Positions 1 through 64,000 are shown, numbered from the stretch's first letter. The stretch: 64,000 nucleotides of DNA from Seison nebaliae (GCA_023231475.1 JALJEE010002373.1:1-64000), one strand, 5' to 3'. Notes: generated by a model from the letters alone, not told the origin. A program made the numbers and translations.

Positions 1-1509
1 CGTCAATCCCACTCGATCCTTATCCAATTCTAATGAATTTTCTTTCATTTGAATTTCTTTTGCTAAATTCATTCGAGAATCTTGCAATGATCTCAAACAA
101 AATTCACCATCGCTCAACTGATTCTTCAATGCATCTATTGATTGCGTCAATGTTTGGACTTCAAATATTAAACTGTTATTTTTTTTAAATTTAGATTATA
201 GAACTTAAAAGTATGAGAAATCTAACGCTTCTTGAGCAGGATCTCGACACGACTCAATTTGTGGTCGAAATTCTCCTCGATCGTGTAATCGAGATTGTGC
301 AACCTTCAATGGAGCCTCTTTTGCTTTAATTGCAGCTCGAATATCTGCAATATTTTTCTCTTGATTTGTAATTTCTATAATTGTTTCTTGTTCGTTCTTT
401 CTCAATTTATTCAAAGCATCTTCTATTTCTTGTATACGTCGACTAACTGATTTGTCAACGGTATCTGCTTGTTGACGTAAATCTTTTGTAGTATCTGATA
501 ACATGTTGTCAATCAACTGTCTTAATTTTTCGCTGGTCATTCTTTCAGATTGAGCGGAAACTAAATGATGGTGACAATTTTCTGCCCATGACTCCGGTGT
601 TGATTGACTAAATAAGGAAAAATTGTTGAATTAACTTCAAATTCTTTTTTGAATAACTTGTCGATAAATTTAGCTGCACCCATGTAATACATATTATTCT
701 TATCTGTATTTTTACGGTTAGCTGATATTGAATCACATCTCTCTGCTTCCAATTTATTGCTCCAATCTAACTCCAAGATTTCTTTTGCTCGTTTGTTTCC
801 TCTGAAATAATTTTTTATATTAAATTATGATGATTTATTTTAACTTTTGCTGAATATCTGCTTCTTCGATGGTTCGTTTTAATAATTTTTGAATTGTATT
901 CAACAATTCTACTTCCTATAAACGATCAATTTTTTTTTTAGAATTTTCTTATTAGTGGAAAACAATAACACGAAAAAGCTGTAATTCTACTTCGTCTGTC
1001 ACATTACACACTCCATACTTGCGACGACGAGTTTCCAAATTCTCGGTAGCAATCTCTAAGGGTATGTATGTGGCATCTAATGCTAATTGTAATCGAGTTC
1101 GACTTTTCAACAGATCATCAATTTCTTGTTTCATTAAGTCGATATCGCGATGCAGTTCTTGCTTCCAAGAATTAATATCTTTCAACCTTTCCTTTAATCG
1201 TTCCGTCGACTCTTTTTGTAGTTTATTTGTCTAATTAAATGCATCACTTTTTTTAATTTATCAACTTGTTCTACTAACGATTTCAGCTGTTTGGTAAATA
1301 CATTTCTGAGTTTTTTGTCGAGCATTCTCTGACATGTTCCTTGTGGCAAAAGCAGAATAAGCGACCTCATGATTATTTTCATGCCATTCAACAGGCGTAT
1401 ATTTCGATGTACGAAATCCCATAGTTGATATTCCAGTTCCAATTCCATTATCACCTATAAGTGATGGATTGAAATTTTCTTGTATAGAATTCATTTTAAT
1501 CGTTTGCAT
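1..1509 (-). CDS. TEKT4: Tektin (tektin-4-like), 6 visible exons, 3' end runs off the window
   Basis: N-terminal GFRTSKYTPVEWHENN and tektin signature variant RPQIESCRD (consensus RPNVELCRD). Coiled-coil ORFs join in frame through five GTT..AG introns, e.g. AEI^TNKLQKESTERL. Confidence 0.88.
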
Positions 1510-1621
1510 AATTCCAGAAAGATTGTTCACCAAATAATTCCTAAAAGTATTTAAGTAATATTATTTAAAATTCTTTAAAGAAAGAAATTGTTTCTAGTTT
1601 TGTTTGTTCTTTTACGATTAC

Positions 1622-1636
1622 GTTGCCCATGGTAAT
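1622..1636. promoter_or_regulatory. RFX X-box-like element upstream of tektin
   Basis: GTTGCC-CAT-GGTAAT, an imperfect X-box palindrome about 110 bp upstream of the tektin ATG. Confidence 0.65.
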
Positions 1637-1912
1637 ATAAACTTAAATAATTCCCATAGAAACTATTTTAGAAATAAATAAACATATAAATGGGACACAA
1701 TTTCTATTGGACTTAATATTATTAAGAACTGCCTTGTAAATATGCCGTTATTAAGTTAATAACGAATTTATTTTACTGCCATTATATTTTCATTATTTTA
1801 CCGCATCGAATTCTCCCAGCTATCCAATGATAATTAGCGTTCTTCATGGCATAAGGATATCATTAAAACATTCAAAGATTAAATTTTTCCTACAAACCAT
1901 ATTTTTTCTATA

Positions 1913-1957
1913 ACCGTAAACTGGGGCAATGTGGGAATCGGGGGCAAAATAGGAGAC
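1913..1957. mobile_element. Possible DNA-transposon terminal sequence remnant
   Basis: GC-rich ACCGTAAACTGGGGCAA...GGGGCAA island with an internal direct repeat in AT-rich DNA. It resembles DNA-transposon termini, but no partner end is seen. Confidence 0.3.
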
Positions 1958-2214
1958 AAAAAAATTCCCAGCTTAAAATAGTGAGTTTTTATATGTTAAC
2001 TATTACAATTTTCTAAGGTAATCTGCATGATCATTCGGAAGGATTTAAAAGTAGTTTTCTCATATTTAAAAAAAAAAGGCCTTTTTTACGTCATACAAAA
2101 TTAGGAATAGAAAAGCTCATTTTTTTTAGAAAAAAAATCTTGGTTGAGAATGAACATTAATTTTGATTATCAATAATCTTTTTTAATATCAAGGATCATG
2201 TAACCAATATATTT

Positions 2215-2930
2215 TTGAACCTTATGGTCGATTTTCAATCTTGTCAACTGTGGCACTAACCCCCTTCTTGTCACTCTCCATTCGGCTATAAGTATTGCCA
2301 AGGAAATGAAACTCTTCTTACATCTTCTCTTCCTTGATGTTCAAATGCATTCGATTCCGTCAACATTTCGTATGCTTTTGATTACCTGGTACGTCAACAC
2401 GTCCCATACTCTATCCTCAAATTTCTTGTTCATCTCTCCTGCAATTCCCCTGGATGTGTTTTCACGGTGATAGCACCAGTACTCATTTTCAAATTAATTC
2501 CGGTACAATCCTAGGTCCCTGGTTATTTTGACTGGCTATTGACGACGTCCTCCGCGAACTTAACGAAGGTAATAGAATCGCCAATGGGGATTTCTTATTT
2601 CCACATGTTATTGCATATGCTGACGATTTCGTGATTATGCATCGCTTGAAGAAATCCTATCTACATACATCTCGTCTTCTTGCTGAAAGAGGGATTGCTA
2701 TTAACGAATTCAAATGTTGGTTGCTCTCGACTGGTAATTGGTCGTTCTCGAACATTCCTCTTGCTTCTTCTACTATCTACCTAGGCTAGCTGATCGATAT
2801 GCGGTCGGTTTCCTCATCCGCTCTCGATCGTATCGAAATACATTCCACAGGGCTTTTTTCTCATTCTCTCCTAAATCTAAATTCGTCTTTCACTATTCAG
2901 GAGTCTAGTGCATTCTTTGGAGACCATCTA
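2215..2930 (+). mobile_element. Degenerate non-LTR retrotransposon reverse transcriptase fragment
   Basis: Frameshifted LFLDV/NAFDSVN, then GTILGPWLF*LAIDDVLRELN...HVIAYADDFVI (YADD core). Contains stops and frameshifts. Confidence 0.85.
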
Positions 2931-3478
2931 GGTCGGTTAGATTAAACAGCCTTAAATTCCGAGATTTAAAAAAGTTAGATTAAAATTAACAATAACTAAA
3001 TTAAAAACAACGCTAAACAAAATTAAATTAATAATCTCGTCATTGCGAGTTTATTAGACAGTTCCAATAGATGTTCTTCTTATAAGATTTTTATTTTCTC
3101 TAGATTAAGTCTTTTTTGCTTTAAATTAAGAATATCTATCATCTTTTATTTCACTTTCTTACAAAAATTTTTAGTAGTACAAAAATCATTAAGGATTTAT
3201 AAATAATTCTACAACGTAGAATAAATAATTAACAATTGAAACAATAAATAACATGTAAAATGTAAATGTTAGACATTAAATAATTACAATTTGAAATCAT
3301 ATAAGAACTATCGGCTTAATTGAACTTATAAAATACGTTAATATGATATAAGCTAATAAGAGCGAATATTTAGCTAACATTTTTGAATATGTAGCTCAAG
3401 AAAATTTTGAATAGAATTTAAGAACTAAAATTCCCATATCGTTTGGGAAACGATAAGTTGATTGAAATCCAACAGAAT

Positions 3479-6139
3479 ATGGCTGAAATAAGTGCATCAA
3501 TAGAAGAAACCAAGTTGGAATATATTTATATAATGATATGATCTTTCAAATTTACTAATTTTATATTTAATTCTTGCAGTAAATTAAGAAAAGAATTAGG
3601 ATTGGCACCTTTGGAAGTTGATGAAACGAATAATAAGAATGAGAAAGGAGAAGAAAAATATAAAGAGTCATTACCGAAAGATGATCTACATGCTCCAGCT
3701 ATCAATATAGGAGAAGTGAAACGGTCAGAAGAATTACGTCGTAAATTGGATGAAAAAAAAGAAAAGAGGAAATTAGAAGATCACTTTAAACAAAAATCAA
3801 AAGTGAAGGAAGAAGGTTTTCCTTAGTCTCCTTTTTCCTCAAACCAAAATTGATTTGATATATTTGTTTAGATTTGAGTATAAAAGATTGGATAAAATTT
3901 ATTGGAAGAGATCAGAAACCGAAAGAAATTGAAAAGAAGAAAAAATGTCGAAAATATGAATCGTCGAATCTGTCAGGATTACAAATCGATCATAAACTTG
4001 ATTCATTCGTTAAAGATGGAAAAGAAACGGTTTTAACTTTGAAGGATTCGAATATTTTAGATAATGAAGATGATATTTTGGTGGATATGCAATTGAAAGA
4101 AGAGGAATTGATAAAGGAAAGACAAAAGAAGGATAATGCAATTATTGGATCGTTCACTTCTTATGGAGAATTGGCTGAACGATATGATCCTTCTACAGGT
4201 CAAATTAAAGACAAACCAATTCTCTCCCAATATGAATCGGGAAATGACGAGAAATTTTCCATAGGAGAAAATGGGAAAATTAAAATCGATAATTCTTTGA
4301 TAGAAACGAAAGAAATTGATTATCCAACTGAAACATTGGGAACTGAAATTGGCCGATCACTCGATGGTGGAATAACAGCTCTCCTACAAACGGGACGAGT
4401 CAAATTGGCGAGAGAATATTATACGCAAGAAGAAATGGAACAATTTAAGAAACCGACAAAGAAAAAGAAGAATAAAAAGAAAAAAGTTTGTAGTTCTTAA
4501 TGAAATGTTGAATGAATTGACGTTTTTTATAGAAATCGATCTTAGATGGAGTTGTTAAGAATGAAATAATAGATGATGGGATAGATAGAGAACATGATAT
4601 AAAGATGGAGAAGATGAAGAAGATTAAAAATAAGCAGAAAAATCAACCAATCATTCACGAAGGTGTAGAAGATAATGTTTGGATGGAAAAAGAAAAAAAA
4701 TCGAAAAAATTAAAAAAACATAAAAATTGTGAAAAACAAAGTTGATTTTCTTTCATTCTCTTCATTAAATTTCTTTAAAATTTTTATTAGATTTAAAAGA
4801 AAAAATTAATAAAGTTATTCATGAAAATGATCGTCATAATGATTCGTCAGATAAAGAAGAAAGTAATTGGACGAAAGAATCAGCGGAAGATGAGGCTTAT
4901 GAAGAAATTCAACAAATATTTAATAAAACCATTCGATTACGTCAAATGAAGAAATTTTTAGATGTTGAAAAAGTTTATTTTAATTTCTTTGTTTCTTTTT
5001 TATATTTTGAATTTTTTGAAGATAATCGAACAAAATCCGGTGAAAGAAGAAAATGTTGATATTGTGAAAGAAGAGAATTTTGATTTTGATGGAACGGAAC
5101 AACCGATCGCTATTAATTCATTAGGAGAATATTGTAGGAATATTGGGAATAAAGAGACTTATGGAATATCAGGAAATCGAGAAGATGATCAATTATACGA
5201 AAATGATGATGGAAGTTCAGAGAATGATGATATGAATTCAGAGCAACATGAAGAAGAAGAGAATAGTGATCAAGGACAAAGTGAAGATAATGAACTGTTG
5301 GAAGAAGAGGAGAAAGCGTTAAGACAGAAATTATTTAAAAAATATCGAAGAAAAAGATCGAAGATGACAGATGGATTAAGTACAACGAGTCGAATAAAAA
5401 AAGAGAAATTGACAAGTGCCGATATTTTATTCTCAAAAAAAGAAAGAGATGAAGCAGGAATTATTGATGAAGATACTAGTCATGGTCGAGGATTATTATC
5501 AGCGTTAAAAGTTTGTTGAATTATTTTAATAAAATTGGTAGATATTTGTTTAGATGGCCGTCCATTCGGGAATGTTAGAGAAAGAGTCGTCGAAGAAGAG
5601 ACGAGAAGGTAAACTAATAACGTCTAATCGGCAAATTAATGAAAATTATAAAATAGAAGATAAAAATCGACGGTTATTTCACAATTAACTTCATTTTATT
5701 AAAAGTTTAATGAAATTTTTAGAGATAATAATGATCGACGTCGCGGACATTCTGGTCAATCGTTCAATGAAATGAAATATTATAAACCAGATTTCAAATT
5801 GGATTACGTTGATGATAATGGAAAATTTATGAATGAGAAAGAAGCATTCCGATATCTCTCCCATAAATTCCACGGGAAAGGAGCAGGTAAAAAGAAGTTG
5901 GAAATGAGAGATAATAAGATCGCATTAGAAAACGTTCATTTTTCTATTATAACAATTTCTAATTTATATCGATAATTCGTTTTCATGTTTAGAAACGATC
6001 AAAATTAGCAAATGCAGCTAATTCTAATGAAGAGAATTCAGGAAGTACGATGACGAAATTGATACAAAGACAAAAACAGTTGGAACAAGCATTTGTCGTT
6101 TTAACGTCAGCTAATCAAATGGCAACGAAAGAAGAATAA
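3479..6139 (+). CDS. SART1: U4/U6.U5 tri-snRNP-associated protein 1 (SART1/Snu66), 9 exons
   Basis: Spliced start SIEETN^[12 protein letters not shown] (HIND motif), [22 protein letters not shown], and C-terminal [14 protein letters not shown]...[20 protein letters not shown]. Eight GTT..AG introns keep the frame. Confidence 0.95.
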
Positions 6140-6178
6140 TTTTGTTAAATAAAATTTTATTTTCATTTTTGAAAAAAT

Positions 6179-7948
6179 TTAGAAATTTGTTACTGTTTCT
6201 TCATTATCTGATGAATAGTATGCAGGATTGGTGAGATTCCCATTCATTTCAACATCATTCGGTGACCAAATTAATTTGTTCTTATTATTTTTCCCATAAT
6301 CCAACGAATTTCCATTATTCAATTTCTCATCTTCGTCCATTGTTGATTCGGTTAATTCTTCATTAGAATCACTTGGAGCTAATGATGATTTTGTTAGTTC
6401 GTAAGTTACAATCGTTCCACTAACATCTCCCCAAACATTAATTGTCGTTCTTATACGATCCAACAACCAATCGACTGTTAGAATTAGTGATAATTTTTCT
6501 GTTGGTAATCCTAATGTGTTCAACACGATCAACATAGTCACCATACCAGCTTGTGGTATACCTGCCGCACCGACGGCTGCTAATGTTGAAGTCAATGCTG
6601 TTGTGATATAATCAGCTGGCGATAAATGTTTCCCATATAATTGTGCGATGAATAATGAAGCAACAGCTTCATATAAAGCAGTTCCATTCATATTAACTGT
6701 TGCTCCAATTGTTAAAACGAATCTCGATACTCTCTTGTCCACATGACAATTCTCTTCAACACATCTAATAAGAATATAAAGTTTGATGAGTTTTGAAATG
6801 ATTAGAAGAACTTGTATGTTACTGGTAATGTGGCAGAGGAGGAATCGGTTGCAAATGATGTGGCAAACGCCTCGGTACATTGTGCCATAATTCGAAATGG
6901 ATTTCTTCTCATTCTCGTTAAGAAGAATACGAATAATGGGAGAACGATTGCTGCATGGATTGTTAAAGCAGCGATTACTGTTCCCATATAGATAGCGAGT
7001 GCACGAAAAGTTTCTGAAATCGAATCAATGATCAGAACCTAATGGTGGAATGTTGTGGTTGTTTGATATTTTGATATGATGCAGATTCCATCGAATGGTT
7101 GAACAAAGAGATTTCCATGAAATAAGATTTGAAGAAAAAATGGAGAATAAGAATTTTGGGAGAAATATTTAAAAATATCGAACTTGATTTAAGATTAGGA
7201 AGAAAACACCAATGGGAGAGAACCACATCAATAAACTAACCATACGCATAATAATTCGGTTCAGAACATCGAAAAAGTCGATAACAATTTTTACTGCAGG
7301 ATCATTTCTGTCAAGCCTACTTAAAATTGTACCGAATAGAACACAAAAAGAAACAACACCTAAAATATTTGTACCATGTTGAATTTTCACATTTGCACCT
7401 ACCAACTTCCTCCTAACTAAATCGTGCGTCTCATTCCTCACATCTTCATAACCTCTTTCTATTTTATAAGAATCGAATGTTGATTCAATCACATTTGTTG
7501 GTATCATATTATATATGAGATCGAAAATTGTATCAACAGTATGAACTGTCACTTTCACTTCTTCATATGACGAACCTTTAATACTATCCGTTGCTTTCTC
7601 TCCTGGTCTGATAATCGCTACCATAATAATACCCTCAATAACTGCTAGAATTGTTGTGACACTATAATAGCCTAAAGCAATTCCACCAATCTTTCCAAAC
7701 GATCCCGCATCCATTCCAGCAATGGCTGTTATAAGACTTGAAACGATTAATGGGACGATAATCATTTGTAGCATTCTTAAAAAGATTTGACCGGGAAAAC
7801 CGAGACCATAAATCACTTCTTCATCCAGATTATATTTCCGAATTCCCAATCCAATAGCAAATCCCAGAGCTACCGCAATAATTGTTAGAATCAATAATAA
7901 TTCCTTTCTCAAATGCTTTAAAATCGTTTTCTTCGAACATCCTTTCAT
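6179..7948 (-). CDS. SLC1 family excitatory amino-acid transporter-like, 3 exons
   Basis: FPGQIFLRMLQMIIVPLIVSSL, HP1 TDSSSATLP, TM7 TVNMNGTALYEA, HP2 GAAGIPQAG, TM8 DWLLDRIRTTINVWGD. Two GTT introns. Confidence 0.95.
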
Positions 7949-8843
7949 TGTACACTTATTTGGAAATTATATTTTGTTCTGATGGAGAAATTTTATTTGA
8001 AAAGAAAATAATCATTAGATACGGAAGAATATCGAGCGGAAGAATATGTTTAAGTATTATGAGAAATGAATACAAATGAAAGATTTATAAATATCGTCCG
8101 AGTGATTCTGGGAGATTTTTTTTCAATTATAAACAAATTTTTTGGGAAGGTGAAGAATGTATAAATTCCCATAAGTTGGACATAGATAACTGACAAAATG
8201 AAAAGATTATTATGAATAGAATAAAAGTTTAGAATCATCATTTTGAATATATTCGGTTATTTACATACGAAACAAAATGTTGTCTTGTCAGCCTAATAAC
8301 TGACGTTTATTGATTCAATCGAAGTCTTATGTAATTCGTTAGAAGATAAAAGTAGAGACTGTCAAATGAAAAGTCTCCATAGTTAATGAGAATGACCATT
8401 GTCATTTCATTTCCATTATTATAACAATTATTCCCATGTGGAATATGTATGATCTCATTAAAATTCAATTTCTCTTCAAACTTATTTATATTTACTCCTA
8501 TTTCAAATAGAACGTCAGTTAAATCATATTTATTCTCAATAATTCAATATTTTCCAATCAACAGAATTTATTTGTACATTCCGATATCTATCTAGAAATA
8601 GAATGTAAGAATTACGAATGAAAATTTTATTAAATTTTATTTCGACCAGATAAAGAATTGCAAGCGGAAATTGATGTCATAGAATGAAATTAAAATATTT
8701 CTATAATTTACATGGAAATTCTTTACTGAAAAAAAAAAAGATAAATTGAAATAGAACAAAGTAAAGTAGAAATCATTATTAATTCAACATTTTCTGTGTA
8801 AATATATACAAATGATAAAAGATATAAATCAACGGGTGAAAAG

Positions 8844-11800
8844 TCAGACACAACCGAATTCATACCACAATGACTTCGCAGTCTCGCTAGATGTTTTCTT
8901 TCTAGCTGATAAATGACTTGATTGTGAATTATCTTGTCCTTCATCGATTTTAATTTGATATTTATGTTGATATTCCGATTTGGGAAAGTCAGATGACTGA
9001 ATGTTTAATTGACGCCGATAGACTTTTCGATCATCAGAACTTGTTGAATTATGAAGAGAATGTCTACATTGTTGTCTCTTTTGACGTAAAGGTGATGTAT
9101 TCATTAAACTTTTCTCATTTACTAAGGTATTTGGATGATGGACAAAATGACGATTTGGTGTTTCGTATGAAGAATTATTCAAATGTAATTTTCCGTTCGT
9201 AAATGAATTCTGATAGCGATATGGAATGTTTCGATGATGATGGAGTTGTTGTTGTTGCTGTTGGAAGTAAGTAAATGAATGATTGATTTTCTTATTTGTA
9301 TTCGAATCGAATTTAGCTAGTGGTGCATTGAGTGGTGTCATTTGTGATTTGGATGGATGTATTATCCGTTTCGACATATCAATCACTTGTTTCCCATATA
9401 ATTTAGTTTTAATTTCATCTAGATTTGACATATCGTTTTGTGTTTCACTAACAAGTGATTCATTCTCACCAATTGAACAATCGTCGTCTGATTTGATGGG
9501 GATTTCGTTCTCTTTTCTATTTTTCAATTCCAATTTCTCATTTATTGGCAATAAATTATGTGATCGGATTAACGGTTGACGATTCGTACCATTACATTCT
9601 GGATTGACAATTTGTGAATTAAATGATGAATTATTCGATGTTACTGATGAACGAGAAGTGGATGATGATAATTTATCAATATTTCCTGAATTTCTATTAA
9701 TTTGTTTATTCTCATTTTTGTTGTTCACCAGAGAGATGTTGGTAGATCCTGATGATATTGTTGAAATTGAGGTAGATGATCTATTTCCATTATTATCTGG
9801 TCTATTAGACGATTGAAATATGTCGATGCAAGAACGTGACGATTCTTTTATTGTTTCATTTTCTCTCAACTCATTTTCCCGTCCTGAACTCTCCTTTGGA
9901 TTCTTCATTATTTCTTCATTCAACAACTCATTCATTGCTCCAAGAGATTGTCGTCGTTTCAAGAATGTGGGATCTTGACACTTTTTAGCTTTCACTCTTT
10001 TTTGTCTTTCGTCTAAACGTAACCAATTCTTTTCTTTATATGATCGGAAACCTTCGTTATATTTGAGAAATCGTGGACTGTTAGAAATATCAGAATTCAA
10101 ATATCTAATTTTCTCCAATTGACAATTTTCATTCTTTTTCGATTTTATCATATCATTCCCATCCTCCTTATCATTCAGTTTAAATGTTGTCTGGTTTTTA
10201 TTGTTATGCAAATCGAACATTGTCGTTCGATGATTGAGTGATGATGATTTAAATTTTTCCATTTTTCTTTTAATGAATTTAGTTAAGCTTGTTCGTTTTT
10301 TTGCTGAATCATTGTCGTCAATCATTCGCTCCAACGACGAATATTTCGAACGGCCATTCTCATCATTATTCAGATAATGATGATGATAATAATAGTGATG
10401 TTCATTCGATTTATCTTTATCCGACGTTTCTGCTAAAAGTGTTCGATGTTTTTGTAATAAAACTAATTGTTTCTCCACAAATTCAAAATCCTTTAGATTC
10501 ATAACTGAACAATTCTTTAGCAATTTCTCATTTTGATCGATGAGACGTTTAATTAAAAGATCATTCAATTGATAAGTTTGTTTGAAGGAACATGAAGAAT
10601 TAGTGAGAATATCAATATCATTACTCAAATGTAATTCTTTCAATGAACATAATGAATAAGATCGACGGAAATTATTCAAATTTGAATTGTACAAATTATT
10701 ATTAAGAGTATTCAATGTGGTTTGTGTGGTTTGATTGATAGATTTGGTTTGATAGAGAGAAATTTCTTTCAATTTTTCAACTTCGTCAATCAAATGATTA
10801 TCCATTATTCTCATCACCAATTCCTTCTCGTTCGAATAAAGTGACAATATGAAATCTTTAATTTTTCTGATAAATTCATTAATATTCTCGATATTCTCCT
10901 TCAATCTATCATTCCTTTCGTCTTTCTCCTCTACGAAATTCTTCAGTTTATTGACAATCAACTCATATTCACCATTCAATAATTGAAGATCGATTAATTG
11001 TTCGTTTTGAGAGGAGAGACATAATTCAGTTTCTTTCAATCGATTCTCTAACAATTGTCTTTCGTTCTGAACATTTAATAACTTGTCAGTTAATTTCTTA
11101 TTAACTGATCGCTCTTTATCGATAGCTCCCAATTGTTTCGTATATTTTTCATCCATCAAACTAATGATTTGAAGATAATCCTCTTTCTCTTCAATCGTCG
11201 AATTAGTCGATGATAGTTTAGTTTGAGAGTTTGATGAAGATCGTTTCCATTTCTTTACCATTTCTTCTTTCTCTAATTCGCATTTCAATAACGTTCTCTC
11301 TAATTCATCATTCTTTTCTTGCATCTCGTCCATCTGTTCTCTCAATTCAATTTTCTCTTTGATAACTTTCAACAAATTCATTTTCAAATTACGATCTTGT
11401 TTCAATTGTTGCGATAATGTTTGAACTGACGATGTTAACTGTAAATTTGTCCTTTTGATTTTATGAAGGAACTGTTTCTCCTCTTCATCCACTTCTCTAT
11501 CATCTTCCAATATATTATCTTGATTTTCATGAGATTGTGAACAATTGAAATTATCATCATCTTCATTTGAAATTGTATCATTATTCGTCAATGTTTCATT
11601 AGAAGTTTGTATGGAATTATTATTATTAATTGGATCAATACTCGAGATGACGATCGAATTCGATTGACTATTCTCCTGTATTTTTATCGGAATCGAATCA
11701 TCAACGATCGATATTTCTGGTGATGACATTGTCGATGGTTTATTCTCTTTCTTTTCAAGTGATAATTTCAACTTTTCCGAATGTTCGTATAAATGTAACA

Positions 11801-13376
11801 TTTTCGATTGATTGTCATCATATAATGATCTCAAATCGGAGACATGTTGTTGTGTATAAATTAATTCATATTCTAATTGAGCATAATTCCTTAATTTAAT
11901 TCTCATCGTTTCATTCGATTTCTCTAATTGTCTCATTTGTTTCTCCATCAACTCCTTCTCATTCGTCATCGTTTCTAATCGTTCATAGAGGAAATTATAA
12001 TCATCCACTAATCGCTTTGCTTCATTTATCTCCTTTTTCAACCGATCGATTTCTTCATGACGTTCCCGTAAAATGTCAGCCTCATCTTTCCATAATTGTT
12101 TCGTTTTAGCTTCAACTTTCGCGTTCTCCAACTCTTGTCTCAAAGAAGAAATTTCACCTTTCGATTTCTGTAATTCATTTGCAGTCTTTTCTGAATAATC
12201 GACCGTTTCATTCAATTCTTCTTTTAATAAATCCAATTTCCATTCCAATCCACGAATTGTTTCATCTTTATCTGATTCAATATCAACTACATCTTCCTCA
12301 TCATTCATGATAATCGATTCTCTTCTTTTAGTTATTCCAATCGAATTTATTCCTTTTCTTACCTTTCTATTATCGAACGTTGAACCTTCTAAGTACACTG
12401 ATGAATTGTCGGTTGAAGCAAGAAGAGCAGATGAAACGCTCATACTTCTTCGAAATTTCAATTCATTCTTCTTTACAACACACTTTTGTTTCTGCCGTTC
12501 TCGATGAGTTGTTCGATAAGTCGATTGAAGATCATCATCTGAACCGAAGAACTTTTTCGTATCACATTCATTGATTTGATAAATTTTATGAAGTAACTGA
12601 ATATATTTGAATAGAGTAGAAATAATGAAATCCTTCTCATAATTCTTCTTTAATTCTTTATAAAAATTCTTGTGAAGAATATTGAAATTATTTATGAACA
12701 ATTCTAATGATTCATTATTATTATTGATTTTAATATAATCAATTGAAATTGTATTGATCGATTCATTTGTAATCTTCATGATGCAATTAGCTACTGTTCG
12801 TTGTACGTGAAGTGGTAATTGTTGAATATCATTGATGAAACATTCTCTATTCTCACACTGAACAGCAATGCCCAACAGAAATAGTAACAATTGGTCAATT
12901 GATGAGGAAGTGTCATTTGTCTCTAAGATTAGACGAAAATCAATTTGAATGTTCACAATTTTTTGTTGAAGACATTTCTCGTAATAAAAGAAAAGATTCT
13001 CAATTAGATCGTTAAACAAGTTGAATTTCTTAAAATTCCCATTAATTTCATTCCAGTTCTCATTCAAATATTTCATTAAACTTCTTACTGTGTCTTTATT
13101 ACAACATTTACCATCATTCATCCAACCTGAAATTGGAACAAAAAACGAATCGTCCAATTCTTTCGCCGAATAATTCGATGATCGATGTGATCCATATCGT
13201 AATTTGGCTTCATTGTAACTCGTATCATTTAGAACGATAATTTTAAAAATTTCATTTAATAAACTTAGCGCGCTATCACAATTAAGTAGATTGTTTCCTT
13301 TTCTTTCAATAATTTCCGGGTCAAAGAACAATTTCATCCATTCTATTAAATTACAGTTGTCAACGTTCATCTCCAT
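8844..13376 (-). CDS. CCDC88: Daple/Girdin (CCDC88) family Hook-related coiled-coil protein, single exon
   Basis: Hook-domain motif LLLFLLGIAVQCENRECFINDIQQL, long coiled coil (WKDEADILRER), and C-terminal LWYEFGCV PDZ-binding motif as in Daple. Confidence 0.9.
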   Translation of the reverse strand: MEMNVDNCNLIEWMKLFFDPEIIERKGNNLLNCDSALSLLNEIFKIIVLNDTSYNEAKLRYGSHRSSNYSAKELDDSFFVPISGWMNDGKCCNKDTVRSLMKYLNENWNEINGNFKKFNLFNDLIENLFFYYEKCLQQKIVNIQIDFRLILETNDTSSSIDQLLLFLLGIAVQCENRECFINDIQQLPLHVQRTVANCIMKITNESINTISIDYIKINNNNESLELFINNFNILHKNFYKELKKNYEKDFIISTLFKYIQLLHKIYQINECDTKKFFGSDDDLQSTYRTTHRERQKQKCVVKKNELKFRRSMSVSSALLASTDNSSVYLEGSTFDNRKVRKGINSIGITKRRESIIMNDEEDVVDIESDKDETIRGLEWKLDLLKEELNETVDYSEKTANELQKSKGEISSLRQELENAKVEAKTKQLWKDEADILRERHEEIDRLKKEINEAKRLVDDYNFLYERLETMTNEKELMEKQMRQLEKSNETMRIKLRNYAQLEYELIYTQQHVSDLRSLYDDNQSKMLHLYEHSEKLKLSLEKKENKPSTMSSPEISIVDDSIPIKIQENSQSNSIVISSIDPINNNNSIQTSNETLTNNDTISNEDDDNFNCSQSHENQDNILEDDREVDEEEKQFLHKIKRTNLQLTSSVQTLSQQLKQDRNLKMNLLKVIKEKIELREQMDEMQEKNDELERTLLKCELEKEEMVKKWKRSSSNSQTKLSSTNSTIEEKEDYLQIISLMDEKYTKQLGAIDKERSVNKKLTDKLLNVQNERQLLENRLKETELCLSSQNEQLIDLQLLNGEYELIVNKLKNFVEEKDERNDRLKENIENINEFIRKIKDFILSLYSNEKELVMRIMDNHLIDEVEKLKEISLYQTKSINQTTQTTLNTLNNNLYNSNLNNFRRSYSLCSLKELHLSNDIDILTNSSCSFKQTYQLNDLLIKRLIDQNEKLLKNCSVMNLKDFEFVEKQLVLLQKHRTLLAETSDKDKSNEHHYYYHHHYLNNDENGRSKYSSLERMIDDNDSAKKRTSLTKFIKRKMEKFKSSSLNHRTTMFDLHNNKNQTTFKLNDKEDGNDMIKSKKNENCQLEKIRYLNSDISNSPRFLKYNEGFRSYKEKNWLRLDERQKRVKAKKCQDPTFLKRRQSLGAMNELLNEEIMKNPKESSGRENELRENETIKESSRSCIDIFQSSNRPDNNGNRSSTSISTISSGSTNISLVNNKNENKQINRNSGNIDKLSSSTSRSSVTSNNSSFNSQIVNPECNGTNRQPLIRSHNLLPINEKLELKNRKENEIPIKSDDDCSIGENESLVSETQNDMSNLDEIKTKLYGKQVIDMSKRIIHPSKSQMTPLNAPLAKFDSNTNKKINHSFTYFQQQQQQLHHHRNIPYRYQNSFTNGKLHLNNSSYETPNRHFVHHPNTLVNEKSLMNTSPLRQKRQQCRHSLHNSTSSDDRKVYRRQLNIQSSDFPKSEYQHKYQIKIDEGQDNSQSSHLSARKKTSSETAKSLWYEFGCV

Positions 13377-14107
13377 TTCCTCTATTAATGTTCATCCAAC
13401 AAATATTTTTCGTTCTGGATAATCGGTACCGATCGAAAAAATTGAGTTCCCTTATCGTTGTACTCAATTTTTTCATGATTTTTCCTTTCGGAATTTTAAT
13501 CTTACTGTATTTTAAAATGGAAGCTTTCAACAGAAATAAAAGCGTTTCCTTCGCGATTTCACTATCCGTCACTATCTAATCTAGCAGACACATTCACCAG
13601 AAAATGAAGCACAACAGTAAATTAGTTTTTGAGGTACTATGTAATCATCTTACTTGATCCGTATCTCTTAAAAAAGGTGGAAAATTTAGAAATATTAAAT
13701 GGTATTTCATTGTTAGTCTCTGGGTATTGTGGGAACTGGGATCATTTGAACGTTTCCTGTCACGAATATAAAAGATAATTGAGGAAGGTAAATGATACGT
13801 GGAACTAAACTCTTTAAAATCGAATGATATTCTGTTACCAGGAAAGAACAGTATCATGTTGAGTAATTGTAGAGAATAGTTGTAGAATTCGTTTCCATAA
13901 AATATTTCTCAATAAAAAATTCACATTAATTTTTTCAAAAGAAATTAAAGATGGTTTACTCTATATAAATTCATAACTATTTACAAGTACAATTATCTAC
14001 AATTTAGATTCTACTTTGTCATTGTTAAATGAAGAAAAATTGTACTGAATAATAAAAGTGAGACATTGAAACAAACCTGAAAGATAATTTATTTTTTATT
14101 TTATCAA

Positions 14108-14976
14108 ATGAAAAATATTCAATTATTTTTCTTATTTTTAATTTATCTACGTTCAAATTGTTTTCGATACGTAGGTGGTGATGTTAACACGACAGTGAGT
14201 GGATCCATTCGAAATTATCTTAGTGGCAGAATGGTATTTATAGTGAAACATGGGACGTTAGTTTGATGTCATAAGAAAGAATAACATTAAAATTCTGTTG
14301 AAGTACAAAATATGAGAATTTAGAAGTTGTTGGAATTGATCAACTGAAATTGAATGAACGAATGGTAATTCATGAAAATATCAATTTTTATAAGAAATAT
14401 CATATAGTTTTCACATTTCAATTGATACACATTAATTCGTTCCAGTTTATTCAAGAGTTTGATAGGGTAACTCAAAGAAAACATGTTGTATATGTACAAA
14501 CTTTTAAGAGAGATAACAAATCTTTCGATTTCATCCTTATAGATGTTCCTTATTTATTTTGAAAATTATTCCACTCTCATATTCCAACCACATATAGAGA
14601 TCTGGGAATATGAATTTAGCAAAGAATAAGAAGAAGGAAATGGACGTTGATTGTCGAATTAAATTAATTTTTCGTGCTAGTAAAAAAACTCGATTGAGAC
14701 GAATAGATTTGGTGGATATGTATTGGAAACAAGTTTATGCGTCGTTCGATCATGGTAATTTTGAAGTAAAGATAACTCAAAGGGACATAGGAAAGATATA
14801 TTCATTATTCTGTTGGATAATTATTGCAGTTCCCTTATTGCTTGTTATTCTCGGATCTATTATCAGTTAATTTTCGTTTTCATTTGAAAACTTCATTTTT
14901 TTCTCAGGAAATCCAAGACGTGCATTCAGATTATGTAAAAGTTTCTTTTTTTCTTTCTTTCAACCATCCATTATAG
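14108..14976 (+). CDS. Orphan signal-peptide, single-pass membrane protein (multi-exon; 3' end could extend to 15095)
   Basis: ATG 14108 MKNIQLFFLFLIYLRSNCF (signal-like). It joins ORFs 14350 and 14610 in frame via GTTAGT..AAG and GTTCCT..TAG introns. TM segment IYSLFCWIIIAVPLLLVILGSII, then a GTTAAT..CAG intron to a basic tail RNPRRAFRLCK. Confidence 0.7.
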
Positions 14977-15099
14977 TTCATTTGGAGATCTCTGTAAAAT
15001 GTGTTTATATAGTTGTAAACGCGGTTCAAAATAAAATTAATTCCTTAAAAATTTTCTATCTTAAAAATTCTTCGAGAAATTTAAATTTAAAATAATTTG

Positions 15100-15992
15100 G
15101 TTCTTTGGGCTAGTCATCAATGAAGTTCTTCGTGATCTGAACGAATCTTGTGACATTCACATAGGAAGCAATTCGTTTCCATTTTACGCAGACGACATCG
15201 TGATTTTAGATCGTTCTCTCTGCCAACTAAAACTAACATATCAACGATTATCCTTACTTCTCACGAACAGAGGTGTTTCCATCAATCCGTCCAAGTGTTG
15301 TCTGTTATCAACCTGCCCACGTTCTTTCTCGACTATTCCTCTCAAAGCCTCAACCATATTTCTTGGTTCAACCATCGATTTCCGAGGTCTTTCATCAAAT
15401 GTGTTAGATCATATTCGTCACAAATTATGCAAAGAATTCTTTTCTTTCTGTCTCAAAGCGAAATTCACTCCTCTTAAATTGCAGGTTTTCAGGAGTTTGG
15501 TTTTGCCTTTATACTCTCTGGAAACGATTTTCTCTATTACGCAACTTTCATCCTGTCCATCGACAGCGCATACAATCGACTTATAAGAAGATTGATATGT
15601 TGCTTTCACAGATGCAACCGTTCTCTCCTCTTCGCAACAGTCGGTCTTCTTCCCCTACCCATTGTCTATTCTCGTCGAATGTTAACTCTTATCGACAAAA
15701 TTATCGAATCGAACTTCCACACTTCTCGTATTTCGAACACAAACTTCTTACATAATCGATCAGTATTTTCACATACCAGTCGATACTACAGGTTATCTCA
15801 GAACATTGGACTTCAAGATATTAGAGATTTCATTTTTTCCTACGATCCCACAGATTCTATGCCAATCGATCGGGAATCACTCGCGGAATTACACCGATTG
15901 ATCAACACTGGCGAGGATCGAAATTTTTTTTTACATTTTTTTCTACTTTATCCAGACGGGAATTTTAATCAATAAATAATAATAGTAATAAC
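15100..15992 (+). mobile_element. 3' part of a degenerate non-LTR retrotransposon (RT C-terminal half plus possible tail)
   Basis: EVLRDLNESCDI...FPFYADDIVILDR...GVSINPSKC...IFLG. Related to the 2.2-2.9 kb fragment. Ends in an AATAAA/(TAA)n-like tract at about 15971-15991. Confidence 0.82.
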
Positions 15993-16130
15993 ATTTAATT
16001 GTCTTAAAGAAGAAAAGGAAAATTTAATATTATTTATAAAGTGAATGTAGATTTGGAATGGGTTTGGAAGTAGAAATATGAGATTCAATAAAAATCGATT
16101 AAAATGTCTTGATGATGTTAATTGGGAAAA

Positions 16131-16294
16131 ATGAAACTATTTGATGAATATAAAAAGAATGGAATGATTTTTGGGATGGAAAAAAATAAAATTTCAAATG
16201 AAATGATTAGTATAATGAAACTATTAATGAATATAGCAAAAATGGAATGATTATGGGAATGGGAAAAAATAATAAGTTTAAATGAAATGATTAG
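16131..16294. repeat. Diverged tandem duplication, about 84-bp period, at the Mcr 3' end
   Basis: ATGAAACTATT...AATGGAATGATT...GGAAAAAA...AAATGAAATGATTAGT occurs twice. The second copy includes the Mcr stop codon. Confidence 0.6.
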
Positions 16295-19200
16295 TGAACT
16301 GAAAGAGAAAAAGAAAAAAAATTAAAAGAATGAAATTCATTGATAAGAAGGAAGCAGTTGCATAATAAGGACAATAAGGACATTGGTATGACCCGCAAAC
16401 TTCACAAATGTCTAAATTAAATAAATATTCTAGTTGATAACCGGACCGATAACCGTTTCCCGGTTCAAATGTTTCATGAATAGTAAAATCATAGAATCGA
16501 GAACCATTAGCTATCGGAATATATCGAGTCATTCTCCATTGGACACAAATTGGATTATTGTCCATATACTCAAAATAGAATGCCACACCAATTCCGTTAG
16601 GTAGTCCAACTTCAGCATCACGAATTAATGGAATATTTTCAGACGTTCCGATGATGTCAAGATGAGATTCTTCCGCCATATAACCGCTAGGAGTCGATAC
16701 TTTGACAATTGTTTGACCTGAACGATTTCTTAATTCCGTCAATGTCCAACGTGCACAGAAAGAATAATTGAGAAATGAATAATTTCTTCCACTTGGTTCT
16801 ACTCTCAATTTCATATCAAATGCTTTTCTTGGAGGTTCTCGAATGAAATTTTCGGATATGTCTAAAAATTCCACATTCTTCGTTAAATGCATTTGAAACA
16901 AGGAAGCACCACTCCCATATGCTTCCATTCGAAGTGTACCATAAACTTTTTCCAAATCGAATTGTTGCATCGTTACAAAATTGGACATATTCAATTGAAC
17001 ATAATGAGCATTAGTTGTAGGTGAAGCGGATGGAGTAAACCACATTTCTGTATCGAATTGTCGTCTCGTATTAAAAGTGATTGAATAAGAGATTAATGCT
17101 TCTAAAGCAATGAGACTATCAGGAAATGATACAAATCCACCTACATGATCACGTTGTTGTTGGAGCCATTGCATTAATTGTGGAGCAGTATCCCAATGTT
17201 TCTCAGTATAAAGTAGAAGAGCATAAGAACTCGCTTCAACTGAAATTGCATCTTGATCCGACCATTTCTTTGGTGGTCTCATACTTAATGTACCGACCCA
17301 TTGACGTCCAGTATTATCCATTTCTTTTGGACTAAAATAAATTTCACCATTTCTTGCATTTCTTACAAATTTCCGATTAAGAATTTCAAATGCCGTATCA
17401 TATTCAGCTGAATCTGATACATGAAGTGCATAAGTTGTAATTGCCATGGCTAATGGATTATCTTTAACAATTAATCGATACCATCGTTCTAAATAATTCT
17501 TCCCATTATTCATAGCAGCTGTCAATCGAGCTGATGATACATGACCAGTTTGACGTGCCTTACTTATCGCTATTACACATAATGCTGTTAATGTGATATT
17601 GACATTCTTTCTTTCTTCACTTTCTTCCAATTCAACTTCATCTAATTCGAATTTCATATCGAGTGTGTGAGTTTGTTCCATCCAAGCACCTGATGTTCGA
17701 TTTTGTTGTTCTAATAACCAAGATATCGTTTCATTCAACATTCGTCCATCTACATAAAAACGATTTTCAAATTCGGGATCTGAAGCATCTTGGAGAATAC
17801 GAACGGCATGTGCTGTTAACCAGACACTGGTGGAATTTGAACGTCCGAATGAACAGAAAGCACCAGTATCGGAATCTCGATAAGATAAGAAACTGGTATA
17901 TTCAGTATTGAGAAAAGATAAAGCTTTTTCTCTCAATTCCAATGGTAATTGATCAACTTTTCTCATATAAATCAAATTGAGAAGAACAGCACCCATCGGA
18001 TATAATGCTCCAAATGTAGTAGAGAATGGCATGTCTAATGTATTATCAGGTAAATAAGGAAATTGATATAAATATGGACCAGCCACTTCTCCAACAACAT
18101 ATGATTTACATTCAGGTGATCCAGGAACATAAGAGAAAACGGATTGTAATGGACGAATAAAATAATCAGTATTATTTATATAGAAATTCTCTAAATTCTT
18201 CGCTGTCGTTCTCATATCGACTAGATATGCTGTATGATAATAATTCTCAATTCCTTCACTAATCAATTCCATCTCTCCATTACAACTATCAGATCGGACG
18301 GGACTAATTCCTTCAATTCGAATCGAAATCGATCCTCGTTCTGGTCGTGGCATCAATGCCAAATGTATTCGTCGAACTTCACCCGCTTGTAAAATAATGG
18401 CGATATGATGATCTTTTGATGGTAATTTATAGAATGTCTTATAACCATCAACAAATTGTGGTGCCATTCCATCATCTCCGATTTGAATGAATTTATAATT
18501 GTCATTTTGTGGAAGAATAATTAATGACCAAATGTCGATAATATCATAATTAAAGATGTCGATTGGTATTCCAACAATTTCTCCTACTCGAATTTGTGAA
18601 GGAAATTCACATTGAATAGAGAATGTTCTGGTCGATTCGAAATCGATCGGTTTTGATAACATAGATAATCCAGTCAATCGAGATAATGAAAATACATCGA
18701 CTAAAAATGAATTGGTTGTTTTTGGAACAGCTGTTCGAAATTGTACACGACCACTTGGTAGATTTAAACGTTCTTCCCATAACCATGCTGAATGGAATAT
18801 TCTTTTCATTAAATTCTCTCGTTGATCAATTGATTGAATATCAGCTGTTAATCGTCCGTCATCCAAATAATCGAATGGTTGACGATCTTTTATTGGTTCA
18901 TTGATGTCACAACCAATCTCATCACTTCCATCATCACAATCATCTTTACCATCACAATTGAGAATACGAGCAATACATTCTCCATTGGCACATTGAAATA
19001 ATCTCCACGGTCGAATATCAGGACGTAAACGATCTTCTTCATAAGTTTTAATTTCATATGGACAAATGTCATGTTTTCTAACATTCATATCAGTCAAAAT
19101 ATGAAGACCAACAAAACGGAAAACATCAGACGTCGAAGTTCCATAAGAGGATGATGGAAAGAAATATCTTTTGTCAATTAAACCATCTTCATCCATCCAA

Positions 19201-21101
19201 ATATGTTGATAACTCGTATTCGCTTGTCGACGTTCATATGAATATAATTCATCAATCAAATTATCATAAGTTAAAGAATCACCATATCGTCGTCGAAGGA
19301 ATCGATCTCGACCACTAAACGCAACAATAGCTTGTGGAGAAGAATATGTGAGAAGTTCGACTGAATCTCCACTGAAATCTTTCCGTCTATTTATCGTTAA
19401 ATTTAATGATTGAATCGTATCAATTTGATCAATATGAAAATTTATTGCATCAGCAATTACTTCACGATCTGCTCGAATATAATATATAATCAAATGACAT
19501 GATGGCGCCATATCACTAGTGAGAGCGATATCGAAAGAAAATGAATTTCTTCCTTCAATTTTAACAATCTCATTCAAAATCATTTGACCATTTGAAATTA
19601 TTTGATAATTCAATTCATTCACACCTGATTCCGTTAAATTCACATTAAATATCATAAAATCTCCAACATTTACATTTTCACTCTTCGATTTGACTTGAAT
19701 ATATTCCCCACATAAAGATGTATAAGCTGTGGCACGTTCTCGAACAATTTCACTTTGCATTAGAACTTCATTCTGTTCATTCAATCGAACGAATCGAGCT
19801 GTTGTTGTGATCATCCGAATATTTTTAGGAATCCAAATTCGATATTTATAAATTCCATCTATCGGTACAGCAACATTAATATAATTCAATAGTTGACCAT
19901 CATCATTTGTATCAATAATTCCCGTCGTTATACTTTGTGTTCTAATGCGAATAATACATCGATAAATCTCATCTAAACGTTTCCCATCGATTGTTGAAAC
20001 GGAAATATACGTCTCGTAAAACATTCCTGGTTTGAATGCTTTCAATCTTGATCCCAAAAATTTGACGATGATATTATATTCATAAATTTTCGTAATAGAA
20101 TATCCGACAAATGTTTCATCGAAATATGGATCAGTCACTTCAGCTCTAACTTCTATTGTGAGATCGTTGGAAATTTGACCACTTTTCATAGATATTTGTC
20201 TCATAGAAAAGAAGAATCCAACAACTGAATCAAATCGTTCATATTGTTTATGGATTATTCCTAATGAATTATCATTATTTCTTGAATAAATTATCGCCGA
20301 AATATTCATTCGTCCTTCTACTCCTCGTCCAGTATTTGTATAATTCGTTACAACAACTCCTCCGACACCACTAGATTTTGAAGTGAAATAATAAGGCATC
20401 GATACATTCACTTCATATTTGGGGGCGAGATGTTCAATAATTTTAAATTGTTTCGTTGTTGTATGACCAAGAACTGTCGCTTTAATTCTCAATGTTTTCT
20501 GTGGTATATTTGATGTTAATGGATATCGTAAACTGACAATACCGACATTCGTTTGAATATTCTCCCATTTCTTTATAATATAATCTTTCTCTTCCACAAT
20601 GTGAATATCCATCGTTCCATAATATGGCATCCGATTTCTCAATAATGGAATACAACGGAATTTCACCGTCTGACCTTGACTATATATCGGTTGTGATAAC
20701 TGAATTAGAATACTTATTGCTTTCTGTTCGAATTGAAGATGTCTCTCGTCTGTAAACACTACATCTCCATTCAATTTCATTCCTCGAATTCGTAGACGAT
20801 AAGTTCCATTCTCAGAATTCGCTGGCATTTCCATAATAATTTGATTGGTGATTTGTCGTTCAAATACTTCATTTCCAGCAATAACTTCATAATTATCTCG
20901 ATCGATCATTGCACGAACATCCACTTTCTCCCAATCCCGATTTAGAATCGATCCGCTAATCCGAATCTTCTGCATTGGACGAACTGTGTGTGGAGCTGTC
21001 AAAATATAATTGGCATCTTTCATATATTTGTTGACATCAAATTGTTGAGTGTTGGAACGTATTATGAAAAGAAATAGAATTAACAAGACTGCGTATTTCA
21101 T
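16278..21101 (-). CDS. Mcr: Macroglobulin complement-related protein (Mcr/TEP6-like, A2M/CD109 family), single exon
   Basis: Signal peptide, MG domains, internal LDLa module (CANGECIARILNCDGKDDCDDGSDEIGC), STSVWLTAH TED motif, no GCGEQ, C-terminal CEVCGSYQCPYCP and hydrophobic tail. Confidence 0.9.
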   Translation of the reverse strand: MKYAVLLILFLFIIRSNTQQFDVNKYMKDANYILTAPHTVRPMQKIRISGSILNRDWEKVDVRAMIDRDNYEVIAGNEVFERQITNQIIMEMPANSENGTYRLRIRGMKLNGDVVFTDERHLQFEQKAISILIQLSQPIYSQGQTVKFRCIPLLRNRMPYYGTMDIHIVEEKDYIIKKWENIQTNVGIVSLRYPLTSNIPQKTLRIKATVLGHTTTKQFKIIEHLAPKYEVNVSMPYYFTSKSSGVGGVVVTNYTNTGRGVEGRMNISAIIYSRNNDNSLGIIHKQYERFDSVVGFFFSMRQISMKSGQISNDLTIEVRAEVTDPYFDETFVGYSITKIYEYNIIVKFLGSRLKAFKPGMFYETYISVSTIDGKRLDEIYRCIIRIRTQSITTGIIDTNDDGQLLNYINVAVPIDGIYKYRIWIPKNIRMITTTARFVRLNEQNEVLMQSEIVRERATAYTSLCGEYIQVKSKSENVNVGDFMIFNVNLTESGVNELNYQIISNGQMILNEIVKIEGRNSFSFDIALTSDMAPSCHLIIYYIRADREVIADAINFHIDQIDTIQSLNLTINRRKDFSGDSVELLTYSSPQAIVAFSGRDRFLRRRYGDSLTYDNLIDELYSYERRQANTSYQHIWMDEDGLIDKRYFFPSSSYGTSTSDVFRFVGLHILTDMNVRKHDICPYEIKTYEEDRLRPDIRPWRLFQCANGECIARILNCDGKDDCDDGSDEIGCDINEPIKDRQPFDYLDDGRLTADIQSIDQRENLMKRIFHSAWLWEERLNLPSGRVQFRTAVPKTTNSFLVDVFSLSRLTGLSMLSKPIDFESTRTFSIQCEFPSQIRVGEIVGIPIDIFNYDIIDIWSLIILPQNDNYKFIQIGDDGMAPQFVDGYKTFYKLPSKDHHIAIILQAGEVRRIHLALMPRPERGSISIRIEGISPVRSDSCNGEMELISEGIENYYHTAYLVDMRTTAKNLENFYINNTDYFIRPLQSVFSYVPGSPECKSYVVGEVAGPYLYQFPYLPDNTLDMPFSTTFGALYPMGAVLLNLIYMRKVDQLPLELREKALSFLNTEYTSFLSYRDSDTGAFCSFGRSNSTSVWLTAHAVRILQDASDPEFENRFYVDGRMLNETISWLLEQQNRTSGAWMEQTHTLDMKFELDEVELEESEERKNVNITLTALCVIAISKARQTGHVSSARLTAAMNNGKNYLERWYRLIVKDNPLAMAITTYALHVSDSAEYDTAFEILNRKFVRNARNGEIYFSPKEMDNTGRQWVGTLSMRPPKKWSDQDAISVEASSYALLLYTEKHWDTAPQLMQWLQQQRDHVGGFVSFPDSLIALEALISYSITFNTRRQFDTEMWFTPSASPTTNAHYVQLNMSNFVTMQQFDLEKVYGTLRMEAYGSGASLFQMHLTKNVEFLDISENFIREPPRKAFDMKLRVEPSGRNYSFLNYSFCARWTLTELRNRSGQTIVKVSTPSGYMAEESHLDIIGTSENIPLIRDAEVGLPNGIGVAFYFEYMDNNPICVQWRMTRYIPIANGSRFYDFTIHETFEPGNGYRSGYQLEYLFNLDICEVCGSYQCPYCPYYATASFLSMNFILLIFFLFLFQFTNHFI

Positions 21102-21397
21102 TCTCTTTCAAAATGAAATAATTCAGTCAAAATTATTCCTTGTTTATTATATGAGAATGGTAATGTACTGATTCATTAATTTGAACAAATTAACAAAAAA
21201 TAAAATGAAAGCTAAAATACAAATATGCATATTATTCATAATGGTCTTTGATGGAAATCATAATAAAAATAAAGCTTAGAAAAAAAATTCAAATTTTTAG
21301 CTTTAGAAAAAAAATATTTTTTCTTATTTTATTTGAATTTTTCAAATTATCCCATTAATTCCATAGGAATTTAAAAAAATTGGATTGTGAATGAAGG

Positions 21398-23119
21398 ATG
21401 CCTAGTAAATGCAAAAGAGAAAAGAATCCCACGGATAAGTTGAGGAAAGTTTTGAGGAAAAAAGAATTGTTGAGAAATAAAAAGGAAAGAAATGCAGTTC
21501 GTGATCGTTCGTTATTAAGTCAGAATCCGAAGAATCTAATTACACAATTGGAGCAGATTGATAAGGTGATGTTCGATTCCAGTACTCAAATTAATTCTAA
21601 CAGTTATAATCAACGAATGAATGAAGATAAACGAAAACGTCTACTGGAATCGATTGATCGATTAATTCATTTAAAAGTTATTTTTCTTCTCATTCTTTTT
21701 CATTTATCTATTCTCTTTCGATTGTTTCAGAAAAAAGATAATGGTAAACAAAGTGAAGATTTAATTCGAATGAAAACTGAATATTTGGAATGGAGAGAAA
21801 AGTTCATTGAACATTGTAGTTCCAATTTATTTTAAATAATATATAATTTCATTTGAAACATTCAAATTTTAGAATCTGTGAAAGCTGTTCAATTGATTGA
21901 TGTGAATAATATTCCGTTACCTTCAACAGAAGAAATTTCTGATCAATCCACCACAATATCATCATCAGTGCCTTCTACCATTCCTCCATCAATAGAACAA
22001 AGAATAATTCCAGAAAGTTCTTTTTTAGTTTTTTCAATTTCATATCTAAATAAATTCATTTTATTTCTTCAGAGAATGAGATAATTGAAGTTGAAAGTTA
22101 TTTTCCAACATCGTCTCTTGTTCGACCGAAAACTGAACAACAAAGAAATTTTATGAAAGAACAACAATTATATTATCAGTCAATTATTCAAACAGAAGAA
22201 GATAAACCACTCTTCTCTTCATTTCCATTCAATACATTAGAAGAATTGATCGATCATTATCATTGGCCGACAACCGTTGAGAATGGTGTTGTTTTGAAGA
22301 ATAATCCGCCAGCACCACCACCAACTGATCATATATCATTCTTAAGCGAAGAAGAAATGTTAAGAGAATTATTGATAGAAAGTACTAAAACCGAAAATGA
22401 ATTAGGAAAGAAAGTTTCATTATTATCTTCAAATTACATTCAGTCAGACGAAGAAGATGGAGATGAAATAGAGACGAAACTAAACGATAAAAGTGGTGGA
22501 GATCGAAAAACTTTTACCGATGAACAAAAATTAATTGAAGATGCAAAACATAACGAAATGATTGTGGCGAATATCCAGACGAATAATCGAAATGTGAAAA
22601 TGGATTCAAATATCCTTCAAATGAAATACACAAACAATCCAACTGCTCCTACAAAAGATTATTCCAATCCAGTTCGTTCTCAAGAAGATCCTTTCTTATT
22701 CTATCCACAAAGACCACAATATTCTTCAACATCAAACTTACCAATATCAAGTTTCATTTTATTTCTCCACTAAAAAATATTTCAATTTGTTTAAAGATCA
22801 TAAAATCGAACCATCATCAAAAGTGATTGAAGCGAAACCGTTATTGAAACAAGTGAAAGGAGAAAATCAAAAATTTGTTCCATTACGAGTCACTTTGAGT
22901 AGTTAGTAGATGTTTATTTATTATGATCATTTAAATATTGGAATTCTTTCAGAACAACAACCAAAATTTAAAGCAACTCTTCAATCTGTTCCACCATCAA
23001 TATTGGCACCTCAGATGATTCAAAAGAATTTGTCTGAAAGAAAGAATGATGAAGAGAAAAAGAATACCGATGATATTTATAAAGATTTCCTAAAAACAAT
23101 CAATCCATTATTGAAATAA
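21398..23119 (+). CDS. WBP11: WW domain-binding protein 11-like splicing factor, 6 exons
   Basis: NPTDKLRKVLRKKELLRNKKERNAVR (Wbp11 domain), SVKAVQLIDVNNIPLP, KVIEAKP..KFVP, and C-terminal DDIYKDFLKTINPLL. Confidence 0.9.
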
Positions 23120-25768
23120 AAATTTTTTAATGAAATTTTTTAACCATGTATTTTTCAATATAATTTTCCTCTAATTGGTCGTTGATAAATTAATTGACCA
23201 ATCTTTGTCTTCATTTCCGTTGTCGAATTGTACAATATTTTCTCCATTCATCATCTTAATCTCGGTTGGTATCTGGAAAATGGGCATTGTGTTGCAGAAG
23301 ATTGTGAAGATTACGCGAAGATAATTGAATAATATTTGTTGAATAACGATCAAGCGTTTATATTTGATAATAGGATCAAAATAAAAGATCAGGTTATAAA
23401 TATAAGTAGAACTAAAACTTATCTTCATGAGTTTAACACCTCCTAATTGATTAGACGGAAAAATGAAACAACTCGTTTTTGTAAAATGATAAAAAAAAAG
23501 ACTAAATGAATAAGAATTTTCCTTTAAACTTTCATCTTTCCGTTTGCTCGGTCTCATTTTTCGGACATGTCTATAAAACATTGACGGTTAACTCTAATGG
23601 ATAATTGGTTAGTAATAAAAAGTTAGTAATTGGTGAATTACAATTCATTAGTTATCGTTCAAAAGAGTTCTAAATTGGATCAAATATAACCTCCATCAGA
23701 TTTTGTCCTAAATTTTTTTTTCATCATTATTTTTTTGTCCCTTTTTGATAACTGCTATTTGTCATTTTTCAAAAAAAAAAGTAAGTTGTCGTGCGATTGT
23801 TTTTTGATATTTTCAAAATTAACGGATTTACTTAATTTTTTTTAAAAAAGCACCACAATGATGTGGTATAATCATAAAAAAATTTTGGAATTAATTGAAC
23901 CAATATAAGTACCATTAATTCAGATATCAATTCCAATTTTTCTTAAAATTGATAAATCATACTTAGAAAAATCCAAATTTTTAAAATATTTTTAGAATAT
24001 TGTTAAAGTTAAAATCACTATCTTGTAGAGAATTTGAAGCTGTTTCTAGACATACTAAAATCAATCTTATGCGTTAAGTATTTCTTATAGAAAAAACTAT
24101 TTTTGTGAAAAAATAAATGGATTTAAAAACGACCCTGAATTTTCCTACAATCCCTTCATTTGTCAGATGTTCCAAAATATTATAAACATTCATCAACGAA
24201 CTAACGAATCAACTACTGAAATAGGATGAGTAAATTAAATTCAATCTAAATTATTTTTTGATAAAAAAAAAGAAAGTATTTGTTGAATGAAACAAACGGA
24301 TTATAGGTTAAGTGATTAGGAGAAAAATGTTGGGGATTAATCACATAATTTTGTGTCTGATGATATAGTCAGTGAAGAAAAGTTAGTTAGTAACACGTGT
24401 CATAACTATTGGAAGTGAATGATCACGATTCTTCATTTTCGTCAAGATAATTTGAATATTTTTCGTTAGAGAGAAGGAGAAGAGTATAATGAAAATGAAA
24501 TGATTTTCCCAGTTTACAGGAATCGATCCATTGTTCGAAGGTGTGTGAGAAGAGGAATGAGGAATCAGCAAAGAACAAGTCGAACTAAACTTCATTGTTG
24601 TTATAATGAAGAGGAGCAGTGAAAGTAGTTCATTAACTCATCGATGGAAAGATCAATATTTACTAATCACAAGATTGACAAAAGTTCGAAAATAGTTTCA
24701 ATTCCTTTTGGCATGTCGACGGAAATTCGTTGGTTGACAAGTAAAGCGCTTGTCTGCGCTCGAAACAATCAACCCAACGATAACATCAACACAATAGTAT
24801 TCGTCTAATAATTACTTTCCTATTCAATACTTCTTCGAAAAAACTTCTTTATGGATGATCATGAAACTTCATCTTAAGATTTCCTTACCATCATCATAAT
24901 AATAATAATCATCATCATCATCATTAATAGCTGCATCAATCTATCTATATTTGTGAAACGAATGAATTTGGCGAGTTGAAAGAACTGCGATAAACATGGT
25001 AGACATACCTTCTCTATTAGACATATGTCTTATTGAGAAATTGAATCAATAAAATTCTACTTTTTACTTCACTTGCCATTGAGACGAAATTGGAAAATAA
25101 TCTATCTTATTTATTTCCTGCAAAGAAAAACAATAAGAATTTTCAATTCCATTTGATTATTCTCCCGTCGTATGATTAGTTTTCAGCCAATCGGTATAAA
25201 GGAAACGATAATCCATATTTCCAATCAATTCCATAAAGATTTTTTTTGTCTGTTGAAAAAAATATTGAGATGGCACGAGTAACAAGTGATGGAAGAGAAT
25301 TGATCATTATATCCTGTGGAAGGAGTTAATTATTCCTCATAGATTAATCGGTCGACTATTTTGTTTTAGTCAAGTTCAGAGAGTTAAAGGATTGGCGGTA
25401 TATTCATTCCAATCAGTTAAGATATTTCACGCAGCGTAGCCACTCGTCCAAAGAAGAATTTTATTTTAGTTGTTTGATCTTCTTAAATACTTTTCACAGT
25501 CATCTCTGGTGAATAGTGAGGTAAGAGAAAGATTATTTAGTTTTTTTGCCGACCAATTTCAAATGTGGAACAAGTTAGTGAACAAGGAGAACTATTAAAT
25601 CCTTCAAAATTATTGTGCAGATTATCTTTCGCGCCAATTGTTAAACAATAAAAATTCTTTTAGAAACTAATATCTAATTTTCTCCTCTTATCAAATAGAT
25701 CATTCTCCTCTTGTTCTCATATTCTTTTTCTTTTTAAAATTCTATTTGATTATTTTGAACGGTTATAA

Positions 25769-26682
25769 ATGATTCGAACGGATCCACATCATAATCCAGA
25801 ACAATTAGCTAGTTTCATCATTACACTTACAACTCAATTAAAGAACGAGAACTTTCGCCATGAATCAACGAAAGTAGAATCAAACAACGCTACTTGTAAG
25901 AGACTGAAATACGAACATCGAATTGAAGATATTATTGAATCAGATGCGAATAATAATCATGAAAACAATAAGAAAGATATTAACAATATTGAACATAATA
26001 ATGAAGAAGATTCAGATGAACAAGAAGAAGAAGAGGAAGAACAAGATTTAACAAAATCGAATGAGAAACAATTATTCTCATCAATCGCTCTTCTAATTGA
26101 TCAGAAATCGCAAACAAGTTTCTTATTTTTATTTTTCTCTCATTAAAATGATTATTGGAAAATTTCAGATGAAATTGAATTAGGAGAAGTAAATCGAACT
26201 TCATCATATAATCGAAATGTTCATCAATTTAATGATGCCATCCTCTCACAAATACGTAATTTATTTGGAGATGGTGAACATAAGAATCTCTCTTCTTCAA
26301 ACAGAATTTGTCATGCAGTTTAATAAATTAATATTCTCATTTTAATATTCATCTAATTCATTAGAAGTATCCATATCCATGTAATGCTACCAGTTGGCGT
26401 GGAGGTAGAAAACCTGTCGCTGATCCATCAGGAAGAAATGCTAGAAAATATAAATGTGATTTATGTGGCCGAGGTTTTTCTCGAAGCAATACTCTAGTTA
26501 CACATCGAGTTAGTTGAATAAACTTTTCCAATTTTTTAAATTTCTCCATTATTCAGAGGATACATACTGGAGAGAAACCATTCGCTTGTGAAATTTGTGG
26601 TCGTGCTTTCCGTCAACCAGGTAATTTAACTAGGCATAAATTGACACATTTCAATAATCGCCAGACAAAACGAATCAATTAA
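25769..26682 (+). CDS. C2H2 zinc-finger transcription factor, two fingers, 4 exons
   Basis: [20 protein letters not shown]^[31 protein letters not shown]. Three GTT introns. From memory the finger helices resemble the C. elegans MNM-2 class (unverified). Confidence 0.88.
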
Positions 26683-27008
26683 TCCTCAAACCCAATTTAT
26701 TAAAACTTATTTTTTTCTTGTTTCAAAAATATAATTTATTTCATTTTTATTCACATTAATTACCAATAATTCATTACATGAATAATTCCTGAATTTATCA
26801 TATGAGAAGGAGAAAATTCGAAGGATTAGATAAATGAGTAGGAGAAGAAATAAAAAAAATATTAAAAAAAATTGCTTCTGAGAAGAAAACAGTTAGGAAT
26901 ATAGAATGAAAATTATTTCAATATAGAAATGAAAAAAATAAAAAATAAATTTAAATTTCAAATTATAAGTCATTGTTCTTCATCAAAAAATTCATCAAGT
27001 TAATTTGC

Positions 27009-27605
27009 ATGGCTACTTCAACGATCAGTGGAAATATCCTAAAAACGTTACAATCGATTAAAGGCAGAAATGCGTTAATAGTAACGGGATGTGGTATTTT
27101 GGGTTATTGTATCTATTTCGATTATCAGAGAAGAAGTGCTCCTGATTTCAAAAAGAAATTAGCTGAGAGAAGAAGAAAGGAGAGAATCGAACGAACTTAT
27201 AAAACTTTCGATGATATTCCATCAGATGATGACAGAGCCGCTGTCCAACAATATATGATGAATACTTTGGAAAAAGGAGAAATTCTGTTACGAGAAGGAA
27301 GAATTGAACAAAGTATTATGGAATTTGCGAAAGCTATTGCACTCTCAGAAAAACCATTAAATTTTCTTAATGTTCTCAAAACATCATTTCCTGCTGAAAT
27401 TATTCGTTTAATCGAAGAAGTTCTACCAAAAGCGAAAAGTGTTCATCTTTCTTTTCTAATTAGTTTAATAATTTTTATTTGATATATTTCATAGAGAGTT
27501 CGTTACGTTCAACAAAAGAAGAAACAAATGGGAAATGCTCAATTAAAAGCACTTTTCAGTCAATGTTTCCGACCACCCTCAATCATTCAAGAAGATGTCG
27601 AATAA
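27009..27605 (+). CDS. TOMM20: Mitochondrial import receptor TOM20, 2 exons
   Basis: GYCIYFDYQRRSAPDFKKKLAERR. The spliced C-terminus ends QEDVE*. Confidence 0.95.
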
Positions 27606-27763
27606 GTGAATTTAACCAAATGTTGAATCGAATTGTTTTCATTAAAAAAATATTATTTTTATTCCCAATTTCAACGAAGATGTTTAATTCCCATTATTTC
27701 TCTTATAATTTTTCGATAGATAAAATTTTTGTTATTTTCCCATTTTCTCCCACACTCAAAATA

Positions 27764-28029
27764 CTAAACGGTCGTTGTTGTCGTTGCTGTTGTTGTTGTT
27801 GTAACGTTGGATGATGGTGTAGTATCGGAATCTTTCGTGCCAAGGTAAATTCCCAAACCTACGACGAGTAGTATAATCAATAGAATTAGCGCGACACCTG
27901 TCAACAAAATATTTCGTTGTCTAAAATCAAGAGAATGAAATTTTAAAATTTTTCTATAATTGCTAACCGTTTATTTAAAGTATTCGGATGAAGAAGGCGT
28001 TTATTTTGAGATTTTCTTGAATCCACCAT
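27764..28029 (-). CDS. 72-aa single-pass membrane microprotein, 2 exons (not in the ORF track)
   Basis: MVDSRKSQNKRLLHPNTLNKR^QRNILLTGVALILLIILLVVGLGIYLGTKDSDTTPSSNVTTTTATTTTV*. 47-nt GTTAGC..TAG intron at 27921-27967. Confidence 0.7.
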
Positions 28030-30811
28030 TTTCCTTATTAATTTTTATTTTTTTTAAATATCATAAATTTTTTAATATTATTAATGTTCGAGTGACGTCA
28101 AATCTTCCAATGTCTTTCGTCATAACATCTCTCGTTTATTGTAAACATACTGAAGTCGAGTGAAATATTAAGAAAACGATTTCTCGATTATTCTTCGATA
28201 TTTATTCACTAAAATTACTTCTCAAAAGTTACCAAGCAATTAAATATATTTTATAAGTGAAACATTTTAAGATCTTCAAAAATAAATATTTATGATTTAG
28301 GAAGATGTCCATTATTGACCTCCATGGTTAGTTGACTGATATTTCGATGACTGTTGATAAAATTCTTCGAAATTTCCAACAAAAAGCATGCATTGTTTTT
28401 CTGATTTCTCGGATATTAGGTGAGATGAAATGGAAAGGAATTTAATCAAAATTAAAGGAAATCTTTCAAATTTACTTACATTTTTAGTGCATTTCTGATT
28501 TGTGATGTCTATTAAGAATTTATCACAATACAAACAGTGAAAACAAAAGACATTGAAAAAGAAAAAAAGAAAATTTAACAGAAATTCCTTGAAGTTCATG
28601 ACGTTTAAGATGGAAATAAATTATTCTTTCGATTTCACTGACAGAAATCTTTCGATTTTTAGCGCGCTTCCTTCTTCTTCACATCTGACTAGAACAATGA
28701 GCTGTGAAATTCTCTCAAATAATTTTTCGGTTGAAAGGATTCATATACTAACAGTTCATTCTAATATTAAGTAGACAATGATGGGTGGACAAGTCAAATA
28801 AGTATATCCGGTGTCTTTCTGATATTATGAGTGGATGAACGAACAAAGCTTATTTTATCCAACCCTTCCTTCTTGTTTATAGATTGCGAATTATAACTTA
28901 CTTTCGACTTATGTTGCCGCACGAATTGCGTGTATTTAGAATTGTGGAGAACTTATTTGAAGGAAGTCGATTAGTTCTCACCATGCCACTCGAATTAGTT
29001 AAGGAAGAAGAGATTGTTTATATATCAAGTAGTTTACCTTGTTGAAAAAGACAATATATTGATTAAACTCAACTTTTCTCCTATCTTAAAAACCAATTGT
29101 TGAACTATATTTCTATTATTCTTGATCTTTTATTTTCTTCAATTTCGATATCAACTTCAACTTTAATTCTTATTGTACTTGACATATGTTGTTTAAGAAA
29201 CTTCTTTTTTCCCATTTTATGCTTTTGTCCTTAAACTTTTTTCTGAGAATCAGAAAATTTTATTTTACTTCAACATCTTCTTTTGAAATTTGGAGAGAAT
29301 TGTTTATTGACGTTTTGGAATAGAATTGGAAGTGAATTAGATGGAAATTATTAGAAAACATCTTCTTTAATGAATTCTCCCAAGAGGTTCTCTGACACAG
29401 TTGGCAAGCACAGTATTGCCGGTAAATCGATATACCAATCGACGGTAATCAAAGTCGTTTGTTGTTTTCATTTAAGATAACCGCTAATTATCGCCAAATT
29501 GGTGAAGGTTGGCATTTCATTCCATTCCTCTTGGAACTTCCGATTTATTTGTAATTTATGAAATTCATTAAATGTTTTTCCAGTGTCTTCTTCATTTCTT
29601 CTTGGCGGCAATTACCTTCGAATGATTATTAAACACAGTTTCGCAGTTTCCTTCATTATCTTCCAATTTGTTTATTAGTATATGTCTGTTTTCTAAATTG
29701 TTCAAAGTTTTTCTTCCTTTTTCCCTAAAAAATAGTTTTATATGTAGTCTATTGACATACACCGCAAATATCACAGTTATTCTGATAATTTTACAAATAT
29801 TCCATAGTTGATTGAACTCATCGTAATAATAATATGTTGTGTATACAGAATTTTAAAGGATATTGATAGAATCAATTTCACTAAGAATATCATTCTCTTT
29901 TCATTCTTTATTGGGACGTTGTTTTTTGTAAATGAATTATTTCATCACCAAATTACATCATTCACAAAAGATTATCGTTAATCCTAAAATTATTAATGAA
30001 TATTCCTACTCTAATCACTTTCGACGATTGTTTATTTTTCATCCATTTTTTCCAGTTATTTCACACCGTCGGCAACAGAAGACAATGGAAGGAATTTCCC
30101 GATTAAATTTTCTGCTTATTCCCTATGAGAAAAGAGATGAGGTAAAAGATATGAATTGATAAGTCGTATTATAGATGTTATTGATCGTCAACATTCAACA
30201 AATATGAAAGTGTTATAGACGCACTTTTCACGACATTCCCCATTGTGACATGGTTCGACTATCAAAAATAAATATTATCTTTTATCGCTTGCTTATCCAA
30301 CTCGTAATACTCACAAGAGTTGTAGGAGTGTTCAAGTTTGATTCAATCTAAATCTGTCATTTCGCCGACAAATAAAGAAAATGTCACTTGAATTGGTGCA
30401 GGAAGCATCCCATCATCTTCTCTATATATTTCAGATGAAAGGAATCGATCCTTAGAACTATTTATTTTCATAGAAATTCTTATTTTGTTTTGTCAAAAAT
30501 AAAATAATTTTATTTTGCAAATTTCCTTAATTGAATTTTCTTTTCTCGATTATTCTTTATCACTTGAAATAAGTGGAAAGGCTGCAAAGTTGCTAGAGGA
30601 ATGCTCCACTGACTTCGTATTAGACACGTTCGATTAGAGTGTGAATGGAACAGAAAATATTGTTCTATTTCACGCACAACATTTCTTCGTATGATTAGTT
30701 CTAATCAGTACTTTCTATCACGTCCATTCCTATAAATTAATCATCAGATTCCTCTAATATTTACACTTTCTATTATTTCTCATTAATCAATAGATCATTC
30801 GTTTTTAAAAC

Positions 30812-31723
30812 ATGTCTAATCGTCGATATTGCTACAATTTGGCCAGTCGCGAAATTCTCTTAACATCAAAATCGCTCACCAATTATGATTATCCCATTTT
30901 CAATTCAACAACTGATTCCAATTCAACTAAATCTATGAGGAAACGAATCAGAAAGATGGCATATCGAATGCGTTCATTGTTAACACAAATCGAATCGTTA
31001 CCATCATCAAATAATCGTTTGCCGCATTTTCCAAGACAATCACTTGTATGTCATCGATTATCAGAGAAGAAGAGAAATGGGAAAAGGAATGAATCGGAAG
31101 AATCAGGAATTTCTTCACAAGATAATACTTTCTATCTTCATTTACATTCTACTCCATTATCTGATCGAACAAACAGTAAGAAATCCTTATCATCTACAAC
31201 AACAACATCAACCTCATCAACTTCATCAAATAAGTTAACATCTATTTCATCGAGTAAGAAACAAATTTCATCGAAACGAATAACTTCACCATCATCATCA
31301 AGAACAACGTTAATAAGACAATCATCCAAATCATTAAGAAGAACAATATTATCAGATAATCACAATTGCCATCATAATACATATGAAAGTGTAAAAGATG
31401 AGACGATGTTGAATGACATTCCAGTCGACCAACGTACATTTGTCGTGGGAAAACTTCCCATTATGACTGAAGTCCGACAAAGGAAAACGATATTGACGAA
31501 AAGAAAACGAACAATTAGTCGACCCAAATTCGTCCAATTGAAGAATGATGAAAATTATGAAAATTTCAATTACAGAGGTCGAAAATCGAAGATGATGAAA
31601 CTTGACGAAGATAAGATGATAAACATTCCGAGATGTTCAACACCAAAATTGAAAAGTCATAAAATTCGTCAATCATGTATCAACATATTGAATAGTTCTC
31701 AAGTTATTGTGGTCAATATTTAA
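30812..31723 (+). CDS. Orphan Ser/Arg/Lys-rich low-complexity protein, single exon
   Basis: 303-codon ATG-initiated ORF in very AT-rich DNA. No recognisable domain. Confidence 0.65.
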   Translation: MSNRRYCYNLASREILLTSKSLTNYDYPIFNSTTDSNSTKSMRKRIRKMAYRMRSLLTQIESLPSSNNRLPHFPRQSLVCHRLSEKKRNGKRNESEESGISSQDNTFYLHLHSTPLSDRTNSKKSLSSTTTTSTSSTSSNKLTSISSSKKQISSKRITSPSSSRTTLIRQSSKSLRRTILSDNHNCHHNTYESVKDETMLNDIPVDQRTFVVGKLPIMTEVRQRKTILTKRKRTISRPKFVQLKNDENYENFNYRGRKSKMMKLDEDKMINIPRCSTPKLKSHKIRQSCINILNSSQVIVVNI

Positions 31724-31821
31724 CTTTTGAAATTTACTTATTTATTTCACTTTCCTATCCTATTTATTTTTATAAAAAATAAAACATTTCCATTAGTTCA
31801 AATTCATGAAAATCATGTTGA

Positions 31822-33801
31822 TTATCTCTTCTTTTTCTTCCTTCCCTTTCGCTTTTTCTTCTCTTTGACTAGTGCGTCTGCCCAACCGATAAATGGAATG
31901 AAAGAAAATCGATTTTCCTCGTCCATGCGCAACTTACTTAAAAATTCCCTTTCCAATATCATTTCCAGTTTTGGAGTTAATTGACCACCAGCTAGACGAA
32001 TAGCCGTGAAAAGTTCAACAGCATTAATCGTATAAACTCTTTTCGCTTTCTTTCTAATTCTTTTAGCCTCCATTTTTTTTAGAAACTTCTTCAATTTTTT
32101 TGCTTTCCATTTTCTTAAACAGATTCGTAATGATTCTTCAGGATTATGAAAGAAATAATGTTCCAATGTTGCTGGAGGAATTTCATTTATATCCCATTCA
32201 GCTAAAGAAGTTCTTGTCGAACGAACAGGATAGAATGCTGGATGAACATTGGAAAGATGTTTAATCAGATGTTCTCTATCTTTTTCAATGATTTCTTTGC
32301 ACAATCTTTGTAATTCAATTGAATCATGTTCCTTGAAATTAGTAACTCGAAATCTTTGTATATTAGGTAGTTTGTTTATGAGAAGAGTATAGAGAACGAT
32401 CGCACCTCTCATTCCAATATTCATATTATCCATACCTTCGAAAACTTCAAGATTCTCTGCACGTTGCATTGCTGCGGCCAATACAACTGATGATTCGAAA
32501 TTTAGTCCAGTAGAATTTAAATATAAATTCTTCAGTTGTTCCGCTTTTTTCTTTCCAGTCCATAATCTAAATGAAAATAAAATTTAACATATTCTCTAAT
32601 TTGATAACTTCGCTATGGTTTGATAACCAGGGAAACCGAATTTATTGCCTGAAAGATCGAGATAACTCAATGAAGACGACGCTTTGACGCCCAAGATCAA
32701 TGGTCTGATACACTTGTCGTTTAAATGAGCATAAGATAGATTTAAATGTTTTAGAGTTTCGGTTTCTTTTAGATATTTTTGGAAAAATTTGCAGGTGTTA
32801 ATACCTAATTCGTTATGAGCTAATTCGATATGATGGAGAACGTCGTATGACTGGAGTATGGGCAAAAGGAATTTCACATTAATTTCTTCATCTTTTATTT
32901 TATTCCCTAAATGTATATATTGATAATATCATGTTGTTATGGTTGTAAGAAGAAGATATAGAGAGTAACTAACCATTAAACATTATTTTCTGAAGGGTGT
33001 AACTTCCACGGAAATTTTGTAGAATGACGAATAGACCAGCTGTTGTCAACATATTATAAGACAAATCTAAAGATTCGACGGTGATATTTTCCAATAATCC
33101 TTCTGCTATAAATATTGCTCCTTGATCATCAATAAAGTTGTGGTCTAATTTGATAGACGTACAAACGGATGTTGCTCCAACAGCTACCATGATTGGACGT
33201 AAATCCCGAGAAGTTATACAATTATAAGTTAAATGAATTTTTGTCGGATCTTTTCTTAACTTAAACATAATCATGCAAATAATATCATAAAGAGTGATAG
33301 TTATTATAATAAAATTGAAACTTGATGAACAAATGGAAGGAATTCTCTTTCCCCAAAATATTTACAAGCACATTCATAAGCTTTCAATATCTCACTCGAC
33401 GCAAATGTACAAAGTGTTTCTGATGATTCTTCTACGTCTGAATCATAATAATTTTCTCGTGCTAATTTTTCTGCTTGTCTTCTTTCTTCCATTTTTTGCG
33501 CAAACAACTGATGAAATAACGTAATATCCGGTTCAGTACTTCCATCAAGTACAAGAGGTAATGATTTGCAGTTCCTTACCGGCAATTCAAGTGGTGGCAA
33601 TTGAACGAGTTGTTCAAACTCGTACATGGGATGACCTTCCTTTACCAGTGGTAAACGAAAGTCTTGTAACGAGATTTGTAATAAGTGGAACTTATCGATC
33701 GGAAGAGGAGGAATCCGTTGAGCATTTCTTTTCAGTTTTTCTAATAGAAACCGATCTTGGATTATCTGATCCCAATTACTACACCAATGTATTCGTGGCA
33801 T
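31822..33801 (-). CDS. Leucine-rich repeat protein, LRRC74-like, 4 exons
   Basis: YECACKYFG followed by RNI-like LRRs (IKLDHNFIDDQGA, LDLSYNML, LELAHNELG-like, LDLSGNKFG). Three GTT introns and a basic C-terminus. Confidence 0.8.
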
Positions 33802-33994
33802 CTCCTTCCACCAAAATGAAGAATAGCGCACAAAAGAAAAATAATGATATTATTTTACGTTTAATCAATTAAACAAATAGACGAAATATATGAAGAAGAC
33901 TAAATCATTTTTTTAAACAGCTAAAACGGAATGCCTTAAGACGGAATGGCAACACGTTAACATGGATATATTATATTTTTGGTGGTACAATTTA

Positions 33995-36900
33995 TCATTT
34001 ATCTTTCTCATCTTTTAAGAAATCTAAAAATCTTATAAAAAATGAAAGAACAAGAAAATTTAAACCCATTTCACATGTACAATTTTTATGAGGGCAGTTA
34101 GGATCATCTATTCTAGTTCCCATATTCGCATTACGTCCAGCAACACCCACATTTTGCATAAAATCAGATGAAGTTAAACCAAATGGCACTTTTATGCGTC
34201 TAATTGAGTCTCTTGAGGTAACTGAATAAATTCTACAGCACGCATCTATGAAATGGATGAATTACAAGTCGAATAAATTTGAGGCATTCGATAAATTGTC
34301 GTACCTTTATTATTATTCAATGGAGCGGGCTTATGCGTTAATCGTGCAGCTATAATTCGTTATATTTTATAATTACAAGGAGAAATAGAACTTGAATTTG
34401 CTGTCGATGGTGCTATTGATTGTCCACGTCTAGAACCACCTCGCTTTTCTGTTTTCGATTAAAATGTTAAGAAACAAGTCATTTTAAGAAACTGAATTTA
34501 ACCATCTTCATTCTTTTTAAATAAGCTTGTTACTTGCCTAGAACCACCAGATAAAGTGGAATATGTTTTAGATGAGCCAGTTTTCGTTTTTTGAGTATTA
34601 TTGTCTATCGTATTAATTAATTATTAGGGGGAAATTAAAAGATATATTGATCTTAAACTCATTCGACTCTTGGAAAATTTCATATCGTTTTTCGATTTAT
34701 TTTGGTTCAATGCAGAAGTCGTCACTGATGGTTTCAGTCCGATTTTATGACCTTCCACAGATATTTTTGACATTGAGTTTGCCGCTTTCTGATTAGTTTT
34801 TGATGGTGCAGCATTGGTTTTTGATGGTACAGCATTGGTTTTTGATGGTACAGCATTGGTTTTTGATGGTACAGCATTGGTTCTTGACGACGATTGAGCT
34901 ATCCTGGGTTTTTGATTTGTGGCAGATTGAGCGCCTTTAGTATGAACCATTATCGATGATTTTTTTGAAATAATCGAATTTTTATTGCTTACTGAAGCAT
35001 TACGTCTTAATGTGGTGGAGGATTTTACTATTCCTAAAATGCATTGCATAAACGTAGTATATGATGGTTATCACAATAATTCAAACCAGTTGATGATTTA
35101 CCTTGAAGTTTAGTTAAGTCTTCACCACTTCCTCTATTGCTTCGCTCATAAGGACCCGTTAACGTTAAGGATACCAATGATGAGTCGACTTTTGGTCCTT
35201 TCCCCATAAGATTTCCATCAACGAAAGCTAACGGATCTTCTTCGCCAGCTAAATGACTTAAAGCTTTATTCATTTGTCTTCTATTTTTCAAAGGTAACGT
35301 TTCGCTTACGTTGGTTAACGGGTCAACTGGTCCGATGTTACTCGTCTTGGAATATATCCTCGTCATACTCTGATTCCCCAGAAAAAATTTTAATTTATTT
35401 TCACGAAAAATAACTTTGCCGCCTTGTGTACTCGGATGATTACTACCAGGAGTTGGTGGCAATGGCCTTGTCCTTGGACCTCTTGTCGGCGGTCTTGTCT
35501 TCGGTCTCACTCGAGTATTAACTGAAGTCGTTGATAGTATCGATGGTAGATTCGTATTTGAGATCTGCTAAAAATTATATGTCTCAGTTATACAAGTATA
35601 ATATAAAATAAAGGTAAACTTTTTGATCGTCATCCGCTTCGCCACCGACACATGTTTCTTTTTTTAAAAAGTTTTGGTATTGAGTCATTTTCCTCATTTC
35701 TACAATAGAATAAGGTTTGCATTTAGAAGATTGAAATTTTGAAAATGAGGGAAATGGAATATCTCTATTGTTCCATGTCTCACTACATGAATCGATTACA
35801 TGTTGAACATTTTTCAAACAAGATTTGACGAATGATCCTTTTCTCTCTTTTCCTTCTTTTTTTGGTACAAGATCGATATCTTTACTTATCGGATTATTTT
35901 GGATGGATTCTTTCACATCATCTTTCTAAAAAATATAAAGATTTTAATATGATTTACTATGAAAATCTTATAAACTTCTTCCTTCGAGGAAATTTTTGAT
36001 TCTTCTTTATTTGAGACCGTTTTATTAGTTACCATATTCTCCTTATCTTCATCATGAGGATGATTATTTAATATTTTTGGACTTTTATCATTTTTTAAGT
36101 TGTCAGTCCGTTTAATATCTTCAATATTTTCCATTAACTTCTGAATGTTGGAAAAATAATAGAAAGAAAATATTGCACAGTTGTAAAAGTTTTTTGAAAA
36201 TCAACTTGGGAAGATTTGTCTGATACATTCGAGGTAGAAAAACTGAGAAAATTTGATTCAGTTGTTAACGTTTGTTTCTTTTCAGAAAGTGGATCTTTAT
36301 CCTTATTTTCTATTACAATCGAATGAAGGTCGTAGTTATTATTGAATGTATTATCCTCTGGAATGCGTTCGATATAATTCGTTATAGGTTCATTGACAAA
36401 ACTTACTGATTTTTTCACCGTTAGTGATTTTTTTCTTCCTATCTGAAGAACAGTTTCATTAACTAAAGGATTGTTTTCTTTGTTCTCAGTTTCGTAATAT
36501 TCATAAGTGAATATATTGGTAGAATCAGAGAATTCATCTGATTTGTTAGTTGGAACAGTTTCCACATAATGTGTCGCAGATGTTTTCTGAATGATTTTAG
36601 TTTCGCTATTACTAAATTCGTCGCTATCTACTTGTAAAGTGAAACTCTCAACTTCAGCAGTTACAAGATCATCATCTTCTATATATGAACTATCACTGAT
36701 GTTTTCAGAATTATGATTGTTATTCTTCTGATTCTCTAATACACATTTCAACAATAAAATATCATCTTCTTTTAGTTTGTTTTCTTTCTTATTCTTTTTC
36801 GTAATCAAATAGCCACTACTAGTTTGTTTTGCTAAAATTATTGAACAGTCATCCAATTGCATTTTTTCCATTCCTGTAATTAGATCATTTGTACATTTCT

Positions 36901-37288
36901 TCTTATCTTTATCATTATCGTCATTTTCGACTTTGAATTTACGAAATTGATTAGAGAAACCTAAACGATGACCAGGCTTTCTCAAGAAATTTCTTATTTT
37001 GTAAGATTTTTGTTTATCGATTTTCCACGTTCTGCTAGTGTTACATCTGTGAAACGATCTCTTATTTTTATATATACCTTTTCTTGATGTTCGCCATTTG
37101 TCGGTATTAGAATTATTTGTAAATAGGTTAAACGCAACACAAGCAATTGGTGAAGTTTCATGATCGTTATGATCAGTCGTATTGTTATCGTTGTTTAAGT
37201 TCATTGTGCAAATGTTTATTGAATCATTAGGAAGACAATCATCATTATTATTGATATGAGCATTTTCCTCACAATTCGCGTTTTGCAT
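33995..37288 (-). CDS. Orphan low-complexity protein, about 9-11 exons
   Basis: ORFs 36134, 35913, 35584, 35034, 34624 and 33995 chain in frame through short introns. All donors are GTT except one AAG|GTACGA at 34304. Contains a KKSVSF (RVxF-like) motif. Confidence 0.7.
34793..34882 (-). repeat. Coding 21-bp tandem repeat, about 4 copies (KTNAVPS)
   Basis: Near-perfect unit TTGGTTTTTGATGGTACAGCA on the + strand. Confidence 0.9.
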
Positions 37289-37703
37289 AGTTTTTAGGTG
37301 GCCATAAAAGAAATTCAATTAAAGAAAAAAGGATTGAAGTCTAATTCATTTTCATTTGATAGGTCTAGTTCAATTACAGTTAACTGAACTTATACTGTCC
37401 TTTCAATGACTTGAAAAATTAAAATTTGTTTAATGGGATATAACAACACAAATTTAATGTTAGTTCTCCTTCATTAAATTTATGTAATTTCTTCCAATAT
37501 ATATTTAAAATAATAAAGTTTTCAAAATAATAAAAATAATACTATTGTTGCTATATGAATAATATAACTGGAATTGTAAAATTTATCATTTTCTTAAAGT
37601 TTAATAAATAAAGAATTGTGAAAGGTAATGGAAAAACGTTTGAACAATTTTTTGATGAATGTGATTAAGTGAATAGATGAATCTTTACTAACTAATAGTC
37701 GAA

Positions 37704-40700
37704 CTATGGGGACGGTTCAGGGAGAGGTAATTGACCATTAAAAAGATCGATATAAAGTGCACCAACTAATTTTATACCAACTAAAATTGTGGGTAAATAT
37801 GCTGCTTCAACTTGATGGTATTTGCTAAACATCAAAAGAATCACCAGTATTGGATAAATGATGGAATAGCCACTGTATAACCAAACAAGGAAAATAATGG
37901 AAAATGCAAATGCTGTGATGTCGAATAGATTTGTTGCATAACGAAGCCATATACGACCATAATGATTATTAAGAATTTGCTCGGAAACCATTCGCGTTTC
38001 TTCGAATTCGTCTCCGCCACCAGCATTTCCCTTCTTTCCGCTTTTTCCCTTGGCTTTTCCTGTTTTTTTACCACCTATAAATTAGAAATTATTTAATTGA
38101 TCAACTTCTATTATAACAAGATTATATTAACCAGACTTCGGAGTTTTTGTTGCTGATGCTTTGCTTGGTGCCAATGATGGTGCTTTTGATGGCTTCGGAG
38201 ATCCCCCACTTTTTGCTTGTTTTATATGTGAATTGGTCTTTTTCAATTTGGGAGAATCAACACGCATTACTGATTTTTTTGATGTGGTAGACGAACTATG
38301 TCTCCTATCAAATGAATAAGAGGTTTTATGAGTAGTCGTTGATGGTTTGTGTGTTACTGCAATATACGGTTTGGTAGACGAAATACTCGATCGTTGTTTT
38401 TGATGAGACGAATTATTGATACTTCCTTTAAGAATTGACGATCGTGCATTTGCAGTTATTGGCTTATTCTTCATAGTAAGAGAACCTGTCACATAAGGAA
38501 TACTTCTAGAATGAGACGAATAAGTTCCTTCGGATGTACGACGATCTACTCGATGAACTTTATGCAATTCAGTTCTTCTTCTCATCATTGCATTTCGCTT
38601 GGGTATGTTCGTCATTCTAGATTGTACTCTTTGTGGTACACCACGTAAACTTAGTTTTTGATCGGACGACATTTCTTTTAATGCCGATGATCCATCTTGG
38701 GTATTGGATATGTAATGATCTTTCATAAGTTGTCGTCCAACAGTATTACTTCTTCTCTTTCTTTTCATTTGAGGAACACCTAATAATGCCGGATTAACAA
38801 TTGCAGGCTGACTCTACATTTTGACGATAGATTTTAAAACAAAATACAGAGAATTTCAAAGAAAAACTATCGATTTAAGTGACGGTTTGGATTCTGTATA
38901 TTTCGTACTATACTGCAAACCAAAAAATACGAACGTTATAGAAGTTATTAATAGACCTAACGAATATAATTGAACTCTCTCGTTTACGTCCTAAGGTTAA
39001 GAATTTAATGGAGAGGTTTCTTAATTTTTAACACTAAAGCAAACCACTGTCTTGTGTATCTTGAGAACTACTCATTACTTTATTATTTTTTGTAATATTT
39101 CTACTCAAAATTTTTTTCTGAAATATATTTAATTTTTTTGAAATAATTTTCGATAAATTTAACTGGTTGATCATTAGAAGTACTTGAAGCATAACGTACC
39201 TCTGACATTAATTGAGAGTGTCCTTCTCTTTCTCCTTCCTCTTCTTCACTTGGTTGGTCACTTCTTATGCGTCCTAAAGTACCGAAACTACGGCCTTTAT
39301 TGATGTTCATCGGTCGACCAGATAATCCTTGAGGTTTATGTGCTTCATTTTGGTTTATGAATTCCATGAATCTATCACCAGTCATCTAAGAATAAATTTA
39401 TTTGTTTCGATAAAAGAAAGATTGAAACTGATGAGTCCAATGATGGTGTCGATCCGAATCTACGTAATTTACCCTGTTCTTTACCAGTGAAATTTTCATC
39501 TAAATGAACATTTAACTCTCCGACACGTCTTGGATTCAACGTTCGTTTAATATCTATTTTTGCTTCTCCTTCTATCTGACGATTTATTACTCTGACATCT
39601 CGTTGTGCTGTTGGTGAATCAGATTCTTCATAAAAACCTTCATAATCTACATCATGTTCAGATTTTGCATAAGTCTCAGGCTCGGCAATTACTTTTGTTG
39701 CCACTATATTTTCGTGAGAGATATCTGGCTCATCCAAAGTAGTTCTTATTCGTTGTTCTTGATGATCACCCTCCGATTCAGTATAAATTGGCAAAGATTC
39801 AAATTCAACATGATATTCATAACTTTCGTTCGGTGTTTCTACTTGGCTTAATGCTGAATCTTCTTTTTCAGATGAAATATATTGATCTCCCACATCAGTT
39901 AAAGTTTTCTCATCTAAATCTTTCGTCGAACTACTATCATTCGGTTCCGAAATATTTTCGGGCATTTCTACAAGTTCCGAATTAATTATTAGGAATCTAG
40001 GAGTTGCGTCTCCTGCCATATTTTTCTTTAAGATAATTTTAAAATTTAAGGAAATATTATTAAGGATATTGAGTTAAAAAATAACCTCTTTTCCATCAAC
40101 ATAACCAGCATAGTTCGTATCAAAACTTGATTCATCATTTTCAGTTAAATCTTCTCGTTTCTTTAAAGTTTTTCCATTATTTAGAGGAGCTGATTGACGA
40201 ACAGTTTCTGTATCAAAATGAGAAGTTTCATTTGAATTGACTGCCGTCGAAATGAAAGTCGAAGTTTCTTTTTGACACGTTTTTAACGAGTCGTCTTCTT
40301 CATGAAAACTTTGGAATAATTTTTCATGATTCGAAATCAATTTTTTTGTTTCAGCATTAAACGTTTCTTTATTCATTTCGTCCAATGTAACGCTAATATT
40401 TGTTGCATTTTCTAACAGTTGTATATCGTTTTGCAATAAATGGGTTGAACTAAATTTTTTAGTTTCTGAAGTAACATTCTTAGTAACATGTTGTTCTAAT
40501 AGTTCTTCTGAAAGGTTAACATCTTCTGGTTTAATTAAAGTGACGTTATTCTCGAATTGAAGCATTTGATAAGTTTTATTATCTTTCTCAAATTTATAAA
40601 CCACTTGTCCACTTGTTTTGTTATTGGGTGGATGATTGAATTCGGCAGTTTGTGAGCTACTTTCATTTGTCATTTTAGAAATTAATTGTTGGGCATTCTT

Positions 40701-41501
40701 CCTCTTTTCCATTATTTGTTTATCGACTTTCTTCTTTTTTGAACGACGGTCTTTTTTAGATGTTCCACGTTTAACTTTTTCTGGTTTCTGTACTTTATTA
40801 ACAATACTTAATAATTCATCGAAAGTAACTTCAGCAGACGCTTTCGATAAACTTCTTTTACTTTTAGTTCGTCTTCTATTTGAATCACTTTCTTTTGGCG
40901 ACTTATCATATGTCTTAGATCGTCGGTTTTTCCGTTGACGATGTCGCGAAGAACTTGTAGATCTTATTTCACCTTTACTATTAACATTTGAATAGTTTCC
41001 TATATCTTTTGCCGTTTTTGTTAATTGAGAGAAATAGCCTTTTAATCTATTGATATCCGACTGCTTATGACCTAAACTTCCAGTAGAGGTAATGGATGAA
41101 ATTTTCTTTTTATTTTTTTGTTTTTGGGATCTTCTACTACTAGATCTAAAGTTTTTATTATCACCACTCTTTTTATTTTCCTTCAAATATTTAAGGAATC
41201 TCGTTTTCTTCTTTCGAGCATCTTGTGACAATTCCGAATCGGAACACATTAAAATTAATTTCAAATTTTTCATTTCGTCAGATGACTCTCTTTCAACTTT
41301 ATGTCTGCGTTTTTGATGAGATCGTCGTGATTTTCGGTGTGGTGAAGGGAATTTTAGGATGTTGGAATTATTCACATTCATTTCGGGTAGAATGTAGTTG
41401 CACAAATTGTCCGTAGGAGGACCACCCAAGTTCGACCATAATGTTGTATCAGAATCATCCGATTTTGATGATGTATTCAAAGTTTCCTTCGATTTTCCCA
41501 T
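37704..41501 (-). CDS. Large orphan protein: basic/acidic disordered body and C-terminal transmembrane segments, about 7-8 exons
   Basis: ORFs 40074, 39375, 39101, 38127 and 37704 join in frame via GTT..AG introns. The last exon encodes 2-3 hydrophobic helices. Start codon uncertain. Confidence 0.68.
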
Positions 41502-42054
41502 TACGAGAAGTTTACACAAAAAAAAGTAATCTTATAAAATAAAATAGGAAATTTATTCATTCTTATTTCATTTTTCTTCCTTCTATATTTTCGTTTAGAT
41601 GAAACAAATTTAATTAGTTAGTTACAAAACAAAATTCGAATTTTCCATTCCTATTCACTTTAAACCGATTAACTTTCCTCTCTCATGAAATTCTTAAACT
41701 TTTCATGATATTAATAATGAGATATCTGATGAATGTCAAATTGACAACAAGGAAGAGAAAAATAATATAATTTTGTATTTGTATTCTCAAAATAATATTA
41801 TGTATGTTTGATAAGATCTCCATAATGTAGAGGAAGTTGAAAACTAGTTTTTTCTCTTTATCGTTCCCAATTTGATCTTCTTGAGATTCTATTAAAAGTT
41901 TATCAATAAAATTTAAAAGAAAAATCAAAAAATTAATTATAATATAAATGAATATTATAAGTGAAATTATATTATTATTTTATATTAATTAAAATAAATA
42001 AACGTTAGGTTTAACGAAATAAAACGAAATTCAATTATGAATTTAATCTCTTCT

Positions 42055-43617
42055 CTAATTATGAACTGGCATAGCTGTCGCTGATCGTTGAGTTTTCAGA
42101 TCAATTTCCGATGATTTCCAATAGGATGTAACCGTTTTTAATTGAGTGTAAAAATTGATACCAGCCTTTCCGTAGAAGTTCTGATCTCCAACAAATGACG
42201 CTCGAGATCCAGTAAATGAGAACATCGGTAACGGAACTGGAATTGGAACGTTTATTCCAATTTGTCCACAGTCTACTTCATTGGTGAATTTTCTAGCTGC
42301 TGCTCCATTGTTAGTGAAGATGGCTGTTCCATTACCATATCGATTATGATTGATGATATTAATTGCTTCATCTAATGATTTTGCTTGCATGATAACTAAT
42401 ACAGGACCAAAAATCTCTTCTTGATAACATTCCATGTTGTTACGAACTTTATTCAAAATTGTTGGACCAACAAAATTGCCATTAGCATATTTCCCAGCTA
42501 ATTTCAGATCTCTTCCATCTAATATGATTTCTGCACCTTCATCAATTCCCGATTGGACTAACTCGCAAATTCTTTTTTTAGCTTCAGGTGAAATGACTGG
42601 ACCCAAATCAGCATCCGGTTCCATTCCTCCCGAAACTTTCAATTGTTTCGTTTTCTCAACAAGTTCATCGATCCATTCATTCGCTTCACCAACGAATATT
42701 GCTGTACTGAGAGCCATACATCTTTGGCCAGCAGCACCAAAAGCTGAACCGATTAATTGATTGAGAGTTTGTTCTTTATTGGCATCAGGTAAAATTATTC
42801 CATGATTTTTCGCGCCCATATTCGATTGAACACGTTTTCCATTTTTGCATCCTTTCTCATAAATATATCGTCCAGCTTTATCAGATCCGACGAAAGAAAT
42901 GGCTTTAATTCGTTCATCTTTCAAAATGAAATTAACAGCATCGTGAGAGCCATGAATCACATTCAATACACCATCAGGTAGACCAGCCTCTTTTGCTAAT
43001 TTGGCTAATAACATCGTACATCCTGGATCTCTTTCACTCGGTTTCATTAACATCGTATTACCGGTAACCGTTGCTAATGGAAACATCCATAAAGGAATCA
43101 TAGCAGGAAAATTAAAAGGAGCAATTCCTGCTGTCACACCAAGTGGAATACGATAAGAATGACAATCCATATCTGAAGCAATATTCTGCATCGTTTCTCC
43201 CATCAATAATGATGTAATACTGCAAGAATGCTCTACCACTTGCAGACCACGCATTACATCACCTTCTGCATCAATCAAAGTTTTACCTTGTTCACTTGTT
43301 ATACTTTCTGCCAATTTGCGCATGTTCTCCTTGATTAATTGTTGAAATTTCAACATGACTTGTTGTCGTCGGAGAACGGTGGTTTGAGACCAGGATTTAA
43401 ATGCTTTCTCACAACTTACACTCGCCATCTTCATCTCTTCTTTTGTCGCCTGAGGAACGCGACAGATTATTTCATTTGTCGCCGGATTATGTAAATCTAT
43501 CCATTTGTCTGTTTTCGATTCGACTTCCTGTCCATTAATCCATAAATTCACTTTAGGAATGGACGAGCTGAATCTTTTGAAAGAAATTAAATAATTCGAT
43601 CGCTGTAGAAAACTCAT
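42055..43617 (-). CDS. ALDH6A1: Methylmalonate-semialdehyde dehydrogenase (acylating), mitochondrial, single exon
   Basis: [44 protein letters not shown], and an N-terminal transit-like peptide. Confidence 0.98.
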
Positions 43618-43840
43618 TTTCGAATGATTAACAAGAATTCTTCGAATATCTGATGTAGATACAAAAAATGCAATCGAACGACTACATTTTTTTTAGAAGA
43701 ATGAAAATTCTCCGATTGTTTTTAGAAATTTTGAGATTTAAACTTTTATCCTGTCCCATAAGCGTAGAAATATTAAATGAATGATTTCCTAATCAGCAAT
43801 TGCTTTTAATGAATTACATAAATAATTTTAATTTCCAGAA

Positions 43841-43854
43841 GTTCCCTTGGAAAC
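43841..43854. promoter_or_regulatory. X-box-like palindrome upstream of ALDH6A1
   Basis: GTTCCC-TT-GGAAAC fits RTHNYY-WT-RRNRAC, about 225 bp upstream of the ATG. Confidence 0.4.
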
Positions 43855-43888
43855 AATGAACAATAATTATATAAATAAACAACTTCTG

Positions 43889-43911
43889 TATATATATATA
43901 TATATATATAT
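43889..43911. repeat. (TA)n microsatellite
   Basis: About 11 TA units. Confidence 0.9.
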
Positions 43912-44450
43912 GAATCGAATTATTATGAAGTTTAATATTATATTGTGGAAAAAATCTGCCATAGTTACATTTTCAATCACTTTATGATTTTATCTCATCA
44001 ATTTTGATGCGACAATGGATAAAAACAAGAATGTCCATTGTGATAATTATCAGAAAAGATTCAATGAACATAAATTGAATAAATCATAGAATCAATTTCG
44101 ATTTCGATCGAACAGATTTGAATCTCCAACTTTAACAGAATAATATAAATTTCAGACAATTGTTAAAAACGAAATTAACATTAACGAAAAAGAATGATAT
44201 TATAGATATTTAGGTTTTAGCTTTTTTAACATTGCCTCACGGACATCTGATATTTTCATTTAAATTGTAGATTTTAACGAGAACTTAACTTAACATCATA
44301 TTGTGTTGGAATAATATTGTATTTATGCTTGTTTGGATATTATATTTATTTCTAAAGGAAACTATTAAATGTTTTCAAATTAGTTTAATTTAGTTTCATT
44401 CATATTTTTAATGATGGTGTTGTATCTGTTGAGGTAACAAATATGTACCA

Positions 44451-44956
44451 TTATATATCATCGAAAGTAAATGGTTCGAATTTATCCCAATCAGAAGAAA
44501 TGTCGGAGAATTTAACCTCTTCGAATTTCAAATCTTCCATCGGGGGATTTTTATCGTTATTAGACCACACGTTAGTTACCCGATTTCCCTCAGAATCTAC
44601 CGCAGAATTTGACCCAAAGTTAAACGATTTACTTCCTCCGGAATTCCATGAGGAACCTGAACCCGAACTAAATGAGGAACTAAATCCTCCAGTTTTCTTC
44701 GTTTTAAGATTTACGCCTTTATCTAATTTATTATCTACCCAATTCGACAGTTTTCTTTTCCCCCATTGGCCCAATCTTGAAAATAACCCAGGTTTATCAT
44801 CTTTATTTTCTGAATTCCAAGAAAATTCTTTCTTAACCAATGCACCTGAAATGACAAATTAAAGATTAGTAAATTAAATATTTCATGAATATTTAATTAA
44901 TTTTAACCGGTAATCAAATTGAGAAAGAACAGAATGAAAAATAATTTCAAATACAT
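44451..44956 (-). CDS. 147-aa secreted precursor-like protein, 2 exons
   Basis: MYLKLFFILFFLNLITG^ALVKK-EFSW...GLFSRLGQW-GKRK...KK... Signal peptide, dibasic sites, and a 62-nt GTTAAA..CAG intron at 44846-44907. Confidence 0.8.
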
Positions 44957-45539
44957 TTTTGAATCATACATACTAAATTAAAGAACATTTAACAAATTTA
45001 TAATTGTAAAAAGCAATTAAATCTTCATTAAGAACTGACAATATAATATGATTTCCTGATTTGAAATTTCATCGAACAATTCAATCTGACCGTATTTCCG
45101 AAAGGCGAACAAAAATATTGTTTATATTTTGTCCACATTTTGTTCTCACATGAACTAAAAAAAGCATCATCGAATTTATAATGGAAAATGCTACAACACA
45201 ATTTCATGAAATTTATATTTATAATTATTATTTATTCCTGAAATTCCCGTCAGGATAAATTTATGACTTGATTTAATAATAATGATTAATTCATTATTAG
45301 ATTCAGTTCATATTTTACATATAACATATTAAAAAAAAACAAATTAAATTTATGAAAATGATAACGGCAGACCAAAATTGGTCTGAAGAAGCATATGCTT
45401 CTTCCATATAGTTAGATATAAAATTAGGTAAATTATTAATTATGTTAGTTTTAATATTCTGATTCTTATTTCGTCTATCCTGTTCTGTCACTTCACAATA
45501 TCAATGTTATTGATCCGTTACTTCATAACGCGACACGAG

Positions 45540-47300
45540 ACGCATAATCCGACTGGCTAATGTGTTTCCTAAAATAATGCTTTACATAATTCCACTTTTA
45601 ATTTTTTTAGTAGTGAGTCCTCGCAATCAAAGTTCCCTTGTAAGTTGAACATTAGATCTTTATAATCGACTTTATGTAACATTATCTCATTTATATAATC
45701 GACAATCAAGTTGGTGTGTTTATCATCAAAACCACCCACGACTTTGAGACAGCAATCATCATGACCATGAGATTTTGACAAATTCATAATGGACAGAGTG
45801 GCACGTACCTCATTCAACGTTAACTCAACATAAGAATGATGAAACTTTATCGATTTTGATGGATTGAATGATGTTACAACTGAGGAATCGAACATTGATA
45901 ATTTAAAGAAATCCACAAATTCTTTAATTAGGAAGAATCATCATTCATGACCGAACATCCTCTATTAGGCATGATCATGTCAGCTTTTAGTTGACCTAAG
46001 ACGCGAAAATTTGTAATTTTCTTGTAATTGGGCTGTTGTGAATGGAATCAGTGACATTCTGGACTTTTTGGCACTATCACCATAAAAATTCACACATAAG
46101 ATCTTACTTCAATCGAACAGATAGATTCGCAATGAATTCTGAAATTTGAGGGCAAGAGGCACTTTCGAAAAAAAATGATCATACCTGAAGAACATGTTCT
46201 ATTATCATTAGAAGGAATCGCAGGAGAGAGATAAACAAAATGAGAAGATAAATTAGATAAGGCATTCGAAAGAGAAATGATCCAGGTCTGAATTCCAAGA
46301 ATGATCTGAAATGATAACTCCAAGAATTCGGACAAGAATCCCTGAGAGCCATGGACATTGAAAGAAATAAATGAGAGAGTCATTGAAGATAGACCTGATT
46401 GAATAGTAGAATCGAACTGTTGACTAGTGGACATAATTTTTGTGAGGAATCATCCCAAATCAAGGAGATGCGAACAGTTTTCTCTGAGGAACTACTTCGA
46501 ATTTCCATTAAAAAAAAACGGTCTAAAACTACATCCCGTGGGTCAGAAAGACGATATCGTAAATTTCTCGTAATCTTCATGTTCGTCGCGATGATGATAC
46601 TGCTGTTTTCATTATTAAGGATTGTACCATCACTTACTTTCATAACTCTCGAGATTTGACGGCATTCAATTTGTTTAGATTTCAGATGCTTCTCAATTAT
46701 GGATAAATCCATAGAAAAATTCTTCTTGTGGCTTTCGATTGATCTTTTTTCACCGGGACAAAGTCAGAATCCACGTTTCCATCACAGACAACCAGAGGAT
46801 GTCTCACGTTCTTGGATTTGCTCACTCTTGTATAATTATCATTCATGAATGGTTTTGGATTGTTCTCATCGATGATTTTTTGTTTTTTTGAAAAATCGAT
46901 TTTTTTTTCTTATTACATACGTTTTCCTTATTATTAATTCTCTTTAGCAAATTATTAGAATCGTGAGTAATTAACTTATCAGAAATTATTCTATACAAAT
47001 TCTTTAAGCTCTCTTGCTCAACAATATTGGACGATAATTTTTCGTTGATTTTTTCTACTTTTTCACATATTTCCGTTTTTCTGAGAGAACTACCATGTTC
47101 TTCTTGTACTCCAAATTCTCGGAAAGCAAACGATTTAGTTTTAATTGAATTGACACCAATCCCGTTTTTTTGATCGAACAATTACCATCTACACCTGTAC
47201 CCAAACGGGTTCTTTTATTTGTGGAAGGTGTACAGATATTTTTAAAACCCTTCGGTCTTCCCCTTCCTCTCTTGCCTTCACCAATTGGCTTTTCCGGCGC
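45540..47300 (-). mobile_element. Degenerate LINE-like element (ORF1-like region, APE endonuclease, pre-RT segment)
   Basis: LSFISFNVHG...IILGIQTW...SSGMIIFFRK (APE-like) and LTLNEVRATLSIMNLSKSHGHD (pre-RT K(S/A)PGxD-like motif). Upstream fragment with GRGRPKG. Broken by stops and frameshifts. Confidence 0.75.
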
Positions 47301-47514
47301 TCAAAAAATTCAATAAAAGCAATTATGCACTATTTATAATATTTTATTATATTTTTAAAATCGTTTTTTTTAAATTCGTTTCAGAATTTTGTAAGATATT
47401 ATTCATAACAACGATTTGTGAGGTAAGTAGAATCTTTGTGACTTTCCCAAAAGCTGTCTCTGGCAATTATCTGGTTAAAATAATAAAATAAGTAGTTTCT
47501 TCAAAAAAAGTTCA

Positions 47515-48519
47515 CTATACTTTCAACATTTTTCTCAGTAATGGATTAATATCGAAAATGTTAAGTTTTCTTTCAAGAAATTCGAACTCAACGTATTCAT
47601 TTACATCTTGTAGTAAAGTAGCATCATCTTTAGTATTTTCGGTCCTAGAATATTTTAATATTCAAAGATTTCAAGATTTAACGTTATTAATTAGTTGTAG
47701 CAGAAGAAAACCAACGAAAAATCGTCAAAAAATAGTCTCTCAGAGAAACAGACAACAACTGCATAATAAGGTAATGTCCAATTACTATACACAAGGTCGG
47801 GAAAGAATTCGAACAGGTCTACTATTCGATCTTTCGACAATTCATTTGTATAGAAATGTTGCACCGCTTCCGCTAAGCTCTATAAATAATCTTTATTTGA
47901 CAAATGCAAAATTGTTGAAACTAACTTGACGATCAAATGAATCAGTAATTATGTGATCCTCATACAGTCTGAAAATTCTTTTCAAATGTTGAAGACGATG
48001 GGGTAGAACTTCACAATACTTGTTTATATATTCAAACGGTGTCATATCTTCAATATTAGAAGAAGGAGTTTATAATTAATTACCTTTCCTACCAACTTTC
48101 TAATTTCTGAAGATCTATCGGTAAAGTAAATCGGCAACTTTGTAATGACGGAGCTACCCTAAGATCAACCTTATCATGTTTAAATTTCTAGTAAATATTT
48201 GGTTCTTTTGTCAAATTTTAATAAAATTTAAAAATTTACCTGTATCAATCGTATAATATCTATAGATGGATCCTCTGTTAATTTACTATACAATGGATGA
48301 ACTGACAGAACATCCCGCTAAGAATAGATAATTATGAAATAAATTAAGAGAATTCTGTCAAACATTATATGTTGCAGGTGCGGTTTTTTCATAATTAATG
48401 GAACCATAATCATCAGTTACATATACGTTATGATTTGCAAGTTTCTTTTCATTTTTGAAGGTTTCATATTTTAAATCCAACAATATATTCTTCAGTTCAT
48501 CTTGTTGATTTTGCCGCAT
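47515..48519 (-). CDS. Uncharacterised protein with a degenerate EF-hand-like C-terminal half, 6 exons (5' end uncertain; mostly missed by the ORF track)
   Basis: In-frame assembly: ...ATYN^RDVLSVHPLYSKL..IQ^KFKH..APSLQSCRFTLPIDLQKLE^NMTPFEYINKYCEVLPHRLQHLKRIF..RQ^SLAEAVQHFY..VVCFSERLFF..^..EFEFLERKLNIFDINPLLRKMLKV*. Four GTT donors and one CAG|GTAAAT donor. Confidence 0.8.
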
Positions 48520-49469
48520 ATCTTTGTTATTGTTATAATAAGTCGAAGAAAACTTTACAGACGATGAATAGATTAGAATTATAATTCTACGTTTATAAAT
48601 ATGGAGGCGCACTTGCTTTCATGAAACAACAAAAAGAAAGTAGAATATATACAATTTACGTTCAAAAGAATATTTGTTTTCTATTGAGCTTCTACTCGAT
48701 TGTTATATATTAGTTTGTAGATAAGCGTATGTAGACGAATAGTCAGACGATGCATTCAATCGATAAATCAACATTCTCCTTAAGGACATAAATAAAAATT
48801 TTAAATTTTACAACTCGAATCATTTGAATAATCAGAAACTTTTTTATAACTGTTCTATGGGAAAGCAAATTTCTATTTTTATATTTTCTTTCAATCGATA
48901 TTTCATTTCGATTCTTTGACTAATGGCAATAATATTTCTATTGTTAAGATTATGTTCAAATTTATTTTTACCATTTTGTTATTTATCCCGATGGGAATTC
49001 TAATAAATTAATGGGAAGTAGACGATTGGATATCCCATAATATTGATCTTAACTTGAAGTATTTATTTCGATTTTCAAAGAAGATTGAATCGAAACTGAC
49101 GGTAGATGTAATTTATCCAGAGAGTTTGAGAGTAAAGTTTTTTGACATTCCACCTGAACTTCAATCTATCATAAATTAAGGAACATTTAGGTTATATCAT
49201 AAACTTAAGAAAAATGTTCGATGACATTTCATGCGAAAATTTTCGTTCTCTACTAAAATGCTTTATGATATGGAACCGATTTCTTTCAGAGAATGTTAGG
49301 TCGTTGTCACATTTGTTGATTTTGAAACAATTGGATTTTTATCGATTTACTTGAAGAATATAACCGTTTATGATGATATATGGACATGTATCGTTTAATA
49401 ATTGAAATGTTAAAAAAGATAGAGATGTATATGTATTAGCTTATTTAGTTTAAAGGAAAATATTATTCT

Positions 49470-49483
49470 GTTGCTATGGTAAT
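49470..49483. promoter_or_regulatory. RFX X-box-like element in a divergent promoter
   Basis: GTTGCT-AT-GGTAAT between the 47.5-48.5 kb gene (-) and the PKD1-like gene (+). Confidence 0.65.
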
Positions 49484-50001
49484 GCGATGATTGCGATCAC
49501 TTCAGTGAAACATTTATTTCGATTAAAAACTTTATTCTCTCTCTTTTCCACGTGAGGAGCTTGATTTTATGTAAAATATTTCTCCTCTTGTCATAATTAT
49601 CATTATTTACTTTCTCACTACATCTTGAAAAGAAATCGTTTCTATGAGAAGATTATCCAATATTCTTTTTAATTTAAAGTGAAAGAGTGAAAAACTTAAC
49701 TAATTTACAATTACTAATCTTCAGAAGAGGGTAACAAGTAGAAACCAAACAATTCACCAATCGAAAAGAAATATGCAATTTAGAAAGATTTTATTAAACA
49801 ACTAATCGATTTTTCTAATTCCACACCGAATTTTTTTTATTCTTCTTCATTCATACATTTGTAAAGTTTCTTAAATCCATACTAAAGATTGAAGTCAATG
49901 AACTTTCAATTAATTTTAATATTTCCAATGTTTTCAGAATTTTCTTATTAGAAATAAAAATATATAATACTATTTTTAAACTTTAAGATGGTTTAATTAT
50001 C

Positions 50002-53000
50002 ATGCAATATTTCGTAATCTTATTGTTTATTATACTAATCGATACGGGACAAAGTGGTTAATATTCTTATTACACTTTTCCTTTGACTTTAATCAAATTT
50101 GTCTATAGCTATCGATTGTAGTTACGAAGATGGAGAAGATTCTTCTAAAATTAATTTAAAAATTTCGTGTTCCCTCTCAGAAGGAGCTCTGATGCAAGAT
50201 CAACAACTGACATGGCTATCAGAATATTTTCAACAGGACGAATGGAGTTAATAAATTCTTAAGCATTTACTTCATCTATACATCATTATTCATATTAGAA
50301 CAATGTGAACCTAATGTGAAATTGCAAACAAATAAATCGATCCCCGTTAAATTGAGTTTATGTTCGAATCAGGTTCGAATTACTTGCACCAATACTGCTA
50401 TGGGAATATATGAAAATGTGAAACAATATTTATCGATCTATGATAAAGATGAAATCTCTTTCAAAGTTATTCGAGGTGACCTGACATTTATCTCGTTGAA
50501 AGAATTGAAAAATATCCATGATAACGGAATCATTTCTATTGAAGATGTTATTGCGAAAAATAAAGGGATTTTTTGGAATTCAAAATTATCATATTTTAAT
50601 AACTATCAAATGGATGTGAAAACAATCGAACCATTATGGCCGCATGAATTGAACCAACTTCGACGATTCTGTTCTTATAATTATCAATTTGTTGCAGCGT
50701 TTCTCCAAACTCACATGATCGATCTGAATGGGAAATTATTGCCGAATCAAACGCAAATCTTTAAGGATTGTCGAAGTTTACAAAAACAGTATAATCTGAT
50801 ATATCCGAAAGAGATGTCGAAAGATGATATAAAGGATTTCAATGAGAAGAAAGTGGAAACTTTGTTTGAATTCGGTGCCGAAAAATGTTTCTTGCCTTAT
50901 TATACATCGGCAAGATATTTAACTCAAGTTCTAATACTCTCATCTGACGATTTAAATGAAATAAACGTTTATATCGAAAAATTTAAAACGAACAATTTAA
51001 AAATCGCATCGAGTATAAGAAATGATGCTTTAGATGTACAACAACGTCTCTGCATCAATCGACCTCCCCCATTAATCATTCAAGTTGAACAAAAATTGAA
51101 ACAATTAGAATTATTTTATCTACAAATGACGAATGAATTGCGATTATATTTCGAATCGGGTTCCCATATAAATTTCCATATCAGTGTCTTAATTCGAGGA
51201 ACAACTATGAAATATAAAAGTCGTCAATTGACAATATTACATAATGGAATGGAAAATGGTTTGATGGAAATGAAAAATCCGAAAGAATTCGTTCTACAGG
51301 TTGGTCAAATGTGGAAAATATTAGAATTTGATCGATGTTCTCCAGCATGCACCGCTACTTATCACTTACTAAATCCAAATGATATTCACTCAATTGAATG
51401 GTATGGAATCACCATCAAAGTACAAGCATCAAATGGTATTAATGATTTGGTAAATGATTATAATTTTGGAAGTATGACGGATACCGATGTAGAAAATAAA
51501 GGACTACCAACCACCGCATATTGTGACGATATTGATCGAGTAGTTATTCATTCCGGTCAGAATAAGCGTTTGTTATTTTTTGACAACGAACCAATTCACT
51601 TAACTAACACAATCGAAGAACCATGTTTGGATAGAAAACAATCCTTAGTTTGTGGTACACAGTTATTATTTTAACGAGTTTTCTAAAAAATTCCCCTTAA
51701 TAATTTAGATTTATTTTATTCGTTTGTCTTCACGATAGTTCATTATTTTGCGAATGTAATGCAAAAAAAACGGATAATGAAGAAATATGGAAAAATATCA
51801 AGATTAAGGGATTAATTGCTGAACCTGAAGAATTCTTGACGGAATTATCTGCTAATTCAATAGCTGAAGAAGGAAGAGTTTATTTGAATGAAATCGCAAA
51901 AGAATTCCGATTGTTATGTGTTCAACAAAAATTGAATTTAAACAAAAATTGTACAAATGCAGCATCAGAGAAGACAATTAACCATTTCTATGAAATAAAA
52001 GTACCGAAAGTTTCGGTGAAATATACTATTATTGGAGGAGATGTTCAGTGGTGGAAGATCGATGGGAAAATTAAAGAGAACTATTTATTAATCGATTATA
52101 GTGGTGATGATATCCCATCAAATATTCACATACGGATGGTCGATCTGGGGACGAATTCAATAATTTTAAATGATACATCGATTGAATTAGAAGAATATAA
52201 ACAACGAAATCAGCAACTTTATACATCGATATCGTTCACTAACAAATTTCCGATTGACTTGTTCGGATCGCAATTTATCAAACGATTTAACTTATTTGTA
52301 AAATTAACAAAAGAATCGAATTATGTCAAATTCATTAAAGTTAATTAAATTTCCATTGGAAATCATAAAATTTCCTTTACCATTTTTTAGATATTCAATA
52401 TCGTTAATGAATTAGATAATAAGATTGATTCGGTAAAATTATTTTGTGAGAATTGTCATAACCGCAATCCAAATTATTGGATTTATGACACTCTAACGTT
52501 TTTTGATGAGTTTCCAACTCAAAGTGTTTCACGAAAACAACTCACAGATTTGGAAGAGAAAAACGAAAGGAAGATGTTAATCAACATTGAAATTAAAACC
52601 CAACCGACAAGTATTATTGAGAAATATATGAAAATAATAGTTTCCGATAAAAATAATGGAAATTTAAACACATTTTATTCATCAGCATTGAATAGTGACG
52701 AGAATTATATGGTACTGAATTTGGATAATATAAATGAACTTAATGTTGAAGTGGGTAATGATGATGGATCGTATGATAATTTATTATTGAAATTAACTGA
52801 TAAATTCACTTATCTGAAACAAATGTTGGATTTTCAAGATCACTCACCAAACTGTCAATGTGAAAGTTTCATGCGGGAAATAATTCAATTGAAATATTAT
52901 TATTATATTTGCTGTCAATGTTATGGAGATAACTATGGAAACGGTTTAATTTATGAAGCAATAATTGGAAAAATAGACAATAATATTATTGACAATAAAT

Positions 53001-56000
53001 TGACCGTGTTATATAAAGGAATAAAATCATGTTTCCGTGTCTTTGTTCCGTTAGTTGAGAATGCTGAAAATGGAATCTTCGAAATTTTGGTTAACATCAA
53101 ATATTTATATGTAGATGAATATGTTGGGAGGAAGTTGAAAACGGAACCGAGAATTTTATTGCAGAAATATAAAGAATATTCTTCATTACGATTCTTCCAA
53201 TATCTGAATGAATATGGATCATTCCAATTATCTCCATTCAAAGGAAATGTTCATGATGTGTCATTATTTTTATTTTACAAAGAATTATACAAATTAATTT
53301 CTGCTAATCATAAGGACGTTCCATCTTTTCTCATATATCAGATAAAATATGAGAATGAACAGAAATCTGTAGAAGATTTTTTACGAAAATCAATTTATTA
53401 TAATTTGGGAAAGTTTATTGAATTTAGTGAAATTCCAACGAACTCATTAACAATCAAATTTCCTACAAATTTTATTTTCAACGGAATCTATCAGTTATTG
53501 AATGAAATTCAAGTTCTTTTGTTGTTGTTATTTTCCCTTAAATTTTTATTTTTTTAGTCTCTGACTTTCAATTGGAATATTGACGATTTAGATTCGATTC
53601 AATATCTAACGAATAAATTAATAAAAACTAAATTTCGTCGTCAATTTGTTTCTCATTATAAAATATTAATCCGAATATTATATCTGGTACACAATATGAT
53701 TCTGATGAAATTGAATGATAAGAATTTCGATTATCTTTCCATTGTCAATTCGAAGAAATCAAACGACTGCATTGAAGGAACTGTTGGATATGAAACGAGA
53801 AGATTAAATGAGTTATTACAAATGAGTGATACGAATTATTCGAAATTAATTTTCGATCAATTAACCACTTCTCCGTTGAAGAAAAGTTTAACAAATCAAA
53901 TTCTTCAATCTAATGAACAATTGAAATCATTTGCAATCTCAGAATTCCAAAGTCGAATTACATCATTCGTTGATTATATTATTGTTTCAGCTATTGATAA
54001 TGAAAAACGATTAGTAACATTATCTCCATTAGATGATGGACGTTTATTAGAATTGCAATATGATGATTTTTTTGCGAATGATGAAATTAGTTTCGACATC
54101 GGATTATTGACAGCTTATCATACTCGATTACCAAATGTGTTAAGTCTATTTGATGAACCGATTAAGCACATGGTGTTAGAACCAGAAAATGAGATTCCTG
54201 ATAAATTGAAGGATAAAATGAATTTTGAAATAAATTCGATTGCGCTAAATAATTTGAAGAGAAATGGCATTATCCGTTTAAGAGAGAATGGAATAAGTGA
54301 ATCGAACAAAAATTACATTGTTTCAAGTAAAGAAGTTGATGAGAATGAATTAAATGATTATGAAATTAATTCGAAATTGAAATTCATTAGTATTCATGAT
54401 TCTGAAGAACCTTCAACAATTATTGAACTTTCAACCATCAGCGACAACATTCTCATTCATTTGACAAGTCAATTGCCAAAGGATAAACATGAACAGAAGA
54501 TAAAGAACTTAATTCAATCCAAAATTGTTGTGATACCTAATTTCAATATGTTTCATCGACACATTCTCCGAATCGACGAACTGACGAATAAAAATCAGTT
54601 GGTCAACGAAGAGAATGCTTATCTGTTTCTTAATATTGAGTTAATTGGATATCATGTCAATGAACAGTTTATGAAGGAGAACTATCCGGAAACTTTAGTC
54701 GAAAGCAGTTTTGAGAGTCGAAAACATTATTGTTTCCTCCATAAAGACACAACAGTAAATATGAAGAAGAAAAACTTTACGATCGACATATTAATAAGTG
54801 ATAATGAAGAATTCGATGGGAGTAAAACATATTCGCTGAAAAATGGGAAATCGGAAGATATGGATGAAACAATATTAGAGAATTTTAATCTGAAACGAAT
54901 AACTCCTATGACTCGTAAAGGAGCAGCATTGACATTCTTTGAAATAAGAAAATTGAATGATTCAATTTACGAAGAAATCGATCATATGGATATTGTTATG
55001 GAAATAAGTGTTAGCTTAATTTCCTGTATCTATTTCGATTCGATAGAGAAGAAATGGAAAGGAAATGGTTGTACAATTGATGGAAATACGAACGTTTTGT
55101 CTTCAATTCAATGTAATTGTAATCACTTAACACCGTTTAGTGCTAAAGTTCGTTCTATCGATTTATCAATCAACTTCGATACAATAACCAGAATCGATGT
55201 CAGTGAGAATATCGTTCCATTATTTATTGTTTTATTAGTTTTCATTAGTCTAATGGTTTGTTGTATTTGTGTGAGAATATTCTTCAAAGAGATATCTCAC
55301 AAATATTTGATTTCTGTGGGAGAACGTTCAGGTTCCTTCAAATATGAGATATCTATTCACACTGGTTGGTTAACATCCGGTACGACGAGTTGTGTTGGTA
55401 TGAAATTACATGGCACAAAAGGAAGTAGTGTAAGAACTGCATTGAAAGCACCGGTACCATCGAATGATATCAAATTCAAACCATCTAAACATTTATTCCA
55501 ACGAGGTTGTGAAAATAATTTCTTGTTTTCATGTAACGACGATCTCGGTCATTTAACATCAATAAGTTTATGGCATAATGCTGCTGGTAATAGACCGTAT
55601 TGGTTCATTCGTTCATTAATCGTAAAAGATATACAAAATGATTCGATTTATCTAACTTGTCCCAATGATTGGTTAATTGTCGATCCTTTAGAAAGGAAAT
55701 CTTCTTTGACATCAACAACATCATCGTCTTCATCAGTGGGAAAGATGGAATTAAATAATCTTCATCTTAATTTCCAATTATTTCAAATTGACAATATGGA
55801 AGATTTGGACGGAATTGAGAAAAGACAATTGAAAAATTTAAACAACATTTTCTTATCCAATTCTTTCATCGATTATAATTTATGGATTAATCTAATTTTT
55901 CATCGAATTATCGAACCGATTTCACAACTTTCCAAAATCTTCATTTTTCATACGACATTCTTCTTCATTCTCTTGTTTGCATTAATCAATTATGTCATAT

Positions 56001-59000
56001 TTAATGACGAACATGAATTACATGTCAATAATTCGAAGATTGGAGGAGTTTTAGGTTCCGTTGAGATTATTGCAGCACTCATTACAGCTGTCATGGGTTC
56101 CATTATACATTTATTACTAACTCTCCTCATTCGTTACGTGACGTTGAAAGAAAGGAGACCAACTTATTTATTTGCAAAAAAACAAAAAAAAGATTTGAAG
56201 ACACTTCAACTCGACAATAGTTCAAATCAAAACTTTGATAGTTCGCGCCAAACTTCCGCTAAAACTACTGTCGCCATCAATGTCAATAGTACAGCAGTGT
56301 TAAAGAAGAGTTTCAAGACAATCAAACGAACTGAATGTAAAAGGAAATTGAGTTTTGGTTCGATGTCAAACGATACGACGTATACCGATTTGTTGAACAG
56401 TATTCAACCCAAATTATTTACAGTTGAAGAAGATGCTCCATCAAATAATAAAAAGAAGTCGATAACATCAGTTAATCGGATAACAAAAAATAAGAATCTT
56501 CCTAAACGGAGACAGACATCAATCATTTCTATTGATACTTCGATCGAAGAGGATACTATTCCACAAATGAAAGAAAATCATCAAATCTTAATAGGACAAC
56601 AATCGACGGATAACGACAATTTTACGGAAAGTCATCAGAAAAAATTTAAAATAATATTTGGAATTACTTATTCTTTGCTACTCTCCTTAATGATATTCGC
56701 TTCGATTCTTATCATTTATTATGGATGGACGTTTCAAGTTGCTGTTACATTCCAATGGTTTGTGACATGTGCATTCTCTTTAATTTTCTCTTTCACACTT
56801 GTGGAACCAGTGAAGTGTTGGATTGTTTACAAAGTACATCGATTGTATTCCTTAAAGAATTCGAGAAGATTCTTTAATAAATATCTACTTCTTCATGATG
56901 TGGATAAGGAGGAAAAAAAAGAATTGATTGATGACACTACTTCATTCCATTCGACAATGAAATCGATTTTATTGAATACAAAAAAATTGAATGTTACAAC
57001 TAATAATTATCCATCACCTCTCAATCCACAATATAAACATAATGGAATATATCACTTGAAATATCATGATGATAATGTTCTTTTAAGATATCGACCATTA
57101 GCCGGTTATGGTTACGAGAAGATCTGTCAAATTACGGCTGCCTATTTCCGTATAAAGGAAACTTTATTCGTCTTAATTCCAATATTCTTTTGCGTCATTC
57201 TCTCTTTCATTCTCTTCTCACCAATTGGACATATTAAGGAGAATAATCATTTGATTCAACATTTCCATAAATCTTCAATTCTTCTATCATCATCGATGAA
57301 TAATATGGATTCTTCATTAATTGTTCATGAATTCAACAAATATTATTTCAAAATGATCAAATATTATGATAATACGCAACATCAATTAAGTCATTTATTA
57401 CAATTCCAACAATTTTACCAACAACAAATCGAAATTATTTATGAGGAATCTCCATCAATTCACTTCAATGATTTCGAATCAATTCTCAATTTAACTTTAG
57501 TGAATAATTGTAGATCGTTCGAGAAAGTTTGTAAGGAGATGAAGGAGAATTCAAAAAAAAATTATTGGAATCGTATTGATCATCTTATTAATACCGAAAA
57601 ATATTTCAAAAAATTTGATGAATGTAAAATTGTTTATCAAGAAGATTTCCGTCATTTGAATTGTAATTATGAGAAGATTCCAGTTGGACCACAAATCTTA
57701 CTAAAAGGTTTCGATTCGAAATTTGTGGAATATATTCAACAAATATTACAATCGAATTCGGATAATGCGTTAAATTTCATCAACTCCATCAACATCAAAC
57801 AATCATTCATCCAACCAGAACAAATCGATAATAAACCCAGTCAACTTTATCTTTTAACAACGAACTTTAATCGGGAGAATACTTATTTGAAATCAAATAT
57901 CTTCAAAAGTAGTTTTCAAATTAATTCTTTCGAATATGCCACTCCATTTCAATATGGTGCTTTACTTATTTCAATTGCCTTAATTTCAATCATCATTCTC
58001 ACCATGTATTTCTTAATACGATATCGACAATTTCACAACAAACGGTTTGAGAGAAATGCGAAGGTAAACTCTAATTTTAAATTTCCACATAAACCACCAT
58101 TGATATTTGGTGTATTTGGAATCCTCATTATCCTTTTGATCAATTTAATTTTATTAGTCATCCAGACAATTTTCCATATTTACGTTGAAATGAAACGGAT
58201 AAACATTCATTCTAGCAAAGACAATCTGCAAATCATAGAAGAATACTCTTCATTAGGTAATTTCATGGAAGCGATCCATTACATAATTGCAATTATTCAA
58301 TTTACTTTAACAATAGCACTCATATATATTTTCATGCAATTAATCAATTTTTACAGGAATATCTTTGTAATTTATCGATTGGCAACTCTTGAAATTAGTT
58401 TGACATTCGTTCGATATGTCATTGGTATGATTGCTTTCAGTTCGGTGATTTATTTAATGAATAAAAAGAATTTTAACGTTAAATTAAATTTTATTCACTT
58501 ACTTCACACTTCTTTTTCAACTTCCTTTTCAGATATCAGATTATACTTATTTTATCACAATATTCTGCAGTATTGGCAATCGCCGATTCATGAATGAAAT
58601 TTTTAAGAAGAATGATAATATTTGTAATTTCATTGTCGTTGTATGGTATATATTCTGCCTTCTCATTGTTCGATCGTTCTTGATAAGCGTCTACCAATTT
58701 TATTTGAAAACTATTCGTCTTCAAAAATTCAAATTATCAACAACAAATGGATTAACCATTTCTGAACGTCAATCGATGGCTGATATTTACGTTTACGATC
58801 TAATTTTATTCATAAAAGATATTATCGGTTGGCACAACATTGAATCGATCGAGAAAACGAAATCGAGCAACAATAAAAAATCCATTTTAATAAAAAACTT
58901 TCAACATAAAACTAAAGATAATGTTATTATTCCACGTTATGAAACAAAACAACAAAATCAAGATAATGTTATTAACTTTTTAAATATTTAAATTTTAATT

Positions 59001-59540
59001 AATTAAAATTAATAGAAAATGAGAAAAGTCCGCTTCCCCAGAGATATTACGTCGGCGAGTACAATTCGTTCACATTCGTCTTCTGTTATTTATGAAGAAC
59101 CGAATGAATCTCATCTTCAAGAAATTTTCGATGGAATAGTTGATCGTTGTTGGAAAGAACAGGTCAAACAGAAAGATACTTATTCAAACAATGACAATAT
59201 TTTGTATGATCAATTGGAGATGATCAATCTGTTGAAAATGAAAAAAAATATTCGTCGTCCATCCGTAACATCTATCAAGTCGACATCATCGAACGATTCG
59301 AATATTTCGAGTATTTCTATGTATCTCAATAATCCGAATAGAAAACCTTCCAAAATGCAATTAACGAATAACTCAAAAATACCCAAATTGTTAGCTAGAA
59401 AACGTTCGGGAAGAATTCGACCCAATTCTTTTGGGTCAGAAGAATCCTTCCGTCAGAAGACTACACTTCCACCACATTTGAATAGAGGTCGATCGGAAAG
59501 TAGAAAACGAAGTCAAATTCCTGTGTATAAGGCTCATTGA
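50002..59540 (+). CDS. Polycystin-1-like (PKD1/PKD1L family) protein, 8 exons, about 3,000 aa
   Basis: Signal peptide MQYFVILLFIILIDTGQS, long ectodomain, GPS motif (CIYFD..WKGNGC..CNCNHLTPF), TM1, PLAT domain (YEISIHTGW..FQRGCENNF..LWHNAAGNRPYWF), multiple further TMs. Seven GTT introns keep the frame. Confidence 0.9.
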
Positions 59541-60432
59541 ATTTAGAGATACCGGTTTTATTATTTATAATTTCAATCATTTGATAGTCATTATCACTCA
59601 ACTCAAATTATAACTTAACAGTTTATTTTAATAAAGTATCGATAATTTTCTTTAAATAAAAATCTTTATTATTTTCCTTTCGCCTTACTCCAATTTGCAG
59701 CGTCAAAATAATATCGTAAATTTATTTAAATGAAATCTATCTCATATAAAAGAAGATTAAAGTGAAAAAAAACGAACGAAATTGATGAATTTTTACCGGA
59801 AAATAGGACAGTACAAATTGTGATATTTTTATACTTTCTCACATTTTTTATAAAATTCATCAAATTTAAAAAAATACTTTATCAAAACTCTAATCGAGTT
59901 TATAAACGATCGATAATCATTAAAATAACTTTTTTTTCTAATCCATATCTATTTGACTAACTGATTTCAAAAAATGACTTTTAATCTATTATCATTGGAA
60001 ATTGAGCGTTTAAAATATGAAATACACGTAAAAAGTTTGACAAAGTTTGAATGGAATTTACTTCAATTTTTAGCATTAATCAATATTGATTTTCAATTCT
60101 TAACTTTGTTTAAGCTGAAACTTTAGAAAAAATCCTATCGAAGTATATATATATTTTTTTTTTTAATATTTTTTTTATTTTTTTATAAAAGTATATAAAA
60201 AAAACTATTTCATATCTTCTGAATATCGTTAAATAAAAACCAATTGAAAAAAATGTTTCAACGCAATTTCAGGGGGTATTTTCCGTAGGGAAATTTTCGT
60301 ACAATAATCAAAAAAAAAGAAAACTTATAACCGTTCACGTTAAATTACTTTTTTATATAACGTGTAATAAAGCAAATTCAACAATTAATTCAAGTATACG
60401 AATTAATTCGGTATATGAAGACAAGAGACATG

Positions 60433-60552
60433 GTACAATTCGAGAATGTGGAAGCACTGAAAAGGAAAATTGAAAGTAGTTGGAAAAAATTACCAGTTGA
60501 ATTAGTTCAAACACTTGTTTCATCTTTTCCGAAACGAATGTGTTGTAGATTC
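60433..60552 (+). mobile_element. Tc1/mariner transposase C-terminal remnant
   Basis: QFENVEALKRKIESSWKKLPVELVQTLVSSFPKRM matches the Tc1 C-terminal pattern (L...I...W..IP...I..L..SMP.R). Confidence 0.7.
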
Positions 60553-60903
60553 ATTTCATGATTCATTTGTCTACAACTGTTGTAGAGAGTAATACATTCA
60601 TTTATGATAAAAAAGAAAACAGTTTTCTTTAAAATTTTGAAGAGCAGTATAGAATGGAACTTGTTATAAAAACTAAAAAATTCCATTTAATGATAAACTG
60701 AATGAATTAATCATTTTATACTCTAGCGAAAGAGTACAATCTCCTTCAAAACATTAGAGACTAATGTTAAATGATTGTTAAACACATAACAAATTATAAT
60801 ATTGAATAATATTCAATAAAATTTGGATGTGAATTAAGAATATTTGATTTAGTCTAAAGTTTAGAATTCGAAAAAAAAATTGTTGAAAAAAATCTAAATA
60901 AAT

Positions 60904-61503
60904 ATGAAGCATAGTATGGATAATTTTTATTTGATTAATCGTATGGAGGAGAACAAAATCTCTCTCAATCCAACAATCAATTTTGAACACGATCGTTTCC
61001 CATATTGTATAGTTTGGACTCCAATACCATTCATAAGTTGGTTATTCCCAATAATCGGTCACACCGGCATCTCTTTTACTAATGGAATTATTACCGATTT
61101 CGCTGGACCTTATGTGGTAAGTGAAGATAATATGGCATTTGGAAGACCATTAAAATATGTGCAACTCGATGTTAATCGTGTCCAATCTCACCGACTCGAT
61201 AAATCATTGGAGGAACGAATTTCATATTATGATTCGGCTGTGACAGAAGCCGCTTCAATCTACAGAAGAAGAGTGCATAATATCTGCTGCGACAATTGTC
61301 ATTCTCATTGTGCACATGCGTTAGATTTGATGGAATATGATGGTAAGTCCTCATGGACAATGTTTCATATCGCTTTGATGTTGTTGCTTCATGGCAAGTA
61401 CAGGAATAAGAAATCCATTATCAAGACCTGGCTACCATTCATTCTGATTGTTGGACTTATTATCATCATCGTAGTAGTGACTCGAATGAGAAAAGTGATT
61501 TGA
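60904..61503 (+). CDS. TMEM222: Transmembrane protein 222, single exon
   Basis: RFPYCIVWTPIPFISWLFPIIGHTGI, DFAGPYVVSEDNMAFG, HNICCDNCHSH. Confidence 0.95.
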   Translation: MKHSMDNFYLINRMEENKISLNPTINFEHDRFPYCIVWTPIPFISWLFPIIGHTGISFTNGIITDFAGPYVVSEDNMAFGRPLKYVQLDVNRVQSHRLDKSLEERISYYDSAVTEAASIYRRRVHNICCDNCHSHCAHALDLMEYDGKSSWTMFHIALMLLLHGKYRNKKSIIKTWLPFILIVGLIIIIVVVTRMRKVI

Positions 61504-61849
61504 ATATCAGTCAATTCATAAATTTTAAATGTCATCGTTTTATATTGAGCAAAATTATTTAATTGTCGACTCTTTTCGAGAAAGTTTTCATAAAAGTTTT
61601 CATTTATATCTCCTTATTAAAATATTAAAACGAATAATTCTTTGTCGTGGCAGTAAATTGAAGAGGATGAATTGGAAAGAAATGACACGTTTTATTGAAT
61701 TTTTATTACAGTTTTAATTGAACGAATTTGTAATGATTGAAATACTTAAGAATTTTATATAAATATCGAAGTGTCTTTATCTTCTAAAAATTACATTTCC
61801 ATCTCGTTCATTATTCAGCGTCATATAATACTAATTTGTTGAGAGTAAA

Positions 61850-62847
61850 ATGAATTATCTGGTACTTCTCTTATTTATTGTTGCTTCAGGTTAATCAAAT
61901 GATAATATTATGGATCATTATCTTTATTCGTTACTAGTGTATGGACAAAGCAAATTCAGCATAAACAAACCAGTTCCAATTGAACTTCTTTTACTAAATT
62001 TATTCATGAAAAACTCTTTTTTTTAAGTTATGTCAAAAATTACCTTCTTTGCCATCGGGCGTCTATAAAATAAGTTATCGACGAGTATCTTATCCGAAGA
62101 TTGATCAAAACCCAAAAATTTACAGAACTGGCTCAACAATTTCCTTCAGTTGTTCTCAAGGTAAGTTCTTATTGAAAAATATAAATAAATTATTTCTTAT
62201 TCTTTAGGTGCTGGTGCGGCTAAATGTGGATCAGACGGTTCATGGGCTCTCTCAGGTCCTTGTAGTGGAGGTGCTTCTTCAGGAGGTGGTTCCGTTCGTG
62301 CAATGATGGTCCCAAGTCAACCAAGACAATCATCTTGTAGTTGTCCATGTGGTGGTGGTGGTGGTGGAGGTGCTGGTGCCGGACGATCAATGATGCAAGT
62401 TTCTGGTGGTAGTAATAGCAATAGTGGAAGTTATTCATAAAATAAATACCTTTTCGATACTTAAAATTTTACTGAATTAATTTAGATCTGGTTCCCGGAA
62501 AAATGTACAGAGTTGTTTTCAACGGTTTTTAGTTTTTTTATGTTTCTTTTTTACAGAAATTGTTTTTTTTTTTAAGGTAGAGTTTGTCTAATGAAATGTT
62601 AGGAAATTATGTTTAATTTTAAAAATTAATTATAAGAATAAAAGTTAACGGATATTCGGGCGGATCGGCAACTCAAGCTAAGTCTGATGAAACGACCACC
62701 ATAAGCGAAACAACAGAAACACCATCCGATCTTGGCGAGGACGATGCTTCAAAATCGACTGGTGGAGGTACTGGTCCTACAACTGAAAGTCAAACAGGAA
62801 GTACTTTGGCTGAATCAACTCCAACTACACTTTTCGATTCATCATAA
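61850..62847 (+). CDS. Small secreted protein with one Sushi/CCP-like domain and a Gly/Ser/Thr-rich tail, 6-7 exons (not in the ORF track)
   Basis: MNYLVLLLFIVAS^VYGQ...^LCQKLPSLPSG...YRTGSTISFSCSQ^GAGAAKCGSDGSWALSGPC (4 Cys plus Trp in CCP spacing), then CSCPC-poly-Gly and an S/T/E-rich last exon. Confidence 0.75.
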
Positions 62848-63123
62848 ACAAAACAACAATTTAAACATTCTACTATTAATATTTTAATACATTTTCTTTA
62901 ATCCAATAAATTAAGATTATCAAAAGATTATTCATTTAACAGAATTTCATTGACTTCACAAAGCACATTAGGGAAATGTGGAAGTAGATAGAATGTAGAA
63001 ATTGTTTCTTCAAATTTTCCTCATAATAATTTATTAGATGTTCTCTTCTCCATTAAGAAACTGAATAGTATGTCTAATATAAATTAATGAATAAAAATAT
63101 GAAATGAACATTTAGCGTAAACA

Positions 63124-63137
63124 GTTGCTATAGCAAC
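63124..63137. promoter_or_regulatory. Perfect palindromic RFX X-box upstream of IQCK
   Basis: GTTGCTATAGCAAC, about 115 bp upstream of the ATG at 63252. Confidence 0.85.
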
Positions 63138-63251
63138 GAACGAGCAAACGAAAGAAAATGCCTGTAATGAACTTTCGTTTTAATGATGTTTGGAGAACAA
63201 TCAGTGAAGGTTCCCATTATTTAAAAAATTGTAATTCAAATAAATTAGACA

Positions 63252-64000
63252 ATGGAAACAATTGAAGGGGAAGGAAATATTATAGATTTTGAACCAGAAA
63301 AACATTCTCCTATTTTTATTGGATATAATTTCAGTTTGGAGGATGATTCGGAATACACAATTCAAGTTCATATTACTAAAAATATTTGATGACTGTTATA
63401 TCATTATCGTAGTCGTTCGATCCTTCAATATCACATCCGGCTTGTATTGGTCATGCGCTATTGCCGATAGCTGAAGAAGGTGTTTCAAATAACCAACCAC
63501 CAACCGATGATAATTGTTATCTTCTACTTATTTTTCTGTTAATTCAATATTCTCATTGGATCAGTGGAGCATCAAAATCATGATAAAATTTTACGAGATA
63601 TTCTAACGGACGGTCTTAGCGAAATACTTTATATTGCTGATAGTCATTTGGCATTTACAGTTAATTGTTGATTTTTTTATTTTTCATTCAATTACGTTCA
63701 GCGAAAACATACCGTCTTCCGTGCTTTAGAATTTTTAAGCGAATACTTATACAAGTTGGACATTTCTTTTTTAAATTATTATATAACATTGAGAATTGAT
63801 ACCAGTAATAATCCATTTAAACAACATGAACGTCCCGAATACGTCAACTTATTAGACATTCCTTTTGTCGTAGAATTTCTGAAAAATAAGTTCGATTATT
63901 TTTAATAGTAAGAATTGATTGTACTTGTTATTGATAGAGCATTACCAGCACTTCCGTTACATTTAACATTGGATGAACATTTGGCAGCGATTATTATTCA
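63252..64000 (+). CDS. IQCK: IQ domain-containing protein K-like, 6 visible exons, truncated by the window end
   Basis: Spliced RKHTVFRALEFLSEYLYN^NNP...LLDIPFVVEFLKN..LPALPLHLTLDEHLAAIII(Q). Five GTT introns. Confidence 0.85.

What the first reader, a model, noticed from the sequence alone, without database searches (positions are those of the whole stretch)
170..63940. Near-universal GUU 5' splice sites: candidate rewired splice-donor recognition
Seen in sequence: of about 70 introns I could frame-check by hand, on both strands and in conserved and orphan genes, nearly all start GTT. Examples: SART1 GTTGGA 3514, GTTTTC, GTTTGT, GTTGAT, GTTTAT, GTTTGT, GTTATT, GTTCAT; tektin GTTAGT, GTTATT, GTTAAA, GTTATT, GTTAGA; all 7 PKD1-like and all 5 IQCK introns. 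Positions +4 to +6 vary freely and +5G is a minority. In WBP11 intron 2 the adjacent GTA donor would create a stop, while the GTT donor keeps the frame. Established: animal U2-type donors are GURAGU, with +3 purine pairing to U1 position 6 and +4 to +6 pairing to U1 and the U6 ACAGAGA box. Inference: a fixed +3 U with loss of +5 G implies a changed reader, such as a U1 5' arm with A opposite +3, an altered U6 ACAGAGA region, or changed U1-C/Luc7/Prp8. AT-richness alone would favour GTA as much as GTT.
Basis: partly seen in the sequence, partly recalled or inferred. Interest (0 to 1): 0.9.

Follow-up and report, generated by a model that had tools for sequence, protein, structure and literature searches.

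The report
Rotifer introns start GTT, not GTA
In this stretch of the genome of the marine rotifer Seison nebaliae, about nine in ten well-supported predicted introns begin with GTT, mostly after an exon ending in A, instead of the usual animal G|GTA or G|GTG, so its splicing machinery likely reads intron starts with a re-lettered U1 RNA, which is predicted here but not yet seen.

Summary
Confirmed. A homologue search names a window protein as Seison nebaliae. A gene model blind to donor position +3 gave GTT in 46 of 51 filtered introns and 63 of 87 unfiltered. Background is 43-46%, or 68% inside introns. All 7 donors fixed by homologues are GTT.

The modal site is (C/A)AA|GUUAGU, the canonical CAG|GUAAGU with two letters changed. 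Canonical U1 binds these sites no better than decoy GTs (AUC 0.47).

Best reading (0.5): a U1 5' arm with A at position 6, probably also U at 9, as in Entamoeba's co-evolved U1. Main rival (0.28): ordinary U1, with U5 and U6 reading the site. METTL16 is BUSCO-missing in Seison alone among 25 rotiferan genomes.

No RNA junctions and no Seison snRNA could be obtained. My searches found no animal case in print. This scan noted GTT donors earlier in protists (Bonamia), none in an animal.

The parts
173..1278 (-). Tektin (best named matches include tektin-4): five GTT introns, 1278-1231, 969-916, 844-802, 657-608, 226-173
   Evidence: Annotated protein P0121 maps to these five introns. Each donor scores best among in-frame alternatives, gap-free in 21/22, 22/22, 21/21, 18/20 and 22/22 informative homologues.
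3514..5992 (+). SART1/Snu66: eight GTT introns with donors at 3514, 3816, 4486, 4741, 4973, 5511, 5673, 5934
   Evidence: Blind model; Pfam SART-1 and a weak HIND hit. The first junction rebuilds EETNKLR as in the human chain.
6765..7183 (-). Excitatory amino-acid transporter (SDF family): GTT introns 7183-7039 (145 nt) and 6811-6765
   Evidence: P0281 mapping; gap-free in 11/11 and 10/11 homologues. The blind model had put the first donor at 7207, also GTT but wrong.
21677..22952 (+). WBP11: five GTT introns with donors at 21677, 21819, 22017, 22751, 22902
   Evidence: Pfam Wbp11; PDB 7abf_X matches exon 1. The alternative GTA at 21816 makes a stop.
26118..27494 (+). C2H2 zinc-finger gene (donors 26118, 26318, 26509) and TOMM20 (27441), all GTT
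   Evidence: Pfam zf-C2H2 and MAS20. The junction at 26509 completes a finger, [13 protein letters not shown].
32567..40085 (-). LRR gene and two genes without a Pfam family: GTT donors at 33321, 32973, 32608, 36205, 35975, 35619, 35414, 34658, 34502, 34391, 40085, 39428, 39163, 39044, 38961, 38867, 38131, 37881
   Evidence: Blind model. Most are frame-forced. No homologue check was done. Four further introns predicted in this span (31985, 35074, 34265, 34074) began GTC, GTG or GTA in the blind run and failed the filter.
50057..59015 (+). PKD1-like gene (GPS, PLAT): GTT donors at 50057, 50247, 51662, 52340, 53513, 58478, 58968
   Evidence: The first blind run chose GTC at 52325 for one acceptor; the sharper blind run chose GTT at 52340.
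63366..63937 (+).
   Evidence: Blind run at relaxed penalties. The gene name was not confirmed by Pfam.
48188..48239 (-). Exception: canonical donor CAG|GTAAAT of a 52-nt, 15% GC, frame-forced intron
   Evidence: Only in-frame GT within 35-90 nt of the acceptor; kept even under a GTT prior; -8.3 kcal/mol with canonical U1.
62161..62207 (+). Exception: canonical donor AAG|GTAAGT, probably used; in-frame GTT alternatives lie at 62149 and 62152
   Evidence: Chosen by the blind runs. A weak Sushi match (E 0.18) runs to this point; -10.6 kcal/mol with canonical U1.

Best explanation
Most well-supported predicted introns in this Seison window begin GUU, usually after an exon ending in A, and they are likely picked out by a U1 snRNA whose 5' arm carries A at position 6 (facing +3U) and probably U at position 9 (facing -1A), in the ordinary register. 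U5 loop 1 would then hold the A-rich exon end, and the unchanged U6 ACAGAGA box would add a G-U wobble at +3 and the C-G pair at +5 where present. The very short introns (median 50 nt) would supply the rest by intron definition. Shown: the donor pattern. Inferred: every snRNA contact.
For: (1) +3U in 46 of 51 filtered introns, and 7 of 7 homologue-fixed donors. (2) The modal letters are (C/A)AA|GUUAGU. -3C (15 against 8.1, p=0.011), -2A (29 against 19.4, p=0.005) and +5G (13 against 2.7) are enriched, and +4A and +6U are modal but not significant. The canonical register thus survives with two swaps: +3 A to U, and -1 G to A (A 31 against 19.1, G 9 against 9.1, U 6 against 15.6). (3) Duplex energy of 47 GTT donors against 1905 decoy GTs: canonical arm AUC 0.47, A6 0.52, A6+U9 0.75. 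(4) Precedent: five Entamoeba species with GUUUGU donors carry U1 ACAAAC, and Mastigamoeba has a third arm (bioRxiv 10.1101/2022.06.08.495308). (5) Full-length U1 genes with the arm ACUAAC exist in nature: 5 of 11 metagenome loci (L001, L002, L009, L011 at 138-141 bits, L005 at 85 bits), organisms unknown.
Against: No Seison U1 was seen: no genome is held and no Rfam family matches in the window. The A6+U9 arm was fitted on the same sites, so its AUC is circular, and even it binds weakly (mean -3.7 kcal/mol). A6 alone hardly helps. Two of the three GTA donors in the curated set follow AG, against 1 of 47 GTT donors (Fisher p=0.007), and they pair strongly with canonical U1, so a canonical U1 may still be present. 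In Saccharomycotina the +4 switch happened with ACUUACC invariant in all 227 genomes where U1 was found (PMC10581693). Entamoeba's donors are rigid; these are loose at +4 to +6. The -3C signal is one of many positions tested. The metagenome U1 variants could be minor copies in genomes with ordinary donors.
Confidence: 0.5

Rival explanations
1. U1 is ordinary but matters little. Donors are chosen later, by U5 loop 1 uridines pairing with the A-rich exon end and by the ordinary U6 box, whose G faces +3 and wobbles with U. Loss of METTL16 (unmethylated U6) would have pushed sites away from the GURAG class.
For: -1A, -2A and 3'-exon +1A (35 of 51 against 19.1) suit a U-rich loop. METTL16 is Missing for Seison only among 25 genomes in the BUSCO sheet of PMC12256650 (one other is Fragmented). 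C. elegans mett-10 mutants move from GURAG sites to examples such as AA//GUUGU and UG//GUUG (PMC11347140). The ordinary U6 ACAGA can pair GUU. The rare canonical AG|GUA donors fit a retained ordinary U1.
Against: METTL16 loss predicts +4U (PMC10581693), but +4U is depleted here (15 against 23.4, p=0.024) and +4A is modal. PMC10581693 also says that keeping SNRNP27K, which is Complete in Seison, allows more +4A. BUSCO misses are unreliable in Seison: 356 losses are counted, including LSm2. A single wobble is a thin basis for 90% fixation.
Confidence: 0.28
2. A protein (diverged U1-C, LUC7, a TIA-1/Nam8-type U-binder, or PRP8) reads the +3U and the U-rich intron start while the snRNAs stay canonical.
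For: Intron interiors are 46% U. TIA-1 recruits U1 to weak donors through U-rich sequence and U1-C (PMC9311317). Entamoeba's U1-C is highly diverged.
Against: The U preference is confined to +3 (92%, against 47-61% at +6 to +9), which is unlike a U-tract binder. PRP8 is BUSCO-complete. No U1-C or LUC7 sequence was examined.
Confidence: 0.13
3. Canonical U1 pairs in a shifted or bulged register, skipping the +3U, as at some human GUU sites and in protist GTTGCG classes.
For: These registers are proven in human cells (PMC4856993).
Against: Such a register needs G at +6. Seison has 0 of 51, while G is enriched at +5. Removing +3 does not raise the pair count (5.27 against 5.39).
Confidence: 0.03
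4. The pattern is a by-product of base composition or of gene-model bias.
For: GTT is 43-46% of GT in the window and 68.5% inside introns. The unfiltered blind set is only 72% GTT. No RNA junctions were seen.
Against: p=3e-4 against the harshest null; 43 of 52 GTT under an anti-GTT prior (p=0.016 against that null); all 7 homologue-fixed donors are GTT.
Confidence: 0.04
5. The introns are recent insertions of an Introner-type element that happens to start with GTT.
For: Several long genes have no intron while neighbours have many.
Against: No sequence families among the 51 introns (best local score 33, against a mean best of 32.6 for shuffles), no direct repeats of 3 or more bases, no terminal inverted repeats. 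Phases are 25/16/10.
Confidence: 0.02

Closest known systems
Entamoeba GUUUGU donors with co-evolved U1 ACAAAC (Roy and Bowser, bioRxiv 10.1101/2022.06.08.495308; parts 1-3 of 9 and passages read)
   Same: +3U is near-fixed across the genes examined, the genome is AT-rich, and canonical U1 does not match the donors.
   Different: Entamoeba is intron-poor with rigid GUUUGU (88-90%). Seison here has several introns per gene, a loose +4 to +6 with modal +4A, and lost -1G. Its U1 is unseen, and it is an animal.
AG//GU (U5-led) and //GURAG (U6 m6A-led) donor classes; METTL16 and SNRNP27K association (PMC10581693, PMC11347140; passages read)
   Same: Exon-side purines and a weak intron side; METTL16 is BUSCO-missing in Seison.
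   Different: 32 of 51 Seison donors have neither -1G nor +5G, the fixed U is at +3 rather than +4, and +4U is depleted.
Shifted and bulge +2/+3 U1 registers at human GUU donors (PMC4856993; passages read)
   Same: U at +3.
   Different: They need +6G, which is absent here (0 of 51). All validated non-canonical registers together cover about 1.5% of human sites.
GTT(T) donors of Bonamia ostreae (earlier scan notes e1-9758096, e1-9778931; unchecked AI notes)
   Same: About nine in ten introns start GTT.
   Different: A protist, with +4 mostly T by those notes; here +4 is mostly A.

Membership tests
U2-type (major) spliceosomal introns | GT...AG ends that restore the reading frame | tested here: met
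   seven junctions give gap-free homologue alignments.
U2-type (major) spliceosomal introns | Removed from RNA at these junctions | not testable with these tools
   No RNA holder was listed and the laid runs show no intron joints.
Canonical metazoan donor CAG|GURAGU | Purine at +3 | tested here: not met
   3 A, 0 G, 1 C, 47 U of 51 after one homology correction.
Canonical metazoan donor CAG|GURAGU | G enriched at -1, with -1G and +5G compensating each other | tested here: not met
   -1G 9 against 9.1 expected; 32 of 51 have neither. The compensation rule is quoted in PMC11347140.
Entamoeba-type co-evolved donor and U1 | Near-fixed +3U | tested here: met
   (one 64-kb window).
Entamoeba-type co-evolved donor and U1 | Rigid GUUUGU hexamer | tested here: not met
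   +4U 15 of 51, +5G 13 of 51; 3 of 51 start GTTTG.
Entamoeba-type co-evolved donor and U1 | U1 5' arm changed to match the donor | not testable with these tools
   No genome held; no Rfam match in the window.
Shifted or bulged U1 register donors | Canonical motif displaced by one base (G at +6) | tested here: not met
   0 of 51.
METTL16-loss (+4U) donors | METTL16 absent | tested here: inconclusive
   BUSCO Missing in a published sheet, but LSm2 is also Missing. No search of my own was possible.
METTL16-loss (+4U) donors | +4U preferred over +4A | tested here: not met
   A 24, U 15 of 51.
U12-type (minor) introns | RTATCCTT donor (motif recalled, from no call) | tested here: not met
   None of the donor pentamers listed is GTATC. 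ZMAT5 is BUSCO-missing in Seison and both acanthocephalans.
Introner-derived introns | Sequence families, target-site duplications or terminal repeats | tested here: not met

The most novel reading that the evidence does not exclude
Seison is an animal that has recoded its 5' splice signal at two letters, to AA|GUU. It has a main U1 re-lettered at both position 6 and position 9, a second canonical U1 serving a small AG|GUA class, and has lost U6 methylation by METTL16. This would be donor-U1 co-evolution in an intron-bearing metazoan, including the exon-side G-C pair that no described case has changed.
Probability: 0.25. Interest if true: 0.88.

Novelty: new variant of a known kind. Interest (0 to 1): 0.72.

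Why it matters
The U1 5' arm and the CAG|GURAGU donor are treated as fixed in animals. The described compensatory U1 changes I found are in two amoebozoan lineages, and yeasts changed +4 without changing U1. An animal with thousands of genes that switched +3 to U and dropped -1G is a natural experiment on which partner (U1, U5, U6 or a protein) sets donor identity. It also bears on how a genome-wide signal can change in a lineage that still has several introns per gene, a case the selective-loss and co-evolution models were not built on. The decisive test is cheap: a public assembly exists, and its relatives (bdelloids, monogononts, acanthocephalans) give the direction of change. In practice, gene finders and splice predictors trained on other animals will misplace donors in this lineage.

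Tried and rejected

The run search listed no RNA holder. Four runs laid on 1-20000 gave DNA-like cover from three and none from the fourth, with no intron joints. A comparison of donors in low-depth related contigs at 5440-7420 remains open.

The first gene model ran each strand alone and was far too permissive; I discarded it. Its mostly spurious introns were 48% GTT, a useful null.

No Rfam match in the window at gathering score or at E up to 1. The U1 pattern found nothing in viral contigs. In metagenomes it gave 11 loci: 5 with ACUAAC, 5 degenerate ACUCAC copies below the gathering score, and 1 (L008) with no Rfam match. Their records are not held, so the organisms stay unknown.

Branch-point motif YTRAY at -12 to -30: 18 of 51 against 19.1 in shuffles, so no signal. 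WBP11 exon 3 found no PDB match. Tektin and aldehyde-dehydrogenase searches did not resolve the lineage; one search did.

Rejected: bulged register, Introner origin, and composition alone.

No donor logo for other rotifers was found. The only passage seen says that seven bdelloid tubulin introns share G|GT (PMC3464624).
Full report
Source. The window is an AT-rich (about 31% GC), gene-dense animal sequence. A homologue search with a transporter exon returned a 100% identical protein named by its source as Seison nebaliae. This is a seisonid rotifer living on Nebalia, with a genome of about 46 Mb (PMC8351084, passages).

Checking the observation without assuming it. I wrote a two-strand gene model with codon statistics from eight long open frames, a self-trained acceptor, and a donor signal of GT only. 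It gave 59 GTT, 11 GTA, 6 GTG and 5 GTC among 81 introns. At a lower score cut there were 87 introns, 63 of them GTT. A filter that does not look at +3 kept 51, of which 46 GTT, 4 GTA and 1 GTC; it dropped 17 GTT and 19 other rows, many in retro-element remnants, GC-rich or not frame-forced. In 30 of the 51 only one in-frame GT lies 35-90 nt from the acceptor, and 28 of these are GTT. A sharper length prior gave 48 of 53, and a prior weighted against GTT still gave 43 of 52. Median length is 50 nt.

The null is not 25%. GTT is 43-44% of all GT in the window and GTA 22%; GTT is 46% in intergenic DNA and 37 of 54 inside introns.

Homologues fix seven donors independently. The annotated tektin and transporter map to seven introns, all GTT; the annotation itself may share a gene finder's bias. 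I tried every in-frame GT within 200 nt of each acceptor against 23 tektin and 11 transporter homologues. The annotated GTT scored best each time, gap-free in 18 of 20 to 22 of 22 and in 10 or 11 of 11 informative homologues. Homology corrected two blind calls: GTA 990 became GTT 969, and GTT 7207 became GTT 7183. The SART1 first junction rebuilds EETNKLR as in the human chain, and the WBP11 GTA alternative makes TAA. No RNA junction could be seen.

Anatomy of the donor (51 introns after one homology correction). +3: U 47, A 3, C 1, G 0. +4: A 24, U 15, C 9, G 3. +5: G 13 against 2.7 expected. +6: U 30, G 0. On the exon side, against phase-matched coding frequencies: -1A 31 (19.1 expected, p=6e-4), -1G 9 (9.1), -1U 6 (15.6), -2A 29 (19.4), -3C 15 (8.1, p=0.011). 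The next exon starts with A in 35 (19.1) and G in 4 (9.9). AA|GTT alone accounts for 20 of 51, and 32 of 51 have neither -1G nor +5G. The mammalian consensus is CAG|GUAAGU (PMC9311317). Human sites show a see-saw between -1G and +5G (PMC11347140), and both guanines are among the most conserved positions (PMC8283771). The modal Seison site (C/A)AA|GUUAGU keeps that register with two swaps, at -1 and +3.

Exceptions. CAG|GTAAAT at 48239 is frame-forced and survives a GTT prior. AAG|GTAAGT at 62161 is probable, with GTT alternatives nearby. AAC|GTATGT at 46920 has an A-rich body and a poor acceptor and is doubtful. Two of three GTA donors follow AG, against 1 of 47 GTT donors (p=0.007). With so few cases this only hints at a minor canonical class.

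What reads it. Duplex energies against 1905 decoy GTs give AUC 0.47 for the canonical arm, 0.52 with A at position 6 and 0.75 with A6 plus U9; simple pair counts give 0.63, 0.81 and 0.85. The variants were chosen from these data, so only the failure of the canonical arm is a clean result. A bulged or shifted register (PMC4856993) needs +6G and is rejected. An Introner origin finds no support. In Entamoeba, GUUUGU donors go with a U1 arm ACAAAC, and the ordinary U6 ACAGA can pair with the +3U (bioRxiv 10.1101/2022.06.08.495308). In yeasts the +4 switch left U1 invariant and tracked METTL16 (PMC10581693).

A scan of metagenome contigs for U1 genes with a non-U at position 6 gave 11 loci. Five carry ACUAAC in a full-length U1 above the Rfam gathering score, five are degenerate ACUCAC copies, and one has no Rfam match. 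The predicted A6 arm therefore exists in nature, but the organisms are unknown, none carries U9, and nothing ties them to Seison.

Published gene content. In the BUSCO sheet of PMC12256650 (supplement rows) Seison has PRP8, SNRNP27, ZMAT2, PRP6 and PRP31 Complete. METTL16 is Missing in Seison alone among 25 genomes. U5-40K is Missing in Seison and one bdelloid, LSm2 in Seison alone, and ZMAT5 in Seison and both acanthocephalans. Seison is counted with 356 losses, and LSm2 is a core protein (my knowledge), so these misses may be false. C. elegans METTL16 mutants shift to sites such as AA//GUUGU, which resembles Seison, but the +4U that METTL16 loss predicts is depleted here. The stored supplement was cut, so rows I could not see may bear on this.

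Mechanism. I put 0.5 on a re-lettered U1 arm, 0.28 on an ordinary U1 with U5 and U6 doing the reading, 0.13 on a protein reader, and 0.09 on bulge, artefact or Introner together. Shown: the donor pattern and the mismatch with canonical U1. Inferred: all contacts.

Novelty. Ten full-text searches listed no paper describing GTT donors in Seison, rotifers or another animal; I judged most listings by title and abstract start only. PMC8351084 has one unrelated mention of splice sites and none in its two supplements. PMC12256650 has no 'splic' or 'intron' in its main text. Single passages or short sets of passages were read in PMC10125929, PMC11347168, PMC10639083, PMC3464624 and PMC6543705, without a donor logo for this lineage. 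Subscription papers and bioRxiv supplements are not covered. From memory, unverified: bdelloids and nematodes use GTT more often than vertebrates, so Seison may be the end of a gradient. Earlier scan notes record GTT-dominant donors in the protist Bonamia and a GTTGCG class with a second U1 in an unnamed protist, and none for Seison or an animal. I rate this a new variant of a known kind, interest 0.72.

Noticed in passing
L001 309-469 (-), L002 401-561 (+), L009 343-503 (+), L011 309-469 (-), L005 401-553 (+): Full-length U1 snRNA genes whose 5' arm reads ACUAAC, in two unrelated sequence types from unnamed metagenome contigs. The first type occurs as two slightly different versions that both keep the change. 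If these are the main U1 of their hosts, further lineages with GUU donors exist.
   Followed up: partly
L003, L004, L006, L007, L010: Degenerate, in part tandem U1-like copies with ACUCAC arms, some directly followed by a copy with the canonical arm; probably pseudogenes.
   Followed up: no
window 8844-13376 (-), 16284-21023 (-), 42055-43617 (-): Long genes with no intron in the coding frame (HOOK-domain girdin-like 1510 aa, thioester/alpha-2-macroglobulin-like with an LDLa repeat about 1600 aa, methylmalonate-semialdehyde dehydrogenase 520 aa) sit beside genes with an intron every 100-300 nt.
   Followed up: no
window 7343-7891: Low-depth contigs (depth 3-5 against 15-29) about 85% alike to the transporter exon in runs X1, X2 and X5: a rarer related genome or a paralogue.
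   Followed up: no
window 2200-2900 and 15065-15970: High-copy degenerate reverse-transcriptase remnants (weak RVT_1 hits; summed depth 10-50 times background).
   Followed up: no
acceptors of the 51 curated introns: Acceptor -3 is U 34, C 12, A 4, G 1. A is raised at -24 to -18, but no YTRAY branch motif stands out over shuffles.
   Followed up: partly
window 3479-6139 and 21398-23119: Two spliceosomal proteins, SART1/Snu66 and WBP11, lie in the window. Both look ordinary in the stretches compared with human chains.
   Followed up: partly
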